Of a stretch of 35,851 nucleotides of DNA, positions 1 through 35,851 are shown piece after piece. Made by a program: the position numbers and the translations under genes. Source of the stretch: a virus; the UHGV virus genome UHGV-0135983. The stretch is one strand, 5' to 3'. Within the stretch, counting starts at the first letter, position 1. Each line of letters starts with the position of its first letter. Below the pieces are notes generated by a model. The model was not told where the DNA came from. It made no database searches and worked only from the letters and a program-made list of their open reading frames with translations.

Positions 1-125
1 TCATTTAGCCGGCACGGCCGGTTCATCAAATCCGGGGATGGCGTTGGCCGCGTCGATTGCTCGTTGGCGCAACTGCACAGCATCACTATCAAACTTGCAC
101 ACAGTACGATTCGGGTCATTGACAT
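1..125 (-). CDS. Rz1: o-spanin (Rz1-like outer-membrane lipoprotein), embedded out of frame in Rz; 3' end runs off the window
   Basis: My own translation from the ATG at 125 gives MSMTRIVLCASLIVMLCSCANEQSTRPTPSPDLMNRPCRLN... This has a signal peptide, an L-C-S-C lipobox-like motif and a Pro-rich mature part. It is not in the ORF track because it is under 60 aa and truncated. Confidence 0.55.
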   Translation of the reverse strand, partial: MSMTRIVLCASLIVMLCSCANEQSTRPTPSPDLMNRPCRLN

Positions 126-378
126 ATTTCACCACATCACGATAAACAGTACGGTAAATCACTTTGGCTTCAGCATTCGCCGTCGCCGCCTTCTGCTCGC
201 CTTCTGCTACCGCTTTTTCCTGTTTTGGCAGTCTGGCTTTAGCCTGGCTGTTCACTTGCTCAGAATGCGCGTACCAGCCTTTCAGATACCCCGCCCAGAA
301 AATACCAGCGGCCACCGCCAGCACTCCCCCAACGATCATCATTTTGGTTTTGCCGTTCACTCGTACAGCCCCCAGCAC
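1..378 (-). CDS. Rz: i-spanin (Rz-like)
   Basis: It has an N-terminal TM segment (MMIVGGVLAVAAGIFWAGYL) followed by a charged coiled-coil, and it directly follows the endolysin. The start is GTG at 378 or ATGATG at 342. Confidence 0.7.
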   Translation of the reverse strand: MLGAVRVNGKTKMMIVGGVLAVAAGIFWAGYLKGWYAHSEQVNSQAKARLPKQEKAVAEGEQKAATANAEAKVIYRTVYRDVVKYVNDPNRTVCKFDSDAVQLRQRAIDAANAIPGFDEPAVPAK

Positions 379-893
379 GTTAGCGCACTTTCCTGCTCCC
401 GGCGGTCAACCTGCCCGTAACAGCCGTTTTTCTGTCCTTTGGTCAGTCGGCAATCCCGTCCACCATCGAAAACCCAGCGCCGGATCTCCGCGCACGCCCC
501 TTTGCGGTCGCCGGCATTGAGTTTGCGGTAGAACGTCGAGGGGAAGCATTTACCCGGACCGATGTTGTAGGGGCAGAAGCTGGCGATCCCGACCTTCTGC
601 GGCGGCGTCAGCGGAACGTGCACATTCTTTTCAACCCATGCCAGCGCCTTATCGCGCTCGATGGCGTTAACTTTCTTGCACTGAGCCTCGGTTGCTCTTT
701 GACCCTTAATGACACGCTTGCCATCTATAACGGTTACTCCGTGGCACAACGACCACACACCGCCGGGGTCAACAACGGCCACCAGCGCGTTACCTTCTTT
801 TTCGCTGATAAACTGATCGAACAGCACCGGCGCAGATGCACCGGCGGCCAGAAGCGCCAACATTGCGGCGCTGAACTTAGCTTTGTTGCTCAT
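357..893 (-). CDS. SAR endolysin (phage 21 R-like lysozyme)
   Basis: The ATG at 893 gives [25 protein letters not shown], a Gly/Ala-rich signal-anchor-release segment. It is followed by E-x8-D-x5-S in [16 protein letters not shown], matching the E-8-D-5-T catalytic pattern. It overlaps the holin 3' end. Confidence 0.88.
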
Positions 894-1107
894 AGTCCTG
901 TGCCTTCCGCCGGTCGTCTTTAATTTTGAAATACAGATTAGTGAGGTAGGTAAGCAACCCGAAAACAATACTTGCCAGAACGCCTATAGCCGCCCACTGG
1001 CTGGGGCTTACCTTGTCGAGAAGTTGCAGCAGCCAGAAGCTGCCGCTTACTGTGGATGTGATGTACGACGTTCCCGCCGCCACATCCGGTAGATTCTTCA
1101 TTCGCAT
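877..1107 (-). CDS. Pinholin (S21-like class II holin) with dual-start motif
   Basis: [44 protein letters not shown] closely resembles my recollection of the S21 sequence. MRMK provides two Met starts separated by Arg, the holin/antiholin arrangement. Confidence 0.85.
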
Positions 1108-1153
1108 GCCTTACCCCTCGGGGGTTCACTGTGTAGTGAAGCGAGGGTAAGGC
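1108..1153 (-). promoter_or_regulatory. 18-bp interrupted hairpin (6+6+6 bp) whose 3' arm covers the holin SD and abuts the ATG
   Basis: Pairings are 1108-1113/1148-1153, 1115-1120/1142-1147 and 1125-1130/1135-1140, with loop GTGT. All were checked base by base. Confidence 0.5.
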
Positions 1154-1177
1154 GTTAACCAGGTCGGAATCCTGACT
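1144..1177 (-). promoter_or_regulatory. Late-promoter candidate e (dyad + N12 + TACCCT) upstream of the lysis cassette
   Basis: Minus strand reads AGTCAGGATTCCGACC-N12-TACCCT, ending 37 nt upstream of the holin ATG. Confidence 0.5.
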
Positions 1178-1183
1178 AAATAT

Positions 1184-3304
1184 TTAAGCGTTGAAACCAC
1201 CGACTCGAACTTTTAGCGTAGAGAGGTCAACATTAGCAGTTATGTTTAATACACCACTCCCCGCTGAAATAGAGAATAAGCGCCGTCCGCCTGACGTTCC
1301 GCCCCCCGCCGGTGGAGTGGTATCGAGTTCACCTGTGATCGATATTGAAATGGTACCCTCACGGTTAGCAACGAGTAGCTCTAAACATTCAGCCCAGGTG
1401 AATTGTGCTGACGACCATGCGTCAATAAAAATACGCTGAGTAGTTCGGTTTGGAATTGTGATGGATTTCACTTCCCCTGTATTTACCAGCCCCTGAAAAC
1501 GGGTTCCGTAATCTATCCAGCTGATACTGTACCCTGGCGACCCCGTTGTGGGATTTTGAGATGTATACCAGGTCTGAGTCCGCACTCCTGTATGACTGAT
1601 TGACTGGAGAGGTCGAGCAAACTGATCGCGGTGGATGTATGCATTCGCCCGTATACCATTACTTTGCAGATCTATATCTGCTGTTCGGGGGTTAGGATAT
1701 AAACCAGATCCCCCCACATCAAACATCGCATAATGATTTGCTACGGCGGGTATCCAGCCATTTCTGTCGAGGTTCCTGAAAAAATCTTCAAAGGCAAGCC
1801 AGTACGATTGCTGATGCCCAAACAAATTGGGGTGAACAGTCTGTATTTCCGGCGTCCGATTGAATAATGCCGTTTCGCCATATTTAGCTACAGCATCAAA
1901 CCAGTATTTTTCAACATCAATCAGCACACAGCCCATTTCTACCGCGATTTGCCTGATGGCATCGTTTCCACGCAGGAAGCGAACACCTGCCTGTATGTTT
2001 ACACCATTCCATTCAAACGTGACGTTTGACTCTGCCGCTGAAGGGATAATGTCCTCATCGGAAACAGGAAGTGGAGAAAATGATGGCCACACCTGATTAA
2101 CAGACGGCGGCATGCTCCAGCTGTACTCAGCTATATTTGGATGCGGTGTGGTTGTCAAAACAACATCACCGCCAGCCTCCCTGACTAAATTAATCGCGGC
2201 TCTAAGACGCTGCTTAAATCCATTTTCATTGAACGTTTGCCCGGCATTATAGTTTGCCGTTGGGAAATCATTCATACCATAGACAAAGAGCGCGATATCA
2301 GGATATACACCTTCTGCGACGACGCCAGACCACTGATTTACAATGAAGTTATTTATCGACGAACCATTAGCCCCCCTGTTTTCGAAAGTAAGAGGATAAA
2401 TTCCTTGTTTGTTAAGAGTTTTATTTAAGTATTCGAAAAACTTAGCGATAGGGGCTTGCGTTGCAGGATCTGGAAGTGTTGCACCCACTTGCACTGAACT
2501 ACCGAAACCGTAAGCTCTGAACAAATCCTGATAGCCGGTAACGCCATGCCGATAAGCTGTTAATTTATTAATAAACTTTGGAAACAGAGCCTGTGATGAG
2601 CCAGACGCAGCACGAATAGATGCCTCTACCGTTCTTCCTGTTTCAGTAGCAACTAAGCCAGCACCGTCCTTCGAAGCCAGCTTAATAGCCAGATCTGCAG
2701 TTTGAGTCTGTCCGGCGATCGGTACCGGGTTTCCCTGGTCATTAAATCCCAGAAGCATATTTGAACGCGGAGCCACCGGATAAAGCATGCCTACCTGATT
2801 TTCAGGAACGCGTAACGTACGGGAAAAGTTTACCTGTTCAGTTTGGATAACGTATTTTTTTGTAGCGGCGTCCTGATTATCAACAGGGTCCAGTAAATTG
2901 CTAATTCTGTATCCCTGAGCATTAAACGGCCCACCGGACAGCGGGCGAGTTATTGCCAGTCCGAGTTCGAGGAATGCCCGTTGGATAGCCATCCAGATAC
3001 GGTCAAAGTCCTTATTAATAGTATCCGCCAGTAAGTCCCCGTTATCCTGATAATCCGTTAACCGGAACGTCGGAACAACACGCTGTAACATAACGACAGC
3101 GCCATTCGCCGGCGGCGTCAGAAAGGAGATATCACCACCATCTTTATTTCCAACCCCCGCGACGGAATACCCACTGGTAACAATATTTCCGTTTATGCTT
3201 ACCTGCAGATCGCTGGCACTAATGATATAGAACTGGTACGTAAAAACGGTTGTCAGGCCGTTAGCCGTATAGATGTTATAGGGTATCTGGTTCGGTACCG
3301 ACAT
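1184..3304 (-). CDS. Tail fibre/tailspike: T7 gp17-like N-terminal adaptor plus SGNH/GDSL-type esterase domain
   Basis: The ATG at 3304 follows a GGAG SD. The N-terminus MSVPNQIPYNIYTANGLTTVFTYQF...DNQDAATKKYV is typical of podovirus fibre adaptors. SGNH-like blocks are present: GFGSS, YGMNDF and VHPN. Confidence 0.8.
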   Translation of the reverse strand: MSVPNQIPYNIYTANGLTTVFTYQFYIISASDLQVSINGNIVTSGYSVAGVGNKDGGDISFLTPPANGAVVMLQRVVPTFRLTDYQDNGDLLADTINKDFDRIWMAIQRAFLELGLAITRPLSGGPFNAQGYRISNLLDPVDNQDAATKKYVIQTEQVNFSRTLRVPENQVGMLYPVAPRSNMLLGFNDQGNPVPIAGQTQTADLAIKLASKDGAGLVATETGRTVEASIRAASGSSQALFPKFINKLTAYRHGVTGYQDLFRAYGFGSSVQVGATLPDPATQAPIAKFFEYLNKTLNKQGIYPLTFENRGANGSSINNFIVNQWSGVVAEGVYPDIALFVYGMNDFPTANYNAGQTFNENGFKQRLRAAINLVREAGGDVVLTTTPHPNIAEYSWSMPPSVNQVWPSFSPLPVSDEDIIPSAAESNVTFEWNGVNIQAGVRFLRGNDAIRQIAVEMGCVLIDVEKYWFDAVAKYGETALFNRTPEIQTVHPNLFGHQQSYWLAFEDFFRNLDRNGWIPAVANHYAMFDVGGSGLYPNPRTADIDLQSNGIRANAYIHRDQFARPLQSISHTGVRTQTWYTSQNPTTGSPGYSISWIDYGTRFQGLVNTGEVKSITIPNRTTQRIFIDAWSSAQFTWAECLELLVANREGTISISITGELDTTPPAGGGTSGGRRLFSISAGSGVLNITANVDLSTLKVRVGGFNA

Positions 3305-3321
3305 ATGGGGAACTCCGGCGG

Positions 3322-4932
3322 CTAATAATCTACGGCGACCATGTGATCGCCATCGTTTGGTTGCCAATGTTCCCGCGCCTGTGCGGTCGGAATCCCGACC
3401 AATTTACCTATACGTACCGGAGTTGAGCTGATAGCACCGGAGCCGGAGTCGATAAAGTCATCGGGCTGATTAGTCAGCGCCGGGTTAAAGTCTCGCATCT
3501 GGTCGTACATTGGGCCGTCGAGCACGTCGGTGTGCGCCCAAAGGAACCGCGACGACAGCGGCGCTTCGAAGGCATCGAGGATGCGTTTCTGTTTATTGGT
3601 CACGCTGAATTCTTCCCGGACGCCGCAACCTGTACCCTTCAACGCCTGAATCAGCAATTTGCCGGCGAAGCTGCCCGGGCCGTTCACCTCGACGCAAATC
3701 AGGGGGATCTGATACTTCAACACCAGCTCTTTAATCTGCATCACCTGACCGCCGGTGATTTTGTCGTTGTCGTCAAATTCTGCCAGTTCGCCCGTAAGCC
3801 CCTGGCAAACATGCCAGTACAGATGCCCGCGCGCGTCGGTGAAAATCAGAGAGAACGCCGAGGCGTCGGCCTTAACTTTGCCGGTGGCCACATCCCACCA
3901 GGCGACAGCACCAACAATTTGCGTCTGGCCAAGCCACATCGAACAGGAGCGGTTCGCGTATCGGATTTCAGGCTGAACGTTGTATTCTCGGATACGGTCA
4001 GGATCAAGACGAACCTCGCCAACCGGTTTACTGTGCAGCTGGTACTGACTGTCCCATTCGTTAATTGTGCGAGTCTCGCGGCGGCGCTTTGTCATTTCCT
4101 CCGGAGTGAATCTTTCCGGCCATTCACAATCGGCGTAACAGTCAACCGTGGTACCGGGAGCCTCGGCAAACTCGATACCATCATCGTTAAGACGATAATC
4201 AACACCTTCAACGAGCAGTCGCGCGCCAATGTGAATACCGACGAAAACATATTCAGGCCGGAACGGTAACGAGTAACGGCTAGCGGTAGCCTGTTTTTCC
4301 TCGATGCGAAATTCTTTGCCGAATAGTTTGATGGTCAGACAGTCGGCGCCCATAGATTCAACCTCATCGTAAAGGCTATCGTGGGTATGCGGCGTGCCGA
4401 TAAACAGCTTTCGCCCGCCGGGGACAAGAATGTGTGTCTGTTCACCCAGACGATAACGCAGCTTTTCCCGCGCCTCCGGCGTCTGGATATTCCGGGGCAC
4501 TTCTACGTCATCGTTCTGACATTCATCGGCACGGGCCGAGGTGACGTTAGAGAGGATCCCCTTTGCGTACATGCTGCCGTTACGCATATCCAGCGAGCCG
4601 TTAACCCACCATTGCTCAACGGTTCCCTGTCCGTCGGGTAGCATACCTTTGGTCAGCGGATGATTGCGTAAAACGTTCTGCGTATCGCGGCTGGTTTTGT
4701 ACGCGGTGCCGTCAGCTTCAGACTGGTGAAGAATGCGGTACTGGCGGTTCTGGTAATATCGCCATGCGTTATACACCGCCAGAATGGTGGATTTTCCGAA
4801 GCCACGGAAACAGCGAAGCACCGCGAGATCCCCGCGGTGTTCCAGCCAGTGGCAGGCTCGATAATGGCAGTCGGGAACCTCCCACCCCATCCGCTCCGCC
4901 CATATGATGAAAAAGGCGACGAATGAAATCAT
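3322..4932 (-). CDS. Terminase large subunit
   Basis: Walker A-like motif CFRGFGKST is present. Size and position (after the small subunit, with an ATGA overlap at 4929-4932) fit. The C-terminal half looks nuclease-like. Confidence 0.85.
   Translation of the reverse strand: MISFVAFFIIWAERMGWEVPDCHYRACHWLEHRGDLAVLRCFRGFGKSTILAVYNAWRYYQNRQYRILHQSEADGTAYKTSRDTQNVLRNHPLTKGMLPDGQGTVEQWWVNGSLDMRNGSMYAKGILSNVTSARADECQNDDVEVPRNIQTPEAREKLRYRLGEQTHILVPGGRKLFIGTPHTHDSLYDEVESMGADCLTIKLFGKEFRIEEKQATASRYSLPFRPEYVFVGIHIGARLLVEGVDYRLNDDGIEFAEAPGTTVDCYADCEWPERFTPEEMTKRRRETRTINEWDSQYQLHSKPVGEVRLDPDRIREYNVQPEIRYANRSCSMWLGQTQIVGAVAWWDVATGKVKADASAFSLIFTDARGHLYWHVCQGLTGELAEFDDNDKITGGQVMQIKELVLKYQIPLICVEVNGPGSFAGKLLIQALKGTGCGVREEFSVTNKQKRILDAFEAPLSSRFLWAHTDVLDGPMYDQMRDFNPALTNQPDDFIDSGSGAISSTPVRIGKLVGIPTAQAREHWQPNDGDHMVAVDY
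3367..3400 (-). promoter_or_regulatory. Late-promoter candidate d, inside the terminase 3' coding region, upstream of the tail fibre
   Basis: Minus strand reads GGTCGGGATTCCGACC-N12-GAACAT, ending 63 nt upstream of the fibre ATG. Confidence 0.45.
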
Positions 4933-5270
4933 TTTTTCCGCTGTTGTATGCGTTCGATAACTTCCTGTGCTGCACGTTCAGCGGCAGATACCTGTTGGCC
5001 CAGGCGGAATGCTTCATCGTCCGGATCCTCGCCGGGTTTAGGCGTTCCCCCGCGCGTATGCATGCCAATCAGCGAATGGACTTTTACCAGCAGGGTTAGC
5101 GATGCGGCCGCATTCTTCTTATGCCAGTACCGATCGCCGCGTTCCTGTTTGGTGTGCTTTGTGACTTCCTTCCCTGCCCCCGGCCAGTTATCCGGATCGG
5201 CTTCTTCAAGAACTACATCGGTGAGCTTATCGCTAAGAGCGGTCAGGCGGGTTTTGTAATCTGAATGCAT
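4929..5270 (-). CDS. Putative terminase small subunit
   Basis: This is a 113-aa charged protein translationally coupled to the large terminase. The assignment rests on position only. Confidence 0.5.
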   Translation of the reverse strand: MHSDYKTRLTALSDKLTDVVLEEADPDNWPGAGKEVTKHTKQERGDRYWHKKNAAASLTLLVKVHSLIGMHTRGGTPKPGEDPDDEAFRLGQQVSAAERAAQEVIERIQQRKK

Positions 5271-5299
5271 AAAAAAGCCCCGTGGTTATCCATAGGGCT
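5271..5299 (-). terminator. Intrinsic terminator-like hairpin plus U6 immediately upstream of the small-terminase ATG
   Basis: Minus-strand RNA is AGCCCU (5299-5294), a 12-nt loop, GGGGCU (5281-5276), then UUUUU and AUG. The stem has 5 Watson-Crick pairs plus one G.U pair. Confidence 0.45.
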
Positions 5300-5333
5300 A
5301 TAATGTGCCGGGCTAGAGGTCGGAATCCTGACT
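5300..5333 (-). promoter_or_regulatory. Late-promoter candidate c upstream of the terminase genes
   Basis: Minus strand reads AGTCAGGATTCCGACC-N12-CATTAT, ending 30 nt upstream of the ATG at 5270. Confidence 0.5.
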
Positions 5334-5404
5334 ATTGCATATGCAGCGATGTACGTATAAAACTAGCCGACATTAATATAATCATTTTCATTCAGAGGCT
5401 CCCT

Positions 5405-5842
5405 GTGAAAACTTTATTCCCCTTAATACTGTTTATCGTAACTTCTACCGTTTGCGCCAAAGAAGTTAAATATGACTTTCCTCCAGATGGGGAAATGGCA
5501 AAATCACTCAAACCAGAAATTGTTGGCGTGGCTAATTATGAAATGGTCAATAGAAGCGTGCGCTTAAAAGCTTTAGATGTTGGTGAAAAAAATGTTTCTC
5601 TCCTGGTAGTCATAGGTGCTACCGACACCAGAAAACCCGTTACTCAAGCTAACATCCCTGACAAACAATCAATCTCATTAACTAAACAGCAAATTGTGAA
5701 CAAATATTGTGCACCATTCGGGTATGGCAATTGGTACTTTGATGCCTTCAAACAGCGGGGTGTAAAACTGCACTATTACTTTTACTCGGCAGTAGACACC
5801 CCGTTATTTACATTCACGGTAAATAAATCTGATTGCGATTAA
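5405..5842 (+). CDS. Secreted (periplasmic) moron protein of unknown function
   Basis: GTG at 5405 lies 6 nt after GAGG. The signal peptide is VKTLFPLILFIVTSTVCA|KE, and there are two Cys in the mature part. The gene is AT-rich, opposite in orientation to all neighbours, and its stop overlaps the convergent gene. A possible promoter is TTGCAT (5335) with TATAAA (5356). Confidence 0.6.
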   Translation: MKTLFPLILFIVTSTVCAKEVKYDFPPDGEMAKSLKPEIVGVANYEMVNRSVRLKALDVGEKNVSLLVVIGATDTRKPVTQANIPDKQSISLTKQQIVNKYCAPFGYGNWYFDAFKQRGVKLHYYFYSAVDTPLFTFTVNKSDCD

Positions 5843-8733
5843 CGCATACCGGGATCGACCTGGTTAATCAGCGGCGCAATCCAGAACAGATTATTACCGG
5901 GTAACAGCGTACGCACGTTATGCAGCACACGGTCGCCGGCGTCGCCATTCAGCACGCCGGCGGTTACATCTGTAACGGTATCCAGCAGGCCAAAGGTTGG
6001 CCCCAGAGCAGAACCGATAAAGCCGCGGCTGGCGTAACGGGACTGCGTACCGGTGCCGAGCAATGGCCCTAGCCCTACCATCCCGCCGGATGCCTTTTCA
6101 GCCATGTTGTTATATTCCATCAGTGGACCGAGGATACCAGAACGGTCGATGCCCTCGAGAACCATCTTCTGCGGGGTCAAATCAACTTCCCGGCCATTAG
6201 CCGCCTGCTTAAGCGCATAGGTCAAAGAGCCCAGGCCAATCTGGAAGGCGGTGCCGTAATAGAACTGCGCGGTACCTTCCTGCAGGCCGCCGAGCGTTGC
6301 GCGATTATAGGATGCCGTAGCAAAAGACTTAAACTGGAATACGGTTTTCCCCAGCGGGGTACTAGCCCACAGCGGCGTATCACCGATCCCCGGCGTGATA
6401 ACTGTATTGTTTACGTCTTTCAGTACCGCGGATTGCAGCAAACCGGCGGCGTACTGGTCATCCCATTTTTCGAAATTGCCGATATGCCAACCCTGAATAA
6501 CTTCGCCGTGCTTCTGAAATTCTCGCTGGATGCGTTCGGCCATCTTCTCATTGATGCCGAGTTTTGCCAGGCGCTTCGCAGGGAACGCGCCGGACAGAAT
6601 ACCGTCGGACGTGATCATGCCATTCACCGATTTGTTCATATCGTCAAAGTGGCCCATCATGGTCAACTTGCCGAACACATCGGTAATACGTTCCATGCCA
6701 GCTTCTGCAGCTGTCGTACGTGAAGAGCTATCGACCAGATCCCCCATCGTACGCGCGCGGGTATGCAGTATGGTTTCAAGTCCAACGGCCATTTTCTTCT
6801 GATCCGCCCGGCTGGCGAGGTAAGCCGGCGAGCGGGTAATCAGTGCGCCATATCCACGCATGGTATTGCTGAAGCCGTTAACCATCATGCCGCGCGCCAG
6901 ATCCGGGATAGCGGATACCGTCATGCCACCGAGTTTTGTTACAAAGTTGGCGCTACGCAGGAAAGCACCGGCGCGGACGAAAAATGATGATGGGTCATCC
7001 GGCATACCGTAGGTACCAACGAGGCGATCGCGGAGCGCCAGAATATCGCGCAGGTCGGCTTCGCGCGCCTTCGCCAGCTTTTCCTGTTCTGCCGGGCGTA
7101 AACGCATCAGCGCGTCGTATTCGTCCTGGATGGCGGCGAGCTGCGAATCCAGCGACTTATTGCCAAAGGTGCGGGTTAATTCGATTTCTGCTGAGGCTTC
7201 ACGAATATGACGCTGCAGGACGTAGTTAGCATCGCTCTCCAGATAATCTTTCATCAGGCGATCGGGAACGCTCAACGTACGCGATTTTGTGCTACCCGGC
7301 GCTTTCACCATAAAGACGTTGGCGAACTCCTGCGGAATTTTGGCCCCGACAATACGGTTGATAGTGGTATCTGCGGCAATTTCGGCATCTTCGCGGGACA
7401 TGGTTTTTTCACCGCGTGACCACCAGTCAACCAGCATGTTGCGGAATTTATCGCGCTCGCTAACGATTTTCCCTACCTTGTACACGCGTGGGAAATAGCT
7501 GGTCTGTCCCATCGCTTTCAGTTCGGCATCCGGCGGAAGTAAACCCAGTTCCTGCTGTGCCGTCTTCACACGATTGATGACCGTACGCATTGCCTGTGCC
7601 GCTTCCTGCACTTTCGCATTAACGTGCACGTCACCGTTGCGCAGCGCCTCGCCAACCTGTTCACGGAAGGCCGTATAACCCAGATCGCCGCCTTCGGCTT
7701 TGTACTGGGTGTATGCCTGCTTATTCGCAGTAACGACGGCCGCCTCTTCACGGCGCCAGCCACGTACGCGCGTCTCAGCTGCAACCGGCGTTTCAATACC
7801 GCGCAGGTTGCCTTCCAGCGTGAAGTTATTCTCTGCAAGTTCCAGCGCTGTCCGGCGCGCTTCTTTTGATGGGGATTCCATCAGGCGGGTGATCGGCGTC
7901 AGATAGCTACCGGCTTTTTTAGCCAGCTTGCCTAGTGGGCCGCCAGACACCGGTGTGAGATCATCCAGCGTAGCTTCGCGGATACGCATGGCGCCGACGC
8001 TGCCACCATTCGGTAAAGTATCCGCCAGGGCATCAGCTGCGTTGTTAATCGTTGGCGAGGCGTTCATATTATCGAGCGCCTCCGCCACTTCACGGGTGGC
8101 CGCATTTCTTACCGACGGGGTGATCATCGCGCCAGCAGTGGCAAATACACCGCTGAGAAGTGCGCCGGCAGTAATGTGTGCGGCGCTCTCCCTGGCTGTT
8201 CTGGTGTACTGCTCGTTATTGAGCGCAACCTCGCTAAGTGCGGTACCGGCAGCGCCAATAGCAACCTGAGAACCAATACGCGCAGCCAAGCTTCCCTGCG
8301 CACCAGGAATAAACATCGATGCGACCGTGACAGGGTCGATAATTCCGGCGGCGATACTAGCCAAAGTTCCTTCAGCGCCTGTTTCAGACAGCACCCGGCG
8401 GTCTTCGTTTTCATCGTCTATCTGGTTTTTAATCCAGGCGGTTTCCTCTGGGGATTTTGAATCCGCAAAGGCGGATCCCCATTGTTCGTACCCCTTTAGT
8501 TCGTTTTTATCAGAATAAGGGTTATAACCGTCCGCCGGTTCGAATTGTTTAGCCGGGCGGAACATTCCGGCCAGCAGGTTATTCTGACGAAAAGCGGCAT
8601 CCCATACAGACGGTTGCTGTTGCAGCGGTTCCGGGTTAGTTCCTTTAGGCAGAGATACATCAAAACCAGTTGGCTCCTGAAGAGCATTATCCATTACGCT
8701 TAGCGGTTCGTCAGATTGTGGGTAGAAAGGCAT
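5839..8733 (-). CDS. Large internal virion/ejection protein (T7 gp15/gp16-class)
   Basis: The protein is 964 aa, Ala/Gly-rich, coupled (TAATG) to the preceding SLT protein, and lies last in the internal-protein block. Confidence 0.6.
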   Translation of the reverse strand: MPFYPQSDEPLSVMDNALQEPTGFDVSLPKGTNPEPLQQQPSVWDAAFRQNNLLAGMFRPAKQFEPADGYNPYSDKNELKGYEQWGSAFADSKSPEETAWIKNQIDDENEDRRVLSETGAEGTLASIAAGIIDPVTVASMFIPGAQGSLAARIGSQVAIGAAGTALSEVALNNEQYTRTARESAAHITAGALLSGVFATAGAMITPSVRNAATREVAEALDNMNASPTINNAADALADTLPNGGSVGAMRIREATLDDLTPVSGGPLGKLAKKAGSYLTPITRLMESPSKEARRTALELAENNFTLEGNLRGIETPVAAETRVRGWRREEAAVVTANKQAYTQYKAEGGDLGYTAFREQVGEALRNGDVHVNAKVQEAAQAMRTVINRVKTAQQELGLLPPDAELKAMGQTSYFPRVYKVGKIVSERDKFRNMLVDWWSRGEKTMSREDAEIAADTTINRIVGAKIPQEFANVFMVKAPGSTKSRTLSVPDRLMKDYLESDANYVLQRHIREASAEIELTRTFGNKSLDSQLAAIQDEYDALMRLRPAEQEKLAKAREADLRDILALRDRLVGTYGMPDDPSSFFVRAGAFLRSANFVTKLGGMTVSAIPDLARGMMVNGFSNTMRGYGALITRSPAYLASRADQKKMAVGLETILHTRARTMGDLVDSSSRTTAAEAGMERITDVFGKLTMMGHFDDMNKSVNGMITSDGILSGAFPAKRLAKLGINEKMAERIQREFQKHGEVIQGWHIGNFEKWDDQYAAGLLQSAVLKDVNNTVITPGIGDTPLWASTPLGKTVFQFKSFATASYNRATLGGLQEGTAQFYYGTAFQIGLGSLTYALKQAANGREVDLTPQKMVLEGIDRSGILGPLMEYNNMAEKASGGMVGLGPLLGTGTQSRYASRGFIGSALGPTFGLLDTVTDVTAGVLNGDAGDRVLHNVRTLLPGNNLFWIAPLINQVDPGMR

Positions 8734-11447
8734 TATTCATTACTCCATGAAAAGTAGTTTTTGACCCTGTTCATACGCTCATCATGTAAGCGCTGATACT
8801 GTTCATCGAGAGCACGATGTTTTTCCTTAAAGCCCCGAATATCTTTACCACGTAATATTTCCTCTTCGCCTTGTTTCTCCCTCTCCTGCTGCATTTTTTG
8901 ATATGGCCCCCATTTTTCAATGTCAGGTTTCCAGCGCATGGGACGACCAAATTTATCGTAATAAGGCTGTACGCTCTCGATTCCATCTTTATCTTTCATG
9001 CGAACAACAACTGAATATTTGCGGTCGCGAGGGGTATCCAAATCAGGCGTAATCTCTAACTCTCCACCAATACGAGATTCAGGTGTATTGGTGGTTATTA
9101 CGGGCGCAGCCCCGGAAGTTATTCCAAGCTCTGTTGGGCTCGTTAATATTTCTTTACTGCGTTCCCCATACATTAGTTCTTCTTTTTCTTCTTTCCACTG
9201 TGCAGCCTGCCACCCTGCCGGGCCATAATTATAAAGTGCTTCAGGTGCATATTTCATAAACTGGGCGCTGCCATTTACATCGCTAATACTCCATGTTCGG
9301 GATATCTGTACGTTGGTCATTTTTTTAGCTAATTCGGCGTTACCACCCGAATTGCGATAATTGATGTCATACAATGACTGGTAGTCATTACGGAATTTTA
9401 CAGCATTAGGATTCTGGTCATCCGCAGCGGGACCGCCAAAGCTGTACCATGGTTTCATGCTGCTGACTGCAGAATCCATCGCGCTGGCACGCTCTTTTTT
9501 GTACTCCTTCGTGCTCTGTGTAGAAGACAATTGAGATTTCAGTGCGTCGGTCTGGTTGTAGGTCACGTTCTGTGCTTGTTTTACAGCCGCATCGGGTGCC
9601 ATTCCAGCATCGGATAACTGTTTAACTGTCAGGTAAAAACTTTGCATATCCTTTGGCATGTCGCTAATAGATGCAGGATCCGCCCTGTACAGGGAATCGA
9701 ACAAATTAGCCCCCTGCTTCACCACGTCTGGGCTATCAGAGCGAGAAATAGCATTCAGCTGCGATGTAACTTGTGATGGGATAATGCCCGTCTGGTTAAC
9801 CTGCTGCACGATGGCGTCGTGAGTGGTGGCGTCGTTAATGCGGAAGTTAAGCGCCGATGGCGTATTGTCCGCCGCCTTCTGCATGGATTTGTTGCTCGGG
9901 TCGAGTTTCTCGCCGGAGATCAGCGCGTCGTTAAAGCGGGTAGCATCACGCTGCGCCTGAATATTGGCGTTGCTCTTCTGAACCAGCGCACTAAGTTTGC
10001 CGTACGCATCGAGTTTCAATGCGTAATCCGGGTCGTTTGCCTGCGGCTTCACTTTCGCCAGTTCGGCCTGCTGCTCTGCCGGGGTGACGTACTGGATAGC
10101 CTGGAAGGTTCTGGCGGTATCGATCGCGATATCCAGTTGCTTTACTACCTGCTGCCCTTTCTCGCCGTACATGAACATGATGGTTTCGGCATTAGGCATC
10201 GCTTCGGGAACATCACCATTGTACAGCTGAGAAAATGTATTATTAACGATGGGCTCCATCTGCTGGCGCAGCGCCGCTCGCTGTTCTCGGATCTGCGATT
10301 CGGCGATATTGTCGATTTTGTTTACCGCTACCGGGTCGAGGCCAGTTTTATTTTTGTTGTAACGGGAAAGCCAACCACGCGTTTCGGCTGGCAGCTGCTT
10401 AACGAAATCCGCCATTGAGATTTCGCCTTTGCGCGGATCGCCAACTTTAGCGATCAGCTTATCGACGTTACCCATACCCCAGTTATATGCAGCACCGGCC
10501 AGCGTTTCAGACTGATATTTTTTACTGAGCTGCCCGGCATAATCGCGCGCCAGCTGCGCATGCTGCACAGAGTCGTCCGGGTTGTACTCTACTCCACGTT
10601 TAGCCGCCAGTTCTTTCCCGGTGTCCGGCATCAACTGAAATTCACCCTGCGCGCCCGCGGGGGATGTAACAAGGCTACCATCTGCATTGCGGTGCTTGCC
10701 GCCAGATTCCACCAGGCCAACGGCGCGCATATCAAGTTCGCCGGTGCTGCTGTTGACCAGCGTAAAATCGCCATTAAGCCAGCCGGTGGGATTGGTTACT
10801 GCGTAGTTCTGCGCGCGCTGCTCCAGCGCTTTTTGATTCGCTTCGGAGACCGCACCGTCGATGCGTTCCTGCGACCAGCCGCGAGCCTGGCCATACATCT
10901 CGATCGAGTGTTTACGGGCGCTGCGTATCAGCCCCGCCTGCATCGGGTTATCGTAGGCGCTGGCCTCCTGTTCAACTGAAGAGGTCACCGTCGCGTTAAG
11001 CTGCTGGCGCTGGGCTTCCTCAGTCTGCGCCCGTTCGAAACCGCTATAGGTGCTTGTCCGGCGTACCTGCCCCGCTTTCCACTGCGCATCAAAATAGTTT
11101 AACTGGCTGGGCGGCACGCGCTTGCGCGCTTCCTCGTAATCGCCAGCGTCGGCCTTATCCATATCGATGACCACACCTGACGATTTAAAGCCCTGACGCG
11201 TAACCGTGGCGCCCGTCTCCGGGTTTTCCCAGCGGTCATTAGATTTAGCTTCCAGATCGGTCAGAATAGCCTGCGTGGCCGCGACGTCGGCTTTATCCTG
11301 ATCACGCTGCACCTGCTCTGCTACCTGCCCAGCAGCAGCGCCAAAACCAGATACTGCGTTACCCACAGCGCCCACATTGCTGACTGCGACGCGCGTAGGT
11401 TGTACCTGCGGCGTTACATTGCCAAAATTACCCGTTGGAATTCTCAC
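8733..11447 (-). CDS. Internal virion protein with lytic transglycosylase (SLT) domain
   Basis: SLT motifs are ESGGKH..., GEFQLMPDTG and AAYNWGMGNV. The start is GTG at 11447, after GGAGTAA. Confidence 0.8.
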   Translation of the reverse strand: MRIPTGNFGNVTPQVQPTRVAVSNVGAVGNAVSGFGAAAGQVAEQVQRDQDKADVAATQAILTDLEAKSNDRWENPETGATVTRQGFKSSGVVIDMDKADAGDYEEARKRVPPSQLNYFDAQWKAGQVRRTSTYSGFERAQTEEAQRQQLNATVTSSVEQEASAYDNPMQAGLIRSARKHSIEMYGQARGWSQERIDGAVSEANQKALEQRAQNYAVTNPTGWLNGDFTLVNSSTGELDMRAVGLVESGGKHRNADGSLVTSPAGAQGEFQLMPDTGKELAAKRGVEYNPDDSVQHAQLARDYAGQLSKKYQSETLAGAAYNWGMGNVDKLIAKVGDPRKGEISMADFVKQLPAETRGWLSRYNKNKTGLDPVAVNKIDNIAESQIREQRAALRQQMEPIVNNTFSQLYNGDVPEAMPNAETIMFMYGEKGQQVVKQLDIAIDTARTFQAIQYVTPAEQQAELAKVKPQANDPDYALKLDAYGKLSALVQKSNANIQAQRDATRFNDALISGEKLDPSNKSMQKAADNTPSALNFRINDATTHDAIVQQVNQTGIIPSQVTSQLNAISRSDSPDVVKQGANLFDSLYRADPASISDMPKDMQSFYLTVKQLSDAGMAPDAAVKQAQNVTYNQTDALKSQLSSTQSTKEYKKERASAMDSAVSSMKPWYSFGGPAADDQNPNAVKFRNDYQSLYDINYRNSGGNAELAKKMTNVQISRTWSISDVNGSAQFMKYAPEALYNYGPAGWQAAQWKEEKEELMYGERSKEILTSPTELGITSGAAPVITTNTPESRIGGELEITPDLDTPRDRKYSVVVRMKDKDGIESVQPYYDKFGRPMRWKPDIEKWGPYQKMQQEREKQGEEEILRGKDIRGFKEKHRALDEQYQRLHDERMNRVKNYFSWSNE

Positions 11448-11452
11448 GTTTA

Positions 11453-11941
11453 TTACTCCGCATATAATCCGTATTTGCCAGTTTTAGCCTTTTGCCAGCC
11501 GCTGTACGCCGTCCCGCCGGCGCTTAATAGCGAACTGCCGGCGCTGATATTTCCAGCCGTCGCCGCATTCCTGCCACTGATACGATCGGCCTGTGCCTGC
11601 GCCTGCAGACGGTTAGACGAATTCACGCCATTAAGGATCGTCTGGTAAGCGTCCTGCTCTGCGTCTTCGGTAATGCCAGAAGTAATGCGCAGTGCAGTGC
11701 CTTCGCCGGTTTCCACACCTGACGCCGCCAGCGAAGCGTTAGCCGCTGCAGCCTGTTTACGCCCTGCTTTACGGATGCGGTCGGCTTCCACCCGTGCGGC
11801 TTTCTGACTCGCCTCGGCGTCAGCTTCCGCCTGTGCAGCCTGATAGTTCGCCATTTTTTTCTGCTGCTGCCCGCTATACGCTGCGCCGCCAGCGGCCAGC
11901 ACTGAGGACGCTATTACAGCGATTTCTACGCCAGTGCACAT
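11453..11941 (-). CDS. Small internal virion protein (gp14-class)
   Basis: It has a hydrophobic N-terminus, an Ala/Gln-rich body and a GGAGG SD. It lies between the GNAT and the SLT protein. Confidence 0.5.
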   Translation of the reverse strand: MCTGVEIAVIASSVLAAGGAAYSGQQQKKMANYQAAQAEADAEASQKAARVEADRIRKAGRKQAAAANASLAASGVETGEGTALRITSGITEDAEQDAYQTILNGVNSSNRLQAQAQADRISGRNAATAGNISAGSSLLSAGGTAYSGWQKAKTGKYGLYAE

Positions 11942-11943
11942 CG

Positions 11944-12396
11944 TTAAACCTCCATCGAATAAAGCAGGCCTGTTTGCTGCAGGCCGAGACGCGAATACAA
12001 CTGGCCGGTGCGTTCTGCGTGCACCCCAGTGGTGATCCCCATGTTGATAACGGCGGCGCCGTGCTCTTTTGACCAGTCGATAAAGGCGCGTGCCAGTCGC
12101 GGCCCGGCGCTGCCGCCTCGATGTTCTGGCGCGACAAATAAGCCGTATTCAAAAGCCATCAACTGGCGGGAGAAAAATTGCTCTGCGATACCGCCGCCAA
12201 GCCAGCCGATCACATGCCCGTCTTTTTCAGCGACCAGCACACAACCAGACGGCGAATAAATCAGGCTCTGCGCCAGTTCTGCACATTTATCCGCGTCAAA
12301 CGGCGAATTTAGCGAGTAACGGGACTCGAGATACATCCGGGTCCCCAACTCGATAAGCGCCGGGATATCCCCGGCTGTGGCGTTACGAATCATCAT
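11944..12396 (-). CDS. GNAT family N-acetyltransferase embedded in the virion module
   Basis: The start is ATGATG at 12396, with a TAATG overlap onto the upstream gene. A motif-A-like segment HRGGSAGPRLARAF is present. The GNAT fold pattern is VLVAEKDGHVIGWLGG...FVAPEHRG. Confidence 0.75.
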   Translation of the reverse strand: MMIRNATAGDIPALIELGTRMYLESRYSLNSPFDADKCAELAQSLIYSPSGCVLVAEKDGHVIGWLGGGIAEQFFSRQLMAFEYGLFVAPEHRGGSAGPRLARAFIDWSKEHGAAVINMGITTGVHAERTGQLYSRLGLQQTGLLYSMEV

Positions 12397-14384
12397 TAGC
12401 CCCCGTTGCTGGTAAATACGATGACAATGGCGAGAAGATGAAATGGCAGCGGCTGGCGCTGCTGAATAGTCAGCGTGTCTTCTCCGCGCTCCCAGCCAAG
12501 TTTTCCCCAGTAGTGATCGCCGGTGAACAACGGCGCCGGCTGGTTGAGGATTTTTGGCCCGAACGTGCGGAACGGGATCACCTGGCCGTTGCACTCTGCG
12601 CCAGTGGTTTCGAGGAAACGCATAGTGACTTCACTTGTGCGCTTACGGGTGTTCTGCGTGGTGCCTTCAGACGTGGCGACTTCAGGTGTCAGCGTGGTAA
12701 TGGTTGTTTCAAAGTGCAGGCCGATTTCGACTTTGTAGGCTTTGCGCGATAGCGTGATTTGGCCGGATGAAACGACCGCCTGCGGCATCACTGAGCCATC
12801 AGCGACAATATCGACGGTCTCGCCTTCGAGGTGCGACAGTCCGCCCCATGTCGTTGCGCCAGTATCACTGGAGCCCGTCACGGCTGCATCGGTGTACAGG
12901 GCGTTACTGAACATTTCGACATAGCGAACGGTCTGGCCGTTGACCGTACGGCGCACAATGGCGTACACCACATCGTCAGTCGCTGAGGGAATAGTCGCTA
13001 CGGACTCAAACGCACCACTGGTGATCTGTCGTGACCACGCGACAACGTTCTGCACCCGGTCGATAGCCATTGTCACCATTACGCCATCATTGCGAACCAG
13101 CCAGGTAAACGCATCAGGTTGCTGCTGATACGCCATATCGATCACACCGCCTTCTGTGATGTGTTCCGCCAGTACAGTCATATCGTTGGCCGAGTAAGCT
13201 ACATAGCTGTCGGGGTCATAGGCGACAGCGTAGAGCTTACGGCCAGAACGCTGGACGAACATAATTTCGGTACCGACGCGCACCGGCCGGATCCCGTTGC
13301 ATCCGTACGGGCTGGGATTTTTTACCGAAATATTGGTAGGCGTAATCGCCGCATCATTGCCGGCGGTGATGGTGAACTCGCCGCCGTACGTCAGCGCAAT
13401 TAGCGTATTCATCTGCGCGAGGTGAACAATCGGGTTAAGCTGGTCAGAAGAGAGCGTAAAGCTGATCGCGTCGTCGTCATCGGTTCCCAGCTCGAAAGAG
13501 AGGTATACGCCCGATTCGCTCCACCAGATAGTTTGCGGATACTGCGGCGAACCAGCCAGAACCAACCGCTGCTGGTAAAGCGTTACCGCACCCGGGTATC
13601 CAAATTCATCCGTCCAGACAGAATCCTCGCGAGTCCAGGCGCCCGGCGATGCTGCCTGCGTTGCGCTTAAATCGGTGCGAATGGTACCGACAGCAACCTG
13701 TGCACTGGTTACGCTCTTGATCAGCACCAGACCGCTGTTAATCCTTACGTACGAGCCCACATCTTCAGGCACCCAGCCATCACCGGTGAGCGTTCCGTCT
13801 CCGCTTTCTGGCGGTTCATCATCGCTCAGTGTCAGCGTGATTTCCGAGCCGACGAATTCTTTCACTGATGGCTTGCACCACTTTTGCGGTGTGTCGCGTA
13901 CTTCGTCGAAGGGTTCAACGATAAACGGCGCCGGTTCCAGAACCCAATCGGTTTGCCCGCGTCGCTGCAGGCGATACGGTTTAACGGCCTGATGCACCAG
14001 AAACATGGTATCGGCGCCCTGAACGTAATTTACCGATGGCAGCATGTCAGAGGTGTACGGGCTGGCGATTTCATACGGCGTGTTATCGTCGTTCACCAGC
14101 TGCTTACCGTCCTGGTAAATTCGCAGATAGCCGTCGCCAAATTCCAGAATGTACGCCTGCGTGCGGTTAAAAACGTACGGAATGAGGCGGGATTTTTTAT
14201 CACCGTACTTTGTGGCCGCTACATACTGCGAACCGGGACGACGCATTACCCCGCCCTGTACCACGACCACGCTATTTTCCAGCGTCTTCGCGCCGTTCGC
14301 ATAGCGATCGATATCCACGCGCCCCATAAGACGTGGGGAAATTTCGCCGGCGGTGAAGTTGGTTTTAATCAGACTGGCGCGCAT
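12396..14384 (-). CDS. Tail tubular protein B (T7 gp12-class)
   Basis: The ATG at 14384 gives MRASLIKTNFTAGEISPRLMGRVD. The protein is about 660 aa and sits directly after the tubular protein A-like gene. Confidence 0.65.
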   Translation of the reverse strand: MRASLIKTNFTAGEISPRLMGRVDIDRYANGAKTLENSVVVVQGGVMRRPGSQYVAATKYGDKKSRLIPYVFNRTQAYILEFGDGYLRIYQDGKQLVNDDNTPYEIASPYTSDMLPSVNYVQGADTMFLVHQAVKPYRLQRRGQTDWVLEPAPFIVEPFDEVRDTPQKWCKPSVKEFVGSEITLTLSDDEPPESGDGTLTGDGWVPEDVGSYVRINSGLVLIKSVTSAQVAVGTIRTDLSATQAASPGAWTREDSVWTDEFGYPGAVTLYQQRLVLAGSPQYPQTIWWSESGVYLSFELGTDDDDAISFTLSSDQLNPIVHLAQMNTLIALTYGGEFTITAGNDAAITPTNISVKNPSPYGCNGIRPVRVGTEIMFVQRSGRKLYAVAYDPDSYVAYSANDMTVLAEHITEGGVIDMAYQQQPDAFTWLVRNDGVMVTMAIDRVQNVVAWSRQITSGAFESVATIPSATDDVVYAIVRRTVNGQTVRYVEMFSNALYTDAAVTGSSDTGATTWGGLSHLEGETVDIVADGSVMPQAVVSSGQITLSRKAYKVEIGLHFETTITTLTPEVATSEGTTQNTRKRTSEVTMRFLETTGAECNGQVIPFRTFGPKILNQPAPLFTGDHYWGKLGWERGEDTLTIQQRQPLPFHLLAIVIVFTSNGG

Positions 14385-14385
14385 G

Positions 14386-14949
14386 TCAGAACCTCGATTC
14401 GTACGTTGGATAGCCGCCAAGCTCTTCCGGCGGGTCTTCCTGACCATCTACCGCTTTCGCCTGCTTCAGCAGTACCAGCGATTCCTGGGCGATACTGTCG
14501 CGCAGACTGGTAGAGCCGGTGACGGCATAGGCCAGCTTTGCCTGCATCATCATTTCTGCCACATCAACGAGCGCGGCATCCCAGGTGGATTCGTCTTCGT
14601 TGCGGAACACATAACGCAGCTTCAGTACCTGCACGTTCGCCAGCAGCCGGTTTCCTTCGACGCGGTACGGGATATCGTCGTAAGGTTCCCCAACGGACAG
14701 AACGCGAAGAAGATCACCGGGTAGTGCGAACTGAAAGCGGAAACCGAATACCGGTGCCGTACTGACAGGAGAGAGAACCACACGTTTTACAACGCAGTTC
14801 CACGGATGCACGCGCAGTAGCTTATTGCGTACGGTGGGATAAAGGTTTGAGCACAGGCGGGCGTGATCGGTGTTTTCGTCGAAACTGTTAATCGGGTGAG
14901 CACCGAGCGCCAGCAGTGCGTTAGAGCAGATAGAAATACTGTCAGCCAT
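14386..14949 (-). CDS. Tail tubular protein A (T7 gp11-class)
   Basis: The protein is 187 aa, has a GAGGTAAGG SD, and is the first gene after the capsid terminator, matching T7 gene order. Confidence 0.6.
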   Translation of the reverse strand: MADSISICSNALLALGAHPINSFDENTDHARLCSNLYPTVRNKLLRVHPWNCVVKRVVLSPVSTAPVFGFRFQFALPGDLLRVLSVGEPYDDIPYRVEGNRLLANVQVLKLRYVFRNEDESTWDAALVDVAEMMMQAKLAYAVTGSTSLRDSIAQESLVLLKQAKAVDGQEDPPEELGGYPTYESRF

Positions 14950-14962
14950 AGCCTTACCTCAG

Positions 14963-14992
14963 ATGAAAAAAGGCCGGGAGATATCCCCCGGC
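14963..14992 (-). terminator. Intrinsic terminator directly after the major capsid gene (T7 Tphi-like position)
   Basis: Minus strand reads GCCGGG, an 8-nt loop, CCCGGC, then CTTTTTTC. Confidence 0.6.
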
Positions 14993-15008
14993 AAAGGCAC
15001 CAGCGGCT

Positions 15009-15920
15009 TTATGCTACGAAATCGATGGCGACTACTTTGTTTTCCGCTGCGCGGCCTGCACCATAGGACGCATCGACGGAAATCTGAATGGTGTTGTTTT
15101 TATCGCGGCGCGGGCCGATATCGACGTTGTACTCTTCGCCGGTACCAAAATGCACAGCAGATTTACACCAGGCTGCGGCGGTTTTGGTGGTTACAGCGGG
15201 ATCACCTGCTGAAGCAGAATCCAGTTTTTCATACGCCAGCCACTTAAAGCCCAGCCAGTTACCAGACACTGCGCCTTCCTGCAGCATTTTCACTGCCATA
15301 AAGTCGGCGCTGGTCAGCGTGGTATCGCTGAGGATTTGGGTCAGCATGTCGGCGTTGTAGGTGATATACAGCTCTTCACCGTTCTGCTCGTCACACTCGT
15401 TACGGCGGAACATGGCTTTCGCGGCGATCAGCTTCGCTTTGGTCATCCCTGTACCGCCAGCAACGATTTTCTGCGATGCAGGCAAGGCAACTGGAGCGTA
15501 CGCGCCAGTATTGGAGGTTTTACGCAGAACGGTATCGAGCAGCGCGCGATAAATAACATCGTCTTTTTTGCGGTTGGATGCGGCCAGCGTCAGCTGCAAA
15601 TATGGCCCCTGCGGGTCAGCCAGCAGTTTGCGCAGGTCGCGCTTTTCCACTGGCACGAATACGCCATAGTCAGCCATCAGCGCATTACGGGTGCCGGCAT
15701 CAGGCAGATCCCAGACGGTATCACCGAAACGCTCGGTGATCTGGGTCATTTCGATGGTACCCATATCGTTGATGGTGAACGACGCACCGGTAATATTGCC
15801 ACGGTCGTAAACAGCAGCTTGCAGGCGGGAATCCTTCTGCTGTGCGGCAATTTCGAAAGAATCATGGAACTGCTGAACAAACGCAGCGGTGATCATGTTC
15901 TTAGCGGTATCAAATGACAT
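15009..15920 (-). CDS. Major capsid protein
   Basis: The ATG at 15920 follows a GGAG SD and gives MSFDTAKNMITAAF... The protein is 303 aa and lies between the scaffold and tail tubular genes. The longer ORF-track start at 16001 was rejected. Confidence 0.8.
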   Translation of the reverse strand: MSFDTAKNMITAAFVQQFHDSFEIAAQQKDSRLQAAVYDRGNITGASFTINDMGTIEMTQITERFGDTVWDLPDAGTRNALMADYGVFVPVEKRDLRKLLADPQGPYLQLTLAASNRKKDDVIYRALLDTVLRKTSNTGAYAPVALPASQKIVAGGTGMTKAKLIAAKAMFRRNECDEQNGEELYITYNADMLTQILSDTTLTSADFMAVKMLQEGAVSGNWLGFKWLAYEKLDSASAGDPAVTTKTAAAWCKSAVHFGTGEEYNVDIGPRRDKNNTIQISVDASYGAGRAAENKVVAIDFVA

Positions 15921-16056
15921 AACAATCACTCCAGAAAGTATCGCCTGCGGGGTATCGGTTTCCCGGCCCAAATCAGCACAATGCGGTTGGCGCTGGCGCA
16001 TTGCGGGAAAATCAGGTATCCGGCGTCCCCGCCGGGCTGGTTGTGGAGTGATTGTT
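15921..16056 (-). promoter_or_regulatory. Long-range 13-bp perfect anti-SD/SD pairing flanking the capsid 5' leader
   Basis: 16056-16044 (AACAAUCACUCCA) is the exact complement of 15933-15921 (UGGAGUGAUUGUU). The latter contains the capsid SD and abuts the AUG. Confidence 0.5.
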
Positions 16057-16084
16057 AGCGAGGAGAGCGGTCGGAATCCCGACC
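16051..16084 (-). promoter_or_regulatory. Late-promoter candidate b upstream of the capsid gene
   Basis: Minus strand reads GGTCGGGATTCCGACC-N12-AACAAT. Confidence 0.5.
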
Positions 16085-16109
16085 AAATGAGCGAAAGTAA
16101 GCCGTGCTG

Positions 16110-16994
16110 TTACCCTCTGGGTTCTTTTATCCTATAACCTGTGCCAGGCATGAATTCATCAATAACTCTTGCCGCGTGACCTATAACTCGAAACGCTGAG
16201 CGTGCTTCTTCATCGGTAATTTTAGTCGCTTTAGTCGGGTCATAATCAGGAGTTTGGTCATCGTCAAAATGTACTCGATAGCCAAATTTTGATATTTCTC
16301 TGAAAATGGAACTAACTGACCTATCAATAGTTGCCATAGTGTCCATTAATCTATTTTTATCCTCCTCAATTTTATTTTTTATTTTCTCATAAGGGCCTAG
16401 CTCATCTACTAAATCTTTAAGAGCATCCGACTTAGAATTTATTTCACCTTCAATTTCATTAAGTTTCCCTTCCGCCAACTCAAGCTTCGAACTTAAAATA
16501 TTAAATTGTTCTTCAGCTTCTTCATATGACTTCTTAATGCTCTCGATATCATGTGTAACTTTAGTAACCTTGAGTTCTTCTTCTGCATTCCTTTTTGCAA
16601 ACAGAGATGTTTGATAAGCTAGTGCGCTATCTGCTTTAGCTGTGTATTCAGCAATGATTTCACGAGCCTCACTCTCAGATTTTGCCCTTTTGATATCGTT
16701 ACCATCAGCGATTTTTTGCGCGCATCTTTGAAAAAAACTCACAGCATGACTAGCATAAGGAAAAAGAACGGCAATAATAAAACCCAAAAGGATAGGAGCA
16801 ACTACAGAATACCAAAAAATACATGGTTCACTTTTCACTTTAATGATTCTATCTTGTAGTTCTCCACTACCCATTAAAACTATCAATAAACTATCCCAGT
16901 TAAACCCCAGCCATGAGAGGACTATGAACCCGAAAAGAGGAGTGTTTATTCTTTGAATTAAAGTTTTCTTTACCGCATCAGCTAATTCGTCCAT
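16110..16994 (-). CDS. AT-rich moron: membrane-anchored coiled-coil protein of unknown function
   Basis: The protein is 294 aa with two predicted TM helices (res ~18-42 and ~57-80). A ~120-aa heptad-like charged region and a C-terminal globular part follow. The gene has its own promoter-like ATGACT-17-TTAAAT and an AAGGG SD. Confidence 0.7.
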   Translation of the reverse strand: MDELADAVKKTLIQRINTPLFGFIVLSWLGFNWDSLLIVLMGSGELQDRIIKVKSEPCIFWYSVVAPILLGFIIAVLFPYASHAVSFFQRCAQKIADGNDIKRAKSESEAREIIAEYTAKADSALAYQTSLFAKRNAEEELKVTKVTHDIESIKKSYEEAEEQFNILSSKLELAEGKLNEIEGEINSKSDALKDLVDELGPYEKIKNKIEEDKNRLMDTMATIDRSVSSIFREISKFGYRVHFDDDQTPDYDPTKATKITDEEARSAFRVIGHAARVIDEFMPGTGYRIKEPRG

Positions 16995-17066
16995 ACGCTT
17001 ACCCTTATGAAGAAACTATCGAAGGATATTTAAGAGTAAAAGGCAAGAAAAGTCATTAACTTTAAA

Positions 17067-17095
17067 TAGAAAAAGCCAGCGAAGTTATACTGGCC
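17067..17095 (-). terminator. Intrinsic terminator after the scaffold gene, upstream of the moron
   Basis: Minus strand reads GCCAG, a 10-nt loop, CTGGC, then TTTTTCTATTT. Confidence 0.55.
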
Positions 17096-17115
17096 TTTGA
17101 TATTACCGTGGCGTG

Positions 17116-17964
17116 TCACACTACGGTTTGCTCGCCGTAACGCTTCTGGTAGTACGCTTTAACCTGTGCAGATACGCGTTCATGGTCGGTATGCTTCGGA
17201 TTCATGTACGCTTCGGACTTCATCAGGTCGCGGATTGATTGCTGCTCTGCCGGGTTGCTGTCTGCGCCCGCTGGCGCGTCTTCCTGCATTTCCGCACCGA
17301 TTTTCGCCAGCATGCGGATCACCATCGGGTTATTGCCGATTTCATCAATGCGGCCGCGATCACCTTCATCGGTCAGGGAATTGAACGCGCGGAAAGCCAG
17401 ACCGATATTCTTGTTAAATTCCGCGTCAGTCTTCCAGACTTCGCGCAGCTGCGTGGTGGCCGCCTCCGAATCCAGCGCCGCGGCGCCGTTGACCAGTTCA
17501 GGCGCAATCTGCGCGTATTCGCTGATAATAAATCCCATCTGATCGTTAGTGATGCCCTTGGCGTGCGCCGACTTCATGAATGATTGCATGCGGGGATCGG
17601 CCTTGAACTCGTCCCAGTTGAAGCCCTCGGCCTTCACCTCAGGTGCATAATCATCTGCCGTTTTCGGCGGCGCGTCGCCGCTGCCCATGCGCTTTTCAAG
17701 GTGCGAGTAAGCATGCGCCAGTTTGCGGGCAGAGCCTTCAATGTCGAGTTTTCCACCTTCGCCCATAACGCGGTATTTTTCAGGTATCCAGTCATTCGCG
17801 CCCGGTTCGCCCGCTCCGGTGCTGAGAAGTGTATTGCCAGCAGAATTATCAGCGCCCTGATTTTCAGTACCACCGCCATTGCCACCATCATTACCCCCTG
17901 TGCTGCCTGCTGGCGCTTCGGCGCCCTGCTCGGCGTTCATGAATAAGTGTTTAATCTTCCACAT
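17116..17964 (-). CDS. Scaffolding protein
   Basis: The protein is 282 aa, acidic and low-complexity (a GGNDGGNGGG tract). It lies between the portal and capsid genes. Confidence 0.65.
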   Translation of the reverse strand: MWKIKHLFMNAEQGAEAPAGSTGGNDGGNGGGTENQGADNSAGNTLLSTGAGEPGANDWIPEKYRVMGEGGKLDIEGSARKLAHAYSHLEKRMGSGDAPPKTADDYAPEVKAEGFNWDEFKADPRMQSFMKSAHAKGITNDQMGFIISEYAQIAPELVNGAAALDSEAATTQLREVWKTDAEFNKNIGLAFRAFNSLTDEGDRGRIDEIGNNPMVIRMLAKIGAEMQEDAPAGADSNPAEQQSIRDLMKSEAYMNPKHTDHERVSAQVKAYYQKRYGEQTVV

Positions 17965-18184
17965 CGTCGTTTACTCCATCTACACGGTTGATTTGCATCA
18001 GAATGAAATCGAGCACGGCACGTTGTCCGGCCCGGTAACAGGTTTCGCGGTCGCCCTCGGCGCCGCCGGGAACGTATGCCGCACGCCCGAATCGGCGCGT
18101 TAAATCATCCAGTACCTGCGTGCCGCCCGGCATTTCCTCGAAAATGCGTTTGTAGTCCGCCGGTGATACTTGTTTAGTAGCCAT
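17951..18184 (-). CDS. Small hypothetical virion-module protein
   Basis: The protein is 77 aa and is coupled to the portal stop (ATG at 18184 overlaps TAA). Confidence 0.5.
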   Translation of the reverse strand: MATKQVSPADYKRIFEEMPGGTQVLDDLTRRFGRAAYVPGGAEGDRETCYRAGQRAVLDFILMQINRVDGVNDDVED

Positions 18185-19806
18185 TAACCCCCCGCTACTC
18201 GTTGGCCCAGTGCTGCGCCTGCCTGCTGCCCTGCGGCGGTTGCCGCTTCGCTACCTGCCTGCATCATTAGCGCTTGCCCTGCCTGTTGCTGCTGCGCCTG
18301 CTGGCGCTGCTGGCGAAGTTGCTCGACGGCATCAGACGAGCGAATGACTTTCGCCGGTACGCCCAGCGCATCCGCTATCACGCGGGTCGCTTCGTCGGTG
18401 TCGATTAGGTCGGTGACTTCTGGTGATACCTGCGCCAGATTGGCCACGTTCGCGCCAAGGCGTTCAATAGCGGTGACGTTTTCCAGCTGCTGCGCGCGGG
18501 CAAGCGGCGAGATATAGCGCACGTTGAAATTGGCGTTTTGCAGGCTATCCGGCGCTGGCGGGAATACACCGGCGCGGAATGCCAGACCGAAACAGCGTTC
18601 TACCAGTGGTTGCAGGTATTCAGCCTGGAATCGGCCATAGACCGGGCCGAGCAGCTGGCGGATCAGCGCGACACGCACATGCACTTCGGTAGCGGTCATT
18701 GCCGGGCCGTCCTGCGGTTGCAGCTGGTCGGCCATCATGATTTTGCGGATCGACGCCTGCAGGCGTTCTTCTGCAGTAAACGCCACGTTGAAATCGGCGC
18801 CGGTGAGCAACGGTTTCATGCTGTCTACGCTGTTCGCCACGATGATGCGGCGCGGGCCGACCTTGACCGTGCGCGGATTGAGTACGCCGTCATCTTCGGC
18901 AATCCACATCCCGGCGATAGCCAGATCCTGCGCGGCTTTCTCCATGCGCTTCGTTTCGTTCAGCTCTTTGCAGTCCGGCAGCGCGTCGTATACCGGGCCG
19001 ATACCGTACGGCGTGCCGGGGATTTTCATCCAGCGCGGTACGCAGCAGGGGAATTCGTGATAGCCGGATTCGCGCACGATGAGCTTGCCGCTCACCTCCA
19101 CGTTGTACGATGCAAAGCGCAGGTTTTTAGCCAGGCGCGCATTCACCACGTAGTTTTCACGCGGGAAAATGCAGTGCAGGAAGTCGAATTTGTCATCCGG
19201 CTTTTTGGCGGCTGCGTCGCGAATCTTCTTGCTGACCTTATCCGCGCCGAATTCTTTAATCGCCTGCTCTGCGGTGAGCTGGTAGCGGCGATAAATCGTG
19301 TCCACGATGCCGTCGCGACGGGTGGAAGTGACAAAGCACTGCGCCAGCGGCCACTGCTGGAACGAGAATCCGCCCTCTTCGCGGTCTTCGTCGATGTACA
19401 GCGCAAACCAGCCAGCACACACCACATCGAGATTCACCTCGTAGCCTTCGGCGTCGAAATTGGCGGCGTGGATGTTTTCCCATACCAGCGTTGCGCAGGT
19501 GGACAACCACGCGGCGGCATCATCCGGCAGCGATTCGCTGTCGAGGTTCAGCCACTGCGCGTTTGCCGGGGTCATGCCGGACATGAGAGCAGACGCCAGC
19601 ATGCGGGCGCTGTCGGTGGCCGTGCCGTCAAGCAGCCGTGCCACCTTCGATTTCGCGCTCTGTGCGTCCAGCACCTCATCGGATAGCCCCGCGCCGCGCA
19701 GCGGATAGGTGTAGTCGTAGCATTCCCGCCAGACACTTTCGTGCACCTGTCGGTTGGCTTTCAGCGTATCGGCACGCTTAACCAGCTTTACGGCGAGTTC
19801 ATCCAT
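18184..19806 (-). CDS. Portal (head-to-tail connector, T7 gp8-class)
   Basis: The N-terminal pattern RQVHESVWRECYDYTYPLRG...DGTATDSARMLASALMSGMTP is typical of podovirus connector proteins. The protein is 540 aa. Confidence 0.85.
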   Translation of the reverse strand: MDELAVKLVKRADTLKANRQVHESVWRECYDYTYPLRGAGLSDEVLDAQSAKSKVARLLDGTATDSARMLASALMSGMTPANAQWLNLDSESLPDDAAAWLSTCATLVWENIHAANFDAEGYEVNLDVVCAGWFALYIDEDREEGGFSFQQWPLAQCFVTSTRRDGIVDTIYRRYQLTAEQAIKEFGADKVSKKIRDAAAKKPDDKFDFLHCIFPRENYVVNARLAKNLRFASYNVEVSGKLIVRESGYHEFPCCVPRWMKIPGTPYGIGPVYDALPDCKELNETKRMEKAAQDLAIAGMWIAEDDGVLNPRTVKVGPRRIIVANSVDSMKPLLTGADFNVAFTAEERLQASIRKIMMADQLQPQDGPAMTATEVHVRVALIRQLLGPVYGRFQAEYLQPLVERCFGLAFRAGVFPPAPDSLQNANFNVRYISPLARAQQLENVTAIERLGANVANLAQVSPEVTDLIDTDEATRVIADALGVPAKVIRSSDAVEQLRQQRQQAQQQQAGQALMMQAGSEAATAAGQQAGAALGQRVAGG

Positions 19807-19809
19807 CGA

Positions 19810-20031
19810 TTATGCCCCTAAGGTGTTTTTTGCTGCCTGGGCGCCAGAGGAAAGCAGGGATGAACCTGTATCCGTCGCGCCTTCTGCGCCGCTGGCCAGC
19901 AGGGATGATCCCTGTTTGCGCTTTTTGCGCGCTGCGGCGTCGGCGTTCGCTGCCTTTGCTGCGGCGTCGGCTGCTGCATCTGCCTCAGCCTGCGGATCCT
20001 GCTGTACAACTTTGGGTGCGCTACCACACAT
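19810..20031 (-). CDS. Small Ala-rich hypothetical protein
   Basis: A strong AAGGAG SD lies 7 nt upstream of the ATG. The protein is 73 aa. Confidence 0.55.
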   Translation of the reverse strand: MCGSAPKVVQQDPQAEADAAADAAAKAANADAAARKKRKQGSSLLASGAEGATDTGSSLLSSGAQAAKNTLGA

Positions 20032-20041
20032 AAAATTCTCC

Positions 20042-20482
20042 TTAGCCCGGAACGTGCCAGCCGTGTTCGGTTAATACGGGTGCGCCGCGTACCGGCTGCG
20101 GCTTGCCCTCTTCGTTCGTCACCATTGCGCCCGTACCGCCGGTGGTAGCCTCAGTGGCTTTACGTACGAGGGTGAGGAATTCGAGATTGTCGGTAAGACT
20201 CTGGTCGTTCAGATCGGTAAAGCCCAGCTCTTCGAAGCGGGCAACGATGGTGGCGCCCTGCGCATTGAGTGTGCCAAGAATGGCGTTGCGCTCGGCCAGT
20301 GCGGTCGCGCCCAGCAACGTCGCAACGTTCTGCTGCACGGTCTGTTCGTCGCTACCGTTACCCTGCTGCTGCGCGCCGTTCTGTTCAGCAGTAATTAATT
20401 GCCCCTCTGTAACGAGCGTTTTTTCTTCCGGCGCCGTTTTTTCCTGCCCCGGCGTCTCAACGATTTTTTTCGGTCGAGCCAT
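20042..20482 (-). CDS. Hypothetical protein, first gene of the virion module
   Basis: The ATG at 20482 lies 9 nt after AGGAG. The ORF-track GTG at 20491 falls inside the SD. Confidence 0.55.
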   Translation of the reverse strand: MARPKKIVETPGQEKTAPEEKTLVTEGQLITAEQNGAQQQGNGSDEQTVQQNVATLLGATALAERNAILGTLNAQGATIVARFEELGFTDLNDQSLTDNLEFLTLVRKATEATTGGTGAMVTNEEGKPQPVRGAPVLTEHGWHVPG

Positions 20483-20509
20483 TTTTTTCACTCCTGAATT
20501 AGTGAGTCG

Positions 20510-20806
20510 TCATTGTGTGTTGCCCTTCTGGTCAGTTTCCCGACCAAAAACAGGGCGGCGGAACGTCCACCACTGCCGATAAAGCACTGTGGGGAGTTTT
20601 TTACGGTCTGAGCTGGTAGCCAGACACCAGAGAGCGATAAGTGCCTCACCGTGACCGTGGCGAGGTTCTGATCCGGATTTCCAACCGAGAACGGCAGATT
20701 TCGAAACGCCAAGTTCATCGGCGATTTGCTGAGTGGTGAGGTTTTTTCGTGTCAGGTCAGTAATGACTCTGAACCAGTCTGTACGGAAGGTGGCGACCAG
20801 CGGCAT
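20510..20806 (-). CDS. Small HTH DNA-binding protein, a candidate late-gene regulator
   Basis: LTTQQIADELGVSKSAVLGW is a sigma-region-4/HTH_23-like helix-turn-helix. This is the last gene before the virion module. Confidence 0.6.
   Translation of the reverse strand: MPLVATFRTDWFRVITDLTRKNLTTQQIADELGVSKSAVLGWKSGSEPRHGHGEALIALWCLATSSDRKKLPTVLYRQWWTFRRPVFGRETDQKGNTQ
20512..20545 (-). promoter_or_regulatory. Late-promoter candidate a
   Basis: Minus strand reads GGTCGGGAAACTGACC-N12-CACAAT. It lies inside the 3' end of the HTH gene, 30 nt upstream of the ATG at 20482. Confidence 0.5.
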
Positions 20807-20961
20807 AAATCAGCCCCCTAAACGCGCGCGTGCGCGAGCATAGAGAAGGGCAAAATCGCCGCCCGCCAGAATGAAAAAGGAGCCTGAACAGAATTTCATG
20901 CTTTCCGGACGCGCTGGCCAACCGCATTTTTTAGCGTTATCTGCTGCTCCTAGAGACGGAA

Positions 20962-21264
20962 TTAAATTCTGCATAAGCGTAATTCCTTTACCTCGCTAGT
21001 GACCTGTTCGAGCAATTCAGTCTCCGTTCCGTAGTTTTCTTCCCATGTTTTTTGCCCTGCGTGGATAGCTACGCCGTGTCCGCCGGTTCTGTGGTGTGGA
21101 GGGCAAAGCGGGAGAGTTTCTTTGTGGTCGGCGCGCTGGGCTATGCCCTGCCCTTTGCGGATATGGTGAACCTCTGCAGGTGTAGCGCCGTAGCCAAGAT
21201 TTCTGCATACGACGCAACCCAGTGATGCAACGTCTTCCAGCCAGCGTTTATCGTCTTTGGTCAT
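20962..21264 (-). CDS. Ref-like RecA-dependent HNH-type nuclease (DUF968-like)
   Basis: Motifs are CVVC...EVHHIR...LPLCPPHH...H. Confidence 0.65.
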   Translation of the reverse strand: MTKDDKRWLEDVASLGCVVCRNLGYGATPAEVHHIRKGQGIAQRADHKETLPLCPPHHRTGGHGVAIHAGQKTWEENYGTETELLEQVTSEVKELRLCRI

Positions 21265-21275
21265 GGCGATATTTC

Positions 21276-21872
21276 TCAGGCGGCATAGCTGAATAATTGC
21301 GAGGCTGCGTTTTCTGCTGCCTGCTGATTGGGGAATGTGCGGAATAAAATAAAATTCCAGAGGACGTCTAATACGGATTTATACAGCTGAGAAAATTCTA
21401 CATCGTCCATTTTTGCGAACGATATGGATTTGGGTTCCTTGCGGGTAGTGCCATCAGGCATCTGGTATTCGGTATAAAAACCGGCTTCGATAGTTACCCA
21501 GGAACGGAACGCTTCAAACGATTTAACCGCACTAATATTTCCGGCGCGTTTTTCTGCTTCATCGCGGAGATACTGATCAGCCAGTTCCTGCAATGTGTCG
21601 GCATGCCCGGCATAGTGGGCCACCAGCTGCACGTAACCACGAACCAGTTTTTTATCGGCTGGCGATATTGCACCGCCGGAAGGTTGCCAGTAATCAAATC
21701 CCAGATTCAGGAGGGCAAAAAATTTGCGGTGGAACGCCGGGTTTCTTGCCTGCTTAAAATCCGCATACAGAATACCGCCCATGCGAACTTTTTTTTCTAA
21801 GAATTCGCGGGCGTCAGGCGTTGCTGGAATTAATACACCGCCAGGTGCTTTTACAAAAGAATACTGCGCCAT
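21276..21872 (-). CDS. DUF1367-like phage protein
   Basis: The N-terminus MAQYSFVKAPGGVLIPATP...ADFKQARNPAFHRKFFALLNLGF matches my recollection of this family. Confidence 0.55.
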   Translation of the reverse strand: MAQYSFVKAPGGVLIPATPDAREFLEKKVRMGGILYADFKQARNPAFHRKFFALLNLGFDYWQPSGGAISPADKKLVRGYVQLVAHYAGHADTLQELADQYLRDEAEKRAGNISAVKSFEAFRSWVTIEAGFYTEYQMPDGTTRKEPKSISFAKMDDVEFSQLYKSVLDVLWNFILFRTFPNQQAAENAASQLFSYAA

Positions 21873-21940
21873 TGGGTTCCCCTTTAGCGCAGCAATTGTT
21901 CAGAATTACATGGTGTTGGGTGTTCAGGCCAACGGGGTAA

Positions 21941-22132
21941 TTATAGCATATTGCCGTCTGGTTTGATAATGGTATAACCAGTCAATTTAGCTAATTCAAA
22001 CAACGCGTTAAGTGTCGCTACGTGCTCATCGGAATGGACGATTCTCGTCTTCTTAATTTTGCCCTTTTTACATGTTATCAGCACATCACCATCATCGGGG
22101 AGAAGGTCTCCTGCATCTTTCTTATCAATCAC
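21941..22132 (-). CDS. Small AT-rich protein behind a LexA box, a candidate SOS-controlled antirepressor
   Basis: The maximal ORF runs to a TTG at 22201, but the predicted promoter and SOS box lie inside that extension. GTG at 22132 lies 5 nt after GGGAG and gives 63 aa. Confidence 0.45.
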   Translation of the reverse strand: MIDKKDAGDLLPDDGDVLITCKKGKIKKTRIVHSDEHVATLNALFELAKLTGYTIIKPDGNML

Positions 22133-22152
22133 TACCTCTCCCTCGCTGATAA

Positions 22153-22201
22153 TACTGTATAAATTCACAGTATATATACTACCAACTGACAGTGAGCGCA
22201 A
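22153..22201 (-). promoter_or_regulatory. Sigma70-like promoter followed immediately by a LexA (SOS) box
   Basis: The promoter is TTGCGC (22201-22196), 17 nt, TATATA (22178-22173). The box TACTGTGAATTTATACAGTA (22172-22153) has intact CTGT-N8-ACAG arms. It has 3 mismatches to TACTGTATATATATACAGTA, all in the spacer. Confidence 0.7.
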
Positions 22202-22261
22202 ACTTTTAAGAGCACGAATCGTTAAAAATCAACAATAAAACTGAAAATATCCGTTTGAATT

Positions 22262-22288
22262 CAAAAGAAAACCGCCATTTCTGGCGGT
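22262..22288 (-). terminator. Intrinsic terminator after gene 22315-22653
   Basis: Minus strand reads ACCGCCA, GAAA, TGGCGGT, then TTTCTTTTG. The stem is a 7-bp perfect match. Confidence 0.7.
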
Positions 22289-22314
22289 TCTGTTTTATCT
22301 GGTATGGTTGTTCG

Positions 22315-22653
22315 CTATGCTGACAATTTAGTTTCGTGCCACCCTCGCGTTACCCAGCATTTCGAATCACCAGCGCACGGGCAGGAGGTGATCGGCAGCG
22401 ACTCACCGCATTTTCTACACAGACGTTTGCTGATCGATTTGATATGGCCACTAAGCCGCGCATCATCCTGACGGATCAGCATAGATATATACTCGGCCAG
22501 TTCGTACGGTTCACGGCCCGGGCGCCGGGCGGCGCAGTTACGCGCCAGCATGTCCATTTCCTGCGCATCGAGAACCAGCTCAATTTTCCGGTTGCCGGCG
22601 GCAGATTGCCGCGCCCTCTGCGCGGCTTTACGTTCTGCGGATGATTTAGCCAT
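22315..22653 (-). CDS. Hypothetical protein with a C-terminal Cys cluster
   Basis: The protein is 112 aa. CRKCGESLPITSCPCAGDSKC looks like a zinc ribbon. The SD is GAGAAGG. Confidence 0.55.
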   Translation of the reverse strand: MAKSSAERKAAQRARQSAAGNRKIELVLDAQEMDMLARNCAARRPGREPYELAEYISMLIRQDDARLSGHIKSISKRLCRKCGESLPITSCPCAGDSKCWVTRGWHETKLSA

Positions 22654-22686
22654 AAATCACCTTCTCGCAGCACTTACAGCATTTTG

Positions 22687-23520
22687 TCATGCTGCACGCT
22701 CCTGTTTCTGTTGTGCTGCAGGGTTAAGCCAGAGGCATTCAGTACGGACTTTCGTACCGCGCCCGGCACTGATGCGCGATGCTTTCTCGGTCTTCGCCCA
22801 GCCGGATAGCATGTCGTTGTAGACATCAGTGTCGTAACCGCTAATCATCACCATGCCTTTCATCGTTCTGGACACAGCGAGCAATTGCTCATGCCCTTCA
22901 ACGGTCATTTCATGGTTGTAATAACGATTTTTCTGCACTCGTGTTTCCGGCATATATGGCGGATCGATGTAATGCAGCGTCGTTTCTGCGTCGTGGGCGC
23001 GCATTACCGCCAGAGCGTCTTTGTTCTCGATGATGACTCCTTGAAGGCGCTGACAGACAACAGCGAGATTAGCCGGGTAACGCTCCCATAGATGCGCCGC
23101 CGTAGCGTATTTGCGTTTGCTGTCGCTGCGGAAGCCGGATTGACCGCCGATACCTGCGGCAGAGCCGAACCCCATACAGGCACGAACCACCATGCGGCGG
23201 GCGCGTTCGATAGGGTCAGTGGCTGGTTGCTGAGCGTGACAGAACTCATCGCGTGAATACGGGGTCAGGCAACAGGCATCCTGCAGGCGCTGGTTTAATT
23301 CAGGGTCGCGCAATACACGAAACAGGTTCACCACCTCGCCGTCGAGATCGTTGTACACCTCTGAATAGCTACGCGCTTTTTGTAGCAATACGCCAGCAGC
23401 CCCGCCGAACGGTTCGACATAGCAGACGTGTTCCGGCATCTGCTCGATAATCCAGTGTGCCAGTCGGAATTTCCCGCCGTGATATCTGATTACAGGATGC
23501 CTGATTTTTTTTTCAATCAT
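22687..23520 (-). CDS. dam: Dam-type (D12 class) N6-adenine DNA methyltransferase
   Basis: Motifs are EPFGGAAGV (SAM binding) and IDPPY. The protein is 277 aa. Confidence 0.85.
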   Translation of the reverse strand: MIEKKIRHPVIRYHGGKFRLAHWIIEQMPEHVCYVEPFGGAAGVLLQKARSYSEVYNDLDGEVVNLFRVLRDPELNQRLQDACCLTPYSRDEFCHAQQPATDPIERARRMVVRACMGFGSAAGIGGQSGFRSDSKRKYATAAHLWERYPANLAVVCQRLQGVIIENKDALAVMRAHDAETTLHYIDPPYMPETRVQKNRYYNHEMTVEGHEQLLAVSRTMKGMVMISGYDTDVYNDMLSGWAKTEKASRISAGRGTKVRTECLWLNPAAQQKQERAA

Positions 23521-23699
23521 TGATCATCACCCCATTCGTCATAAAAAAAATCATCAACTCGCTTATATGCCTCGTAAGCGGCTTCAATCTCCATTTCTGT
23601 GATATCGAATGATTTACCATTTAATTCGACGATTAATTCCAGCGCGTCGCCCCAATCTTCGAGCGACGCGGTTCTTTTGGTTGCGCTAAAATCTGCCAT
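23517..23699 (-). CDS. Small acidic hypothetical protein
   Basis: The protein is 60 aa and is coupled on both sides. Confidence 0.45.
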   Translation of the reverse strand: MADFSATKRTASLEDWGDALELIVELNGKSFDITEMEIEAAYEAYKRVDDFFYDEWGDDQ

Positions 23700-24290
23700 C
23701 TATGCTACCTCCCCGATATATTCTGCAATGCCCGGCAGCAGCGCCACCGCTGGCGATTCACACTGGTTGCCCCACACGTCGAAACCATGCGACGACTGGC
23801 GGGCGAATAACTCAATACGCGGTACATCGCCCAGCAGCTGCACCAGCTTTTCGCGCACGATATCCGGTTTGCGCGAATGCTCCAGACGCGGGGCCGTGAA
23901 TGACTGAACGATCCCGGCATCCAGCCGGGCGGGTAATTTCCCCTGCACAGCGAAAAGGCAATCTTCACTGTTCGCCCTGGTCATATGGCCCATTCCTATG
24001 GCCAGTTTGTCGGTCTGCCGGCTGTAGCATTTGTTCCACGTAAAGCCTTTCATGGTCATCAGGCGGAAGCCCCACGCCTCGACTACTCGCAACGCCTCCA
24101 GCGGCTGAGTCGGTACCCACCACATAGCCAGCAGGCAGTTTTCAGCGGCCAGTTCCCAGACCGGAAGACGGCAGATATCGAGCACAGTCATGGTCTGGTA
24201 TTTATGCCCGACGCCACGCTCGCCATCTTTGGCTTTATCGCGGTACGTCCAGGGCGGATCGCAATAAATTAAAGTGTATTTTTCATTCAT
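23700..24290 (-). CDS. MT-A70 family N6-adenine methyltransferase
   Basis: IYCDPPWTY carries the DPPW motif. The protein is 196 aa. Confidence 0.8.
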   Translation of the reverse strand: MNEKYTLIYCDPPWTYRDKAKDGERGVGHKYQTMTVLDICRLPVWELAAENCLLAMWWVPTQPLEALRVVEAWGFRLMTMKGFTWNKCYSRQTDKLAIGMGHMTRANSEDCLFAVQGKLPARLDAGIVQSFTAPRLEHSRKPDIVREKLVQLLGDVPRIELFARQSSHGFDVWGNQCESPAVALLPGIAEYIGEVA

Positions 24291-24817
24291 TATTTCGAAT
24301 CCTTAATAATATTGGCAACACGATTAAATGATTCATACGTTTCAATGTTTCTTGAGAAATTAAGGAGCCTTGTCTTACCAGATGGATAAACCCGACCTGA
24401 ATAAGTCTTGTTCTGCGTTCTAAATTCAATTGTTTGTTTTATAGAACCAATATTTTTATCACTAACAATCTCACTAGCAGCCATAAAACCCACTTTTTCC
24501 TCTTCAATTACAACGAACGCGTAAAAGTCACAGGAACCATAATTAGTTGCTCTGCAAGTTCCTTTCCCTGTTCTGGTGCTGAACCGAAAAACATTCTTCG
24601 ACTTTCCATAGTCGCGCATACACAAGGTTGTTCTGACTTGCCCTCTTAATAAATACTCGCCAGATTGAACAACTATATCGTATGGCAATCCTTGGTCTGA
24701 GGGGAAACATATAAAACCCTGCTTACTGAGTTTAAATATGGCGTAATACTCACCACATTTGCCAAGTTCTAACTCGCTCGAAAAATCGCTTATGTTTATA
24801 TCAATAGTCCCATTCAC
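24290..24817 (-). CDS. PD-(D/E)XK nuclease-fold protein (PDDEXK_5-like), AT-rich
   Basis: The pattern is GKCGEYYAIFKLSKQGF...PYDIVV...LRGQVRT...CDFYAFVV, i.e. E ... D ... Q-V-[K>R]. Its stop overlaps the MT-A70 ATG (TAATG). Confidence 0.6.
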   Translation of the reverse strand: MNGTIDINISDFSSELELGKCGEYYAIFKLSKQGFICFPSDQGLPYDIVVQSGEYLLRGQVRTTLCMRDYGKSKNVFRFSTRTGKGTCRATNYGSCDFYAFVVIEEEKVGFMAASEIVSDKNIGSIKQTIEFRTQNKTYSGRVYPSGKTRLLNFSRNIETYESFNRVANIIKDSK

Positions 24818-24984
24818 GCCAGCACCCCGCTACTGCGGAGATATTCCAGCGCCCACTGCGCAACCTCACATCCAGCCCATATCAGAGCGATAATGACTAT
24901 CCAGCCAACCACGTTTGCACTGAGTACAAACAGCATCAGCGTCCTGCGGCTGCAATGCATAAAATCAGGTGTTGAAAATTTCAT
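24814..24984 (-). CDS. Small single-TM membrane protein
   Basis: The ATG at 24984 (ATGA coupling, GGGAGAAG SD) gives MKFSTPDF...LMLFVLSANVVGWIVIIALIWAG. Confidence 0.45.
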   Translation of the reverse strand: MKFSTPDFMHCSRRTLMLFVLSANVVGWIVIIALIWAGCEVAQWALEYLRSSGVLA

Positions 24985-25214
24985 GTCCGCTTCTCCCGCC
25001 AAAAATTTAATCGTTCTTTGAAAAACTCTCGGTAGCTTTCCGGCGTCGCTGCAATCTGCTCAACGATGGCCTGTCGAGTAACTTTCTTCTCGAACAGCTG
25101 GCGTATGAGTGCCGAGGCGCGCATGTCGTAGTGCTCTTTGATCTGGCACTCCTGCGGCCATTTGGCGCGATTGAGCGGTAAGCCGGGCGGCAAGTAATCT
25201 GATTGCCCGGCCAT
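24981..25214 (-). CDS. Hypothetical protein
   Basis: The protein is 77 aa and lies in the operon with coupled ends. Confidence 0.5.
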   Translation of the reverse strand: MAGQSDYLPPGLPLNRAKWPQECQIKEHYDMRASALIRQLFEKKVTRQAIVEQIAATPESYREFFKERLNFWREKRT

Positions 25215-25217
25215 GCC

Positions 25218-25886
25218 TTATGCCCTCTTGTTCTTCGCTGACTCGATGTAATAACGGGGATCAACGCTGTTAAGCGTGAAGTGAACCACCGGCATATCGT
25301 CGTGACGGGTGATACCCACGTAATTCGACATGAACATGCCGAACACGCGATCGTGAAGTTCTTTAATCGTCACCTGACAATCTGGATAGTGCTTCTGGAT
25401 TAATGCCAGGATGCCCTGGTAAGAAAGCGTTTTGCCTTTCATCACGGCTACCAGCTGCTGCGCGGTGACGCTCCCGGCGTCCTGCTGTTCGTCGCTGGCC
25501 TGCAATGGGCGGATACTCTCCAGCACCAGACGGTGACGGCCAATACTGCCGACGCGCTGGCCCGTTTTTTTATCGAAATGCTCATTGGAGCCAGCAGACC
25601 AGACGGTCGCACCTTCGCTAAGGCGAACGCTTTTTTCACCTCTGGAATAAATCACGGTGCCGATGTGGGTTTTACGCCTGCGGCCGGAAACCGTAGGGGC
25701 GATAATTTCACGCTTAATCGGTTTTTGCGGGGTGATGCCGGGTACAGGGGCCGGACGTGGCGCCGCTACGAACACGGAACGGCTACGGGCGCGCGCGCCG
25801 GCGTTCATGCGCCAGAGAATAACGGGGAGCCAGTTGCAGCCATCATCCGGTTTTACTGGTTTTGGGTAATTTAAATTCGTGGTCAT
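25218..25886 (-). CDS. Hypothetical protein (222 aa)
   Basis: The ATG is preceded by the conserved GAGGAAAGACCAATG cassette. Confidence 0.6.
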   Translation of the reverse strand: MTTNLNYPKPVKPDDGCNWLPVILWRMNAGARARSRSVFVAAPRPAPVPGITPQKPIKREIIAPTVSGRRRKTHIGTVIYSRGEKSVRLSEGATVWSAGSNEHFDKKTGQRVGSIGRHRLVLESIRPLQASDEQQDAGSVTAQQLVAVMKGKTLSYQGILALIQKHYPDCQVTIKELHDRVFGMFMSNYVGITRHDDMPVVHFTLNSVDPRYYIESAKNKRA

Positions 25887-25906
25887 TGGTCTTTCCTCGG
25901 TTAAAT

Positions 25907-25923
25907 CGCGCTGGTCAGGCGCG
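25907..25923 (-). promoter_or_regulatory. Hairpin with CUGACCA loop immediately after the dnaB stop
   Basis: Minus strand reads CGCGC, CUGACCA, GCGCG. Confidence 0.45.
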
Positions 25924-25924
25924 G

Positions 25925-27331
25925 TTAAAATGCATCGGTATTGAATTTCTCAGAGTATTTACGGGGTTGTTTCCGGGGTTTCGCGGCCTCCAGTTGGATA
26001 CGTGTTTTCTCTTTGCCAACATGCTGATCCATTGACAGAAAGTGTCCGTTTTTAAATTCCTGATAAATAATTGCTCCTGCGGCGCTGAAGCGGCTTTTAC
26101 CCAGGATAATTTCAGCGACGCCAGCCGCCGGGCTTTCCGGGTTGTAAACCTCATCGCGGTACAGAAACATGATGCTGTCGGCGTCCTGCTCAATGGATCC
26201 GGAATCACGCAGGTCTGACATGACCGGGCGACGCTGAGCCGCAGGGCGGGAATCGACGGCGCGGGAAAGCTGGCTAAGCGCGAACGTCGGCGTATGCAGG
26301 CGCATAGCCATAGTTTTTAGGTTTCGGGATATGTGGGCGATCGCAAGGTCGTTACGCTCTGCCTTCGGTTTTTTAATCAGGCCAACGTAATCGACAACGA
26401 TCATCGCCAGATGCGGATACCGGCGCTTATGCGTTTCGGCAACGGCGCGGATTTGCTCAATCGTCAGATCGGTAGCATCAACGATCCAGATATCGCGCCC
26501 GTTCATGGTCTCCATGGCCGCTGTAAAGCGCGCCCAGTCCTCGTCCTGCATATCGAGGGGATTACGCAGGCGTGACACTGACATGTTTCCAGAACCCGCC
26601 AGAGAGCGTTCTACGATTTGCGCAGCGGCCATTTCCATGCTGAATATCAACGCGCCACCGCCGGCAGCGGTAACACCATCGACAATCTTCAGCGCAAATT
26701 CTGTTTTACCCATACCCGGACGCCCAGCGACGACAATCAAATCCTGCAGGTTAATTCCGCCGGTCGCATCGTCCAGTTCCTCGATCCCGGTTTTCAGGTT
26801 TCGGGTGCCCTCTTCGCCGTCCATGCGCTTCTGCATGGTTTCCATGTACACCGGCAATAATTCGCTCATGTGTACCGGCTGCACGTCGCCAGTGTCGCCG
26901 GTCATGTCCAGCAGCTGCGCAACGGCAGTTTCGACAACCTGATCGCGCTGTTCCTGGTTTATCGCATCACGAATACCATCCGCACCATCCTGCAGTAATT
27001 GCGCGATGGTTCTGCTTCGCCAGGCCTTAACCATTTTTTTGGCGTAGCCTTTGAGATTGACAATCGATGTCGGGAATTTGCAAATATCGGCGAGATTGGC
27101 CAGCGTCCCCTGTCCGCCAATGGCTTCGCTAATGTACATCATGTCAATTAAGCCGCCGCTCAAGGCCTGCGCTTTGATCACACCGTAAATCTGCCTGTAG
27201 TATGCGACGCTGAAAGCTTCGCTCGGAGTGCTGGCAATCACATCAAAGGCGTCTGGCGTGGCGCCACCGTTCATCAGGCAGCCAAGAACCAGACATTCCA
27301 GCTCCTGAGTGGAATACATCATCTGCATCAT
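25925..27331 (-). CDS. dnaB: Replicative DNA helicase (DnaB family)
   Basis: Walker A is GRPGMGKT. It has the typical DnaB C-terminal RecA-like domain, including IEQDADSIMFLYRDEVY. The protein is 468 aa. Confidence 0.9.
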   Translation of the reverse strand: MMQMMYSTQELECLVLGCLMNGGATPDAFDVIASTPSEAFSVAYYRQIYGVIKAQALSGGLIDMMYISEAIGGQGTLANLADICKFPTSIVNLKGYAKKMVKAWRSRTIAQLLQDGADGIRDAINQEQRDQVVETAVAQLLDMTGDTGDVQPVHMSELLPVYMETMQKRMDGEEGTRNLKTGIEELDDATGGINLQDLIVVAGRPGMGKTEFALKIVDGVTAAGGGALIFSMEMAAAQIVERSLAGSGNMSVSRLRNPLDMQDEDWARFTAAMETMNGRDIWIVDATDLTIEQIRAVAETHKRRYPHLAMIVVDYVGLIKKPKAERNDLAIAHISRNLKTMAMRLHTPTFALSQLSRAVDSRPAAQRRPVMSDLRDSGSIEQDADSIMFLYRDEVYNPESPAAGVAEIILGKSRFSAAGAIIYQEFKNGHFLSMDQHVGKEKTRIQLEAAKPRKQPRKYSEKFNTDAF

Positions 27332-28311
27332 AAAGCGCCCTCCCTGGTCTTACGCAATGTCTCTGGTTTCATCAGATAGTCAAAGCTGGCGCGCCATCCG
27401 CCATTTTCACCAAAGTAAAAATCGGAGGCGTCAGCGCGGAATTTTTCGAAATAGCCCAGAAATGCGCCCGTGGTTTTGTTTTTCATATGGGCGGCCAGAC
27501 GGGTGATCATCCGGCGGCGGTCTGTGTCCAGTTCAGCAGCAGGCAGAACGTCAGCAAAAATTTCGTTGTAGCCGTTCATAACGGCTTCCGGATCAATATC
27601 GGTTTCGGTCACCGCCCATGCTTCAGCGTCAGCGAGATAACCATCAAAGCGGTTTACCCGGCAGATGTTCGCTGGCTTCGGCAGGCTATCGCCACGGCGG
27701 CGCCATGTGGCCAGCACCCAGCGGATAACTAACTGCAATTCGTCCAGGGTGTACCCTTCCCGGGTGGTGGTCGGCGTCAGCATCATCACAAACGGTTTCA
27801 GGTCACGGCAGCGGGTACCGGTTTGCTCGTTGTAAAATTCCAGCGCTTTTTTAGCATCAGAATTAATTTTTTCATCGCCTTCCCCCGTCTGGGGGTTAGG
27901 GGGATCTTTAGGTTCTATGACTGGTTCAAAAGAGTGACTGGTTCTGGTGCCGCCACACGGCATAGGGGCTATGCTTTTTGGCGGCATACCTGTGCTTTCT
28001 GACGGCATAGGGGCTATGCTTTTTGGCGGCATAGGGTTATCAAGTTTCATACAGTACAAATTCGACGCGTTACCCTTCCCGTTTTTTACGCCCGGGCGAT
28101 TTTCTTTCACCAGCAGGCCCATGGAAATTAACGCATCGATATGGTCACGCACCGCGCTTTTGCTGCACTCGCAGTGATCCGCAATATGTTTGTAAGACGG
28201 CCAGCATTCGCCGTAATCATTGGCGTTATCAGCCAGTTTGATCAGCACCAGTTTTCGAATCGGGTTTCCGGTCTTGATTGCCATTGCTTTGGCCATAAGC
28301 GTCATACTCAT
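27328..28311 (-). CDS. Replication initiator: N-terminal winged-HTH plus phage conserved C-terminal domain
   Basis: The ATG at 28311 follows the upstream stop. The N-terminus is KLVLIKLADNANDYGECWPSYKHIADHCECSKSAVRDHIDALISMGLL. An ATGA overlap links it to dnaB. Confidence 0.75.
   Translation of the reverse strand: MSMTLMAKAMAIKTGNPIRKLVLIKLADNANDYGECWPSYKHIADHCECSKSAVRDHIDALISMGLLVKENRPGVKNGKGNASNLYCMKLDNPMPPKSIAPMPSESTGMPPKSIAPMPCGGTRTSHSFEPVIEPKDPPNPQTGEGDEKINSDAKKALEFYNEQTGTRCRDLKPFVMMLTPTTTREGYTLDELQLVIRWVLATWRRRGDSLPKPANICRVNRFDGYLADAEAWAVTETDIDPEAVMNGYNEIFADVLPAAELDTDRRRMITRLAAHMKNKTTGAFLGYFEKFRADASDFYFGENGGWRASFDYLMKPETLRKTREGAL
27958..28033. repeat. Iteron-like repeats inside the initiator gene (putative ori)
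   Basis: The 31-bp unit CGGCATAGGGGCTATGCTTTTTGGCGGCATA occurs twice (27958-27988 and 28003-28033). This gives four CGGCATA cores at about 22-23 bp spacing. An AT-rich patch at about 27861-27892 lies next to them. Confidence 0.6.
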
Positions 28312-28313
28312 AG

Positions 28314-28535
28314 TCAAATCCCCAGCGAGTCAGCCAACTGACGGCAGGCGATTTCGTATTCTTTCTGGGTGAGTCCCGCTTCCTGCAGGTCTGCCTTGCG
28401 CAGTTCATAGCGTTCCCAGATTGTCAGCGCAGTAGCGCGACGCTCTTCGAAAATCGATTCGATATCTTCCATCGGGACTTGTACCCCGTTCCGGCGAAAC
28501 CCATTCCGCCAGGTGATGCGGTCTTGTGTTCTCAT
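28314..28535 (-). CDS. Small protein with Arg-rich N-terminus
   Basis: The ATG at 28535 follows the GAGGAAAGACCAATG cassette and gives MRTQDRITWRNGFRRNG... Confidence 0.5.
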   Translation of the reverse strand: MRTQDRITWRNGFRRNGVQVPMEDIESIFEERRATALTIWERYELRKADLQEAGLTQKEYEIACRQLADSLGI

Positions 28536-28555
28536 TGGTCTTTCCTCGGTACAGG

Positions 28556-29002
28556 TTAAACGCTGGTCAGGCGCTGTGTTTCTCGCATAGCTTGCAATGC
28601 TCTGGCGACTTGCTGCGGCCCGTCTCTGGCGTCGAGTAACAACGCGATAATCGCCGCTGCAAACTCGCGAATGGCCACACAAATTAAATACTGGGTGGAC
28701 ATACCCAAGCGCGCGTAACGTTCTGCCGGCAGCGCCGCTTCCATCGCTTTGACCAGCGCCAGAGTTTTGGCTCTCGCGGCTTTGGTCTCGCCTCGCAACC
28801 AACGAAAAATTTGTTGGCGGTTATTGTTGATTGCCCGCCAGTCGGCGTTTCCATCTGCATCTTCGATCTGGTGCAGCTTCAGCGAACCGGTATTACCACC
28901 AAGACGAAACCACATGCGGCTTATCTCGATAGCAACCAGCTCCTGCCCGCTTTCCGCTGCCCAGTTAAAGATCTCTCGTTTAAGTTCTTCGAGGTATTCC
29001 AC
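28556..29002 (-). CDS. CII-like / YdaT-family regulatory protein
   Basis: The protein is 148 aa with a GTG start after GGAG. It lies directly downstream of the YdaS/Cro-like gene, as in the Rac ydaS-ydaT pair. Confidence 0.5.
   Translation of the reverse strand: MEYLEELKREIFNWAAESGQELVAIEISRMWFRLGGNTGSLKLHQIEDADGNADWRAINNNRQQIFRWLRGETKAARAKTLALVKAMEAALPAERYARLGMSTQYLICVAIREFAAAIIALLLDARDGPQQVARALQAMRETQRLTSV
28559..28575 (-). promoter_or_regulatory. Hairpin with CUGACCA loop at the 3' end of the CII-like gene
   Basis: Minus-strand RNA reads AGCGC, CUGACCA, GCGUU. It includes a G.U pair that would be an A.C mismatch on the other strand. Confidence 0.45.
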
Positions 29003-29023
29003 TTCGAGCGTCTCCTGTCGCTG

Positions 29024-29044
29024 AAAATTGATTAAGCGTAATCA
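29024..29044 (-). terminator. Weak tR1-like hairpin between cro-like and cII-like genes
   Basis: Minus strand reads TGATTA, CGCT, TAATCA, then ATTTTC. The stem is AT-rich and only 6 bp. Confidence 0.3.
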
Positions 29045-29064
29045 GATTTCGATAACGCCTGTAG

Positions 29065-29262
29065 TTATGCTTTAGACGTGTTTTGCTCTTCGTAAAAAGT
29101 AGGGTCGTATTTCAAGGCGCCTGCAGTTACATGCTCAAGTCGCGCAGCTCGCTTTTCAGGAACAACAGCACCCCAGCGGGTTACAGCGACTTGAGAGATA
29201 CCTAATGCACGCGCAACAGCGGTTTTAGTTCCAAAAAATCTGATAACAGTTTCGGTCTTCAT
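29065..29262 (-). CDS. cro: Cro-like HTH repressor (YdaS family)
   Basis: The HTH is GTKTAVARALGISQVAVTRW. The protein is 65 aa, has an AGGAGAGG SD, and is divergent from the repressor gene. Confidence 0.75.
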   Translation of the reverse strand: MKTETVIRFFGTKTAVARALGISQVAVTRWGAVVPEKRAARLEHVTAGALKYDPTFYEEQNTSKA

Positions 29263-29272
29263 AGTTTCCTCT

Positions 29273-29333
29273 CCTAACGTCAGTTAGGAACATAAATACT
29301 AACGAAAGTTATGTCAAGTTAACTTATATTATG
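29273..29333. promoter_or_regulatory. Immunity switch: three TAAC-N4-GTTA-type operators overlapping divergent promoters
   Basis: O1 is CCTAACGTCAGTTAGG (29273-29288). O2 is ACTAACGAAAGTTATG (29298-29313). O3 is GTTAACTTATATTATG (29318-29333, weaker). The minus-strand PR-like promoter is TTGACA (29317-29312), 17 nt, TATGTT (29294-29289). Confidence 0.6.
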
Positions 29334-29744
29334 GACATGAAAAAATTGACCTTTAACGATCGCATTACATCGAGACGGAAAGAGCTTGGCTTAACCCAAC
29401 AGCAGCTCGCCGATGCCGTTGGCATATCTGGCGTAAGCGTCTACAAGTGGGAAGCAGGTATTAACACCCCAAAAGGGCAAAATCTGTTTTCTCTCGCTGA
29501 GGCTCTTCGTTGCTCTCCGACATGGTTACTTAACGGAACCGATAGCGATGAACCGTTGAAGGCGGAAGACCTTTTACCTCGGTTAGATGATCGCCAAAAG
29601 CTATTGCTTGATCTTTTTGACTCCCTACCTGAATCAGAAAAAGATAGACACATCAATGAGTTGAAAGATAAAGTTGACGGATTCCAGCGATTGTTTGATG
29701 AGTTACTTTTGGTAAAAAAGAAAAAAAACACTCCAAAAAAATAA
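29331..29744 (+). CDS. cI: CI-like XRE-family repressor lacking an S24 peptidase domain
   Basis: The HTH is LTQQQLADAVGISGVSVYKWEAG. The protein is only 137 aa with a helical, charged C-terminus. There is no SD, and TATATT at 29325-29330 would give a leaderless mRNA starting at the second ATG (29337). Confidence 0.8.
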   Translation: MDMKKLTFNDRITSRRKELGLTQQQLADAVGISGVSVYKWEAGINTPKGQNLFSLAEALRCSPTWLLNGTDSDEPLKAEDLLPRLDDRQKLLLDLFDSLPESEKDRHINELKDKVDGFQRLFDELLLVKKKKNTPKK

Positions 29745-29748
29745 ATTA

Positions 29749-29780
29749 AAGGCAATGTTTTCAATGCATTGCCTTTTTTT
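29749..29780 (+). terminator. Intrinsic terminator after the repressor gene
   Basis: The sequence is GGCAATG, a loop, CATTGCC, then TTTTTTT. Confidence 0.7.
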
Positions 29781-29793
29781 ACACCTCAAATAT

Positions 29794-29844
29794 TAACTTT
29801 TGTTAGTAAAAAATATTGCCAATAAAAATACCTTTGGTTATGCT
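29794..29844 (+). promoter_or_regulatory. Fourth operator copy plus candidate promoter(s) for the downstream + strand genes
   Basis: The operator is TTAACTTTTGTTAG (TAAC-N4-GTTA at 29794-29805). One promoter option is TTGTTA-18-AAAAAT. The other is TTGCCA (29816), 17 nt, TATGCT (29839). Confidence 0.4.
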
Positions 29845-29926
29845 TCATCACATCAACGACGCACTAACCACGCGGCAGTTGTTCAGAAACGTTCCGCCGA
29901 CCCGGCGTTAAGGGGGAGGAGAAGTG

Positions 29927-30145
29927 ATGGAAAACGCTGTATTAGGTGCCGTCGGACCAACGCTGAATGTGTTGCTGGATGCACTGAAAGAAGAGAAAGG
30001 AGCCGCCAACGTCGAGGACGTCAAAGCGGTCATCCAGGTTATCAGTGAAGTTGTAGGCAAGTGCGATGGTGATCTGGCTACTGGTTACGCGGTTTGGGAT
30101 GAACTGCTGAATGCGGTGTTACGACATATTTCGACAAAGGGTTAA
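29927..30145 (+). CDS. Hypothetical acidic 72-aa protein in the immunity-adjacent slot
   Basis: A strong GGGGGAGGAG SD precedes the ATG at 29927. Confidence 0.5.
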   Translation: MENAVLGAVGPTLNVLLDALKEEKGAANVEDVKAVIQVISEVVGKCDGDLATGYAVWDELLNAVLRHISTKG

Positions 30146-30320
30146 GGCTAATACCCTCTGGTGGGTATAACTCTCGATTGATTCTCACGACTGCTGACAT
30201 GAAATCTACACGGTTATCAATCGGCATCGTAGACAAAATTACTGTCAATAATACCTGGTGTGCTTTCAGCTCTTCTCTGACTGCAGCTAGCTCAGATTTA
30301 AGTTGTTCAAGTTCCGACAT
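30078..30320 (-). CDS. Hypothetical 80-aa protein with an N-terminal coiled-coil, convergent with and overlapping the previous gene
   Basis: The ATG at 30320 follows AAGGG and gives a protein-like sequence, MSELEQLKSELAAVREELKAHQ... I could not find a convincing promoter. Confidence 0.35.
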   Translation of the reverse strand: MSELEQLKSELAAVREELKAHQVLLTVILSTMPIDNRVDFMSAVVRINRELYPPEGISLNPLSKYVVTPHSAVHPKPRNQ

Positions 30321-30424
30321 TTGTAATCCCTTTTGCTGTTGTTGGAATGGCAAAGGTAGCACGACCGGGCGTGTTGAAAAATCCCGGAACTGAATTCTTC
30401 GGGTCGCCGACAGTACGATGACAT

Positions 30425-30772
30425 GCGGGAAAGACCGCAACGAACATCCATTGCTGTGTGTAGTCTTGGCCGGGCGCCCCGGGCATTTTTTTAACACAGT
30501 AACGATTTATGCGACCCTTCAGTGAAAACTGAAGCCCTCGAAAAGAGGGACCCCGTGAGGAAAGACCAGTGAGCCTGACCAGCTCTGGCGCCGGGAAAGA
30601 CCGGGAGGAAAGACCAATGACCTACGGGCATGACCAGCCCTGACAGCCGGGAAAGACCGGCAACCTTTAGATGGCAAAAGGCCCGCACAAGGCGGGCCAG
30701 TTACCCCGAACGGTGACCAAACCATTCGGACTTATCACAAGCGACCAAGCTTGTGATGAGGAAAGACCAATG
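30425..30772 (+). repeat. ORF-poor array of repeated hairpins and RBS cassettes (possible structured RNA or regulatory array)
   Basis: CGGGAAAGACCG occurs three times (30426, 30592, 30648) and GAGGAAAGACCA three times (30557, 30605, 30758). The array holds seven stem-loops plus the terminator hairpin. It includes an imperfect tandem unit at 30557-30604 and 30605-30661. Confidence 0.55.
30470..30492 (+). terminator. Plus-strand intrinsic terminator
   Basis: The sequence is CCGGG, CGC, CCCGG, then GCATTTTTTT. The T7 run is on the + strand only. Confidence 0.5.
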
Positions 30773-30824
30773 CCGACAGAGTCAACACTGATCGGCTCTG
30801 AGTATACATCAACAAGGAGTCGCT

Positions 30825-31148
30825 ATGGAAGCGCTTACCATCCCCGTGAAGCTGTACATTCACTACATCACCAACACTTTCTCATCCGATAAATATCACG
30901 TTTCAATCTGTGACATGTCACGGAACCACCCGGACATTTATGTGCTGCTGGAAACGCGTGATATCACCATCGATATAAACCAGCCGGAACCCTTCGACCT
31001 TATAGCCTTGCAGGTTGACCAGCTGCGCAGCCAGAAAGAAAACCTTGCTGCCGACGCTCAACGCCAGATCGCCGCGGTCGATGACAAAATTCAGCAGCTG
31101 CTTTGCATCGATCATTCTCAGATTGAAGAAAGTGATATTCCCTTCTGA
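30825..31148 (+). CDS. Hypothetical protein (107 aa)
   Basis: An AAGGAG SD lies 6 nt upstream. The C-terminus is coiled-coil-like. Confidence 0.6.
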   Translation: MEALTIPVKLYIHYITNTFSSDKYHVSICDMSRNHPDIYVLLETRDITIDINQPEPFDLIALQVDQLRSQKENLAADAQRQIAAVDDKIQQLLCIDHSQIEESDIPF

Positions 31149-31155
31149 GGCGCTT

Positions 31156-31401
31156 ATGAAGAAAAATCCAGTTATCGAAAAAGTTATGGCTTCCGGCCTG
31201 TCTGTATTCGAGCATGAAAATAATAGCGACTTTGGTTCAGGAACTATGCATATCACTATTATCGGTGGTGTCCGACGCGTCGAATTCTATCCAACGACAG
31301 GCACAGTCTATGCCAATGCCGAGAAGGGAAAGTTTCCTGCATTCCGACAGAAAAAAGCCGGTATCGAAGTTGCAATCCGTCTCGCTAAATCCGGCGCCTG
31401 A
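31156..31401 (+). CDS. Hypothetical protein (81 aa)
   Basis: The ATG at 31156 follows GAGG and gives MKKNPVIEKV... Confidence 0.55.
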   Translation: MKKNPVIEKVMASGLSVFEHENNSDFGSGTMHITIIGGVRRVEFYPTTGTVYANAEKGKFPAFRQKKAGIEVAIRLAKSGA

Positions 31402-31430
31402 CCTGCGCCAGTAACTAAGAGGAAAGACCA

Positions 31431-33650
31431 ATGACCATCTACAACGGCTTATTTGAGCCAAAGAAATCGGCGATTAAAGACTGCGGCGCCGTGCAGCTGG
31501 CGATCGCCATCGATGCGCCAAACAAAAAAGTGGCCGAAAGCATTATGACCGGCAAACTCTGGGAATCATACCCGGCCAATGGTGACAACTATTTCAAACC
31601 GAAACTGTGGGAACACGTTGAAGGCCAGCCGCTGCCGACCGTTGGCCAGTTCGATGAGTCATTCGCCCAGCAGCATACTTTTGACGGTGAAAAATGGGTT
31701 TCTACTGCGCAGGATAGCGCTTCCGGAAGCAGTGCAGGTTTACCTGCCGACGATGAAGTGATCGACCTGATGACCGTTTCCGCAGAGGAACGCTTTGCTG
31801 CCGTCCTGCTTTTTAGCACCGCTGCGATTGATGGCCATCTTTATTCTCAGGTTGTGGATTATCTGGATAACCTGAAAAACCACGATGGCGAATTTGAAGA
31901 GGAAGATCGCTTTAACTTTAATGTGCTGTGCGCCCTACAAAATAACTTCCCGGTTCAAAGCATGCATGTGGAAGGTCTGAATAACCTTGTTCAGGGGATT
32001 TTCTCCCACTTTGAAAACCAGACGCCAGGCAAAGCGGCTATCTCTCAGTTCGTTAAACGCTGGCTTGAGAATCCGGGCAAGCGCGACGAACTGGCCCCCG
32101 GCGTATATAAAAATACCGCTCTCAGCACCAGCACCAGCACCAGCACCGATGATAAAACACCCGTGGTAATTTCTAAGCGGGGTTATAAACACACATATGC
32201 AACGCTGGATCAGGAGATCGCTACCGCCCTTCTCCCGCTGGCGCCTGATGCGCCGGTACTATCCGGAAACCTTCTGGACGCTAAGAAGATGATTGCCGAT
32301 GACCGGGAAGATTTTAAACGCTGGTCTGCATCGCTGCACACCACTCCGCAGATACTCAAATATGACCGCGCCAGCATCTTCGGTGTAGTGCAGAACGTAC
32401 CGGCGAAAGATACCTACCATTTCCCTGACAGCCTGCGCCGCCATATCGATTCATGGCTGGAGGCCAACGGCCGCTTTGAAGAAACCGATACAGGATCCGT
32501 TAAACAGACAGAGGCAACGCAAAATATCGCCTCAAACGTGGGCGAAAAAGCGGAAGTGCCGCAGACGGTTGTAACCGATAACCAAGCGAAACAGGCGCGT
32601 GAGGCGCTCAACGATATGGGCTATGGCGTATATGCATCTGGTGAAGGTGCGGAACCGGAAGATAAGTTAAGCGTTAAGGCTGAGAAAATAGCAGATGAAG
32701 CTGCTCGTTTGTCTCGTGATATTAACCTCAAAGATCGCATGCCAGATGCCGGAGATTTGATTCCAGCAATTCAACCAAATGAAAATATAGCCTCAAAAAA
32801 AATTGAATCATATCTATCTGAATTGAATGACGACCAGGCCAAAGCAAACCTTAGCGTCTGGAATCGCGTCCAGCGCACAGATCCGGCCTTCGTCGAAAAG
32901 AACAGTTTCGGCGCAGGGCTTCACTCAATCCGGGCGCAGTACATGCTGATGCGCGCAACGGAAGTTCTCGGAATGGAAGGAACCGGTTGGGGCGTTGATA
33001 TCAAAGAAGAGCGCATAGATCGAGGTGTGCCGCTTATGGAGCCAATACAGGACCAATCAGGAAAAATAATTGGCCAGAAACCGGTAAGGGACGGGGATGG
33101 CTCATTATTCTGTTTATCCGTACATACAATTCGGATTGAACTCTGGTACCTGCGAGACGGAAAGAAGGGGCGCATTCCGGCCTATGGACATACGGATTAC
33201 ATCACCAAGGGTGGTGATGGTGCATTAAAAATGGAGAAAGAAGCCGCCAAAAAATCACTGACTGACGCTACAACCAAAGCACTATCCCATCTCGGATTTG
33301 GTGCAGACGTGTACATGAACATGCATAACGACAACGAATACACTTCAAAATTGAATGAGATATTCGAAATCAAAAAAGCCAGCGAAAGCATAGAAGATAT
33401 AGTGCGACTTCGTCAGGAATTAGACGACGATCTTACCTCCGTTGCTGAAACCCTATCTACTGGCGTGACTGTTAACGAAGTTGAAAAGGTTTTTGGCACG
33501 ATAGCCCGAAAACTCGAAGTTCACCGCAAGGATGCAGAATCAAAAGGCGATACACAGCGCTCTCGGTACCTCAGTGGCCGGTTGCGCCGCCTGACTGAAA
33601 TCAAAAATGGACGTCTCGCCGAACTAAATAAATCCGAGGAGAAAGCATAA
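31431..33650 (+). CDS. Large fusion protein: unknown ~470-aa N-terminal region plus Rad52/Sak-type single-strand annealing domain
   Basis: The C-terminal part contains GLHSIRAQYMLMRATEVLGMEGTGWG...KEAAKKSLTDATTKALSHLGFGADVY, a Rad52-family signature. The RBS cassette lies at 31419. Confidence 0.6.
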   Translation: MTIYNGLFEPKKSAIKDCGAVQLAIAIDAPNKKVAESIMTGKLWESYPANGDNYFKPKLWEHVEGQPLPTVGQFDESFAQQHTFDGEKWVSTAQDSASGSSAGLPADDEVIDLMTVSAEERFAAVLLFSTAAIDGHLYSQVVDYLDNLKNHDGEFEEEDRFNFNVLCALQNNFPVQSMHVEGLNNLVQGIFSHFENQTPGKAAISQFVKRWLENPGKRDELAPGVYKNTALSTSTSTSTDDKTPVVISKRGYKHTYATLDQEIATALLPLAPDAPVLSGNLLDAKKMIADDREDFKRWSASLHTTPQILKYDRASIFGVVQNVPAKDTYHFPDSLRRHIDSWLEANGRFEETDTGSVKQTEATQNIASNVGEKAEVPQTVVTDNQAKQAREALNDMGYGVYASGEGAEPEDKLSVKAEKIADEAARLSRDINLKDRMPDAGDLIPAIQPNENIASKKIESYLSELNDDQAKANLSVWNRVQRTDPAFVEKNSFGAGLHSIRAQYMLMRATEVLGMEGTGWGVDIKEERIDRGVPLMEPIQDQSGKIIGQKPVRDGDGSLFCLSVHTIRIELWYLRDGKKGRIPAYGHTDYITKGGDGALKMEKEAAKKSLTDATTKALSHLGFGADVYMNMHNDNEYTSKLNEIFEIKKASESIEDIVRLRQELDDDLTSVAETLSTGVTVNEVEKVFGTIARKLEVHRKDAESKGDTQRSRYLSGRLRRLTEIKNGRLAELNKSEEKA

Positions 33651-34210
33651 TGACTTCCACTACTGCTATTGCCATCGCCGCGGACTATCAGAACCTGCTG
33701 CAACTGCTGGAAAGCTCTGATGACCTGACTCCGGAAATGATCGCCGATACCCTCGAAGGCATGGAAGGAGAGCTAGCCGATAAACTGGATTCCATCATGG
33801 TTATCGCACGTAATAACCTCGGCAATGCCAGCACCTGCGATGATGAAATAAAACGCTTGGCCGAACGTAAGAAGTTCTTTGAGAATAAGGATAAGGCTCT
33901 GCGTAAGTATATTCTCTCCTGCCTGATGGCGGCCGGGCTGGATAAGCTGAAAACGGCAAAAAACACTTTCACTGCTCGCAAAGGTAGCGTAAGCGTTGTG
34001 ATTGATAATACCGATCTTCTTCCCGATGAACTGGTGACTACCCAGGTTGTTATCGCGCCCGATAAAAAGGCCATCAAGGAAGCGATTGAATCAGCACAGG
34101 CAGCAGCGGCCCAGATTACCGCTGACGGCGGAGAGATACCGGAAGAACTGTTAAACCCAGTGCCGGGCGCTCACCTTGAGATTGGCGAACGTTCATTACA
34201 GGTGCGCTGA
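33650..34210 (+). CDS. Sipho_Gp157-family protein
   Basis: ADTLEGMEGELADKLDSI...EIKRLAERKKFFENKDKALRKYIL...KLKTAKNTFTARKG matches the family pattern. An ATGA overlap links it to the upstream gene. Confidence 0.7.
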   Translation: MTSTTAIAIAADYQNLLQLLESSDDLTPEMIADTLEGMEGELADKLDSIMVIARNNLGNASTCDDEIKRLAERKKFFENKDKALRKYILSCLMAAGLDKLKTAKNTFTARKGSVSVVIDNTDLLPDELVTTQVVIAPDKKAIKEAIESAQAAAAQITADGGEIPEELLNPVPGAHLEIGERSLQVR

Positions 34211-34211
34211 T

Positions 34212-34397
34212 ATGCTCAAAATCACCCTGAAGCGAGGGGATGCCATTCACGTTATTTTTCCTGATGGCACCAAAGGTAAGATCGAAGCCTGCGCACGTTG
34301 CGAGTTTGACTTTAATTTTCCCTATAGCGTGAAAATCACCAGAGAAAATGGCGCGCTACGGAATAAACCAAACCTGATTAAGCCTAATCAGAAATAA
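34212..34397 (+). CDS. 61-aa protein with a CsrA-like sequence pattern
   Basis: The sequence is MLKITLKRGDAIHVIF...NFPYSVKITREN. My recollection of E. coli CsrA is [15 protein letters not shown]...[12 protein letters not shown], the same 61-aa length. In an ungapped alignment L2, T5, G9, N35, P37, V40, R44 and E45 coincide. Confidence 0.4.
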   Translation: MLKITLKRGDAIHVIFPDGTKGKIEACARCEFDFNFPYSVKITRENGALRNKPNLIKPNQK

Positions 34398-34446
34398 AAA
34401 CCAACCATCGCTAGCATAGCTGCCCCTTTTGAAAACGGAGAACGCT

Positions 34447-34641
34447 ATGCTGCGATGGCAACCGGGAGCTGTATTGCTCTCAGATTTCGATATCAAGATT
34501 GGCCGGTTATCCGCCAGCGTACGAAAGAAGACCCTGACCAGGACTGAAATCGAACGCGCATGCGAAGAAGCTGATAACGCGATCGCCGGCATGATGAGGA
34601 AAGACCATGGTCAGAAAAAACGACCTTCTCACCGACGCTGA
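34447..34641 (+). CDS. Hypothetical small protein
   Basis: The ATG at 34447 follows GGAG. It overlaps the next gene by 35 nt, so support is weak. Confidence 0.3.
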   Translation: MLRWQPGAVLLSDFDIKIGRLSASVRKKTLTRTEIERACEEADNAIAGMMRKDHGQKKRPSHRR

Positions 34642-34831
34642 GATGATTGAATTTACAGGTTGTAAACAACCAATCAAACAAAAAGAGGTTCTAGATCGTG
34701 GAGGTGTCTCATACATACAGGATAGAGAGGGGCGCCCTATGGTTACCTGGACGCATATTAATGCAGTTCTGAATGGACAAATAACCATCCAATTAGGCAG
34801 CGAAGAAAAACCAAATTTTGAGGCGATATAG
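34607..34831 (+). CDS. DUF4224-type protein, a likely excisionase or recombination directionality factor
   Basis: LLTDAEMIEFTGCKQPIKQKEVLDRGGVSYIQDREGRPMVTW fits the DUF4224 pattern. It lies immediately upstream of int (TAGATG junction). Confidence 0.6.
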   Translation: MVRKNDLLTDAEMIEFTGCKQPIKQKEVLDRGGVSYIQDREGRPMVTWTHINAVLNGQITIQLGSEEKPNFEAI

Positions 34832-35851
34832 ATGGGAAGGAGAAGAAAAGATCCAACAGATAATAAATTGCCACCTCGTGTTTCAAAAACCAAAACTCGG
34901 TATTACTACAAACCCACAGCACGAGAAACTATAACGCTAGGGCCAATAACTCTTTCAATGTCTGCATTGTGGAAACGTTATGAGGAAGAAAGACGAAATC
35001 ACTCAGGAGTAATGACGTTTGAAAAGCTCTGGGGAATGTTTTTAAAGAGCGCCTATTACACCGAACTCGCAATTCGTACCCAAAAAGATTATTTGCAACA
35101 TCAAAAAAAATTATTAGTCGTTTTTGGAAAAATGAAAGCTGATCTTATCAAGCCCGAAGAAGTTCGCCAGTTTATGGATCGACGTGGCCTAAAAAGCAAA
35201 AATCAGGCTAATCAGGAAATGAGTAGTATGTCGAGGGTGTTTCGATGGGGTTTTGAACGTGGTTATGTAAAAGGCAACCCATGTGCCGGGGTTAGTAAGT
35301 TTTCGTTAAAGGCACGTGAACAATATATTACCGATGAAGATTATCTGGTTATCTATAAAAATGCTGATTCAGTTGTGCGGGCTGCAATGGAAATATCATA
35401 CCTGTGTGCTGCCCGCCAGGCTGACGTGTTGGGATTGTGCTGGATGCAGATAACAGACAAAGGGATATTCATTCAACAGGGTAAGACGGGGAAAAAGCAG
35501 ATCAAGGTCTGGACCCCTCGCCTTCATCAAGCCTTCGTTACGGCACAAATAGATTGCCCCAAACTGTCTGCTAACGGACTAGTGATCTACAACAACGATA
35601 AAGGCCAGTTTATCCGTAAGACGTTCAATAATCGCTGGCTTAAAGCCGTACGCGCAGCACAAAACGAATTGGGGCGACAACTGGACTATACATTTCACGA
35701 TATCAAAGCGAAGGGGATTTCAGATTTCGAGGGTAGCAGTAAGGACAAGCAGATGTTCAGTGGCCACAAGACGGAAAGTCAGGTTCTGGTGTATGACAGA
35801 AAGGTACAAATAAGCCCTACTTTGAATCTACCCGTAATTGGCGGTGATTGA
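34832..35851 (+). CDS. int: Tyrosine integrase (lambda Int family)
   Basis: It has an arm-binding-type N-terminus. The C-terminal catalytic region contains ...RQADVLGL...HDIKAKG...GHKTESQVLVYDR. The stop codon is the last triplet of the window. Confidence 0.9.
   Translation: MGRRRKDPTDNKLPPRVSKTKTRYYYKPTARETITLGPITLSMSALWKRYEEERRNHSGVMTFEKLWGMFLKSAYYTELAIRTQKDYLQHQKKLLVVFGKMKADLIKPEEVRQFMDRRGLKSKNQANQEMSSMSRVFRWGFERGYVKGNPCAGVSKFSLKAREQYITDEDYLVIYKNADSVVRAAMEISYLCAARQADVLGLCWMQITDKGIFIQQGKTGKKQIKVWTPRLHQAFVTAQIDCPKLSANGLVIYNNDKGQFIRKTFNNRWLKAVRAAQNELGRQLDYTFHDIKAKGISDFEGSSKDKQMFSGHKTESQVLVYDRKVQISPTLNLPVIGGD

Follow-up and report, generated by a model that had tools for sequence, protein, structure and literature searches.

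The closest analogues of the regulatory system proposed here are the late activators Lpa of phage P1, C of Mu and Ogr of P2. The 11 late promoters scattered in the P1 genome have a -10 element, no -35 element and an inverted repeat bound by Lpa (PMC10695390, PMC3152322). The inverted repeat that Lpa binds is 9 bp long and has its centre at -22; Mu C covers -30 to -55, and Ogr contacts the alpha subunit from a site at approximately -55 (PMC3152322).

The window analysed here, the whole 35,851-nucleotide stretch of the virus genome UHGV-0135983, carries on its minus strand five copies of RGTCRGGAWWCYGACC-N12-nAnnnT, where shuffled sequences predict 0.36. We consider it likely that these sites are activator-dependent late promoters of a temperate podovirus-type prophage, read by the host sigma-70 holoenzyme, with a phage-encoded 98-aa protein serving as dimeric activator. 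The arrangement resembles that of P1 Lpa, which works with the host SspA, in having many scattered late promoters that possess a -10 and a conserved inverted repeat but lack a -35. It differs in that the dyad is 16 bp long, unrelated in sequence and predicted to be centred near -32.5, and in that neither Pfam nor NCBIfam gave a family match for the 98-aa protein, which matches no characterised family; on this geometry and this lack of a family match, an Lpa-type promoter was rejected. Like Mu C/Mor and P2/186 Ogr/B, the proposed system would pair a small phage activator with a dyad at weak sigma-70 late promoters serving several late units; unlike those proteins, which belong to the Mor/C and zinc-finger Ogr families, the candidate here has an XRE-like predicted fold, and its site replaces the -35. 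The features are as follows.

20510..20806, minus strand: HTH gene that closes the early rightward operon; its 98-aa product is proposed to activate the late genes as a dimer.
20512..20545, minus strand: candidate late promoter a; dyad GGTCGGGAAACTGACC at 20545-20530, N12, CACAAT at 20517-20512; putative targets are the 146/149-aa gene (ATG 20482) and the 73-aa, portal, Bbp19-like and scaffold genes.
17071..17098, minus strand: hairpin resembling an intrinsic terminator, which follows the scaffold gene and ends block a.
16051..16084, minus strand: candidate late promoter b; dyad GGTCGGGATTCCGACC at 16084-16069, N12, AACAAT at 16056-16051; putative target is the capsid gene (ATG about 15920), reached through a structured leader of ~130 nt.
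15921..16050, minus strand: conserved three-hairpin 5' leader of the capsid mRNA, starting right after hexamer b.
14973..14992, minus strand: strong intrinsic-terminator-like hairpin just past the capsid gene (8 pairs, 7 of them G-C, then a T-run).
5300..5333, minus strand: candidate late promoter c; dyad AGTCAGGATTCCGACC at 5333-5318, N12, CATTAT at 5305-5300; putative targets are the 113-aa putative small terminase gene (ATG 5270) and terL.
5271..5299, minus strand: hairpin AGCCCU...GGGGCU plus a U-run abutting the terS ATG; its left arm lies directly after hexamer c.
3367..3400, minus strand: candidate late promoter d; dyad GGTCGGGATTCCGACC at 3400-3385, N12, GAACAT at 3372-3367; putative target is the tailspike/SGNH esterase gene (ATG 3304).
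1144..1177, minus strand: candidate late promoter e; dyad AGTCAGGATTCCGACC at 1177-1162, N12, TACCCT at 1149-1144; putative targets are the holin (ATG 1107), lysozyme and Rz-like genes.
1108..1153, minus strand: hairpin predicted for read-through RNA, with a left arm overlapping hexamer e and a right arm over the holin Shine-Dalgarno sequence.

All five dyads lie on the minus strand at the positions given by the initial annotation, which had also found no other copy of the exact type. A search of the window allowing up to two mismatches returned seven matches, against the 0.36 predicted by shuffling; two of the seven are near-palindromic plus-strand readings of two of the copies, and none is a further site. 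At three mismatches, the sole additional match kept in relatives is 15968-15953. Each dyad is a 16-bp near-palindrome with the core CGGGAWWCCG, in which G7 and A8 are invariant and their symmetric partners vary. The 12-nt spacing is exact for all five hexamers, and the A at position 2 and T at position 6, noticed earlier in these copies, recur in all 198 syntenic copies of relatives. The likely ATG follows the end of the hexamer after ~29 nt (a), 131 nt (b), 29 nt (c), 62 nt (d) and 36 nt (e). Copy a lies within the 3' end of open reading frame 20510-20806, as reported before, with its hexamer overlapping that frame's stop codon, and dyad d sits within terL, at the 3' end of its coding sequence, and is translated there as VGIPT.

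The absence of a -35 was likewise borne out: at spacers of 16-18 nt, the dyad matches TTGACA at no more than two of six positions on direct reading of the sequence. A sigma-70 consensus scan of positions 1-20000 listed nothing at the four sites that it covered (b-e); copy a (20512-20545) lies beyond it, and its missing -35 is read directly from the sequence. No TG of an extended -10 precedes the hexamer in the aligned copies. The initial annotation had further described A/T-rich sequence upstream of every copy; this holds for the three to four bases adjoining the dyad but not beyond, with T at -1 in 39 of 50 non-redundant copies.

Compared across hundreds of related phages, the pattern goes well beyond what chance would give. 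All five positions are likewise occupied in two related genomes, L001 and L002, the second of which has a different early region; site e is retained there even though the genes upstream of it (another tail fibre and an acyltransferase) are different. In loci derived from IMG/VR we found 213 copies, about 199 of them in five syntenic classes and all facing the downstream gene. Every one of the 198 syntenic copies scored (>100 contigs) has nAnnnT, 194 at N12 and four at N11, and this with 24 different hexamers and against a background frequency for nAnnnT of 5.6%. Apart from the dyad, A2 and T6, the flanks carry almost no information. Across 80 loci that include distant relatives, sites combining core and hexamer number 141 on the late-gene strand and 0 on the opposite strand. 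Within each syntenic class, the distance from dyad to start codon is near-constant: from the dyad end to the ATG it is 47-50 nt in class a, in which the order of HTH gene, dyad and p149 gene is kept, mostly 144-151 nt to the capsid ATG in class b (n=59; full range 135-167), 81-85 nt in class d and 54-56 nt in class e. The scan of related phages that the initial annotation had proposed found motif, N12/N11 spacing, orientation and gene-block position all conserved, and on sequence grounds dyad and hexamer together act as expected of a promoter family lacking a -35.

Intrinsic terminators often stand immediately 5' of the dyad. This is so at dyad b in relatives, where the equivalents of the 17071..17098 hairpin are found. 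We did not find a recognisable dyad in some distant homologs, namely Burkholderia phage KL4 and the low-GC loci L350 and L365, and the Piluca/TPWB-05 sister lineage has a non-palindromic 18-mer at the equivalent places. Prophages bearing the circuit were seen in Klebsiella/Raoultella, E. coli, Citrobacter, Serratia, Pectobacterium and Yersinia hosts, and it also occurs on high-GC phage contigs.

The HTH gene immediately precedes copy a in all 80 loci that have that region, high-GC phages included. Homologs of its product, roughly 90-100 aa long, form at least 292 clusters at E <= 1e-10, and that of L002 is 60% identical. The initial annotation had called the protein region-4-like, which did not hold up: Pfam Sigma70_r4 scored 14.7 bits against a cut-off of 24.1, and the best fold matches are of the XRE/Cro-CI type. 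Pfam HTH_3 also remained below threshold, and Phage_CII gave no Pfam match. In the AF2 model (pLDDT 74 overall, 85-90 over residues 11-60), the predicted fold is XRE/lambda-repressor-like; the best Foldseek matches included P22 c2, C.BclI, SinR and HipB, with probability ~1.0 and target-normalised TM of 0.55-0.7, but with E-values of 0.03-0.1. Going by this model, a dimer of the XRE-like domain would suit a 16-bp palindrome.

Protein and site also co-vary. Outer dyad bases change symmetrically in distant homologs, with the same change in all copies of one genome, and base pair 3/14 tracks the residue that precedes the conserved G-W/Y of the recognition helix. Isoleucine, leucine or methionine accompanies T:A (25 distinct helix sequences), glutamine A:T (three), cysteine, aspartate or threonine C:G (three), and arginine or glycine G:C (two); these counts are phylogenetically non-independent and represent perhaps four or five independent changes. 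The observed pairings fit the classical contacts of Gln with A, Arg with G, Asp with C and a hydrophobic residue with the thymine methyl. That the 98-aa protein binds the palindrome is strongly suggested, and the comparisons establish, at the level of sequence, the anatomy, conservation and orientation of the sites and their pairing with the protein. The gene 20510-20806, already named as the obvious source of a factor, is much the best candidate, both always adjoining the first copy and co-varying with the dyad through its recognition helix. Of the earlier reading as a whole, the promoter family without a -35 and the HTH factor as candidate survive, and the region 4 identity falls away.

We propose the following sequence of events. 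At each site a weak -10 (nAnnnT) would be read by region 2 of the host sigma-70, and the 16-bp near-palindrome would stand where the -35 hexamer otherwise lies, bound by a dimer of the 20510-20806 product with its predicted XRE fold. Because the end of the dyad precedes the hexamer by 12 nt, the dyad would span approximately -40 to -25, with its centre near -32.5. The activator would be the final product of an early operon controlled by CI/Cro and would therefore be made during lytic growth only, when it would turn on five separate late units: portal and scaffold; capsid, tail and internal proteins; terminase; tailspike; and lysis. An activating dimer centred near -32.5 is unusual. Since it would fill the place of sigma region 4, activation would need a special geometry, in which the dimer either binds the opposite face, as lambda CII does, or displaces region 4. 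We infer that the protein would contact RNA polymerase in some such manner and that transcripts would start approximately 7 nt downstream of each hexamer.

Several known regulators resemble parts of this scheme. Lambda CII, an HTH protein of ~97 aa, activates PRE, PI and PaQ, which have a poor -35, from binding sequences that straddle the -35 region; unlike the present candidate, it is a tetramer on the direct repeats TTGC-N6-TTGC and serves lysogeny genes, whereas here a palindrome precedes late lytic genes. T4 middle promoters also combine a good -10 with a phage-specific element near -30 in place of the -35. The MotA box is asymmetric, however, and is read by a monomer after AsiA remodels sigma region 4, whereas the element here is a dyad; the MotA/AsiA class of sigma appropriation does not match, given this palindromic character and the lack of a MotA or AsiA match among the open reading frames scanned (the small ones in part). 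Restriction-modification controller (C) proteins and the lambda and P22 repressors at PRM are XRE-fold dimers whose palindromic operators adjoin or overlap the -35, and they are able to activate by way of sigma region 4. The model's best structural matches include C.BclI, C.Kpn2I, C.AhdI and P22 c2. Those proteins autoregulate a single operon, whereas here we propose a regulon of five promoters with the site in the -35 position itself.

Some of the candidate promoters are followed by structured RNA. The capsid leader has 23 predicted pairs, with compensatory changes in 10 of them across 19 relatives, and its third hairpin holds the degenerate dyad-like site GGCCGGGAAACCGATA (15968-15953), followed by N12 and TACTTT; Rfam returned no family match for this leader or for the dyad hairpin. 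Pairing potential at 1108..1153 is conserved in relatives, and the hairpin (-24.3 kcal/mol, z = -3.4; -7.8 kcal/mol for the truncated RNA) would lose its left arm in RNA begun approximately 7 nt past hexamer e. Similarly, the 5271..5299 hairpin, kept in class c copies, has -16.6 kcal/mol as against -2.8 kcal/mol for RNA initiated at c, and appears terminator-like in read-through RNA and missing from RNA begun at promoter c.

The dyads could be operators, the HTH protein being a repressor or timing brake on late promoters that are otherwise active or driven by another factor; the PHROG label of the protein's family, a generic 'transcriptional repressor', the prevalence of repressors among XRE-fold proteins and the overlap of the dyad with the would-be -35 position all point that way. 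Sites with neither a -35 nor an extended -10 should, however, be inactive alone, and intrinsically active ones would give holin in the lysogen, where the early operon is repressed and the protein absent. The scans yielded no other conserved regulator, and the gene, in the last early slot immediately ahead of the late genes, is placed as the genes of known late activators are in lambda (Q), P1 (Lpa) and Mu (C). We regard repression as unlikely, and the protein probably activates the late genes. It might instead bind the dyad and act after initiation, by Q-like loading at a -10-like pause or by allowing transcription from the early promoter through the terminators between blocks. Lambda Q recognises a QBE between the -35 and -10 of one constitutive promoter, followed by a pause element and a downstream terminator; a DNA site with a -10-like hexamer resembles QBE plus pause element, and terminator-like hairpins do occur between blocks and right after hexamer c. 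But there are five sites rather than one, neither a -35/-10 around or before the dyad nor the upstream sequence is conserved, terminators are usually found on the upstream and not the downstream side of the dyad, and the scans contained no Q-family domain. A lambda Q-type antitermination site was rejected for the lack of a Q domain, the five sites and the lack of a conserved -35/-10 around the dyad, and post-initiation action in general seems to us quite improbable.

The genomic distribution, with one conserved motif before each late gene block, recalls T7 class III promoters, and the sites might serve an unrecognised phage RNA polymerase or sigma-like factor, with the HTH protein a bystander or cofactor. 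Several large virion proteins have no family match, late proteins of 964, 683, 146 and 73 aa lack an assignment, and the non-palindromic 18-mer of the sister lineage would also be in keeping with such an enzyme. The likeness to T7 is one of genome position only, however: T7 uses asymmetric 23-mers and a single-subunit RNA polymerase, whereas here a dyad accompanies a sigma-70-type -10. As the initial annotation had held, we found no phage RNA polymerase; Pfam and NCBIfam scans of most open reading frames gave zero RNA polymerase, sigma factor or Q-like genes, and no large open reading frame contains an RNA polymerase domain. A single-subunit polymerase promoter was rejected on this and on the make-up of the motif. 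A2 and T6 never vary, which is the hallmark of -10 recognition of the sigma-70 type, the dyad is symmetrical and co-varies with the HTH recognition helix, and the unassigned proteins are late or virion products, which would therefore need to transcribe their own genes; we hold this explanation to be very improbable. Least probable of all, and barely credible, is that the dyad acts as a nucleic-acid hairpin, whether in RNA, affecting processing or stability, or as an extruded N4-type DNA hairpin promoter. A 6-bp stem with a 4-nt loop can form, and positions 3/14 and 2/15 co-vary with complementarity kept, but symmetric co-variation is equally expected of a dimeric protein. On the sense strand, the variants AGTCAG..CCGACC and GGTCAG..CCGACC produce two and one A.C mismatches, GGTCGG..CTGACC produces one on the antisense strand, and the YeP5 variant CCGAAC breaks the stem on both. 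The asymmetric invariance of G7/A8, the lack of a U-run after the stem, the location of the dyad upstream of the predicted start and the absence of an encoded virion RNA polymerase argue in the same direction; both hairpin forms were rejected on the frequent variants that put A.C mismatches on either strand and the lack of an Rfam match.

Returning to the reading as activator-dependent promoters, it might be extended, tentatively and with more doubt than belief. XRE-fold relatives of the 20510-20806 product, ~90-100 aa long, could constitute an unrecognised, widespread class of late activators. Their dimer, placed in the -35 position (~ -32.5), would take over the contact made by sigma region 4 or push it aside, with no need of appropriation factors like those of T4, and one recognition-helix residue would set the specificity for the outer base pair. 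Holin and terminase transcripts would start inside the left arm of the leader hairpin. Read-through RNA would then be silenced, either by termination or by having its ribosome-binding site sequestered, and only activator-initiated transcripts would be spared.

We found no paper describing this family of late promoters built on the dyad and the 98-aa protein. The proposed system would supply a concrete regulatory circuit (a small activator, a 16-bp site and five late operons) for a large, unstudied group of temperate podovirus-like prophages. Its motif lets annotators mark late operon boundaries and the slots in which cargo (moron) genes insert, and synthetic biology could draw on the co-variation between residue and base for ready-made orthogonal pairs of activator and promoter. 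A dimeric activator in the -35 position, if true, would be an unusual means of recruiting the sigma-70 holoenzyme and worth structural study.

A degenerate search with RGTCRGGAWWCYGACC returned exactly five matches in the window, all on the minus strand and at the positions of the five dyads proposed in the initial annotation; 0.36 matches at up to two mismatches would be expected by chance (shuffled sequence). Direct reading of the sequence placed a hexamer exactly 12 nt past every dyad, bearing out the fixed spacing that had been claimed.

Dyads (minus strand), hexamers and the gene blocks behind them
20545-20530, minus: site a, CACAAT; p149 (146/149-aa) gene, portal, scaffold
16084-16069, minus: site b, AACAAT; capsid
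5333-5318, minus: site c, CATTAT; terS/terL
3400-3385, minus: site d, GAACAT; tailspike
1177-1162, minus: site e, TACCCT; holin

The absence of a -35 consensus was also confirmed: with 16-18 nt spacers, at most two of the six TTGACA positions can be matched within the fixed dyad, and a sigma-70 consensus scan of positions 1-20000 reported nothing at the four sites within its range. If the hexamer occupies -12 to -7, the dyad covers -40 to -25.

The window represents an approximately 35-kb prophage whose CI/Cro switch lies near 29.0-29.7 kb and whose right end carries an integrase. Its early rightward operon encodes RepO, DnaB, two methyltransferases, and NinB-like and Ref-like proteins. The late podovirus region follows on the same strand; it begins with portal, Bbp19-like, scaffold, capsid, tail tube and GNAT genes, and continues with internal virion proteins carrying an SLT domain, terS-like and TerL proteins, a tailspike (T7-fibre N-terminus plus SGNH esterase domain), and holin/lysozyme/Rz-like lysis genes. 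Domain scans of most of the window's ORFs revealed neither an RNA polymerase nor a sigma factor or Q-like antiterminator, in agreement with the earlier statement that no phage RNA polymerase is encoded.

22687-23520 and 23700-24290, minus: DNA adenine methyltransferase genes of the early operon, one of the D12 class and one MT-A70

A 24-kb megablast query of the phage collection returned nothing beyond short unrelated pieces. By capsid protein, the nearest isolates were the Yersinia phages YeP4 and YeP5, which are induced prophages (84%), followed at greater distance by Alcaligenes phage Piluca and HTVC010P-type pelagiphages; close protein homologs were found in Klebsiella, Raoultella, Citrobacter, Serratia, and Pectobacterium. 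BPP-1, suspected from the Bbp19-like gene, proved to lack the dyad, as did Piluca and vB_EcoM_APEC. Burkholderia phage KL4 has no dyad either, although it encodes a protein distantly related to the HTH protein (the 98-aa product of 20510-20806).

We compared the window with two related E. coli prophages, L001 (89% identity) and L002 (~80% over the late genes). Both carry the dyad in the same five places, within intergenic DNA that has diverged or been replaced, and the early region of L002 is entirely different from that of the window. The exact 16-mer was present in at least 120 IMG/VR stretches, whose loci held 213 dyad copies. About 199 of these were assignable to five syntenic classes, in which every copy faces its downstream gene; the remaining ~14 lay on unrelated contigs, a number near the chance prediction. 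Among the exact matches listed from genome_contigs, nearly all were single and in unrelated taxa, and about 280 chance matches were estimated for these 596 Gb. Motif, spacing, orientation, and position, the features proposed earlier for a check in related prophages, are kept in all five classes.

Syntenic classes of the dyad, with distance from dyad end to start codon
Class a: HTH gene to p149 gene; 47-50 nt
Class b: scaffold gene to capsid gene; mostly 144-151 nt (range 135-167)
Class c: 964-aa gene to terS/terL; about 46 nt
Class d: 3' end of terL to tailspike gene; 81-85 nt
Class e: upstream gene to holin gene; 54-56 nt

In a profile of 50 non-redundant copies, information was confined to the dyad, the T just before it, and hexamer positions A2 and T6. 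The pattern nAnnnT (background frequency 5.6%) followed 198/198 syntenic copies, at a spacing of 12 nt in 194 and 11 nt in 4, and was realized by 24 different hexamers. A-11 and T-7 are the two -10 bases that are flipped out and read by sigma-70 region 2. Because selection falls on exactly A2 and T6, the alignments constitute strong evidence that the hexamer is a -10 element. The YeP5 comparison covers four dyads; both termini of the deposited record (34969/1) fall within the 3' end of terL, at the expected position of promoter d, and ~80 nt present in relatives at this junction seem to be missing.

Copy a lies, as first described, inside the 3' end of the last early gene, which encodes the HTH protein. 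HTH homologs precede copy a in every relative for which that region is available, including high-GC contigs (the L002 homolog is 60% identical over 72 aa), and the dyad was located between the HTH and p149 genes in 80/80 IMG/VR loci recovered with the protein, five of which have extra genes inserted between the two. Some homologs stop before the dyad, and others translate it in differing frames: the window's HTH protein reads it as FGRETDQ (GRETD) in its tail (20530-20545), and VGIPT results both at the TerL C-terminus (3385-3400) and in the tail segments of certain HTH homologs (P0047, P0050). Since frames differ and some homologs end earlier, the conserved entity, judged from these sequences, is the dyad DNA rather than the encoded peptide, the coding sequence having been built around a DNA signal.

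An AlphaFold model of the HTH protein consists of a helical HTH domain (pLDDT 85-90 over residues 11-60), whose best structural matches were P22 c2, the controller proteins C.BclI and C.Kpn2I, SinR, and HipB. The description of this protein as "region-4-like" was not supported, because its Sigma70_r4 match fell far below threshold. No Pfam, NCBIfam, or PDB family claims it, and a PDB sequence search gave no significant match; a profile search recovered 292 clusters at E <= 1e-10.

Evidence connecting the HTH protein with the dyad came from 80 distant loci (GC 37-70%) whose HTH homologs are 30-45% identical. Most have a dyad immediately 3' of the HTH gene, with nAnnnT 12 or 11 nt beyond it, and a second copy 3.5-5 kb downstream; sites with core plus hexamer numbered 141 on the late strand and 0 on the opposite strand. 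Among these sites the core CGGGAWWCCG is invariant, while the outer bases differ between lineages in a symmetric manner (GTC..GAC, GAC..GTC, GCC..GGC, GGC..GCC, TTC..GAA), each change being common to the copies within one genome. The helix 3 residue just before a conserved G-W/Y (L40 in the window; helix 36-44 in the model) tracks base pair 3/14 of the dyad.

Recognition-helix residue and dyad base pair, with distinct helix sequences (counts are not phylogenetically independent)
I/L/M: T:A at 3/14; 25
Q: A:T at 3/14; 3
C/D/T: C:G at 3/14; 3
R/G: G:C at 3/14; 2
H: T:A at 2/15; 3

The pairings agree with the classical contacts of Gln with adenine, Arg with guanine, Asp with cytosine, and hydrophobic side chains with the thymine methyl. 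In YeP5, the helix VAKATLFGW replaces VSKSAVLGW, and three of the four dyads are altered to ..GGGAAACCGAAC.

Symmetric co-variation of the dyad arms is compatible with a stem, and taken alone would also fit a nucleic-acid hairpin rather than a duplex protein site. However, the frequent variants AGTCAG..CCGACC, GGTCAG..CCGACC, and GGTCGG..CTGACC produce A.C stem mismatches on one strand or the other, with CCGAAC in YeP5 neither strand retains an intact stem, and G7 and A8 are invariant whereas their symmetric partners vary; nor is there a U-run behind the stem or an Rfam family for the dyad. Because several independent switches go in the expected direction, the most economical explanation of the sequence data is that a symmetric dimer of the HTH protein reads the dyad directly. 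Its proposal as the candidate factor, unlike its likening to region 4, is sustained by both adjacency and helix-dyad co-variation.

The segments following sites b, c, and e contain predicted RNA structures.

15921-16050, minus: capsid leader, about 130 nt, three hairpins, starting directly after hexamer b
5271-5299, minus: hairpin and U-run between hexamer c and the terS ATG, abutting the ATG
1108-1153, minus: site e read-through hairpin (RNA folding, -24.3 kcal/mol, z = -3.4)

The capsid leader is kept in enterobacterial and even in high-GC relatives, and 10 of its 23 predicted pairs show compensatory changes; GGAYAMC stands at the end of both hairpin 1 and hairpin 3, and Rfam has no family for the leader. 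A conserved leader directly after hexamer b fits a transcript starting at b. A degenerate "sixth copy" of the dyad at 15968-15953, considered as a tandem promoter, was identified by the alignment as hairpin 3 of this leader instead. As it retains the CGGGAAACCG core and a hexamer at 12 nt, this site could have a dual role and additionally be bound weakly by the HTH protein.

In the 1108-1153 hairpin, the left arm overlaps hexamer e and the right arm covers the holin Shine-Dalgarno sequence. The long holin-leader hairpin was missing from the RNAalifold prediction; pair counting on the named structure gave 84% paired, with covariation that was not significant. The 5271-5299 hairpin looks like a terminator for read-through RNA. 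RNAs begun ~7 nt past hexamers c or e would lack the left arms of these hairpins; the arrangement suggests that only promoter-initiated transcripts may be productive at the two sites. Since transcripts initiated at promoter e would not contain the left arm, holin may go untranslated from RNA that reads through from the tailspike gene. The hairpin/U-run/ATG arrangement of the terS leader was found again in Piluca and in Acinetobacter phage TPWB-05.

In many relatives, an intrinsic terminator closing the preceding block lies immediately 5' of dyad b or e. The window itself has two terminator-like hairpins, the second of which probably attenuates transcription towards the tail genes.

17098-17071, minus: terminator-like hairpin after the scaffold gene
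14992-14973, minus: strong terminator-like hairpin just 3' of the capsid gene, 7 G-C pairs and a T-run

Between the post-scaffold terminator and promoter b is a 294-aa ORF (16110-16994, minus; GC 39%) with weak coiled-coil-like matches only, which looks like a moron or cargo insertion because L001 and L002 have no gene there. A variable slot (5334-5838) adjoins promoter c upstream, occupied in the window by a 186-aa plus-strand ORF without family match (5282-5842), in L001 by a different plus-strand gene, and in YeP5 by two opposite-strand genes; in L002 it is empty. Cargo genes seem to collect immediately 5' of the dyads.

In a sister lineage, the starts of the same late gene blocks are marked by CACCCAACAAAC(C)CCAAC, a motif that is not palindromic and is followed in at least two cases by 11 nt and AACACT. 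The HTH homolog of that lineage is only about 40% identical, and its recognition helix is different.

Piluca: 7-24, 19459-19476, 24200-24217, sister motif
TPWB-05: about 25754, 20860, 11950, 8440, 3480, sister motif

Neither the motif (in either orientation) nor the HTH protein family was found in the searchable literature, and papers mentioning YeP4/YeP5 or APSE do not discuss promoters. Among known systems, the -35 region is where lambda CII and T4 MotA operate. Each of the 11 late promoters of P1 combines a -10 with a 9-bp inverted repeat bound by Lpa and centred at -22 (PMC10695390, PMC3152322), while Mu C binds -30 to -55 and P2 Ogr binds at about -55 (PMC3152322). The P1 late promoters are the closest analogue of the window's system, and the regulatory logic is common; however, this system differs from P1, Mu C, P2 Ogr, lambda CII, and T4 MotA in the family of its protein and in the sequence and position of its site, and when tested against each of these families it did not qualify.

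A promoter with neither a -35 nor an extended -10 would be expected to be silent in the lysogen, and the late sites would need such silence, the holin gene lying directly behind site e. The sites being expected to be silent, and the scans having revealed no conserved lytic regulator other than the HTH protein, we infer that it would act as the late activator; a role as repressor is less consistent with the data. By analogy, a dimer placed at -35 could either occupy the opposite DNA face from sigma region 4, like lambda CII, or displace region 4, as in T4 appropriation.

Follow-up and report, generated by a model that had tools for sequence, protein, structure and literature searches.

What decides whether an RNA that reaches the holin gene of this phage can be translated from the holin start codons? 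The window analysed here, a 35,851-nucleotide stretch of viral DNA (UHGV-0135983), carries a T7-type virion module (portal, capsid, and terminase) together with a lambdoid early region (Cro, repressor, O/P-like replication genes, and NinB), and no phage RNA polymerase was found encoded in it by Pfam/PHROG annotation. Among isolates, the temperate Yersinia phages YeP4/5/6 come closest, with a large terminase that is ~80% identical, and a close prophage adjoins yecA in 1 of 5426 complete E. coli genomes. A paper on APSE that mentions YeP4 has no word on promoters or hairpins.

The genes upstream of the holin gene are co-directional with it. On the minus strand, the large terminase gene terL (4932..3322) is followed by a tail-fibre/esterase gene (3304..1184, with a Pfam T7 tail-fibre N-terminal domain and a GDSL lipase domain), a spacer of 76 nt, and the holin gene (1107..877). 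The 76-aa holin is of class II, the phage 21 S family (PF04971; E = 2.5e-30, 104.7 bits against a cut-off of 26), and it begins with a dual start, AUG-CGA-AUG-AAG (M-R-M-K, 1107..1096), with AUG codons at 1107 and 1101; the MRM is kept in most relatives. The first-pass annotation had likewise described a dual-start (MRMK) pinholin. The start of the lysozyme gene (893..357, minus strand; PF00959, E = 2.5e-21) overlaps the end of the holin gene; by sequence, its product would be a SAR-type endolysin, with a hydrophobic, Ala/Gly-rich N-terminus, and an Rz-like gene follows on the same strand. Terminator scans from 3400 to 1108 returned nothing credible, only weak 5-bp stems within coding sequence. 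Because there is no intrinsic terminator between the two genes, tail-fibre transcripts would run into the holin leader.

The holin leader forms a conserved composite hairpin

The first-pass annotation had proposed that three 6-bp helices (1108-1113/1148-1153, 1115-1120/1142-1147, and 1125-1130/1135-1140) stack into a single hairpin over the holin start region. All three helices are present, the outer one being in fact 9 bp long (1108-1116/1145-1153), and the minus-strand RNA 1153..1108 does fold as one composite structure with a minimum free energy (MFE) of -22.8 kcal/mol. The corresponding value for 200 dinucleotide shuffles was -10.4 +/- 2.5 kcal/mol (z = -5.0), none of the 200 folding as well, and the hairpin also formed when folded in contexts of 141 and 241 nt. 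Its 3' arm, CGAGGG-G-UAAGGC (1108..1120, minus strand), is the holin TIR and SD region, as had been claimed, and ends one base short of the AUG at 1107; it contains two SD elements, SD1 (GAGGGG, 1119..1114) and SD2 (UAAGG, 1113..1109). The 5' arm, GCCUUACCCUCG (1142..1153, minus strand), which is defined by folding and conservation and is carried only by RNA started upstream of 1153, would act as an anti-SD strand. The structure is capped by an inner hairpin, UUCACU-ACAC-AGUGAA (1125..1140, minus strand), in whose 5' arm the predicted transcription start site (TSS) falls. Rfam 15 gave no match at gathering score across the whole window and no relevant one at E <= 5 in 900-1400.

Scans of viral contigs with two query patterns found ~190 related loci, and 45 distinct holin leaders from related ~35-kb prophages were assembled into an alignment (A3). 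Scored against the structure of the family, 82.7% of A3 cells pair, a share that drops to 32-48% once the 3' partners are shifted by 1-3 columns, and the 9-bp core is paired in 87-100% of sequences. Nearly all one-sided changes replace C by U in the 5' arm or A by G in the 3' arm and so keep a G.U pair; on the other strand the same changes would be A.C mismatches, which points to a strand-specific structure in the minus-strand RNA. Compensatory changes occur at two inner pairs, columns 20/48 (GC/AU/GU) and columns 21/47 (CG/GC), both of which lie outside the -10 and the SD. Within the core 9 bp, double-sided covariation is scarce because both arms are nearly invariant. Some pairs of the inner hairpin are changed on both sides among relatives; one sub-family has lost this upper stem and keeps only an anti-SD helix of 9-11 bp. 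In one variant, a GACTCT hexamer is kept and the hairpin has decayed to -7 kcal/mol, which suggests a stronger constraint on the promoter than on the hairpin. The hairpin is real and conserved.

A recurrent motif places a putative -10 element in the 5' arm

A sigma-70 consensus scan of 800-1500 reported no promoter, and TACCCT is a poor -10; the holin promoter becomes visible only through a recurrent 16-bp motif, RGTCRGGATTCCGACC. Four exact or near-exact minus-strand copies of this motif are present in the window, against 0.13 expected by chance. The holin copy, AGTCAGGATTCCGACC, lies at 1162..1177, 8 nt upstream of the hairpin. The tail-fibre copy, GGTCGGGATTCCGACC, lies inside the 3' end of terL (3385..3400) and is followed, after 12 nt, by GAACAT, the gene itself starting at 3304. 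The terS copy (5333..5318) is associated with the -10 hexamer CATTAT (5305..5300) and the capsid copy (16084..16069) with AACAAT (16056..16051). A degenerate fifth copy on the same strand, GGTCGGGAAACTGACC (20545..20530, within a unit spanning 20512..20545), has CACAAT 12 nt further on and precedes the first late gene (AUG 20482); where the window copy is degenerate, the first late gene of relatives has the canonical motif and CACACT. Related viral contigs with the motif number ~190, and in all of them it precedes late genes. In relatives it is located directly after terminators and before late genes, and the flank upstream of it is unrelated between phages. The matches listed from a scan of genome contigs with RGTCRGGATTCCGACC were nearly all due to chance, in unrelated phyla, and were left out; in the searchable literature the motif string matched only unrelated primer sequences. 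The late-promoter system to which the hairpin belongs appears to be undescribed so far.

The first-pass annotation had read TACCCT (1149..1144) as a -10 hexamer overlapped by the 5' arm of the hairpin. The hexamer does lie within that arm, on the minus strand, and its reading as a -10 gains support from its spacing, exactly 12 nt past the motif, which itself marks five late-gene starts in the window. At this offset, a hexamer of the form nAnnnT (A at position 2 and T at position 6) was found in 20/32 independent contexts (binomial P = 9e-17), compared with only 0-5 of the 32 at other offsets from 0 to 39. Besides TACCCT at the holin gene, the hexamers are CATCAT or CATTAT at terS, AACAAT at the capsid gene, GAACAT or GAAGAT at the tail-fibre gene, CACACT or CACAAT at the first late gene, and TAAAAT at the YeP4 holin gene, with several more of the same form in singleton contexts. 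This A and this T are the two most conserved bases of the sigma-70 -10 element.

An RNA start at about 1137 had also been suggested previously, and the canonical sigma-70 distance of 7 nt from the -10 does lead to A1137 (minus strand), an A preceded by a C. This start is predicted from promoter geometry. The C-A at the predicted -1/+1 positions is itself conserved: conservation reaches 90% or more at A3 columns 24-26 (C, A, C) and extends to leaders without the inner hairpin. With a start here, the motif would span about -40..-25 and replace the -35 element, which fits an activator-dependent late promoter. The motif has half-site variants, AGTCAG and GGTCGG, and at its position 5 a G tends to go with capsid and tail-fibre genes and an A with terS and holin genes, in a sample biased by the two query patterns. 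Speculatively, such variants might let the capsid and tail-fibre genes come on before those for packaging and lysis. Two other readings of the motif were rejected. As an RNA hairpin, the common AGUCAG variant would contain uncompensated A.C mismatches and the YeP4 variant pairs poorly. A promoter for a phage RNA polymerase was rejected because no such polymerase is encoded; the 739-aa open reading frame is an exonuclease.

An inferred candidate for the activator of the motif promoters is a 98-aa HTH protein encoded at the early/late junction (20806..20510, minus strand), which matches a PHROG transcription-regulator family. It belongs to no specific Pfam family (generic HTH matches only) and has no significant match to any solved-structure sequence. 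In the phage collection, homologues were found only in YeP4/5/6 and in those Acinetobacter phages that share the terminase type and structural module, and the YeP4 homologue is located at the same early/late junction despite an entirely different replication module.

Folding predicts two states of the leader, one of them resembling lambda S

To see how the 5' end affects the structure, RNAs with 5' ends varying from 1300 to 1133 were folded. With a 5' end between 1300 and 1153, the long hairpin formed and the unpaired probability was 0.17 for SD1 and 0.01 for SD2. With a 5' end between 1141 and 1133, only a small stem was left, and the values were 0.34 for SD1 and 0.66-0.69 for SD2. The earlier proposal that read-through RNA would be closed and promoter-initiated RNA open at the holin SD is thus borne out by folding predictions. 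The small stem-loop, A-CCCC/CGA/GGGG-U (1113..1125, minus strand), forms only when the 5' arm is missing; every fold of an RNA begun at 1141-1133 contains it, with SD1 hidden and AAGG left free, and a stem of this kind also appears when short leaders of relatives and of YeP4 are folded. Family members share a near-invariant CCCC run (1121-1124), although these bases stay unpaired, as an internal loop, in the long hairpin; such conservation makes sense only if the small stem matters.

The start region itself closely resembles that of lambda S. The family TIR consensus GGGGGUAAGRCAUG, which reads GAGGGG-UAAGG-C-AUG in the window, matches lambda S GGGGGUAAGACAUG. The lambda S leader reads CCCCUUAUUGGGGGUAAGACAUGAAGAUG and that of the prophage family CCCC-GCG-GGGGGUAAGGCAUGCGAAUG, so that the family pattern, CCCC-loop-GGGGG-UAAG-R-C-AUG-NNN-AUG, is like lambda; in the window the loop and G run are CGA-GGGG. 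The counterpart of the small stem in lambda is CCCC-UUAUU-GGGG, and the loop of the window stem has 3 nt. In lambda S, GGGGG serves Met1 (antiholin) and UAAG serves Met3 (holin), and the upstream stem governs access to GGGGG (bioRxiv 10.1101/2025.05.14.654169). In both lambda S and the window holin, a basic residue lies between the two Met codons, although the holin body is of class II (PF04971) here and of class I in lambda. What distinguishes the present leader is an additional, much stronger, and mutually exclusive hairpin that can close both SDs; the stretch of lambda sequence compared has no strand that could form it. If the folds hold, RNA with the short leader should act as lambda S mRNA does, and RNA with the long one should be fully closed. 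The S gene of 933W, which encodes a phage 21-type holin, has a different TIR, and therefore the lambda-like TIR is not general in this holin family. Similar dual-start arrangements have been reported for P22 gene 13 and phage 21 S. A lambda-like intragenic stem-loop is predicted at 1086..1060 in the window; its family consensus structure is weak (-1.3) and its register differs between sub-families.

The same layout recurs at other late genes and in YeP4

To compare late genes, the duplex energy between each promoter segment (positions 9-28 after the motif) and the TIR of its own gene was calculated, with 3000 random 20-mers from the window as the control. The holin TIR and its own promoter segment gave -24.8 kcal/mol and the capsid pair -21.5 kcal/mol, neither being equalled by any of the 3000 controls (0/3000 in each case). 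The tail-fibre pair gave -18.7 kcal/mol (1.8% of controls as good) and the terS pair -14.1 kcal/mol (3.5%). For the first late gene of the window the result was not significant (-4.7 kcal/mol, with 60% of controls as good). Mismatched promoter/TIR pairs ranged from -2.4 to -12.2 kcal/mol.

The first-pass annotation had seen the same logic at the capsid gene, and the capsid promoter unit (15920..16084, minus strand) indeed combines the motif and the -10 with a long-range, perfect 14-bp helix, in which 16057..16044 pairs with the capsid TIR (15933..15920). Here UAACAAUCACUCCA, which comprises the -10 and discriminator, is fully complementary to UGGAGUGAUUGUUA, which runs from the SD through the A of the AUG, ~110 nt downstream. 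In capsid relatives with the -10 CATTAT, the TIR is changed to GGAGUGAUAA and 12 bp are kept; other capsid relatives keep 6-10 contiguous pairs. In relatives, the predicted start for the first late gene falls within a GGCUCC, which pairs with the SD of that gene, GGAGCC.

At terS, the unit (5271..5333, minus strand) is arranged as -10, terminator hairpin (5299..5276), U run, and AUG (5270). In all variants the 5' arm of the terminator starts at position 19, right after the -10, and the predicted TSS falls past the first bases of this arm. The hairpin of the long RNA has -10 to -16 kcal/mol, compared with 0 to -1.4 kcal/mol for RNA from the predicted TSS, in which there is no terminator.

The YeP4 holin (101 aa, with an MKM dual start) is unrelated to the window holin, and the hairpin sequence is unrelated too. 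Its leader nevertheless has the order motif, 12 nt, TAAAAT, and then UAAGCACC...GGUGCUUAUG. In folds of YeP4 RNA, a start at position 19 or earlier gives a 14-bp hairpin over the TIR (-17.8 kcal/mol), and RNA started at position 25 has the CCCC/GGGG stem only.

Proposed mechanism and alternative explanations

Taken together, these observations are best explained by a holin leader with two states, in which the transcription start point would decide which one forms; we consider this reading moderately probable. By comparison among late genes, the motif (1177..1162) and TACCCT (1149..1144) would constitute a late promoter lacking a -35 element, at which host RNA polymerase and a phage factor (probably the 98-aa HTH protein) would act together and transcription would start at about 1137. 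Read-through RNA from the tail-fibre, terL, and terS genes would carry 1153..1142, so that CCUUACCCUCG could pair both SD elements up to the base before AUG1 at about -23 kcal/mol, with the inner stem as a cap. A predicted fold of this kind should block ribosomes. Promoter-started RNA would lack the 5' arm and could form only the CCCC/GGGG stem, the presumed equivalent of the lambda S sdi. In the predicted fold this stem hides the SD of Met1 (presumably the antiholin) and leaves UAAGG open, by analogy with lambda for Met3 (the holin). Holin output would then be set only by its own activator-dependent and deliberately weak promoter, and the gene would be insulated from heavy co-directional late transcription and from stray read-through in the lysogen. 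The -10/discriminator DNA would likewise double as an anti-TIR strand for the capsid and tail-fibre genes and, in relatives, for the first late gene; at terS it would double as the 5' strand of a terminator.

The temporal side of this proposal needs some qualification. The upstream promoters share the motif and should fire in the same late period, which weakens a purely temporal logic of the T4 kind, closed early and open late; as the upstream transcripts are themselves late, insulation or dose-setting describes the device better than an early/late switch. The suggestion that the hairpin adds a layer of lysis-timing control therefore stands only in part: folding is consistent with its closed/open logic, and a timer specific to lysis is not upheld, as the device is general to late promoters. 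A wider version, in which a genome-wide grammar of HTH-activated 16-bp-motif promoters makes each -10/discriminator an anti-SD or anti-terminator strand, so that the late proteome including the holin would come only from activator-dependent starts and never from read-through, is one that we put forward tentatively, as somewhat less likely to be right than wrong.

An unlikely alternative, although the strongest of those considered, is that all holin mRNAs start upstream of 1153 and always carry the full hairpin. The motif would then be no promoter, or RNA would start just past it, and the hairpin would be an enlarged element of the lambda sdi type that keeps translation very low, possibly opened in trans, for example by a helicase, a nuclease, or an RNA-binding activator of the Mu Com kind. 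The conservation of both the hairpin and the lambda-like TIR is compatible with this, as are the sigma-70 scan that found no promoter and the predicted status of the start at 1137. However, a hairpin of -23 to -31 kcal/mol with both SDs paired (unpaired probability 0.01) would nearly silence an essential lysis gene, and the stop codon of the tail-fibre gene (1184) is too distant for terminating ribosomes to open it. The fixed spacing of the nAnnnT hexamer would also be left unexplained, and at terS a strong terminator would sit straight between promoter and gene.

Processing by RNase III, as in T7, seems less likely still. The substrate would consist of the 12-bp lower stem, the asymmetric internal loop, and the 6-bp upper stem, and its cleavage would release the holin TIR, with a 3' hairpin remaining on the tail-fibre mRNA as protection. 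R sites follow many promoters in T7, the structural module of the present phage is T7-like, and the succession of stem, internal loop, and stem presumably resembles that of the T7 R sites. However, the sub-family with only a 9-11-bp helix has a structure that is short for RNase III, and the coincidence of the 5' arm with the -10/+1 region at several genes would find no explanation.

It is also conceivable, at a distinctly low probability, that the complementarity is coincidental, the 5' arm being kept as a promoter and the 3' arm as a TIR with no selection on the hairpin itself. The near-invariance of the arms, where most pairs show no double-sided change, is what such a situation would produce. 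Against it, the 13-nt complementarity is far beyond chance (z = -5; 0/3000 random 20-mers), and the compensatory changes at columns 20/48 and 21/47 fall outside both the -10 and the SD. The holin -10 is moreover the atypical TACCCT, which is the complement of GGGUA, compared with CATCAT, AACAAT, and GAACAT at its sister promoters, and YeP4 and the capsid gene repeat the layout with different sequences. Least probable of all is an intrinsic terminator of the tail-fibre gene or a DNA-level element (operator or cruciform): the GC-rich hairpin does lie 30 nt past a stop codon, but it has no U tract (AUGCGAAUG comes next), the terminator scan did not report it (the sequence following the hairpin being AUGCGAAUGAAG), arms 28 bp apart are atypical for an operator, and the many G.U pairs, which would be A.C mismatches on the other strand, indicate a strand-specific RNA structure.

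Comparison with known systems and implications

Start-site-dependent opening of a leader has a precedent in T4, where long transcripts of e, soc, 49, and I-TevI keep their ribosome binding site sequestered and are poorly translated (McPheeters et al. 1986, reviewed in PMC3014915). Late promoters located within the DNA for the 5' strand of the hairpin give rise to translatable RNAs that lack this strand (PMC3014915). The likeness to T4 gene e is twofold: a promoter lies inside the upstream strand of a TIR hairpin, and a lysis gene would be guarded from untimely expression. The first-pass annotation had recognised neither this precedent nor the lambda-S-type TIR in the 3' arm. The two systems also differ in several respects. 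The T4 promoter is the gp55-dependent TATAAATA, whereas here a sigma-70-like -10 is joined to a new 16-bp upstream motif; T4 discriminates between early/middle and late transcripts, whereas the upstream transcripts here are late themselves; and gene e encodes a lysozyme/endolysin, whereas here the gene is a holin gene and the arrangement is superposed on a lambda-like dual start. In T4 the arrangement was shown experimentally, and here it is predicted from sequence comparison and folding. Unlike in T4, the device would be present at essentially every late promoter, including a version in which the promoter lies in a terminator.

With the promoter/RNase III pairs of T7, the present system shares a T7-like structural module and intergenic composite hairpins just past phage promoters, between late genes. 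Unlike in those pairs, there is no phage RNA polymerase, and the promoter overlaps the hairpin instead of preceding it. A GC-rich stem-loop after a gene is a feature shared with rho-independent terminators, and the terS copy is truly terminator-like, with its U run; unlike a terminator, the holin hairpin lacks a U tract and abuts the start codon.

Holin dose sets the moment of lysis and hence the burst size. If the proposed mechanism is true, this temperate phage would use the T4 gene-e trick for a holin, on top of a lambda-type dual start, with three dials on one 70-nt leader, namely promoter strength, start-dependent opening, and holin/antiholin partition. The prophages concerned, a widespread enterobacterial group of ~35 kb, combine a T7-like virion module with a lambdoid early region and no phage RNA polymerase; they share a family-wide late-promoter motif, for which the activator is only a candidate, and the motif provides an annotation handle for five late transcription units per genome. 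The leader travels as one unit and fronts at least three unrelated holin bodies, so that tail-fibre and holin cassettes could be swapped between phages with lysis control undisturbed.

A shared motif of probable late promoters in a hybrid genome

Upstream of the holin, tail-fibre, small terminase (terS), capsid, and first late genes of the window lies a near-palindromic 16-bp motif, RGTCRGGATTCCGACC, which occurs on the minus strand at 1162-1177, 3385-3400, 5318-5333, and 16069-16084, with a degenerate copy at 20530-20545. An nAnnnT hexamer is found 12 nt 3′ of every copy in the window, and the two elements together appear to represent a class of activator-dependent late promoters that has not been described before. 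The genome itself is of a hybrid type, in which a T7-like virion and packaging part (portal, capsid, tail tube, internal virion proteins, and terminase) is combined with a lambdoid immunity, replication, and nin region and with an integrase; no phage RNA polymerase is encoded in the whole window. A candidate for the activator of the motif promoters is a 98-aa helix-turn-helix (HTH) protein encoded on the minus strand at the early/late junction (20510-20806). Within the phage collection, its homologues were restricted to the temperate Yersinia phages YeP4, YeP5, and YeP6 and to Acinetobacter relatives with the same terminase type.

A 186-aa open reading frame (5282-5842, plus strand), flanked by the internal virion protein gene on one side and the terS promoter on the other, runs opposite to its neighbours and has no match in Pfam or PHROG. 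It is probably a moron, because the sequence at this site varies among relatives.

Putative promoters overlapping predicted RNA structures

At the capsid gene, a perfect 14-bp long-range complementarity on the minus strand (16044-16057 with 15920-15933) would pair the -10/discriminator region of the promoter with the capsid Shine-Dalgarno (SD) sequence and start codon. This complementarity is kept in part among relatives, and one -10 variant is accompanied by a changed translation initiation region. The tail-fibre gene (3304-3400, minus strand) also has a promoter complementary to its translation initiation region: GUUCCC, right behind the SD sequence, complements GGGAAC, which overlaps the -10 hexamer GAACAT. 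Relatives with GAGCAT at this -10 carry GCUUCC in place of GUUCCC, an apparent compensatory change.

In the terS unit (5271-5305, minus strand), the -10 hexamer CATTAT directly abuts the hairpin of an intrinsic terminator, behind which come a U run and then the AUG. Transcription is predicted to start 3′ of the initial nucleotides of this hairpin's 5′ arm, and therefore RNA from the promoter itself would escape termination. Such a terminator would halt transcription arriving from upstream, yet spare the RNA of terS's own promoter.

Apparent exchange of holin bodies behind a shared leader

The same holin leader, in which the motif and the hairpin are combined with an MRM dual start, is found in viral contigs (L042, L252, L291, L274, and L206) in front of at least two holin bodies that are unrelated to each other: one of 76 aa and of the phage 21 type, the other of 109 aa and beginning MRMNPQNNW. 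YeP4 (loci L077/L308, 1915-1995) has a third holin, with a leader of different sequence and the same layout. The exchange joint seems to be located directly 3′ of the dual start. A further stem-loop, predicted 20-50 nt inside the holin gene (1054-1087, minus strand), is reminiscent of the one found downstream in lambda S; its stem register varies by sub-family, and the consensus structure is weak.

Raoultella phage Ro1 is a lytic member of the Vequintavirinae. Its genome (NC_048682, 111710-111878; locus L002, 2501-2669) contains the motif and the hairpin together with codons 1-33 of the window holin, which run in frame into the beginning of gp206, annotated as a tail-fibre gene; the -10 hexamer in this copy is mutated to TGCCCT. 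The Ro1 copy resembles a scar left by recombination with a prophage of the window's family.

Follow-up and report, generated by a model that had tools for sequence, protein, structure and literature searches.

A predicted terminator interlocked with a putative late promoter in front of the small terminase gene of a temperate phage with T7-like virion genes

On the minus strand of phage genome UHGV-0135983, a hairpin followed by a U-run ends at the start codon of the small terminase gene terS, and its 5' arm begins on the first base after the -10-like hexamer of a putative late promoter. The hairpin with its U-run (5299-5271) is a real structure, far beyond what chance would produce. The reading we favor, with a probability of about 0.6, is that of an intrinsic terminator that would in addition mask the Shine-Dalgarno sequence of terS, act on read-through and cargo transcripts and be bypassed by transcripts started inside it. 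The original prediction had proposed just such a read-through stop and restart point, fused with the promoter, and comparative evidence now supports it in every part that can be tested on sequences. Termination at the module, the start site, the identity of the activator and the late timing are what we infer from these comparisons.

The window, i.e., the whole stretch of 35,851 nt analyzed here, is the genome of a temperate phage that encodes its late genes on the minus strand. The genes for virion and packaging form a T7-like module of portal, head protein, tail tubular proteins A and B, internal virion proteins, terminases, tailspike and holin, while the early region is lambdoid with repressor, O/P-like replication proteins, NinB and integrase. 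Neither a phage RNA polymerase nor a Q- or N-like antiterminator was found among the window ORFs examined, so that late transcription must rely on the host polymerase. A near-identity DNA search of a phage collection yielded no match, and the phage was placed by protein-level search. Yersinia phages YeP4, YeP5 and YeP6 are the closest named relatives (terL about 80% identical), and near relatives are prophages of Klebsiella, Raoultella, Enterobacter, Pectobacterium, Pantoea and others. The comparison of regions upstream of terS covered 10 genome loci, 80 viral contigs as well as three annotated records. Apart from the late region, three to four direct repeats of 21-24 nt (ACGGCATAGGGGCTATGCTTTTTGGCGGCATA-like) within the gene for the O-like replication initiator (27957-28036) resemble origin iterons, and ACCGCCAGAAAUGGCGGU, a hairpin with a U-run on each strand that resembles a bidirectional terminator, follows the gene for a 112-aa regulator in the early region (22266-22293). 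The terS junction is composed of the following features, given in the direction of late transcription:

5839..8733, minus strand: last internal-virion-protein gene, 964 aa, product matching phrog_342; the same-strand transcription unit upstream of the module
5405..5842, plus strand: opposite-strand cargo gene between the virion gene and the module, 145 aa, signal-peptide-like N-terminus
5319..5332, minus strand: imperfect dyad GTCAGGATTCCGAC at about -39 to -26, the position of a -35 element; proposed activator site
5306..5318, minus strand: conserved C and 12-nt spacer (tctagcccggca), free in sequence and fixed in length among relatives
5300..5305, minus strand: -10-like hexamer CATTAT, CATCAT in most relatives
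5294..5299, minus strand: 5' arm of the lower stem, AGCCCU, identical with promoter positions -6 to -1
5291..5295, minus strand: predicted start-site range according to sigma-70 geometry, 5-9 nt past the hexamer; A5293 (7 nt) most likely
5283..5293, minus strand: A5293 (mismatched with C5282), upper stem U5292-G5290/C5285-A5283 and AUAA tetraloop 5289-5286
5276..5282, minus strand: C5282 and 3' arm GGGGCU, containing GGGG 5281-5278
5271..5275, minus strand: U-tract, U6 together with U5276, abutting the terS AUG
4929..5270, minus strand: small terminase gene terS, 113 aa, product matching phrog_9277
3322-4932, minus strand: large terminase gene terL, 3' of terS, 80% identical to that of Yersinia phage YeP4

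All coordinates that had been assigned to the core of the module, i.e., CATTAT at 5305-5300, AGCCCU at 5299-5294, GGGGCU at 5281-5276, the U-run at 5275-5271 and the AUG at 5270-5268 of the minus strand, proved correct. The two lower arms are likewise as described earlier, but the 12-nt loop between them is not open, as U5292-G5290 pair with C5285-A5283. The minus-strand RNA 5299-5276 thus consists of a stem of 6 bp with five G-C pairs at the hairpin base, a 1x1 mismatch, a second stem of 3 bp and the AUAA tetraloop. Six U residues, counting U5276, follow without any gap, and the terS AUG comes directly after them. A free energy of -13.2 kcal/mol was calculated for the 32-nt element, compared with -5.4 +/- 2.2 for shuffled sequences (z -3.6; 0/200 shuffles as good). 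A scan of the 35.8 kb for hairpins beside U-runs produced four clean candidates with -12.9 kcal/mol or less on the minus strand, one of which is this element. A scan for consensus promoters and terminators reported neither at the module, the hairpin having been missed because of its internal mismatch. Rfam gave no match at gathering score in the window and locally only chance-level matches to terminator-ended sRNAs. A reading of the hairpin as an RNase III site was ruled out, the stem being too short. The element combines a stable GC-rich hairpin with short loop, an abutting U-rich tract, a location 3' of a same-strand unit and a selected structure, all features of intrinsic terminators. With an internal mismatch and only 6 uninterrupted pairs in the stem of the window, termination may be partial.

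The order of dyad, 12-nt spacer, hexamer, hairpin, U-run and ATG is the same in all collected terS regions. Among 60 distinct 66-nt modules, representing about 90 related prophages, all retain a hairpin of 7-10 bp (9 bp in 53 of them) with a median energy of -12.9 kcal/mol, and 5-7 U residues among the 8 nt 3' of the stem are likewise found in 60/60. The distance between stem and AUG amounts to 5 nt in 55 modules, 6 nt in four and 7 nt in one. The upper stem has been rebuilt by lineage with pairing kept (UGG/CCA, GUA/UAC, AUG/CAU, UCUUCA/UGAAGA). When 28 distinct hairpins were aligned, the paired cells amounted to 91.7%, compared with 27-62% when partners are slid by 1-3 columns, two-sided compensatory changes occur in 5/9 pairs, and the observed covariation score was not matched by any shuffle. 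RNAalifold independently recovers the lower stem. U-G pairs are frequent and would turn into A/C mismatches on the opposite strand, so that the species that folds is the terS-sense RNA.

The arrangement extends to Acinetobacter phage TPWB-05 and Alcaligenes phage Piluca, the terL of which is only 46% identical. Here, a hairpin and U6 abut the terS AUG as well, although the hairpins are AU-rich, unrelated in sequence and carry GAGG in their 3' arm; no hairpin with U6 abuts the terS AUG of Escherichia phage vB_EcoM_APEC. Hairpins with U-runs at late-gene start codons of TPWB-05 and Piluca suggest that the design may be old and may have been refitted to new promoter specificities. Both phages also contain a different, CA-rich repeated motif, ACCCAACAAACCAAAC-like (L096 119-180, 3617-3680 and 8588-8640; L095 1-67 and 4850-4891), located 5-8 nt upstream of a hairpin with U-run before several late genes, two of these abutting a start codon. 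A/T-rich -10-like hexamers are present in the hairpin tops, such that start sites may also fall within those hairpins.

The promoter half of the module is a member of a repeated element. The dyad GTCRGGAWWCYGAC, followed by 13 nt and a hexamer nAnnnT, occurs in five copies in the window as opposed to 0 expected; all five are on the minus strand, sense to the late genes, and each precedes a late unit. Even the dyad alone has five window copies, all on the minus strand, where 0.08 would be expected. Besides the terS copy, these are:

20512..20544, minus strand: late-promoter copy 1, hexamer CACAAT, before the first late gene; kept in YeP4
16051..16083, minus strand: late-promoter copy 2, hexamer AACAAT, before the major head protein gene
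3367..3399, minus strand: late-promoter copy 4, hexamer GAACAT, inside the 3' end of terL, before the tailspike gene
1144..1176, minus strand: late-promoter copy 5, hexamer TACCCT, before the holin gene; hexamer within the 5' arm of a stem

Positions A2 (-11) and T6 (-7) of the hexamer are kept in all five window copies and, like the dyad, are invariant in all distinct terS, tailspike and holin copies listed from relatives; the terS dyad is kept at the same position in 91 related loci. An invariant dyad, an invariant A2 and T6 and a spacer that is fixed in length but free in sequence form the pattern expected of a promoter read by a protein. Within each genome across the 91 loci, the terS and tailspike sites, which are 1.9 kb apart, vary together in the center of the dyad (ATT, AAA or ATC), which points to a common reader encoded in the genome. 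No TTGACA-like -35 hexamer is present at 16-18 bp from the terS hexamer, its place being occupied by the dyad, and the hexamer itself matches TATAAT at 4/6 positions, so that the promoter should need an activator. The five elements would constitute an undescribed class of late promoters made up of a dyad and a weak -10, with motif recurrence as the one line of evidence that points to promoter function. A literature search returned nothing relevant on the dyad sequence or on overlaps of promoters with terminators, and papers on APSE and LUZ100 had no bearing on the module.

Several other interpretations of these elements were considered and rejected. The dyad was not retained as a nut/boxB-type RNA stem, as its positions 4 and 11 are A/C in most terS copies and all four R/Y combinations occur, just as expected for independent DNA half-sites. 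GGCAC...GC does not qualify as a sigma-54 motif, since its spacing deviates by one and relatives have not conserved it. The dyad was also considered as a tRNA-like element, but a search returned no tRNA, and its loop is 4 nt long instead of 7. Close to promoter copy 1, on its upstream side, a hairpin is followed by U5; it was dismissed as a terminator, given its location within a coding region and its absence from YeP4. The leader of the head gene folds no better than shuffled sequences (z 0.3).

Could the hairpin be a plain, partial terminator that lowers the dosage of terminase relative to the virion genes, with dyad and hexamer serving as an operator or another protein site instead of a promoter? 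Terminase is needed in small amounts, the hexamer is weak, a -35 is lacking and the consensus scan listed no promoter, all of which would fit. However, the same dyad-N13-nAnnnT arrangement precedes four other late genes without a terminator, A2 and T6 are invariant in all distinct copies listed, and the location of the holin hexamer inside a stem arm is meaningful only with transcripts starting 3' of it. We therefore regard a mere dosage function as decidedly unlikely.

A candidate for the protein that reads the dyad is encoded immediately ahead of the late region:

20510..20806, minus strand: helix-turn-helix (HTH) protein, 98 aa, candidate reader of the dyad

Its gene is the last one before the late genes both in the window and in YeP4, the replication module of which differs from that of the window, and homologs in the phage collection are present only in phages sharing this terminase. 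The predicted fold is XRE/Cro-like (model pLDDT 75) with weak fold matches (E 0.02-0.2), the nearest folds including P22 c2, C.BclI, C.Kpn2I and C.AhdI. Pfam, NCBIfam and PDB sequence searches returned nothing above threshold for this protein or for the 112-aa regulator from the early region; the latter is not favored as activator because it is widespread in unrelated phages. On the basis of gene position, distribution and modeled fold, the 98-aa HTH protein is probably the best candidate for the activator. The first late promoter (20512-20544) is situated inside the 3' end of its gene, where the dyad encodes the C-terminal residues FGRETDQ; shorter homologs occur without this tail, and the YeP4 promoter is located between genes.

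The putative promoter and the hairpin are interlocked. The stem starts on the first base after the hexamer in 60/60 distinct modules, which bears out the earlier placement of the 5' arm directly downstream of CATTAT and upstream of the predicted +1 at about 5293. Any start 5-9 nt past the hexamer would remove the lower stem, and a terS start site inside the DNA of the hairpin is thus predicted by a geometry that fits 60/60 modules. RNAs modeled from the predicted starts 5295, 5293 and 5291 are without the terminator stem, in agreement with the expectation that transcripts from this promoter cannot form it, while modeled RNAs that start further upstream form the hairpin and leave the GGGG unpaired with a probability of 0.00-0.04. 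Apart from this GGGG (5281-5278), located 7 nt before the AUG, terS has no Shine-Dalgarno-like run; the AUG itself lies outside the stem. Relatives have GAGG in its place, and in the Piluca record the GAGG within the arm is annotated as ribosome-binding site. With the sole Shine-Dalgarno-like run in the 3' arm, the hairpin would also block translation of read-through RNA. In RNA started at the promoter, a weak pairing of the GGGG with CCCG further downstream is predicted, so that a free Shine-Dalgarno sequence is meant in relative terms.

Taken together, we propose the following sequence of events. A polymerase that comes in from upstream, having transcribed the tail and internal-virion operon or, as in many relatives, cargo genes on the same strand, would transcribe both arms and the U6 and would terminate at about 5271-5275, just before the terS AUG. 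RNA that escapes termination would keep the hairpin, with GGGG buried in the 3' arm. In the lytic cycle, an activator encoded by the phage (probably the HTH protein of 98 aa) would bind the dyad in replacement of a -35 element and recruit host RNA polymerase to the weak -10-like hexamer, and transcription would start at about A5293, inside the hairpin-coding DNA. The resulting RNAs would not contain the 5' arm and would escape termination, and their Shine-Dalgarno run and U-rich leader would be exposed. If RNA from upstream is stopped or silenced and locally started RNA is free, expression of terminase would depend only on the local late promoter, whatever happens upstream. Terminating polymerases still cross the promoter and, accordingly, the arrangement does not prevent promoter occlusion.

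The position of the start site is decisive for this scheme. Were it upstream of 5299, the hairpin would be part of every terS mRNA and might act as 5' stabilizer or as an attenuator overcome by antitermination. Hairpins at 5' ends do stabilize mRNAs, and the position of the terS start site is a predicted one. Such a start would, on the other hand, be located 5' of the -10-like hexamer, a non-standard geometry; a Q- or N-like protein was not found among the window ORFs examined, and the dyad does not resemble an RNA stem, with 4/11 being A/C in most copies and half-sites varying independently. All in all, a start upstream of the hairpin appears very unlikely.

A second junction bears on the role of the U-run. 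In front of the holin gene (1107-1176, minus strand), the hexamer TACCCT is situated inside the 5' arm gCCUUACCCUCG, which pairs with the Shine-Dalgarno region of the holin gene, CGAGGGGUAAGGc, with an energy of -24.3 kcal/mol (z -3.6). A total of 19 relatives retain this pairing, and a U-run is absent. As the -10 itself is part of the arm, RNA started at this promoter would lack the arm wherever the start falls. The earlier remark that promoter cores in the window double as structural arms, with the terS module counted as the third instance, therefore holds for at least two of the five promoters, terS and holin.

The holin stem is also central when it comes to the possibility that the terS hairpin is a translational block only, of the kind known for T4 gene e, with the U-run serving as A/U-rich spacer or enhancer and causing little or no termination. 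The 3' arm does hold the sole Shine-Dalgarno-like run, a promoter-overlapping stem without U-run is found in the same phage, and the T4 precedent is purely translational (PMC3014915). Yet, U5-7 after the GC-rich stem is kept in 60/60 modules as well as in distant lineages, and most same-strand cargo ORFs are without any other terminator. Furthermore, the holin hairpin demonstrates that a Shine-Dalgarno sequence can be hidden without a U-run, which argues that the U-run at terS has been selected for termination. We consider a purely translational function rather unlikely and continue with the hairpin as a terminator that in addition sequesters the Shine-Dalgarno run.

The surroundings of the module indicate which transcripts the terminator would encounter. 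In 13 distinct layouts, the 65-nt module makes up the entire gap between the last internal-virion gene and terS; in these cargo-less layouts the stop codon of the virion gene is followed by TC and then by the dyad. Read-through transcripts would meet the hairpin directly in this case, and the earlier proposal that it stops transcripts from the internal-virion genes is supported by these relatives, in which the module would directly follow the last virion gene on its predicted transcript. Another 24 layouts, including that of the window, carry an opposite-strand ORF between virion-gene stop codon and dyad, whereas in 22 layouts one to three same-strand ORFs have been inserted at this place. The last stop codon of same-strand cargo is mostly 0-16 nt away from the dyad, in a few cases up to 142 nt. 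Most same-strand cargo ORFs thus end no more than about 16 nt from the dyad, which leaves no room for a terminator of their own, and the terS hairpin is the only one they could use. In the window, about 570 nt of untranslated RNA antisense to the cargo gene precede the hairpin, and Rho could stop much of the read-through earlier. Further upstream, a clean terminator, CCGGGGGAUAUCUCCCGG with a U-run, is found on the minus strand right after the head gene (14964-14991; -17.3 kcal/mol for the 41-nt scan segment). No late-promoter dyad is present between this terminator and 5332, so that the tail and internal-virion genes would depend on read-through.

Cargo insertion has a hot spot (window 5333-5838; L001-L093) that is bounded exactly by the stop codon at the end of the last internal-virion gene on one side and by the dyad on the other. 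For the 145-aa cargo protein of the window, searches gave no family match; its gene has a TATAAT of its own at 5377-5382 of the plus strand. A second perfect TATAAT (TATGAT in most relatives) is found on the plus strand at 5299-5304, opposite the late-promoter hexamer, and could drive divergent or antisense transcription in the direction of the cargo gene; we regard it as a by-product. That CATCATA is in fact the -10 of a plus-strand promoter for cargo or antisense RNA, or that the hairpin is a signal at the DNA level such as a packaging site, strikes us as extremely improbable. The first of these ideas draws on the perfect match in the window, but cargo-less layouts have no plus-strand gene to express, the cargo gene of the window has its own TATAAT, and the other four hexamers give no plus-strand -10. 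The second draws on the fact that the module adjoins terS and that the packaging site of some other phages lies within or near the small terminase gene; against it, the U-G pairs argue for pairing of RNA, not DNA.

Returning to the terminator that is bypassed from within, its consequence would be that the terminase is shielded from cargo transcription in the lysogen. We tentatively propose, at somewhat less than even odds, that the 65-nt cassette of activator dyad, weak -10 and Shine-Dalgarno-hiding terminator is an insulator that defines the hot spot. By canceling incoming transcription and translation and restarting at a promoter of its own, it could have allowed the lineage to accept diverse cargo in either orientation without deregulating terminase. 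The same insulation, in a version lacking the U-run, would hold upstream of holin. If the reading as a terminator fused to a late promoter is confirmed, it would explain how terminase and holin stay silent beside actively transcribed prophage cargo genes, and would provide a compact natural part of 65 nt that insulates a gene from upstream transcription. It would also define an undescribed class of late promoters together with a candidate activator for T7-like prophages without their own RNA polymerase, a group common in Klebsiella, Raoultella, Enterobacter and related genera. In addition, the T4 principle of a promoter in an inhibitory hairpin would be extended to a true terminator, a different promoter class and a temperate lineage.

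With regard to known systems, the terS element resembles intrinsic terminators in its GC-rich stem of 7-10 bp, its short loop and a U-run that abuts the stem. A stop with a subsequent restart inside the late gene block is reminiscent of T7, in which the terminator T-phi is located directly after the head gene, as is the terminator at 14964-14991 in the window, and is followed by downstream promoters. Unlike in the T-phi arrangement, terminator and restart promoter share six base pairs at terS and the U-tract abuts the start codon. A small XRE-type HTH candidate and a 14-bp dyad in place of the -35 recall the C-proteins of restriction-modification systems and lambda cI at PRM, with the dyad center, at about -32.5, being closer to the -10 than in those systems. 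Variable genes in either orientation at one precise junction of the late region are typical of temperate-phage morons. Morons classically have their own promoter and terminator each, while most same-strand cargo ORFs described here would borrow the resident terS terminator.

The closest parallel is provided by T4. According to two reports, long early transcripts of the T4 genes e, soc, 49 and I-TevI fold a hairpin over the ribosome-binding site and are silenced, late promoters located in the DNA encoding the 5' strand of the hairpin yield translatable RNAs, and the same type of control also applies to segB, Aeh1 mobE and several homing endonuclease genes (PMC3014915; PMC2988022). Just as in e, soc, 49 and I-TevI, the late promoter at terS would lie in the DNA of the 5' strand, transcripts from upstream would carry the hairpin and late RNAs would start inside it, and in both cases the genes protected have potentially harmful late functions. 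There are also clear differences. The T4 hairpin acts on translation only (PMC3014915), whereas the terS hairpin also bears a U-tract and has the form of a canonical intrinsic terminator. T4 late promoters consist of the gp55-dependent sequence TATAAATA, read by gp55/gp33; the terS promoter is not of this type and instead combines a CATTAT/CATCAT hexamer, as a weak -10, with an upstream dyad, for use by the host polymerase. It follows that the terS module is an analogue and not a member of the T4 system. In contrast to T4, the phage is temperate with T7-like virion genes, and the transcripts to be silenced would include those of prophage cargo. The principle as such is already known from T4; what the present comparison would add is a true terminator, a different promoter class and a temperate phage.

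Follow-up and report, generated by a model that had tools for sequence, protein, structure and literature searches.

A capsid promoter predicted to overlap an anti-RBS arm, and a structured capsid leader RNA, in a temperate T7-morphotype prophage

The RBS of the major capsid gene in the temperate prophage described here is perfectly complementary, over 13 nt, to a segment that coincides with the -10 region of the predicted late promoter upstream of the gene, P4. The best explanation that we can offer, and one that we consider fairly probable on folding and comparative grounds, is that this promoter-embedded anti-RBS arm would limit capsid translation to P4-initiated RNA; within this explanation we infer where transcription starts, which protein activates it, how translation is actually affected and what the selective purpose would be. 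Two further elements emerged alongside the arm: a family of dyad-headed late promoters, several of which appear to share the design, and a conserved structured RNA that leads the capsid gene.

The capsid unit and its inverted repeat

The window (the whole stretch of DNA analysed, the 35,851-nt UHGV virus genome UHGV-0135983) is a temperate prophage with an integrase, a cI-like HTH repressor, DnaB and methylases. Its late genes lie in a T7/BPP-1-type order: terS-like, portal, Bbp19-like, scaffold, capsid, tail tube A and B, internal virion proteins, 113-aa protein, terL, tail fibre and holin. Among cultured phages, the nearest relatives are the temperate YeP4, YeP5 and YeP6 of Yersinia, with a capsid identity of 84%; near-identical proteins occur in Klebsiella and Raoultella, and a megablast search of the 1.7-kb region against phages gave no match. 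The relatives compared throughout were drawn from E. coli genomes, GTDB genomes and IMG/VR.

Table 1. Coordinates of the features discussed, in window positions; promoters, operator and start sites are predicted.
Feature	Position	Strand	Remarks
P1 (holin)	1108..1177	-	dyad 1177-1162, hexamer TACCCT 1149-1144, holin ATG 1107
P2 (tail fibre)	3305..3400	-	dyad 3400-3385, hexamer GAACAT 3372-3367, ATG 3304
P3 (113-aa gene, then terL)	5271..5333	-	dyad 5333-5318, hexamer CATTAT 5305-5300, ATG 5270
Strong intrinsic terminator directly after the capsid gene	14973..14992	-	8-bp stem, 7 GC pairs, T-run
Major capsid protein gene	15009..15920	-	303 aa, MSFDT...; RefSeq relatives are named 'phage capsid protein' and use the same ATG; assignment also from tblastn against phages
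Downstream arm UGGAGUGAUUGUU	15921..15933	-	holds SD GGAG (15932-15929), abuts capsid AUG
Structured 5'UTR	15934..16043	-	module B 16038-16012, hairpin C 16005-15977, module D 15969-15950, conserved AGGCGA
Upstream (anti-RBS) arm AACAAUCACUCCA	16044..16056	-	spans -10 hexamer, discriminator and predicted +1 (A16044)
P4 (capsid) -10-like hexamer AACAAT	16051..16056	-	exactly 12 nt past the dyad
P4 (capsid) dyad GGTCGGGATTCCGACC	16069..16084	-	16 bp, putative operator at the -35 position; five copies in the window
Moron ORF	16110..16994	-	294 aa, between scaffold terminator and dyad; PHROG of unknown function
Intrinsic terminator after the scaffold gene	17071..17098	-	directly upstream of the dyad in moron-less relatives
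P5 (terS-like gene)	20512..20545	-	dyad 20545-20530, hexamer CACAAT 20517-20512
98-aa HTH protein gene	20513..20806	-	candidate dyad-binding late regulator; phrog_16553, E = 2e-42

The capsid gene forms a self-contained unit, since terminators lie on either side of it and it has a predicted promoter of its own; as we envisage it, the order would run terminator, (moron), P4, 125-nt leader, capsid, terminator. An in-frame ATG at 16001, which would open a 330-aa ORF, was rejected as the capsid start on account of 1-2-nt indels in the leader and of RefSeq relatives that begin MSFD.

Direct reading of the minus strand confirms the inverted repeat from which this analysis started: 16056-16044 reads AACAATCACTCCA and 15933-15921 reads TGGAGTGATTGTT, the two are exact reverse complements, and 110 nt (16043-15934) separate them. 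The downstream arm does carry the capsid SD and touch the start codon (ATG at 15920), as the earlier note had stated. In a repeat search the pair could be extended to 17 nt at 94% complementarity (15920-15936 with 16041-16057), with one mismatch over the extended helix. No other perfect inverted repeat in the 35.8-kb window reaches 13 bp with a loop of 3-200 nt. In first-order Markov simulations, 0.06 such repeats arise per window (p ~0.06), so the length alone is just marginally unusual. What makes the pair significant is its position: the 19 nt around the P4 hexamer and the 23 nt that end at the capsid AUG form a duplex of -20.9 kcal/mol, a strength that just 0.07% of 3000 random 23-nt windows attain with the P4 -10 region. 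The minimum-free-energy fold of the long leader (-74.6 kcal/mol, z = -2.6) includes the arm helix, at 14 bp.

Partition-function folding of capsid leaders with differing 5' ends gave a sharp switch. RNAs beginning at 16052, 16056, 16060, 16112, 16250 or 16400 paired the arms with a probability of 0.95-0.99 and left the SD unpaired with a probability of 0.00; in RNAs beginning at 16049, 16046 or 16043, arm pairing had a probability of at most 0.17 and the SD was unpaired at 0.33-0.40. Upstream context made no difference, arm pairing staying at 0.97-0.99 with up to 520 nt. The predicted cost of opening the window's capsid RBS falls from 21.0 kcal/mol when the RNA reads through to 7.0 when it starts at the promoter; shuffling the 19-nt -10 region of the read-through RNA lowers it to 8.8. 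In these folding models, the predicted helix thus sequesters the SD in RNAs that start at 16052 or further upstream, and not in those that begin at 16049-16043. This is the outcome that the earlier note had anticipated when it proposed folding both 5'-end variants: the modelled long RNA closes the capsid RBS and the short one leaves it open, and the idea that RNA started at P4 would lack the anti-SD arm while RNA from upstream would fold the RBS shut is borne out in silico, with the switch between 16052 and 16049.

The mechanism that we envisage takes P4 to start at about 16046-16042, with +1 at A16044, from the hexamer 16056-16051. RNA arriving from upstream, whether by read-through of the scaffold terminator, from the inserted moron or from any lysogenic transcript, would close a 13-14-bp long-range helix round the folded leader and bury the capsid RBS, and P4-initiated RNA, having no 5' arm, would be translatable. 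As P4 RNA alone would lack the arm, capsid translation would be coupled to initiation at the proper late promoter.

The inserted moron is one potential source of such RNA. Its GC content is 33-39%, against ~55%, and at the same point relatives have a different insert, an opposite-strand insert or none; in those without a moron, an intrinsic terminator comes after the scaffold stop and leads straight into CATTTGGTCGGGATTCCGACC. A terminator scan found none between the moron stop and the capsid leader, so moron transcripts would enter the capsid gene. The autonomous moron promoter that had been suggested near 17040 fares less well, falling below the sigma-70 consensus in a minus-strand scan; the best candidate there by eye, TTTTCT-N17-TATCCT, has 7 of 12 matches. 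Nor is the helix an adaptation to this moron: it is also present in moron-less relatives that have the terminator (L004 and the L054 group, 13/13 helix) and in relatives with an opposite-strand insert (L001, 12/13), and among relatives helix strength showed no link to the presence of an insert or to its orientation (same-strand moron). Judged from these sequences, the helix predates the moron. What stands of the interpretation originally put forward is its structural and promoter logic, in silico and family-wide; insulation from the promoter of this particular moron is a conjectured purpose. Translational coupling was considered separately and rejected, since 54 nt lie between the moron stop (16110) and the arm downstream of it, and in moron-less relatives the scaffold stop is ~90 nt upstream.

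Dyad promoters and recurrence of the design

The 16-bp dyad upstream of P4 occurs five times in the window, against 0.17 copies expected, and all five copies are on the minus strand, the late-gene orientation. Each is followed, exactly 12 nt further on, by a -10-like hexamer (5/5; nAnnAT or TACCCT at +13 to +18), giving the consensus RGTCRG-N4-CYGACC, then N12, then nAnaaT, at the head of all five late units. An IMG/VR scan of related phages returned at least about 180 distinct sites in at least 120 stretches. In a profile of 48 non-redundant dyad sites, chosen regardless of the hexamer, only two positions downstream of the dyad were informative, +14 (A in 37/48) and +18 (T in 35/48), which correspond to A-11 and T-7 of a -10 element. 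AACAAT has the A2 and T6 of a sigma-70 -10, and the placement of the upstream arm over a late-promoter -10 at 16056-16051, claimed at the outset, is now backed by the five-copy motif and by this profile. A sigma-70 consensus scan of the minus strand of the leader found no TTGACA-like -35 at 16-18 nt upstream of the P4 hexamer; the dyad occupies the -35 position, which implies dependence on an accessory factor. We suggest from these sequence patterns that dyad-N12-hexamer constitutes a phage-specific class of late promoter, with predicted TSSs. A literature search for the dyad sequence gave an irrelevant match only, and one for BPP-1-like late promoters or moron insulation found nothing.

The regulator of these promoters is probably the 98-aa HTH protein, which we infer would control them by binding the dyad. 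The 3' end of its gene overlaps the P5 dyad; its homologue in Yersinia phage YeP4 is 50% identical and syntenic, and a dyad promoter lies just downstream in 24 of the 26 loci that have a homologue. A search for a solved or named relative of the protein found none.

The dyad might alternatively act in RNA, as a hairpin bound by a translational activator like Com of phage Mu, which would melt the RBS helix within a single long late transcript; the hexamers would then not be promoters at all. It can indeed be folded as a 6-bp hairpin, and it always stands 5' of the RBS-sequestering helix. Its sequence variation, however, is not that of a hairpin: among the 177 listed sites, A.C combinations occur at positions 1/16 in 52 and at positions 5/12 in 39, and A-U replaces them just once. 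On this ground the RNA hairpin was rejected, and because A.C 'mismatches' are tolerated we take the dyad to work as DNA. A Com-like scheme also leaves unexplained the fixed 12-nt spacing to a hexamer with A2 and T6, the dyad elements that come directly after intrinsic terminators, and P5 and the many relatives in which a dyad has no helix. We consider it a distinctly improbable explanation.

The pairing of a promoter with its own RBS, seen at P4, recurs at other dyad promoters. At P1, a 5' arm that overlaps the hexamer (1153-1142, GCCUUACCC-UCG) can pair with the holin RBS beside the AUG (1120-1108, CGAGGGGUAAGGC) at -21.0 kcal/mol, and at P2 the arm 3374-3363 (GGGAACAUUGGC) can pair with the fibre RBS 3319-3308 (GCCGGAGUUCCC) at -18.6 kcal/mol. 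Duplexes of about -20 kcal/mol of the P1 type were found in 32 relatives, and of about -18 kcal/mol of the P2 type in 30. Non-cognate combinations of promoter and RBS average -6.3 +/- 2.2 kcal/mol, with a best value of -10.9, against the cognate -21.0, -18.6 and -20.9 of P1, P2 and P4. At P3, the hexamer is followed from its first downstream base by a terminator-like hairpin (5299-5276) with a U-run, whose 5' arm fills -6 to -1 and whose 3' arm contains the SD of the 113-aa gene; relative L206 shows a compensatory change in it (AGCCTC/GAGGCT). P5 has no anti-RBS arm and no cognate complementarity in the window.

Modelled opening costs across relatives follow the same pattern. For long (read-through) RNA, short (promoter-initiated) RNA and long RNA with a shuffled arm, they are 13.2, 6.6 and 8.9 kcal/mol at the capsid site (n = 73), 12.9, 5.4 and 6.8 at site 3, 18.1, 10.0 and 12.1 at holin, 11.5, 6.6 and 8.8 at fibre, and 7.6, 5.0 and 6.4 at terS; at unrelated sites the values are 10.2, 9.3 and 9.6. 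Clades differ in arm sequence and yet their arms match their own RBS, as in YeP4 (holin UAAGCACC:GGUGCUUA; capsid CACUCCC:GGGAGU), in fibre type B (UGGCAGUUAA:UUAAC-CUGCCA) and in the divergent terS types (GGCUCC:GGAGCC, ACUCCGA:UCGGAGU, CCUCC:GGAGG). Averaged over 39 non-redundant promoters, cognate pairing comes to -10.75 kcal/mol (against -7.63), and not one of 20,000 derangements was that strong. By these pairing and folding models, the design of a promoter over the 5' arm is a recurrent one at the late promoters of this phage and its relatives; it is frequent and not obligatory, since beta-proteobacterial-type capsid promoters and the terS promoter of the window have no complementarity.

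Conservation of the capsid helix itself is modest. In an alignment of 71 distinct Enterobacterales leaders (A1), the perfect 13/13 helix is a minority variant confined to the window, L004 and the L054 group; the commonest E. coli-clade variant, AACAAUCuCcCCA, has two uncompensated mismatches (11/13), one clade pairs CAUUAUCACUCCA:UGGAGUGAUAA over 11 bp with partly compensatory changes, and other clades have helices of 7-9 bp. Pair counting found 79.7% of cells paired, against 76.6% in shuffles, with double-sided changes at three pairs; most positions have 10-33 unpaired cells, and most arm changes are uncompensated. The covariation score of 0.070 is no better than that of slid controls (0.028-0.069), and RNAalifold did not choose the helix in the leader alignment. 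Beta-proteobacterial-type capsid promoters reach just -2 to -4 kcal/mol. The long-minus-short difference in opening cost nevertheless exceeds 3 kcal/mol at the capsid site in 60 of 73 relatives, for all that covariation is at control level there. Holin and fibre helices are consistently retained among relatives; in the holin helix 90.5% of cells are paired and changes are one-sided and G.U-preserving, and a covariation count found no double compensations. With covariation at the capsid site weak, support for the proposed mechanism rests on recurrence across promoters.

These data bear on the possibility that the capsid helix is a functionless by-product of a C-rich discriminator (CnCUCC) facing a GGAG-type SD, its extra 6 bp (AACAAU:AUUGUU) being an accident of one lineage, inherited and not selected. 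Such facing sequences could account for part of the baseline complementarity, and the minority status of the 13/13 helix, its mostly uncompensated changes, the ~6% of simulated windows with a chance repeat of at least 13 bp and the beta-proteobacterial relatives all fit a by-product. They are countered by the rarity of random windows that pair equally well with the P4 -10 region, by the 59 of 73 distinct capsid leaders whose RBS is costlier to open than in shuffled-arm controls, and by the holin, fibre, site 3, YeP4 and divergent terS sites, which share the property with unrelated sequences, as well as by the permutation test over all promoters. We regard a by-product as unlikely.

A further possibility is that the helix is an RNA processing or stability element in a polycistronic late mRNA, either a T7-style RNase III site, as the earlier note had suggested, or a protective stem. 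T7 sets its RNase III sites between genes and downstream of promoters, where they are contained in the promoter transcripts. A T7-like structural gene order and a helix that reaches 17 nt with one mismatch would suit such an element. An RNase III stem would be irregular, about two turns long, conserved and inside the processed transcripts, and the capsid helix does not fit this description: with 13-14 contiguous bp in this phage, and 7-11 bp in the majority of relatives, it is short for RNase III, its length is poorly conserved, and its 5' arm overlaps the -10 and is hence excluded from RNA initiated at the promoter. The P3 counterpart, moreover, is a plain intrinsic terminator. The processing element therefore finds no support in these data, and we think it very unlikely.

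The structured leader RNA between the arms

The 110 nt that the helix would enclose fold into a structured leader, found by RNAalifold and predicted to lie within the promoter-initiated capsid mRNA. Module B consists of an outer CAG:CUG helix, a bulged C, an inner CCGGCG:CGCCGG helix and a 3' internal loop AUAC; hairpin C has 9 bp and a conserved loop, yMAGCGCCA; and module D repeats the anatomy of module B and is followed by the tail AGGCGA. In the Enterobacterales leader alignment, 8 pairs show double-sided changes and the covariation score is 0.19, against at most 0.082 for slid controls. A covariance model, R1, gave one match per phage, always immediately 5' of the capsid ATG, with one copy in the window, and its matches include phages of Moraxellaceae, Rhodoferax, Massilia, Pseudoduganella, Roseateles, Pseudomonas, Herbaspirillum, Gilliamella and Entomomonas. 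In the alignment fitted to R1, 22 of 24 pairs are double-sided, 91.5% of cells are paired (64% when shuffled) and the score rises to 0.64, against at most 0.094 for slid controls. The Acinetobacter clade does not have this leader.

A cmscan of 15500-17500 at E <= 10 found no Rfam match for the leader or the helix, and the capsid-leader RNA motif looks new by sequence comparison. A pseudoknot between the hairpin C loop (YGCC) and the conserved GGCR tail can be formed in most sequences, at just 3-5 bp and inconsistently. The presence of two similar modules might suggest a dimeric protein or RNA polymerase as ligand, and we speculate that the leader could serve as a translational operator, as an mRNA stabiliser or as a put-like antiterminator for the capsid terminator.

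The leader also decides the case of a mobile element. Perfect 13-bp repeats flanking ~110 nt beside a hot spot of moron insertion could be read as the terminal inverted repeats of a MITE-like element inserted before the capsid gene. What would be the interior of that element, however, is an RNA motif that all relatives, Enterobacterales and Betaproteobacteria alike, keep upstream of capsid, with arms that vary; the window holds a single copy, and we found no empty site. A MITE or small IS with terminal inverted repeats was rejected, given an interior that is conserved and covarying in all relatives, and we give it next to no credence.

Implications and comparison with known systems

Taken more broadly, the data lead us to a tentative picture in which temperate T7-morphotype (BPP-1/YeP4-like) phages of Proteobacteria possibly use undescribed activator-dependent late promoters with the 5' strand of an RBS helix or terminator built in, insulating the holin, fibre, terL and capsid units from whatever lies upstream, in transcription as well as translation, together with a new, widely conserved two-module regulatory RNA on the capsid mRNA. 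If this is true, morons could be inserted right upstream of dyad promoters with no leakage into capsid or holin in lysogens; if confirmed, it would give a mechanistic reason for the accumulation of morons at specific intergenic hot spots. For a temperate phage the issue would be lysogenic leakage of lethal or wasteful late genes such as holin and capsid, and not early-versus-late timing. The promoter motif, easily recognised, and the candidate regulator apply to widespread, unstudied prophages of Klebsiella, Raoultella, E. coli, Yersinia, Serratia and Betaproteobacteria, with possible uses in annotation and in tightly insulated expression cassettes, and the RNA that leads the capsid gene may, independently, be a new cis-regulatory RNA.

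Several known systems share parts of this arrangement. The phi10 - gene 10 - T-phi unit of T7 resembles it in the order portal, scaffold, capsid, tail tube A and B, internal proteins and fibre, and in a capsid gene set immediately between a promoter of its own and a strong terminator. It differs in that the promoters here look sigma-70-dependent with an accessory DNA-binding protein, and in that the leader is a different and larger structured RNA; scans of ORFs against Pfam and PHROGs, which gave one 739-aa ORF no identity, turned up no phage RNA polymerase gene. An activator site takes the place of the -35 in several kinds of phage late promoter, among them the Lpa-dependent promoters of P1, the Mor/C promoters of Mu, the Ogr promoters of P2 and the MotA promoters of T4. 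The dyad promoters are like them in having a -10 with no recognisable -35 and a conserved protein-binding motif upstream, and unlike them in that RGTCRG-N4-CYGACC, centred at about -32.5, matches none of theirs and that the candidate regulator is an uncharacterised 98-aa HTH protein.

Insertion sequences IS10 and IS50 reportedly protect themselves from external promoters by 'fold-back inhibition'. RNA that enters from outside begins before the native start and carries extra sequence there that pairs with the RBS, which native transcripts lack. The likeness lies in incoming RNA that pairs with the RBS and native RNA that does not; the difference is that the gene controlled there is a transposase gene in an insertion sequence, with one promoter.

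The nearest parallel is in T4, where genes e (lysozyme), soc, 49 and I-TevI are under translational control by alternative 5' ends: early and middle read-through transcripts fold the SD and AUG into a helix, the late promoter lies in the DNA of the helix's 5' strand, and transcripts from that promoter lack the arm and are translated, a lysis gene being among those controlled (PMC3014915; PMC2988022). The likeness extends to the promoter inside the DNA of the inhibitory helix's 5' strand and to the inclusion of a lysis gene, here the holin by prediction. In the prophage, too, the RBS is buried in modelled transcripts started upstream, and the -10 hexamer lies inside the 5' arm, with the TSS predicted. 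T4 is a lytic myovirus, whereas this is a temperate podovirus-type prophage; the T4 promoters are gp55-dependent (TATAAATA), in contrast to a dyad operator with an nAnaaT -10; and the T4 hairpin is local, whereas the capsid helix here is long-range, with a 110-nt loop around a conserved three-hairpin leader. A further difference is that most late units here use the design, including the intrinsic-terminator variant at P3, and that it is known here from sequence and folding. Confirmation would extend the T4 principle of a late promoter inside an inhibitory hairpin to temperate phages. The kind of mechanism is thus already known from T4; what look new are the capsid-leader RNA and the family of dyad late promoters, candidate regulator included.

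Late promoters and a candidate regulator

Five copies of a late-promoter motif (RGTCRG-N4-CYGACC, N12, nAnaaT), whose 16-bp dyad lies at the -35 position as a putative operator, each head one of five late transcription units. The same motif is widespread among IMG/VR contigs; a literature search found no mention of it. The end of a gene for an uncharacterised 98-aa HTH protein (phrog_16553) falls on the first dyad promoter, and the gene is syntenic in the temperate Yersinia phage YeP4 and in 24 of the 26 loci that encode homologues; this position and conserved synteny make the protein a candidate for the cognate late regulator of the dyad promoters.

At P3, the motif copy at 5300-5333, an intrinsic-terminator-like hairpin with a U-run has a 5' arm that starts at the first base past the -10 hexamer and a 3' arm that holds the Shine-Dalgarno sequence of the next gene. 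The hairpin is conserved, with a compensatory change (AGCCUC/GAGGCU) in the related locus L206. Transcripts arriving from upstream would terminate here, while those started at the promoter would escape.

Directly upstream of dyad promoters lie hot spots at which foreign low-GC cargo has been inserted; this cargo varies from relative to relative and can lie on either strand. At the hot spot next to P3, GC content is 37-44%, and an opposite-strand ORF (5282-5842) has a signal-peptide-like segment.

Features of the window and of related loci
Feature	Position	Strand
Late-promoter motif copies	1144-1177, 3367-3400, 5300-5333, 16051-16084, 20512-20545	minus
98-aa HTH protein gene	20513-20806	minus
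P3 hairpin and U-run	5271-5305	minus
Cargo hot spots	16085-17070, 5334-5838	
Cargo hot spots in relatives, upstream of dyad	L001 3186-3480; L016, L043, L056, L071-L077, L115, L130	
Capsid leader RNA	15934-16043	minus
Candidate pseudoknot partners (hairpin-C loop, AGGCGA tail)	15986-15996, 15941-15946	minus
Capsid terminator	14973-14992	minus
739-aa ORF	31431-33647	plus

A structured capsid leader RNA

The 5' untranslated region of the capsid gene forms a conserved RNA of three hairpins, in which two near-identical modules, each having a C bulge and, on the 3' side, an internal loop AUAC/ACAA, flank a hairpin (hairpin C) with the conserved loop AGCGCCA. Covariation was found in 22 of 24 pairs. 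Each phage with this RNA has a single copy of it, lying 5' of the capsid gene, and its range runs from Enterobacterales to Betaproteobacteria. Rfam has no entry for it. The hairpin-C loop (YGCC) could possibly form a 3-5-bp pseudoknot with GGCR, a conserved part of the AGGCGA tail; compatible variants are UGCC:GGCA (L046) and CCGA:UCGG (L020, L021), other variants allowing 3 bp only.

An ORF listing had extended the capsid protein to 330 aa by adding 15921-16001 (minus strand), with the start placed at 16001, an in-frame ATG within hairpin C. We rejected this start: indels in relatives' leaders, together with RefSeq annotations, show 15920 to be the true one.

Early-region ORF and capsid terminator

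The 739-aa early-region ORF adjoins a Gp157-like gene and matched no Pfam family at E <= 0.01.

Directly 3' of the capsid gene lies a strong terminator. The tail and internal-protein genes beyond it span 9 kb with no dyad promoter before 5333; these genes must therefore rely on read-through, an arrangement like that of T-phi in T7.

Follow-up and report, generated by a model that had tools for sequence, protein, structure and literature searches.

The region described here is a moron, that is, a self-contained cargo cassette sitting in an accessory hotspot of a temperate podophage, and its gene codes for a protein with two predicted transmembrane (TM) helices and a long coiled-coil stalk. We put the probability at roughly 40% that this protein is expressed in the lysogen and acts in exclusion or abortive infection, protecting the lysogen, or the element that carries the gene, from phages, which, judging from the sequence and its relatives, would be the most likely of the roles considered. 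A prophage moron for a membrane protein is a well-known kind of object; the protein family is uncharacterised.

The whole stretch of DNA that was analysed, referred to below as the window, is 35,851 nucleotides long and is, by its gene content, a temperate podophage with head and tail genes of the T7 type. Its temperate markers are an integrase and a CI-like HTH repressor, and it further encodes a DnaB helicase, two DNA methyltransferases, a T7-type terminase, a lysozyme and a tail fibre in which a T7 N-terminal adaptor is joined to a GDSL esterase domain. Ahead of the scaffold-like gene lie a Bbp19-like gene and a T7-type portal (PF12236), and behind it come the cargo ORF and then the capsid gene together with tail tubular proteins A and B. 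The landmark genes are:

15009-15920: major capsid gene (PF19821), downstream of the cargo ORF
17116-17964: scaffold-like gene (phrog_3742), upstream of the cargo ORF on the coding strand
34832-35851: integrase, running off the end of the window

The cassette, its borders and its signals are:

15921-16090, minus strand: structured capsid leader, 170 nt lying directly upstream of the capsid ATG; it borders the slot on the downstream side
16091-17070, minus strand: inserted cassette of about 980 bp, with promoter, Shine-Dalgarno (SD) sequence, ORF and a 19-nt tail
16110-16994, minus strand: cargo ORF, with ATG start and 294 aa, the coordinates including the stop codon
17002-17006, minus strand: SD-like AAGGG, 7 nt before the ATG, read from the sequence
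17028-17056, minus strand: candidate sigma-70 promoter, ATGACT-17-TTAAAT
17071-17098, minus strand: intrinsic terminator called by the scan, after the scaffold gene and upstream of the cargo promoter

The identity of the neighbours (phrog_3742 on one side, PF19821 on the other) confirms the placement of the cargo ORF between scaffold and capsid genes that had been proposed in an earlier note on this DNA, and the claim that these two genes are adjacent in relatives holds as well, since they abut in Acinetobacter phage TPWB-05. The cassette is bordered by the T-run of the scaffold terminator on one side and by the capsid-leader motif on the other. Two E. coli prophages (L001 and L002), which share 92% and 80% nucleotide identity with the window over the neighbouring 10 kb, are without the cargo gene, and in a three-way alignment their homology to the window is lost at 16090 and picks up again at about 17107, immediately past the scaffold stop. 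The slot is likewise empty, at about 55 bp, in the E. coli STEC383 prophage and in a Trabulsiella prophage; in the empty layout, the scaffold terminator is followed directly by the conserved motif TCATTTGGTCGGGATTCCGACC. In Yersinia phage YeP5, an isolated phage whose capsid is 84% identical, the gap between the scaffold and capsid genes is 213 bp and holds no cargo homolog. In other words, an extra gene here separates two genes that are normally adjacent, as they are in L001, L002, YeP5, the Trabulsiella prophage and TPWB-05, and because it is absent from YeP5 and TPWB-05, it is dispensable for virions.

Other relatives carry other cargo. In a Raoultella relative, the slot holds an 89-aa protein that matches the Acb2/Tad1 hairpin domain PF24729 with 62.7 bits (cutoff 27) and is of a counter-defence type, Pluralibacter and Enterobacter prophages have it filled by genes of the N4-gp49/Sf6-gp66 family (PF13876), and E. 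coli 23GD11002 has an 83-aa ORF there on the opposite strand. Because the slot is empty in some relatives and occupied by other cargo in others, it is, on comparison of these genomes, a hotspot for accessory genes. A megablast search of the region against a phage collection gave no match.

The capsid leader is conserved in all relatives, whether the cargo is present or not. The repeated motif CATTTGGTCGGGATTCCGACC opens it, and an anti-SD:SD helix, in which TCACTCC pairs with the capsid Shine-Dalgarno GGAGTGA, closes it. Its consensus structure comprises 36 pairs, with 96.5% of cells paired as compared with 26-42% when the partners are slid, and 21 cells are changed on both sides as compared with 8.3 +/- 2.2 after shuffling (none of 500 shuffles had as many); Rfam returned no match for the leader or for the region. 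The 21-nt hairpin motif, the first of the leader, is found in three places along the late-gene strand of the window, namely before the capsid gene and before and after the tail fibre gene, with none expected by chance. The segment 16051-16084 had been read previously as the next late promoter, an identity that was not borne out, although the segment does overlap this real repeated hairpin motif.

The cargo gene is compositionally foreign to the genome that surrounds it. Namely, the ORF has 36.8% G+C and a GC3 of 27.1%, as opposed to 53.7-60.9% G+C and a GC3 of 60-72.5% in the capsid, scaffold, portal and tail tubular B genes, and its region is the most AT-rich kilobase of the window. Such a composition, unlike that of the surrounding genome (36.8% vs 54-61% G+C), is what one looks for in a moron, and it bears out an earlier hand count of about one-third G+C against more than half in the flanks. 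What is more, the orthologs are all AT-rich, with 33-38.5% G+C against 48-60% in the flanks at the 5 orthologous loci.

Between the window and the Klebsiella locus, the cargo protein is 86.7% identical and the flanking proteins are 97.7-100% identical, while dN/dS is 0.27 for the cargo gene, 0.06 for the capsid gene and 0.02 for the portal gene. Taken by segment, the cargo dN/dS in this comparison ranges from 0.19 to 0.57, and the dS of the 3' half is 0.44-0.54. Because dN/dS is nowhere above 0.57 and the dS of the 3' half is high, these values indicate purifying selection under relaxed constraint, with mosaic exchange probably contributing to the pattern of divergence; positive selection in situ was rejected as the source of the fast divergence, given a dN/dS of 0.19-0.57 in every segment. 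The ORF is intact in at least 6 diverged orthologous loci, its N-terminal residues are near-invariant, and by these comparisons it is a real, fast-diverging gene.

The terminator at 17071-17098 ends the scaffold transcript; its stem is invariant in 7 loci, and a homologous terminator is also found in the empty-slot relatives. The earlier description of the gene as bracketed by a terminator is thus right as to the terminator itself, but in the window this lies upstream only: the terminator scan found none 3' of the cargo ORF in either the window or the Klebsiella locus. In the Serratia ortholog, a terminator is present downstream of the ORF. Because none follows the ORF in the window, transcripts from the cargo promoter should enter the capsid leader, and the gene, which is co-oriented with the late operon, could also be transcribed late, reading into the capsid gene.

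As for the gene's own sigma-70-like promoter, the sequence proposed for it is present and conserved in seven loci, although it is weak, matching 8 of 12 consensus positions, and the consensus scanner made no call there. In an alignment of the upstream regions, the -35 TGAC, the 17-nt spacing and the -10 TTAAAT are kept in 6-7 of the 7 orthologous loci, the -10 variants being TTTAAT in Serratia and TTAATT in L018, an IMG/VR viral contig. The sequence around these elements is not conserved across the seven upstream regions, and the position of the promoter is kept in the seven loci even though the cargo protein is only 31-87% identical. We regard this conservation of TGAC-17-TTAAAT as comparative support for a working promoter. 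The SD that had been placed before the cargo ATG is also there (AAGGG at 17002-17006), and the orthologs have GGAG-type sites at the same position. Altogether, the reading of the region as a moron, which in the usage of Hendrix and colleagues means an additional transcription unit within a phage operon, is strongly supported by its absence in close relatives, the other cargo found in the slot and its foreign composition, and further by the conserved promoter, the purifying selection and a search for virion or assembly homology that found none.

Hydropathy, periodicity and AF2 modelling agree on the architecture first proposed for the product, namely 294 aa with two N-terminal TM helices, a heptad region and a C-terminal domain. 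The parts are:

16695-16994, minus strand: conserved N-terminal domain, aa 1-100, with TM1 at aa 20-42 and TM2 at aa 57-85
16290-16739, minus strand: helix or coiled-coil stalk, aa 86-235, about 150 aa, continuous with TM2 in the model
16113-16289, minus strand: variable C-terminal tip, aa 236-294, a predicted beta-hairpin and helix

The two hydrophobic segments (aa 20-42 and 57-85) come from hydropathy, and over aa 90-235 hydrophobicity has a 3.5-residue period with a power of 90, as compared with 10.7 +/- 10.2 in 500 shuffles, the maximum among which was 62. The AF2 monomer model, made from 126 family sequences (mean pLDDT 88, pTM 0.42), replaced an earlier, poor one made from 8 sequences (pLDDT 68). 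It predicts an N-terminal helix at aa 2-16, a first membrane helix that is kinked (aa 19-31 and 33-41) with its bend at the invariant N32-W33, a loop helix at aa 46-54, and a single helix at aa 59-235, in which TM2 runs on into the stalk; Gly200-Pro201 may break the latter. The C-terminus is modelled at lower confidence as a beta-hairpin and a last helix at aa 261-281, with pLDDT 58-79 at aa 241-290 and below 50 at aa 287-294, and this tip is conserved in the closest orthologs only. Because of the charge bias across the family (net charge +0.5 ahead of TM1, -0.4 in the loop and +1.4 behind TM2), we infer that both termini are cytoplasmic, that is, N-in/C-in. The structural check suggested by the earlier note thus yielded a model, but fold searches with it gave generic long helices only.

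By profile comparison, the cargo protein is one of a large family that is uncurated and travels on mobile elements. Among 1.84 billion cluster representatives searched with a profile, 1434 matched at E<=1e-3 and 254 passed E<=1e-10 (when a word-indexed profile search was run with the N-terminal domain, only 3 proteins came back), and the 126 members that were aligned are 191-482 aa long, with a median of 285. The conserved domain is N-terminal among the family members listed, with a signature of near-invariant R15, P19, G22, W28, N32, W33, P67 and P79 (plus I50), and the C-terminal part is variable. The cargo protein is built in this same way, having a signature domain of about 100 aa at its N-terminus and a helical stalk behind it. 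Among the PHROGs, phrog_4780 matches at E = 1.2e-15 over aa 1-212, and phrog_13369, phrog_35327 and phrog_22645 match at 9e-11 to 2e-3, all four being annotated 'unknown function'. No family had been recognised at the outset, which stands in the sense that no named family matches, but an uncurated PHROG family does exist.

Searches of Pfam and NCBIfam with the cargo protein and 126 relatives gave coiled-coil noise only, apart from isolated Pfam matches of single members that are probably spurious. PADLOC-DB v2.0 gave nothing but coiled-coil-level matches, to LmuB, JetC, ZorA and the like (best E = 1.3e-4), and the 126 relatives behaved alike, so that this check, also suggested beforehand, produced no significant match outside coiled-coil regions. 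The remark that no enzymatic motif is visible proved correct for the cargo protein and extends to its family, in that none of the 126 relatives scanned has an added enzymatic domain. A PDB sequence-profile search with the N-terminal domain returned no relative, and a search of the literature on the two-TM plus coiled-coil family found no paper.

Every full-length ortholog of the cargo gene that was found sits in the scaffold-capsid slot. The protein is 87% identical in K. pneumoniae, where the gene occupies 1724061-1724945 of CP153163.1; by BLASTP, it is 53%, 49% and 42% identical in three metagenomic contigs and 34% identical in Serratia (31% by global alignment). The ortholog in L018 is split into two ORFs. 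A narrow-alignment search for related loci returned none in genome contigs and one in viral contigs.

Distant members that carry the signature occur as single genes at accessory sites, in mobile elements that are unrelated. In Uetakevirus phages, the family member is on the strand opposite the terminase and portal genes, in two lambdoid Klebsiella prophages it lies opposite the replication and nin genes, and in a Vibrio inovirus it is found in the accessory region. Plasmids account for 65 records with a family member, mostly large Klebsiella plasmids; on IncF plasmids, members adjoin RelBE and HigBA, and on a Pantoea plasmid, one lies near ardA, umuDC and a methyltransferase, on the strand opposite ardA. 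Chromosomal members occupy islets beside lysS-prfB-recJ, a prophage edge, and a place next to an orphan CdiA-CT/CdiI pair. No recurring partner gene was found beside family members in any of the contexts examined.

How does this protein compare with known systems? HK97 gp15 is a classical moron within the late structural operon of a temperate phage, namely the tail operon. It was reportedly described by Cumby et al. in 2012 as a superinfection exclusion factor, a small inner-membrane protein that is made in the lysogen and blocks genome entry; going by this description, it differs from the cargo protein in being much smaller and in having no coiled-coil stalk. The lambda proteins SieB and RexB are similar to the proposed role in that they are prophage-expressed membrane proteins causing exclusion or abortive infection. 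Membership of either family was rejected, for SieB because there is no Pfam PF14163 match (E<=0.1) and hhalign against lambda SieB gives 0.3%, and for RexB because hhalign gives 0.3% and no partner gene was found in any of the contexts examined; RexB requires RexA, whereas the cargo gene stands alone. SieA of P22 is alike in being a single gene that lies in a temperate podophage's late region under its own annotated promoter, and in coding for an inner-membrane protein with highly diverged sequence types. However, it has 162-164 aa, three predicted TM helices and no coiled coil (PMC10883804), its genes are not reported on plasmids, where the cargo family does occur, and membership was rejected on a profile comparison by hhalign (2%) and on the difference in architecture.

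Two further likenesses are faint. SNIPE, a DUF4041 / GIY-YIG nuclease anchored in the membrane, which cleaves phage DNA as it is being injected (PMC13190303), is also a single-gene, inner-membrane-anchored, elongated and mostly cytoplasmic system with variable regions thought to set specificity, but it has one TM helix, DUF4041 and a nuclease, whereas no convincing Pfam domain match was found in the cargo protein or in the 126 relatives scanned. The Zorya motor subunit ZorA likewise combines a membrane-embedded part with a long cytoplasmic helical or coiled-coil tail, but the coiled-coil match to it is weak (E = 0.006, aa 135-235), there is no MotA-like domain, and the cargo gene is without ZorB, ZorC and ZorD partners. 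The cargo protein does not belong to the SieA, SNIPE or ZorA families, nor presumably to that of HK97 gp15.

Protection from phages appears the most likely role for the following reasons. Namely, a sigma-70-type promoter of the gene's own follows a terminator, relatives in other temperate phages lie antisense to lytic operons, the family is common to phages and plasmids, and the protein combines a constant module with a variable part. In addition, prophage hotspots are known as major reservoirs of defence genes (PMC9519451, PMC9122126). In such a role, the protein would be produced in the lysogen from its own promoter, would be located in the inner membrane, its two ends facing the cytoplasm, might oligomerise via the stalk, and would guard the lysogen from phages that arrive. 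Specificity or sensing would then fall to the variable stalk and tip, and action on the membrane to the conserved two-TM domain. Because there is no enzymatic domain in the family, the action would presumably consist either of binding and blocking genome entry at the inner membrane, or of permeabilising the membrane and so aborting the infection. We lean slightly towards the abortive mechanism over the entry block, since most of the protein is predicted to lie in the cytoplasm and no enzymatic domain occurs in the family.

Could the gene instead serve lytic growth? A phage-benefiting accessory, be it a counter-defence factor, an exclusion factor of the infection phase or a modulator of the envelope or of lysis timing, transcribed with or alongside the late genes and not in the lysogen, is a rather unlikely alternative. 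It would agree with the late-operon orientation and with transcripts entering the capsid leader for want of a downstream terminator in the window, with the Acb2/Tad1-like sponge gene in Raoultella and the gp49/66 genes in Pluralibacter and Enterobacter, which occupy the slot and are co-transcribed with the late genes, and with the one plasmid homolog near ardA and a methyltransferase. However, the cargo gene, unlike those other cargos, comes after a terminator and has its own conserved sigma-70 promoter, the lambdoid and Uetakevirus homologs are antisense to lytic operons, others are found on non-phage plasmids beside TA modules and in chromosomal islets, and the Pantoea homolog is on the strand opposite ardA.

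It is also improbable, in our view, that the gene codes for a membrane protein unrelated to phages, one that promotes host fitness or stabilises the element through envelope stress, lysogenic conversion, an addiction-type toxin or interference with conjugative entry. That plasmids, prophages and an inovirus carry the family alike, that it adjoins RelBE and HigBA on IncF plasmids, and that no match to a defence family was found would all be expected of such a protein. An antitoxin-like partner conserved beside the gene, however, is missing from the contexts examined, and the combination of a conserved module with a fast-diverging C-terminal half is more like what is seen in specificity-driven arms-race proteins than in fitness factors of a housekeeping type.

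Extreme AT-rich DNA is typically silenced by H-NS in enterobacteria, and the AT-richness of the cassette, along with the split of the L018 ortholog into two ORFs, might suggest silenced or decaying horizontally acquired DNA of no current function. The chances of this are slim, given an ORF intact in at least 6 diverged loci, a dN/dS of 0.27, near-invariant N-terminal residues and a conserved promoter. Finally, a virion or assembly protein, such as a membrane-associated assembly factor or a decoration protein, to which the location between scaffold and capsid genes and a weak coiled-coil likeness to tape-measure-like profiles might point, is highly implausible and was rejected, since virion-forming relatives do without the gene (it is absent from the close prophages, YeP5 and TPWB-05), homologs occur on plasmids and in an inovirus, the protein has two hydrophobic helices and a foreign composition, no structural PHROG or Pfam match was found beyond coiled-coil noise, and the homology to a virion or assembly protein of lytic relatives that the earlier note had named as a refutation was looked for and not found.

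Returning to protection of the lysogen, one can extend it to the family as a whole. In particular, the gene might be the founding example of a widespread and so far unrecognised single-gene defence family of temperate and filamentous phages and plasmids, in which a conserved two-helix membrane module is fired or positioned by a long cytoplasmic coiled-coil 'antenna' with a variable, phage-sensing tip, the slot being a hotspot for defence and counter-defence like those of P2 and P4; this wider proposal is possible, if on the doubtful side. Should the family not act on phages, the cassette would be an ordinary moron of unknown function. If, on the other hand, the family does exclude phages or abort their infections, it would represent a very simple defence module without any enzymatic domain, one that is missed by current defence-finding tools and is already represented by hundreds of sequence clusters from phages and plasmids of Enterobacterales, clinical Klebsiella plasmids included. 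The scaffold-capsid junction would then be a place to mine for both defence and counter-defence genes.

Ahead of the capsid gene lies a conserved leader whose consensus structure comprises 36 pairs, 6 of which show compensatory changes, with paired cells amounting to 96.5% as opposed to 26-42% in slid controls. In particular, one of its helices pairs an anti-SD (TCACTCC) with the SD (GGAGTGA). The leader is common to cargo-bearing relatives, to cargo-free relatives and to the isolated Yersinia phage YeP5, and Rfam holds no family for it. This element may serve to control translation or processing of the capsid gene. At its head stands a hairpin motif, (C)ATTTGGTCGGGATTCCGACC, of which the window carries three copies at no more than 3 mismatches (0 expected by chance).

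Window 15921-16090, minus strand: capsid leader, approximately 170 nt, with covarying consensus structure
Window 16069-16089, minus strand: hairpin motif that opens the capsid leader
Window 3385-3405, minus strand: hairpin motif immediately upstream of the tail-fibre gene
Window 1162-1182, minus strand: hairpin motif directly after the tail-fibre gene, before the lysis region

The first of these copies overlaps the site (16051-16084) that the earlier note had taken for a late promoter. The motif is a candidate regulatory or processing element of the late region.

The slot between the scaffold and capsid genes holds other cargo in related prophages, and in one IMG/VR contig it is the ortholog of the window's own two-TM and coiled-coil cargo gene that is found, split into two ORFs of 138 aa (N-terminal domain) and 157 aa (coiled coil). 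The split is a frameshift, the mark of a pseudogene or a mistake in sequencing.

L018 (IMG/VR contig), ~5977-6875: split cargo-gene ortholog
L026 (Raoultella lignicola prophage), ~2134-2403, minus strand: 89-aa ORF, Acb2/Tad1 hairpin domain
L025 (Pluralibacter prophage), ~7290-7736, plus strand: N4-gp49/Sf6-gp66 family (PF13876)
L029 (Enterobacter prophage), ~164-556, minus strand: the same family
L001 (E. coli 23GD11002 prophage), ~7113-7364, plus (opposite) strand: 83-aa ORF, no family assigned

The Raoultella ORF, a candidate sponge for the signals of CBASS or Thoeris, matches PF24729 (E = 3.6e-17); placed before the terminator, it would therefore share a transcript with the late genes.

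Elsewhere in the window, the following genes deserve mention.

5282-5842, plus strand, opposite to the late operon: 186-aa ORF
11944-12594, minus strand: GNAT acetyltransferase, among tail-tube and internal virion protein genes
22687-24817, minus strand: two early-region DNA methyltransferases (D12 Dam-like, MT-A70)
1184-3367, minus strand: tail fibre

The 186-aa ORF, flanked by the terminase region on one side and by genes for internal virion proteins on the other, has no match in Pfam or PHROG, shows a local G+C of ~45-49%, and may be a second moron. The acetyltransferase gene keeps its position in all relatives examined, and the methyltransferase genes adjoin a PD-(D/E)XK-like ORF. Finally, because the tail fibre joins a GDSL lipase/esterase domain to a T7-type N-terminal adaptor, its domain make-up suggests a deacetylating, receptor-modifying fibre.

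What the first reader, a model, noticed from the sequence alone, without database searches (positions are those of the whole stretch)
21941..22201. Near-consensus LexA box on the promoter of a small AT-rich gene, combined with a repressor lacking an autocleavage domain: a likely SOS-controlled antirepressor circuit
TACTGTGAATTTATACAGTA (22172-22153, minus strand) has intact CTGT-N8-ACAG arms. It starts right after a TATATA -10 (22178-22173) that is paired with TTGCGC at 17-nt spacing, so LexA would sit on the transcription start.

The downstream ORF (63 aa from GTG 22132; 86 aa maximal) is AT-rich, follows a strong terminator (22262-22288) and has no recognisable family.

The CI-like repressor (29331-29744, 137 aa) has only an HTH plus a helical tail and no S24 Ser-Lys peptidase domain, so RecA-stimulated self-cleavage is unlikely. 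Coliphage 186 (Tum), N15 (AntC) and the Gifsy prophages solve this with LexA-repressed small antirepressors. This locus fits that scheme.

Its transcript would also run on toward the HTH and late region.
Basis: partly seen in the sequence, partly recalled or inferred. Interest (0 to 1): 0.7.

Follow-up and report, generated by a model that had tools for sequence, protein, structure and literature searches.

The report
SOS-controlled small antirepressor of a prophage
A Klebsiella-type prophage carries a 63-residue gene behind a strong, widely conserved LexA binding site; the gene belongs to the Rem/FsoA/Gifsy family of small antirepressors and the phage's repressor is a DicA-type protein with no self-cleavage domain, so this is a good new example of an already known way of coupling prophage induction to DNA damage.

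Summary
TACTGTGAATTTATACAGTA (22172-22153, minus strand) is the only strong LexA box in the window: 23.4 bits, and 0 of 300 resampled windows reach 20. It abuts a TTGCGC-17-TATATA promoter downstream of a terminator.

The 63-aa ORF (GTG 22132) falls in PHROG 340. That family also holds E. coli Rem (shown experimentally to antagonise DicA), the Fels-1 ORF in the mapped fsoA interval, and gene X of the dinI-X-irsA SOS operon of phage mEp237. The same domain ends larger proteins with KilA-N, P22_AR_N or Rha N-termini.

The 137-aa repressor is 44% identical to DicA, passes NCBIfam's DicA cutoff, is homologous to Gifsy-2 GtgR and has no S24 domain. The next gene is 56% identical to Gifsy-2 irsA, so the layout matches Gifsy without dinI.

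In 70 of 72 related loci (protein identity down to 40%) a 16-27 bit LexA box lies 14-54 nt upstream of the ORF. All 57 loci that reach the immunity region encode 128-154-aa repressors with varied HTH domains and one shared C-terminal tail.

Verdict: a new member of a known kind. Binding, induction and specificity remain untested.

The parts
22268..22291 (-). Rho-independent terminator that insulates the SOS promoter from upstream early transcription
   Evidence: 10-bp stem, 4-nt loop and a T-run. The Gifsy LexA loci are likewise preceded by terminator-like palindromes (PMC3121763).
22173..22201 (-). Putative sigma-70 promoter: -35 TTGCGC (22201-22196), 17-nt spacer, -10 TATATA (22178-22173)
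   Evidence: Read directly from the sequence. The same geometry is conserved in relatives as TTGCG(A/C)-17-TATA(A/T)A directly 5' of the box. The hexamers are weak and the generic scan did not list them.
22153..22172 (.). LexA (SOS) box TACTGTGAATTTATACAGTA, covering the predicted transcription start
   Evidence: 23.4 bits; the only site of 10 bits or more in the window. 0 of 300 resamples reach 20 bits. A box of 16-27 bits lies 14-54 nt upstream of the ORF in 70 of 72 related loci.
21941..22132 (-). 63-aa small antirepressor candidate (GTG start, Shine-Dalgarno GAGG at 22144-22141; coordinates include the stop codon)
   Evidence: phrog_340, E 8e-22, shared with Rem, the probable FsoA and mEp237 gene X. 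hhalign to the Fels-1 ORF: probability 91%, E 9e-7. The domain is fused to KilA-N, P22_AR_N or Rha in other proteins.
21940..21948 (-). Extended -10-like element TGcTATAAT overlapping the ORF's stop codon; possible internal promoter for irsA
   Evidence: Listed by the promoter scan. TATAAT lies exactly 6 nt upstream of the hairpin in 67 loci, including L077, where it is non-coding.
21915..21933 (-). Conserved hairpin GTTGG-CCTGAACAC-CCAAC between the small ORF and irsA
   Evidence: The 5-bp core stem pairs in all 20 distinct sequences, with compensatory changes at 3 pairs and an invariant GAACA in the loop. One copy per locus, always at this junction. Function unknown.
21276..21872 (-). irsA homologue (DUF1367), second gene of the putative SOS operon
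   Evidence: Pfam DUF1367, E 2.5e-84. 56% identical to Gifsy-2 STM1020/irsA. It directly follows the small ORF in 72 of 72 loci.
20962..21264 (-). Ref-like / DUF968 RecA-dependent nuclease homologue, possibly the third gene of the transcript
   Evidence: Pfam RecA_dep_nuc, E 2.7e-14. A terminator-like hairpin follows at 20864-20848.
29331..29744 (+). DicA-type lysogenic repressor (137 aa): N-terminal HTH_3 and a C-terminal helical tail, no S24. It is the presumed target of the antirepressor
   Evidence: Only HTH families in Pfam. NCBIfam DicA subfamily, 152.8 bits against a cutoff of 101. 44% identical to DicA, E 1e-39. 33% identical to Gifsy-2 GtgR, E 9e-13.
29604..29723 (+). Repressor C-terminal tail (residues 92-131, LLDLFDSLPESEKDRHINELKDKVDGFQRLFDELL), conserved across heteroimmune relatives
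   Evidence: In many loci only this segment matches, at 55-60% identity, while the HTH is replaced. All 41 distinct repressors from 57 loci share it.
29065..29262 (-). Cro-like regulator (P22_Cro / YdaS type), divergent from the repressor gene
   Evidence: Pfam P22_Cro, E 1.5e-21.
28556..29002 (-). YdaT / CII-like protein downstream of cro
   Evidence: Pfam YdaT_toxin, E 3e-21, and phrog_163 'CII-like'. Present in nearly all related loci.

Best explanation
The locus is the DNA-damage trigger of a Klebsiella-type temperate phage.

In the lysogen, host LexA sits on the box at 22172-22153. The box abuts the -10 hexamer and covers the transcription start of a promoter that a terminator insulates from upstream transcription. 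The 63-aa gene is therefore silent.

DNA damage activates RecA and LexA cleaves itself. The promoter then fires and a 63-residue protein of the Rem/FsoA/Gifsy antirepressor family is made from a weak GTG start. This protein binds the 137-aa DicA-type repressor, which has no autocleavage domain. Binding probably involves the conserved C-terminal tail and removes the repressor from its operators between 29263 and 29330. The divergent cro/ydaT early operon and lytic development are then released. The same SOS transcript probably also carries the irsA (DUF1367) and Ref-like genes.

Shown here by computation:
- the strength, position and conservation of the box;
- the family membership of both proteins;
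- the synteny with Gifsy;
- the absence of an S24 domain.

Inferred, not shown:
- LexA binding;
- the physical interaction between antirepressor and repressor, and where on the repressor it occurs;
- that this protein acts on its own phage's repressor.
For: LexA box:
- 23.4 bits and unique in the window. 0 of 300 resamples reach 20 bits.
- 70 of 72 related loci keep a 16-27 bit box 14-54 nt upstream of the ORF, although protein identity falls to 40%, the spacer of the box varies, and the flanking promoter context differs. In L014 homology breaks exactly at the edge of the box.
- The rest of these loci holds 5 sites of 15 bits or more in 1.27 Mb. At least one of those sits beside a dinI homologue.
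- An E. coli phage homologue (42% identity) has the same box-ORF-irsA module.

Protein family:
- phrog_340, E 8e-22.
- Rem is phrog_340, E 4e-21, and relieves DicA repression 165-fold (PMC10448788).
- The Fels-1 78-aa ORF in the fsoA interval is phrog_340, E 1e-26. hhalign to the ORF63 family gives probability 91%.
- mEp237 gene X, between dinI and irsA, is phrog_340, E 1e-20. It also hits GftA's phrog_4847.
- The domain is C-terminal to KilA-N, P22_AR_N and Rha modules in other proteins.

Repressor:
- NCBIfam DicA subfamily above cutoff; 44% identical to DicA; homologous to GtgR; no S24.
- 57 of 57 loci that reach the immunity region have 128-154-aa repressors with the shared tail.

Synteny with the Gifsy SOS operon; PMC3121763.
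Against: - There is no experimental evidence for this protein or this box.
- Direct similarity to the validated members is low. BLASTP and hhalign find nothing to GftA. hhalign to Rem gives only 39% probability, E 3e-4. The link therefore rests on PHROG profiles and intermediates.
- That the Fels-1 ORF is FsoA is inferred from the mapped interval, not from a published sequence.
- Family members are not always LexA-controlled: the Rem clade has no box.
- The AlphaFold model has low confidence (pLDDT 63) and no significant structural match.
- The promoter hexamers are weak.
Confidence: 0.8

Rival explanations
1. The gene is SOS-induced and is an antirepressor, but its real target is the repressor of other, co-resident prophages (trans-acting crosstalk) or a host protein. 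Induction of its own phage would then go by another route.
For: [quoted passage not shown] The small ORF stays 75% identical or more across Klebsiella loci whose repressors have quite different HTH domains. The antirepressor is therefore not matched one-to-one to an immunity type.
Against: Unlike Fels-1, this phage has no cleavable CI-type repressor that could provide another SOS route. Every locus that reaches the immunity region has a repressor with the same conserved tail, which fits a cognate target. In Gifsy phages with this same wiring the antirepressor is required for induction of its own phage.
Confidence: 0.1
2. The LexA box exists mainly to put the downstream recombination and repair genes (irsA/DUF1367 and the Ref-like RecA-dependent nuclease) under SOS control. 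The 63-aa ORF would be a small leader or passenger gene with no role in the lysis-lysogeny switch.
For: irsA follows the ORF in 72 of 72 loci. The next gene is a RecA-dependent-nuclease homologue, a plausible SOS function. In Gifsy the LexA operon also carries dinI and irsA.
Against: The ORF is a conserved protein family with validated antirepressor members. In Gifsy, deletions of dinI or irsA had no effect on induction, whereas the small ORF was necessary and sufficient (PMC3121763). A conserved TATAAT with a 5' hairpin suggests that irsA has its own promoter. Both roles could coexist.
Confidence: 0.07
3. The palindrome is a chance match in AT-rich intergenic DNA and the ORF is not expressed under LexA control.
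For: The minimal CTGT-N8-ACAG motif alone is expected 0.27 times per window. The promoter hexamers are weak.
Against: 0 of 300 resamples reach 20 bits against the observed 23.4. The box is conserved in 70 of 72 loci, including distant genera and different flanking sequence.
Confidence: 0.01

Closest known systems
Gifsy-1/-2/-3 antirepressors GfoA, GftA, GfhA with repressors GfoR, GtgR/GftR, GfhR (Salmonella; Lemire, Figueroa-Bossi & Bossi 2011, PMC3121763)
   Same: - Short HTH repressor without a cleavage domain; the window's repressor is homologous to GtgR.
- Small antirepressor gene outside the immunity region, with a non-ATG start.
- The gene lies behind a terminator and a LexA box that overlaps the promoter, and is followed by irsA (56% identity).
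- Same position, downstream of the replication genes.
- Gene X of Gifsy-type operons in mEp237 and SPN3UB falls in or next to the same PHROG.
   Different: - There is no dinI gene between the LexA box and the antirepressor.
- No pairwise similarity to GftA itself is detectable.
- The host is Klebsiella-type.
- The structural module is unrelated to Gifsy; it shows only a weak match to the podovirus TL-2011b.
Rem / DicA of the E. coli Qin prophage (Ragunathan & Vanderpool 2023, PMC10448788)
   Same: - The small ORF and Rem share phrog_340.
- The repressor is 44% identical to DicA and passes NCBIfam's DicA model.
- The immunity region has the same dicA-cro/ydaS-ydaT type layout.
- A hairpin with a CTGAAC loop follows both genes.
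   Different: - Rem is 83 aa and only distantly similar (hhalign E 3e-4).
- Rem-clade genes (Qin, mEp460_ev081, PPompW, a Rac-like phage) follow hok/gef and have no LexA box (best site below 7 bits). Their inducing signal is reported as unknown.
- In the window the signal is evidently SOS.
FsoA of Fels-1 (Lemire et al. 2011)
   Same: The Fels-1 78-aa ORF in the mapped fsoA interval is phrog_340, and hhalign relates it to the ORF63 family at 91% probability.
   Different: fsoA sits in the early left operon under the cleavable Fels-1 repressor, not under LexA, and acts on a foreign repressor (GtgR).
Tum of coliphage 186 and AntC of N15 (LexA-controlled antirepressors)
   Same: The logic is the same: a LexA-repressed promoter drives a small protein that inactivates a non-cleavable repressor (own knowledge; cited in PMC3121763).
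   Different: Tum is 146 aa with a DinI-like half. No sequence relation to the window's ORF was tested or found here. The phage types differ (P2-like; linear plasmid prophage).
Large Ant-type antirepressors (P22 Ant; KilA-N, P22_AR_N or Rha proteins)
   Same: The 63-aa domain recurs as the C-terminal module of such proteins (P0070, P0084, P0090). It also weakly matches the C-termini of two 'anti-repressor' PHROGs.
   Different: The window's protein is the stand-alone domain without any N-terminal module. P22 ant is controlled by Arc/Mnt, not LexA (own knowledge).

Membership tests
LexA-controlled small antirepressor module of the Gifsy type | Consensus LexA box overlapping the promoter of the antirepressor operon | tested here: met
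   23.4-bit box directly 3' of the -10 hexamer. Conserved in 70 of 72 loci. 0 of 300 resamples reach 20 bits. LexA binding itself was not tested.
LexA-controlled small antirepressor module of the Gifsy type | Location outside the immunity region, downstream of the replication genes, preceded by a terminator and followed by irsA | tested here: met
   Terminator at 22291-22268. The DnaB-type and initiator genes lie upstream at 25925-28317. The irsA homologue is 56% identical. The Gifsy layout is given.
LexA-controlled small antirepressor module of the Gifsy type | dinI homologue as the first gene of the operon | tested here: not met
   tblastn with Gifsy-2 DinI finds nothing in the window or next to the ORF in the 72 loci. 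The box directly precedes the small ORF. dinI was dispensable for induction in Gifsy, so this is a variant layout rather than a functional difference.
LexA-controlled small antirepressor module of the Gifsy type | Repressor is short, has no S24 Ser-Lys domain and is not cleaved on induction | tested here: met
   137 aa with only HTH Pfam hits. No S24-like hit by tblastn. Homologous to GtgR. The absence of cleavage in vivo cannot be tested with these tools.
LexA-controlled small antirepressor module of the Gifsy type | The small protein binds the repressor and removes it from DNA; it is necessary and sufficient for induction | not testable with these tools
   This needs genetics and biochemistry. 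A paired-alignment complex prediction was not possible under the tool's input limits.
Rem/FsoA small antirepressor protein family (PHROG 340) | Significant match to the family profile over the full length | tested here: met
   phrog_340, E 7.7e-22, residues 1-62. Rem E 4.4e-21. Fels-1 ORF E 1.1e-26. mEp237 gene X E 1.4e-20.
Rem/FsoA small antirepressor protein family (PHROG 340) | Direct profile-to-sequence homology to an experimentally validated member | tested here: inconclusive
   hhalign to Rem: probability 39%, E 3e-4. To the Fels-1 ORF: probability 91%, E 9e-7, but its identity with FsoA is inferred from the mapped interval. To GftA: nothing.
DicA-type prophage repressors | Passes the curated DicA subfamily model, with an HTH_3 N-terminus and the conserved C-terminal tail | tested here: met
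   NF007257, 152.8 bits against a cutoff of 101. 44% identical to K-12 DicA over 133 residues. The tail motif LPESEK...FxxLFEELL is shared.
Lambda CI / LexA-type self-cleaving repressors | C-terminal S24 peptidase domain with a Ser-Lys dyad and an Ala-Gly cleavage site | tested here: not met
   No Peptidase_S24 hit. Lambda CI matches only the HTH region, and LexA does not match. 137 aa is too short to hold both domains.

The most novel reading that the evidence does not exclude
The roughly 40-residue C-terminal tail (…L(F/Y)xxLPxSEK(E/D)RH…(F/Y)xxLFxELL…) may be a portable docking module for the Rem/ORF63-type antirepressor. It is shared by repressors with at least four unrelated HTH domains, and by DicA and GtgR. 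If so, one LexA-controlled 63-aa protein could fire many heteroimmune prophages at once in polylysogenic Klebsiella, and immunity specificity and induction specificity would evolve separately. In addition, the covarying hairpin with the invariant GAACA loop, preceded at a fixed 6 nt by TATAAT between the antirepressor and irsA, may be an undescribed cis-regulatory RNA. It is conserved across the window's Klebsiella-type relatives, Serratia, Symbiopectobacterium, E. coli and Salmonella Gifsy phages.
Probability: 0.35. Interest if true: 0.5.

Novelty: new member of a known kind. Interest (0 to 1): 0.32.

Why it matters
It assigns a testable function to a protein family that public Klebsiella, Raoultella and Serratia genomes label 'hypothetical'. 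It explains how a common class of Klebsiella-type prophages with non-cleavable DicA-like repressors senses DNA damage. That is relevant to prophage induction by fluoroquinolones and mitomycin C in a clinically important genus.

It also shows that one antirepressor family is wired in three ways: directly to LexA in this clade and in Gifsy-type operons, into an early operon in Fels-1, and to an unknown signal in the Rem clade. This frames the open question about Rem.

The mechanism itself has been known since 2011, so the conceptual gain is modest.

Tried and rejected
- Pfam and NCBIfam scans of the 63-aa ORF found nothing. One homologue carries a precomputed PF27490 that is absent from the local Pfam copy, so it could not be named.
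- BLASTP and hhalign against GftA found no similarity.
- A sequence search of the PDB gave only an insignificant hit, so the solved Rep-Ant complex of phage SPC32H (own knowledge) is not a sequence relative.
- The AlphaFold2 model has pLDDT 63. Foldseek against the PDB gave nothing significant. The best hits, paratox/Prx at E 0.8, are intriguing because Prx blocks an HTH regulator, but they are not evidence.
- Rfam found no known RNA family in the window.
- I tested whether Rem-clade genes have LexA boxes. They do not, so 'Rem is SOS-controlled' was rejected.
- I considered a nut/boxB-like role for the hairpin. It occurs only once per locus and its loop is 9 nt, so this has no support.
- I considered predicting the repressor-antirepressor complex with a fused sequence.
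- Two papers that mention antirepressors and LexA (PMC11893012 and others) were not relevant.

Full report
**1. The observation**

On the minus strand the window reads ...agtTTGCGCtcactgtcagttggtagTATATA-TACTGTGAATTTATACAGTA-ttatcagcGAGGgagaggtaGTGattgataag.... TTGCGC is at 22201-22196, followed by a 17-nt spacer and TATATA at 22178-22173.

The bare CTGT-N8-ACAG motif occurs once in the window. That alone is not remarkable: 0.27 are expected and 23 of 100 shuffles have one. The full site is a different matter.

- I built a symmetrised PWM from 29 E. coli SOS boxes listed from memory (Lewis 1994; Fernandez de Henestrosa 2000). This list is my own knowledge, not a curated file.
- On that PWM the site scores 23.4 bits, in the upper quartile of the real boxes.
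- It is the only site of 10 bits or more in 35.8 kb.
- None of 300 first-order Markov resamples of the window reaches 20 bits.

The other features check out as follows.

- The upstream terminator is real: 22291-22268, a 10-bp stem followed by a T-run.
- The promoter hexamers are weak (3/6 and 4/6), and the generic scan did not list them.
- The ORF is 86 aa at most. The 63-aa form from GTG 22132 has a GAGG 8 nt upstream and is the form annotated in a related phage record.
- The predicted transcription start lies downstream of the TTG that opens the 86-aa form.
- The ORF has GC 0.41 against 0.52 for the window.

**2. The small ORF**

Pfam and NCBIfam have no model for it. PHROGs does: phrog_340, annotated 'unknown function', E 8e-22. 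There are weaker hits to the C-terminal parts of two 'anti-repressor' PHROGs.

Close homologues are 'hypothetical proteins' of Klebsiella, Raoultella and Serratia prophages. An exhaustive HMMER search of 1.84 billion representatives finds a small family: 58 clusters, mostly stand-alone proteins of 55-70 aa.

Three relatives carry the domain at the C-terminus of larger proteins. Their N-termini are KilA-N plus an Ant-like segment, P22_AR_N (the N-terminal domain of P22 antirepressor), or Rha.

The decisive links are to characterised proteins.

- E. coli K-12 Rem is phrog_340, E 4e-21. Ragunathan and Vanderpool showed that Rem relieves DicA repression of dicBp 165-fold, and they found Rem through PSI-BLAST chains from GfoA and FsoA (PMC10448788).
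- The Fels-1 78-aa ORF lies in the interval where Lemire et al. mapped fsoA. It is phrog_340, E 1e-26. hhalign relates it to the ORF63 family at 91% probability, E 9e-7.
- In coliphage mEp237 the gene between dinI and irsA is phrog_340, E 1e-20. It also touches phrog_1813 and GftA's phrog_4847.
- The corresponding gene of Salmonella phage SPN3UB is phrog_1813 with a secondary phrog_340 hit. Both of these operons are preceded by 24-25 bit LexA boxes.

Direct comparison with GftA itself finds nothing. The comparison with Rem is marginal: probability 39%, E 3e-4. A family alignment shows a common pattern, LP..G...ENG.V...R...(D/E)E.(A/S)L...ELA..AGY.

The AlphaFold model (beta hairpin, helix, strand) has pLDDT 63 and no significant structural neighbour.

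**3. The repressor**

The 137-aa protein at 29331-29744 has only HTH-type Pfam hits.

- It passes NCBIfam's 'transcriptional repressor DicA' subfamily at 152.8 bits against a cutoff of 101.
- It is 44% identical to K-12 DicA over 133 residues.
- It is 33% identical to the Gifsy-2 repressor GtgR, E 9e-13.
- No S24-like sequence is found in the window with LexA or lambda CI as queries.

The region has the dicA/racR type layout, with a divergent P22_Cro/YdaS-like gene and a YdaT/CII-like gene. Lemire et al. already placed DicA and RacR in the Gifsy repressor group.

**4. Synteny**

In Gifsy-2 the order is terminator, LexA box, dinI, gftA, irsA, about 1.3 kb downstream of the replication genes. 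In the window the order is terminator, LexA box, ORF63, then a DUF1367 gene that is 56% identical to Gifsy-2 irsA, downstream of the DnaB-type replication genes. The only difference is the absence of dinI, which was dispensable for Gifsy induction.

**5. Comparative test**

I fetched 72 loci that encode relatives of the ORF: 5 from genomes and 67 from viral contigs, at 40-97% protein identity.

- 70 loci have a LexA box of 16-27 bits ending 14-54 nt before the start codon. One exception is cut at a contig end, and one has no box.
- The rest of these loci (1.27 Mb) holds 5 sites of 15 bits or more. One lies beside a dinI homologue and three lie just upstream of the same module, so they are probably real sites too.
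- The arms of the box are kept while its centre varies.
- The box survives in at least two promoter geometries: directly after the -10, or just upstream of an extended -10.
- In L014 homology to the other loci ends exactly at the edge of the box.
- An E. coli phage homologue (42% identity) has TACTGTATAAATATACAGGT 20 nt before its ATG and is followed by irsA.
- irsA follows the ORF in 72 of 72 loci.
- All 57 loci whose flank reaches the immunity region encode repressors of 128-154 aa. They have at least four unrelated N-terminal HTH types but one shared C-terminal tail.

By contrast, genes of the Rem clade proper (Qin, mEp460_ev081, PPompW, a Rac-like phage) follow hok/gef and have no LexA box; the best site scores below 7 bits.

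**6. Mechanism**

The best-supported reading is the Gifsy scheme.

1. LexA occludes the promoter in the lysogen.
2. The SOS response removes LexA.
3. The 63-aa protein is made from a weak GTG start.
4. It binds the DicA-type repressor and releases the cro/ydaT early operon.

The site of interaction on the repressor is inferred only. The tail is the one feature that stays constant while the HTH domains are exchanged, and the antirepressor stays 75% identical or more across those exchanges. The tail may equally be just a dimerisation element.

Whether the SOS transcript reads through into the 98-aa HTH gene and the packaging genes cannot be decided. Terminator-like hairpins lie at 20864-20848 and 20573-20555.

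**7. Novelty**

The mechanism (Lemire 2011) and the DicA/Rem pair (2023) are known, and one GenBank record already labels a rem-irsA pair 'prophage antirepressor'. This is a new, well-supported member of that kind in a Klebsiella-type phage whose structural genes have almost no match among sequenced phages. It is a dinI-less variant of the layout.

The library search found no paper that ties this clade to LexA.

Points of modest added interest are the three different regulatory wirings within one antirepressor family, the portable repressor tail, and a covarying hairpin next to the gene.

Noticed in passing
window 21915-21933 (-), and 21940-21948 (-): A hairpin, GTTGG-CCTGAACAC-CCAAC, lies between the small ORF and irsA. 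Its 5-bp core stem pairs in all 20 distinct sequences, with compensatory changes at three pairs, and GAACA in the loop is invariant. It occurs once per locus, also after gftA in Gifsy-2, and in a variant form after rem in Qin. TATAAT (TGcTATAAT in the window) lies exactly 6 nt upstream in 67 loci, including one where it is non-coding. This may be an internal irsA promoter whose transcript begins with the hairpin. There is no Rfam match.
   Followed up: partly
window 29604-29723 (+); loci L003-L076, about 500-5000: Repressors with at least four unrelated N-terminal HTH domains (DicA-like, lambda-CI-N-like, GtgR-like and others; 128-154 aa) all end in the same tail of about 40 residues: L(F/Y)xxLPxSEK(E/D)RH...(F/Y)xxLFxELL. 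DicA and GtgR have it too. It looks like a portable module, either for dimerisation or for antirepressor docking.
   Followed up: partly
L079 4600-5130 (-); L081, L082, L083 around 1240-1500: The Rem clade proper (K-12 Qin, mEp460_ev081, PPompW phages, a Rac-like phage) has no LexA box upstream of rem; the best site scores below 7 bits. In these phages rem follows a hok/gef toxin gene and a terminator. A conserved GC-rich stretch (tagcgcgcaggga.aagagggatgg) precedes rem and may hold its unknown control element.
   Followed up: partly
L063 9512-9805; L065 9272 and 9665: Some relatives carry extra strong LexA boxes a few hundred bases upstream of the module. In L063 a 25.6-bit box precedes an unrelated 85-aa ORF (MGGKDQNYTIVYRGDF...) inserted before the antirepressor. 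It would be a second SOS-controlled small gene of unknown function.
   Followed up: partly
window 22315-22653 (-): A 112-aa protein (phrog_536, 'transcriptional regulator', no Pfam) with a Cys-rich C-terminus (CRKCGESLPITSCPCAGDSKC) lies directly upstream of the terminator. It is the upstream neighbour in most related loci, including Symbiopectobacterium and one of the two Serratia loci.
   Followed up: no
window 22687-23520 (-) and 23700-24290 (-): Two DNA adenine methyltransferase genes of different families (D12/Dam-like and MT-A70) lie almost side by side in the early region, followed by a PD-(D/E)XK nuclease-like gene at 24290-24817.
   Followed up: no
window 1-20000: The structural and packaging half of the element has almost no nucleotide match among 50,697 sequenced phages. 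The only hit is 6% coverage at 72% identity to the E. coli phage TL-2011b. IMG/VR holds many near-identical prophage contigs, so this is a common but uncultured phage type.
   Followed up: no
L001 (OM816834.1) 1604-2457: Two phages deposited as Stenotrophomonas phages (BUCT708 and BUCT709) carry an ORF63-irsA module 83% identical at the DNA level to this window, which otherwise matches enterobacterial prophages. The host attribution, or a recent transfer, deserves a look.
   Followed up: no
window 20962-21264 (-): The third gene of the putative SOS transcript is a 100-aa homologue of the Ref / RecA-dependent nuclease family (Pfam RecA_dep_nuc; DUF968 C-terminus). A RecA-filament-dependent nuclease placed downstream of a LexA-controlled promoter would be functionally coherent.
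   Followed up: no

Follow-up and report, generated by a model that had tools for sequence, protein, structure and literature searches.

An AT-rich gene at positions 24290 to 24817 (minus strand) of the viral DNA analyzed here, a stretch of 35,851 nucleotides hereafter called the window, is most likely a selfish mobile cassette of a kind that has repeatedly inserted at the start of phage adenine-methylase genes. From comparison of the sequences, we give a probability of roughly 0.6 to the reading that its product is a free-standing homing endonuclease that targets the DNA encoding conserved methylase motifs.

The gene starts with GTG and encodes a 175-amino-acid protein of the I-Ssp6803I/PDDEXK_5 family. 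The motifs GKCGE, PYDIVV, GQVRT, and CDFYAFVV can be read in the translation and supply the residues E23 (codon at 24749 to 24751), D47 (24677 to 24679), Q60 (24638 to 24640), and R62 (AGA; 24632 to 24634), all on the minus strand. The window protein scored 25.9 bits against Pfam PDDEXK_5 (PF11645), 0.2 bits short of the cutoff of 26.1, while many of its homologs carry a precomputed match to the same model. A PDB search with the single nuclease sequence returned only noise, so that a profile search was required; a profile of 35 homologs recovered I-Ssp6803I (PDB 2OST), encoded by a group I intron of Synechocystis, at an E value of 4.9e-5 with the YD...QVK residues aligned. The nuclease shares its three-dimensional fold with this solved family member, to which its similarity is far greater than to resolvases. 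It matched none of the PADLOC defense and restriction models or the NCBIfam models, and at the sequence level it resembles no catalogued or characterized restriction enzyme. PvuII is a restriction enzyme that has the same fold (PMC3384342).

The active site of I-Ssp6803I, numbered here from the alignment, has the same layout as that of the window nuclease: a Glu on helix 1, the YD motif, and QxK, whose Gln stands where an Asp or Glu is usually found. The two proteins are also similar in size. The constellation is incomplete in the window protein, since its clade carries Arg (R62) at the position of the catalytic Lys. The preliminary description, which had proposed a PD-(D/E)XK fold of the PDDEXK_5 type, a GxxGE helix followed by the three other motifs, and an Arg in place of the catalytic Lys, is borne out in these respects.

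No variation was seen at E23, D47, or Q60 among 106 homologous loci; residue 62 is Lys at 70 of them and Arg at the other 36. In the Arg-bearing clade, dN/dS values of 0.03 to 0.14 show strong purifying selection, which indicates that the clade encodes a working protein and, together with the intact ORFs, rules out a decaying pseudogene. Recent spread was seen in Arg-type cassettes. PD-(D/E)XK enzymes are usually crippled by a Lys-to-Arg change, and this counts against a homing function. The conserved residues nonetheless suggest that the nuclease is catalytically competent with Arg62. The suggestion in the preliminary description that the gene encodes a noncatalytic derivative thus keeps the substitution in its favor and is weakened by the invariant residues and by the selection on the clade.

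The gene downstream (23700 to 24290, minus strand) encodes a 196-amino-acid MT-A70-family adenine methyltransferase with DPPW at residues 11 to 14. It scored 81.5 bits against PF05063 (cutoff, 23.9), covering the full-length model from 1 to 172, matched the PADLOC MTase_II model at 9.6e-77, and by BLASTP shares 77% identity with an Stx phage enzyme, the adenine methylase of TL-2011c. It is 96 to 98% identical to the methylases of phages that lack the nuclease. The TAA of the nuclease gene and the ATG of the methylase gene share one base (...GATTCGAAATAATGAATGAAAAATAC), and an AAGGA Shine-Dalgarno sequence lies 10 nt 5' of this ATG. A sigma-70-like site in the 3' end of the nuclease gene (24318 to 24289) is regarded as a chance occurrence; it cannot serve the methylase because its -10 element overlaps the methylase ATG.

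Upstream of the nuclease gene lies a small hydrophobic ORF of 62 amino acids (phrog_2936; 24814 to 25002, minus strand), which in the phages with an empty site is coupled directly to the methylase. These genes belong to an early operon whose closely spaced genes extend from DnaB, by way of the nuclease, MT-A70, and Dam genes, to a phrog_536 regulator; it ends at a terminator-like hairpin (22268 to 22291, minus strand). The second methylase of the operon is a 277-amino-acid protein of the D12/Dam class (22687 to 23520, minus strand; Pfam PF02086, 5e-21), which is replaced in sister prophages by an HNH_3 gene and a C5 methylase gene. M.EcoGV, a close relative of the window MT-A70 methylase, is reported to methylate GATC (cited in PMC10810198). 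GATC would already be protected in a Dam-positive host, and a Dam-positive enterobacterial host is assumed here.

The nuclease ORF has a GC content of 37.3%, against 58.8% in the methylase body past the DPPW codons and 53 to 55% in the upstream genes, and just 1.6% of the 528-nt segments within the 35.8-kb window are equally AT rich. The AT-rich tract runs on for 30 nt into the methylase gene, where the first 10 codons (24261 to 24290, minus strand; MNEKYTLIYC) have a GC content of 20% and move with the nuclease cassette. The corresponding codons of nuclease-free alleles read MNNKYTLIYA, and 7 of 27 nt in this segment distinguish occupied from empty alleles, which are near-identical beyond it. 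We presume from this comparison that positions 24261 to 24290 are an altered target segment. The divergence ends at the DPPW (motif IV) codons GATCCGCCCTGG (24249 to 24260, minus strand), which form the right-hand junction of the cassette here and in other clades; an example of a nuclease-free allele reads ...GTGAATAACAAATACACCCTGATTTATGCGGATCCGCCCTGG..., and one of the L113 type reads ...GGCGTGAATAACAAATACACCCTGATTTATGCGGATCCGCCCTGGACG....

The left-hand junction is GTGAAT (24812 to 24817, minus strand), the nuclease start, which corresponds to the methylase start and second codon of nuclease-free phages and overlaps the stop codon of the small ORF before it (GCGTGA); this region is ...GGCGTGAATAACAAATAC... 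in empty alleles and, in the window, ...GGCGTGAATGGGACT.... The right edge of the cassette always falls at DPPW or DPPY codons, and the one or two residues preceding DPPW always differ between the two kinds of allele, being YA in nuclease-free alleles and YC, YS, MA, or LA in carriers. In a survey of 80 nuclease-free alleles of the window type, all those read out had YA except L150, which has YS. No long pseudopalindromic target was evident in the empty alleles; the 10-bp GCGGATCCGC found in some of them is unconvincing. An Rfam search at the gathering threshold of the window and three further loci (L005, L065, and L081) gave no family, so that no sign of a group I intron or of another RNA element was seen near the nuclease gene, and no intein was found. 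The lack of such a target and of an intron or intein counts against homing. Because the methylase ORF is also intact, we regard the nuclease gene as free-standing.

Six IMG/VR phages (L113, L119, L122, L123, L127, and L130) have flanks 96 to 97% identical to those of the window and lack precisely the nuclease ORF. Empty alleles with 94 to 97% identical flanks were found in three clades. The same pattern of presence and absence separates the L005 clade from L002 and L003, and a clade of 220-amino-acid MT-A70 methylases comprises 10 carriers and 70 noncarriers. The nuclease gene begins at the start codon of the methylase itself in at least six different upstream contexts, and in an N6_N4 case the junction lies exactly before DPPY. 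For the short N6_N4 clade (L064 type) no close empty alleles were found, the next relative being 77% identical.

The cassette is younger than its flanks. Nuclease genes that are 97 to 99.8% identical at the nucleotide level stand before methylase bodies that are 84 to 91% identical, with the step at DPPW. Between L001 and L051, for example, the nuclease genes share 97% nucleotide identity, the upstream sequence is unalignable, and the mismatch density, 2.8% up to DPPW, is about 15% from there on. The reverse pattern, in which the flanks are younger than the cassette, was seen in no pair. At two loci (L064 and L065), a 71-amino-acid N-terminal methylase remnant stops exactly before the DPPY codon and is followed by the nuclease and an intact methylase, and at four others (L081 and L090 to L092) the order is a complete ParB-methylase, the nuclease, and a diverged duplicate that begins at motif I. 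These methylase fragments may be footprints of repair. E. coli genomes were rejected as empty-site comparators, since the sole flank match (H23/L109) carries the unrelated cargo of a DUF2971 gene and an IS element and is therefore uninformative.

A DNA methylase gene adjoins the nuclease gene on the same strand in 38 of 51 homolog clusters and is nearby in 7 more. The methylases are of three architectures, MT-A70, short N6_N4, and ParB-N6_N4, and beside the large ParB-fused N6_N4 enzymes the nuclease sits downstream. The adjacency recurs on IMG/VR viral contigs and on contigs labeled Enterobacterales, Rhodobacteraceae, Acidobacteria/Bryobacterales, and Paenibacillus. Related methylases mostly occur as orphans, with the nuclease carried by 0, 10, and 5 of 80 in the sets surveyed. 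HNH and GIY-YIG endonuclease genes occupy the same slots, and five proteins exist in which ParB, PDDEXK_5, and MT-A70 domains are fused in frame. We found no published description of this nuclease-methylase association in the literature searched. The preliminary description had inferred, from an AT content above that of both neighbors, a foreign insertion directly upstream of, and overlapping by its TAA the ATG of, an otherwise orphan-type MT-A70 methylase, and these findings agree with it on each point; nor are homologs consistently found without a methylase, since the adjacency recurs as described.

We propose that the minimal mobile cassette consists of the I-Ssp6803I-family endonuclease ORF and the first 30 or so nucleotides of the methylase coding sequence. 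In the lytic cycle, this endonuclease would cut nuclease-free alleles of phage beta-class adenine-methylase genes in the short segment that separates the start codon from the DNA for motif IV (DPPW/DPPY), and repair of the break from a phage or prophage that bears the cassette would copy the nuclease gene in. The insertion would do little harm: the nuclease would take over the ribosome-binding site and start codon of the methylase, and the cassette would give the methylase a new Shine-Dalgarno sequence, ATG, and first codons, with translational coupling kept. The altered residues before DPPW (YA to YC, YS, MA, or LA) presumably render the occupied allele uncuttable. A target in the DNA encoding conserved motifs would explain why MT-A70 and N6_N4 genes are both hit at the same relative position. 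Both cleavage and the target sequence are predicted here from the alleles compared.

The locus has several marks of a homing element: the cassette is present or absent at an exact site, has inserted repeatedly at one position in different backgrounds, and is younger than the sequence around it, and carriers have an altered putative target. The locus lacks the classical residence in a group I intron or intein. In this it differs from the intron-encoded I-Ssp6803I, the target of which is a tRNA gene, whereas that of the window nuclease would be a phage methylase gene. Free-standing homing endonucleases of T-even phages include the Seg and Mob enzymes, such as MobE between nrdA and nrdB and SegG near gene 32. 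They too are stand-alone, AT-rich ORFs that are wedged at conserved genes, are sporadic among close relatives, have short coconverted flanks, and alter the target sequence of the genome that carries them. The Seg and Mob folds are GIY-YIG or HNH, in contrast to the PD-(D/E)XK fold of the window nuclease. Unlike those elements, the insertion in the window captures the start codon of the target gene, and its hosts are temperate lambdoid prophages. General phage mosaicism, with crossovers favored where the DNA is most conserved (in the DPPW codons and around the start) and no break made by the nuclease, could explain some of the junctions.

The reading raised as possible in the preliminary description, a compact restriction-modification or addiction pair, is in our judgment unlikely. 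The nuclease would cut DNA that lacks the mark of the adjacent beta-class methylase, be it that of the host, a competing phage, or other incoming DNA, and the methylase would protect the phage DNA. A same-strand and usually overlapping methylase in so many clusters and in three architectures is what such a pair predicts. Conserved, overlapping nuclease-then-methylase genes are a classical signature of type II systems, and this counts against homing. As in type II pairs with beta-class methylases, such as MunI/M.MunI, a small PD-(D/E)XK gene in the window overlaps the gene of an adenine methylase of the M.MunI/MT-A70 type. The invariant E, D, and Q residues point to real catalysis, the natural single-chain ParB-nuclease-MT-A70 proteins look like fused restriction-modification enzymes, and the nuclease almost never occurs without a methylase, whereas methylases freely occur alone, as expected of a toxic restriction partner. 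The fold shared with PvuII, the nearest restriction enzyme in this respect, also favors a pair (PMC3384342). However, the cassette moves separately from the methylase body, onto methylases that diverge by 9 to 16%, and what is exchanged is the ORF plus at most 30 nt, never the two genes as a unit; moreover, no catalogued restriction enzyme resembles the nuclease, and most related methylases are orphans. The gene is part of an early operon of the lytic cycle that continues unbroken from replication genes to terminator, which makes expression in a lysogen unlikely, and a nuclease upstream of and coupled to its methylase would leave restriction undelayed. If the host is Dam positive, as assumed, restriction at GATC, the site reported for the methylase's relative (cited in PMC10810198), would be nearly pointless, yet selection on the nuclease is strong.

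Still less probable is that the protein, with its nuclease fold but possibly no catalytic activity in the Arg62 clade, is an accessory subunit that directs or activates the small MT-A70 enzyme. The precedent is the M.EcoPA8orf6770P-PNB-2 holoenzyme of Stx phages (PMC10810198), a locus carried by TL-2011c, in which a small nucleic-acid-binding protein is encoded directly upstream of the methylase that is 77% identical to that of the window and is translationally coupled to it, in the same slot as the nuclease. PNB-2 is reported to form a 1:1 complex with the methylase and to change its substrate preference, and MT-A70 enzymes are commonly heteromeric (PMC10810198, citing PMC4738411). In-frame fusions to MT-A70 and strong purifying selection despite the K-to-R change also speak for a subunit. 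However, PNB-2 is a 143-amino-acid winged-helix protein with only a weak HTH_11 match and no detectable kinship to the nuclease (hhalign probability, 0.13%). Invariance of E23, D47, and Q60 in Arg-type loci would be unexpected had catalysis been abandoned, in each set of 80 close methylase relatives 70 to 80 manage without the nuclease, the cassette swaps among diverged methylase bodies, and N6_N4 methylases are partnered as well, with the nuclease downstream of the large ParB-fused ones.

It is likewise doubtful that the nuclease domain and methylase form one machine, either as a new family of phage restriction-like, self-versus-nonself modules or as a nuclease-fold targeting subunit for MT-A70, which could correspond in bacteria to the partner proteins of METTL3. 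The ParB-nuclease-MT-A70 proteins would then represent the machine in fused form, and Arg62 would mark an active site that is tuned or disabled; a functional partnership accounts for the five fusions no less well than a selfish insertion in frame, and in this they count against homing. We consider it very improbable that the gene is an ordinary moron or recombination nuclease, such as an Hjc-like resolvase, beside the methylase through a shared variable early-gene slot. That slot does vary, holding a ParB-like gene, a 235-amino-acid ORF, DUF1317, or PNB-2 in relatives, but adjacency to methylases across such distant contigs goes beyond chance, the junctions fall at methylase motifs, and the protein is far closer to I-Ssp6803I than to resolvases.

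Should the pair prove functional, it would represent a new type of phage restriction-modification system or methylase holoenzyme. If the homing explanation is true, PD-(D/E)XK homing endonucleases would have a new niche at the 5' boundary of phage adenine-methylase genes or, in one sublineage, at the 3' boundary. Their targets would lie in the DNA for the most conserved methylase motifs, which would account for the hopping of one nuclease family between unrelated methylase families. The recurrent pattern of a nuclease beside a methylase in viral metagenomes could, unless recognized as such, be misannotated as restriction-modification, and Arg could work at the catalytic Lys position of the PD-(D/E)XK fold. 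The family would also offer natural long-target endonucleases, the targets of which could be read from empty alleles.

We interpret the 175-aa nuclease ORF (24290-24817, minus strand, GTG start), with a probability of about 0.6, as a free-standing homing endonuclease gene that, with up to 30 nt of the methylase 5' end, would form a site-specific minimal mobile cassette. This reading, drawn from sequence comparison, is based on a homing-endonuclease fold, foreign base composition, presence/absence polymorphism at a precise site, recurrent insertion into the same position of a conserved gene whatever the context, junctions at conserved-motif codons, duplications of methylase fragments at insertions, and short exchanged flanks with altered residues beside the junction. 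We infer that the protein cleaves DNA and that its target would lie in the coding sequence of motif IV (in one sub-lineage, of motif I), which would explain why a single nuclease family occupies the same relative position on MT-A70 and N6_N4 methylase genes alike.

The TAA of the nuclease and the ATG of the methylase share one base, and the nuclease ORF is indeed AT-rich (37.3% GC, against 58.8% in the methylase body and 53 to 55% in the upstream genes), only 1.6% of stretches of equal size being as AT-rich. The AT-rich tract reaches 30 nt into the methylase gene, giving its first ten codons a GC content of 20%, and the composition changes exactly at the codons for DPPW, the methylase motif IV (24249-24260). 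A sigma-70-like site within the 3' end of the nuclease gene (24289-24318, minus strand; TTGCCA, 18 nt, AATAAT; 10 of 12 matches) is probably a by-product of AT-richness, since its -10 element overlaps the methylase ATG. Other AT-rich islands (GC, 0.35 to 0.42) lie at 16001-17270, 5181-5930, 21741-22380, 29191-30000, and 34571-35500; the deepest covers the ORF at 16110-16994 (294 aa; weak MG280 match only), beside which an ORF at 17116-17964 (282 aa) has no Pfam match. These islands may be other morons within the late region.

Empty sites were found in six phages with flanks 96 to 97% identical, in which window position 24812 is joined directly to 24289. The empty allele reads ...GGCGTGAATAACAAATACACCCTGATTTATGCGGATCCGCCCTGG... 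and the occupied allele ...GGCGTGAATGGGACT...[nuclease]...AAATAATGAATGAAAAATACACTTTAATTTATTGCGATCCGCCCTGG..., and the start codon of the nuclease is the methylase's former start codon. The preliminary description is right in its proposal that a foreign nuclease gene was inserted upstream of the methylase. Between the methylase start and DPPW, occupied and empty alleles mismatch at 7 of 27 nt, with near-identity beyond DPPW. The same pattern was seen in the clade of comparison locus L005, relative to Klebsiella phage ST512-KPC3phi13.3 and an E. coli prophage, and likewise in a clade of 220-aa MT-A70 methylases, where all carriers of the nuclease read KYSLIMADP(P/A)W, all noncarriers read ..YSL(I/L)Y(A/V/S)DP..., and the sequences after the motif are common to both. 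In at least six upstream contexts, the nuclease ORF starts at the methylase start codon of matching nuclease-free phages. Among the 80 window-type nuclease-free alleles surveyed, DPPW is preceded by Tyr-Ala in all that were read out except L150 (Tyr-Ser); in carriers it is preceded by Tyr-Cys (the window and the K. pneumoniae prophages L190 to L194) or Tyr-Ser (the L005 clade). The DPPW codons begin GATCC..., placing within the methylase gene's own motif IV a GATC, which is also what the related M.EcoGV is reported to methylate. A 10-bp palindrome, GCGGATCCGC, stands at DPPW in many nuclease-free alleles (e.g., L113, 2999-3045) and is broken in all carriers.

Comparison of carriers points to recent movement of the cassette. 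L001 and L051 share a 97% identical nuclease with unalignable upstream sequence, and at the DPPW codons the density of mismatches goes from 2.8% up to about 15%; L047 and L051 show the same step. The opposite pattern was seen in no pair among those compared. Judged from these alignments, the cassette is younger than its surroundings. In L064 and L065, a 71-aa N-terminal methylase remnant, which stops exactly before the DPPY codon of an N6_N4 methylase (...ELAIV-stop), is followed by the nuclease and a complete methylase. In L081 and L090 to L092, a complete ParB-methylase and the nuclease are followed by a duplicate segment that begins at motif I (D.FGGSGST) and is 64 to 70% identical. We grade both remnant and duplicate as repair footprints.

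The window protein scores 25.9 bits against Pfam PDDEXK_5 (cutoff, 26.1) and matches PHROG 24524, of unknown function, at 7e-87. A well-aligned set of 35 homologs from a collection of 5.8 billion proteins, in which E23, D47, Q60, and K85 are invariant, gave a profile that matched I-Ssp6803I (2OST; E = 4.9e-5), a proven homing endonuclease (PMC3384342), with PYD...GQV(K/R) paired with SYD...VQVK. This match identifies the nuclease as a full-length structural relative of that enzyme. When 1.84 billion cluster representatives were searched with a profile, 1467 relatives were found at E values up to 1e-3, most of them stand-alone proteins of 140 to 230 aa. Four proteins of about 290 aa from outside the window (P0038, P0043, P0046, and P0047) contain two full, tandemly duplicated PDDEXK_5 domains and could be pseudo-dimeric, single-chain forms of the endonuclease, and a 672-aa ORF (L096, 4998-7016) with N-terminal PDDEXK_5, Glyco_transf_9, and TylF O-methyltransferase matches is either a genuine fusion or an artefact of ORF calling. 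E23, D47, and Q60 do not vary across 106 homolog-bearing loci, of which 70 have Lys at residue 62 and 36 have Arg, the latter being the enterobacterial clusters (window included), L076, and L027. The Arg at the catalytic Lys position had earlier suggested a non-catalytic derivative; the substitution stands, but the invariant residues and dN/dS values of 0.03 to 0.14 within the Arg clade (unsaturated pairs) indicate that the Arg proteins are functional with the remaining active site still constrained, which weakens a non-catalytic role, and Arg62 would presumably be compatible with catalysis.

Neighboring genes were called in 24 genome and 80 IMG/VR loci retrieved with the nuclease alone as the query. 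The 85 distinct downstream neighbors included 29 MT-A70, 17 N6_N4_Mtase, and 1 C5 methylase, the 85 distinct upstream neighbors included 18 N6_N4_Mtase, and a ParB_N domain was present in 8 neighbors. When the nucleases were collapsed at 90% identity into 51 clusters, a same-strand methylase directly adjoined the nuclease in 38, usually with overlap, and lay within 1.5 kb in 7 more. The link between nuclease and methylase is real. Few of the methylase loci surveyed carry the nuclease: 0 of 80 of the closest window-type MT-A70, 10 of 80 of the 220-aa MT-A70 type, and 5 of 80 of the short N6_N4 type.

That conserved adjacency, with the invariant catalytic residues, could also indicate a restriction-modification partnership, as could five in-frame, apparently single-chain ParB-[PDDEXK_5]-MT-A70 proteins of 488 to 666 aa (P0115, P0128, P0184, P0189, and P0190). 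The fusions retain the E/D/QxK residues, each occurs on only one to three contigs, and the insert is clean, about 190 aa long, and just N-terminal to FGVIYADPxW; more than 800 ParB-MT-A70 family proteins otherwise have no nuclease insert. As elsewhere, carriers and noncarriers are unlike in the motif region (DPCW or DPPW in fused forms, DPEW in nuclease-free relatives), and in-frame selfish insertion could also account for the fusions. As side observations, DPCW occurs in two nuclease-containing fusions, DPEW in ParB-MT-A70 proteins, and DPAW in several apparently intact enterobacterial and environmental MT-A70 genes, the unusual motifs being found in the MT-A70 genes of L041 to L052, L056, L058, and L076 and in P0183, P0185 to P0187, P0212, and P0245. 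Because the cassette is exchanged independently of methylases that are mostly orphans, the restriction-modification or addiction pair of the preliminary description is not the best-supported reading, and we consider such a partnership unlikely: the nuclease resembles no restriction enzyme in the PADLOC defence-system models, and the genes form part of a lytic operon. Moreover, the MT-A70 methylase is 77% identical to its counterpart in Stx phage TL-2011c, and a close relative, M.EcoGV, methylates GATC when overproduced, according to PMC10810198, a mark that the Dam of the host, assuming a Dam-positive enterobacterium, would already write.

Stx phages encode the small protein PNB-2 in the same gene slot, a precedent for the nuclease being a methylase-targeting subunit; the nuclease shows no homology to PNB-2, keeps its active site, and seldom accompanies close relatives of the methylase, which together make this improbable. 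An unrelated moron or resolvase is the least credible alternative, as it would leave the census of methylase neighbors unexplained.

The setting is a temperate-phage genome with a portal gene, other late genes, and an integrase at the window end. Its tightly packed, minus-strand early operon encodes the DnaB helicase (25925-27331), a 222-aa phrog_4183 protein, a 77-aa HolE/theta-like protein (24981-25214; phrog_1105, 2e-29; weak PF06440 match), a 62-aa hydrophobic ORF (24814-25002), the nuclease, the 196-aa MT-A70 methylase (23700-24290), a 60-aa ORF, a D12/Dam-class methylase (22687-23520), and a phrog_536 regulator and ends at a terminator-like hairpin (22291-22268). The HolE-like protein, resembling the theta subunit of DNA polymerase III, is thereby encoded beside replication genes. 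The nuclease gene is positioned where lambdoid phages keep 'nin'-type delayed-early genes, which suggests that it is expressed in the lytic cycle and not in the lysogen. The slot between the theta-like and MT-A70 genes (24290-25214) is a cargo hot spot, as compared in L110 (2047-2998), L003 (3555-4265), L108 (2554-2985), and L118/L120, and holds, depending on the phage, only a small hydrophobic ORF, a 261-aa ParB-like protein with a small ORF, a 235-aa protein without a Pfam match, DUF1317, or PNB-2. Variability extends to the region 3' of the MT-A70 gene: in the window it consists of the 60-aa ORF and Dam-class methylase (22687-23699), and sister prophages L190 to L194 (4121-6528), with the same nuclease and MT-A70, encode a 76-aa ORF, a 205-aa HNH_3 endonuclease, and a protein of 660 aa that weakly matches C5 methylases. 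HNH and GIY-YIG endonuclease genes are found in neighboring slots.

In jumbo gut phages, PDDEXK_5 genes are already classed among the stand-alone homing endonucleases (PMC12880540); our literature search found no description of a methylase-gene niche for them. By the favored reading, the window would carry an I-Ssp6803I-family free-standing endonuclease cassette that is specialized for the adenine-methylase genes of phages and that, unusually, has Arg in place of the catalytic Lys.
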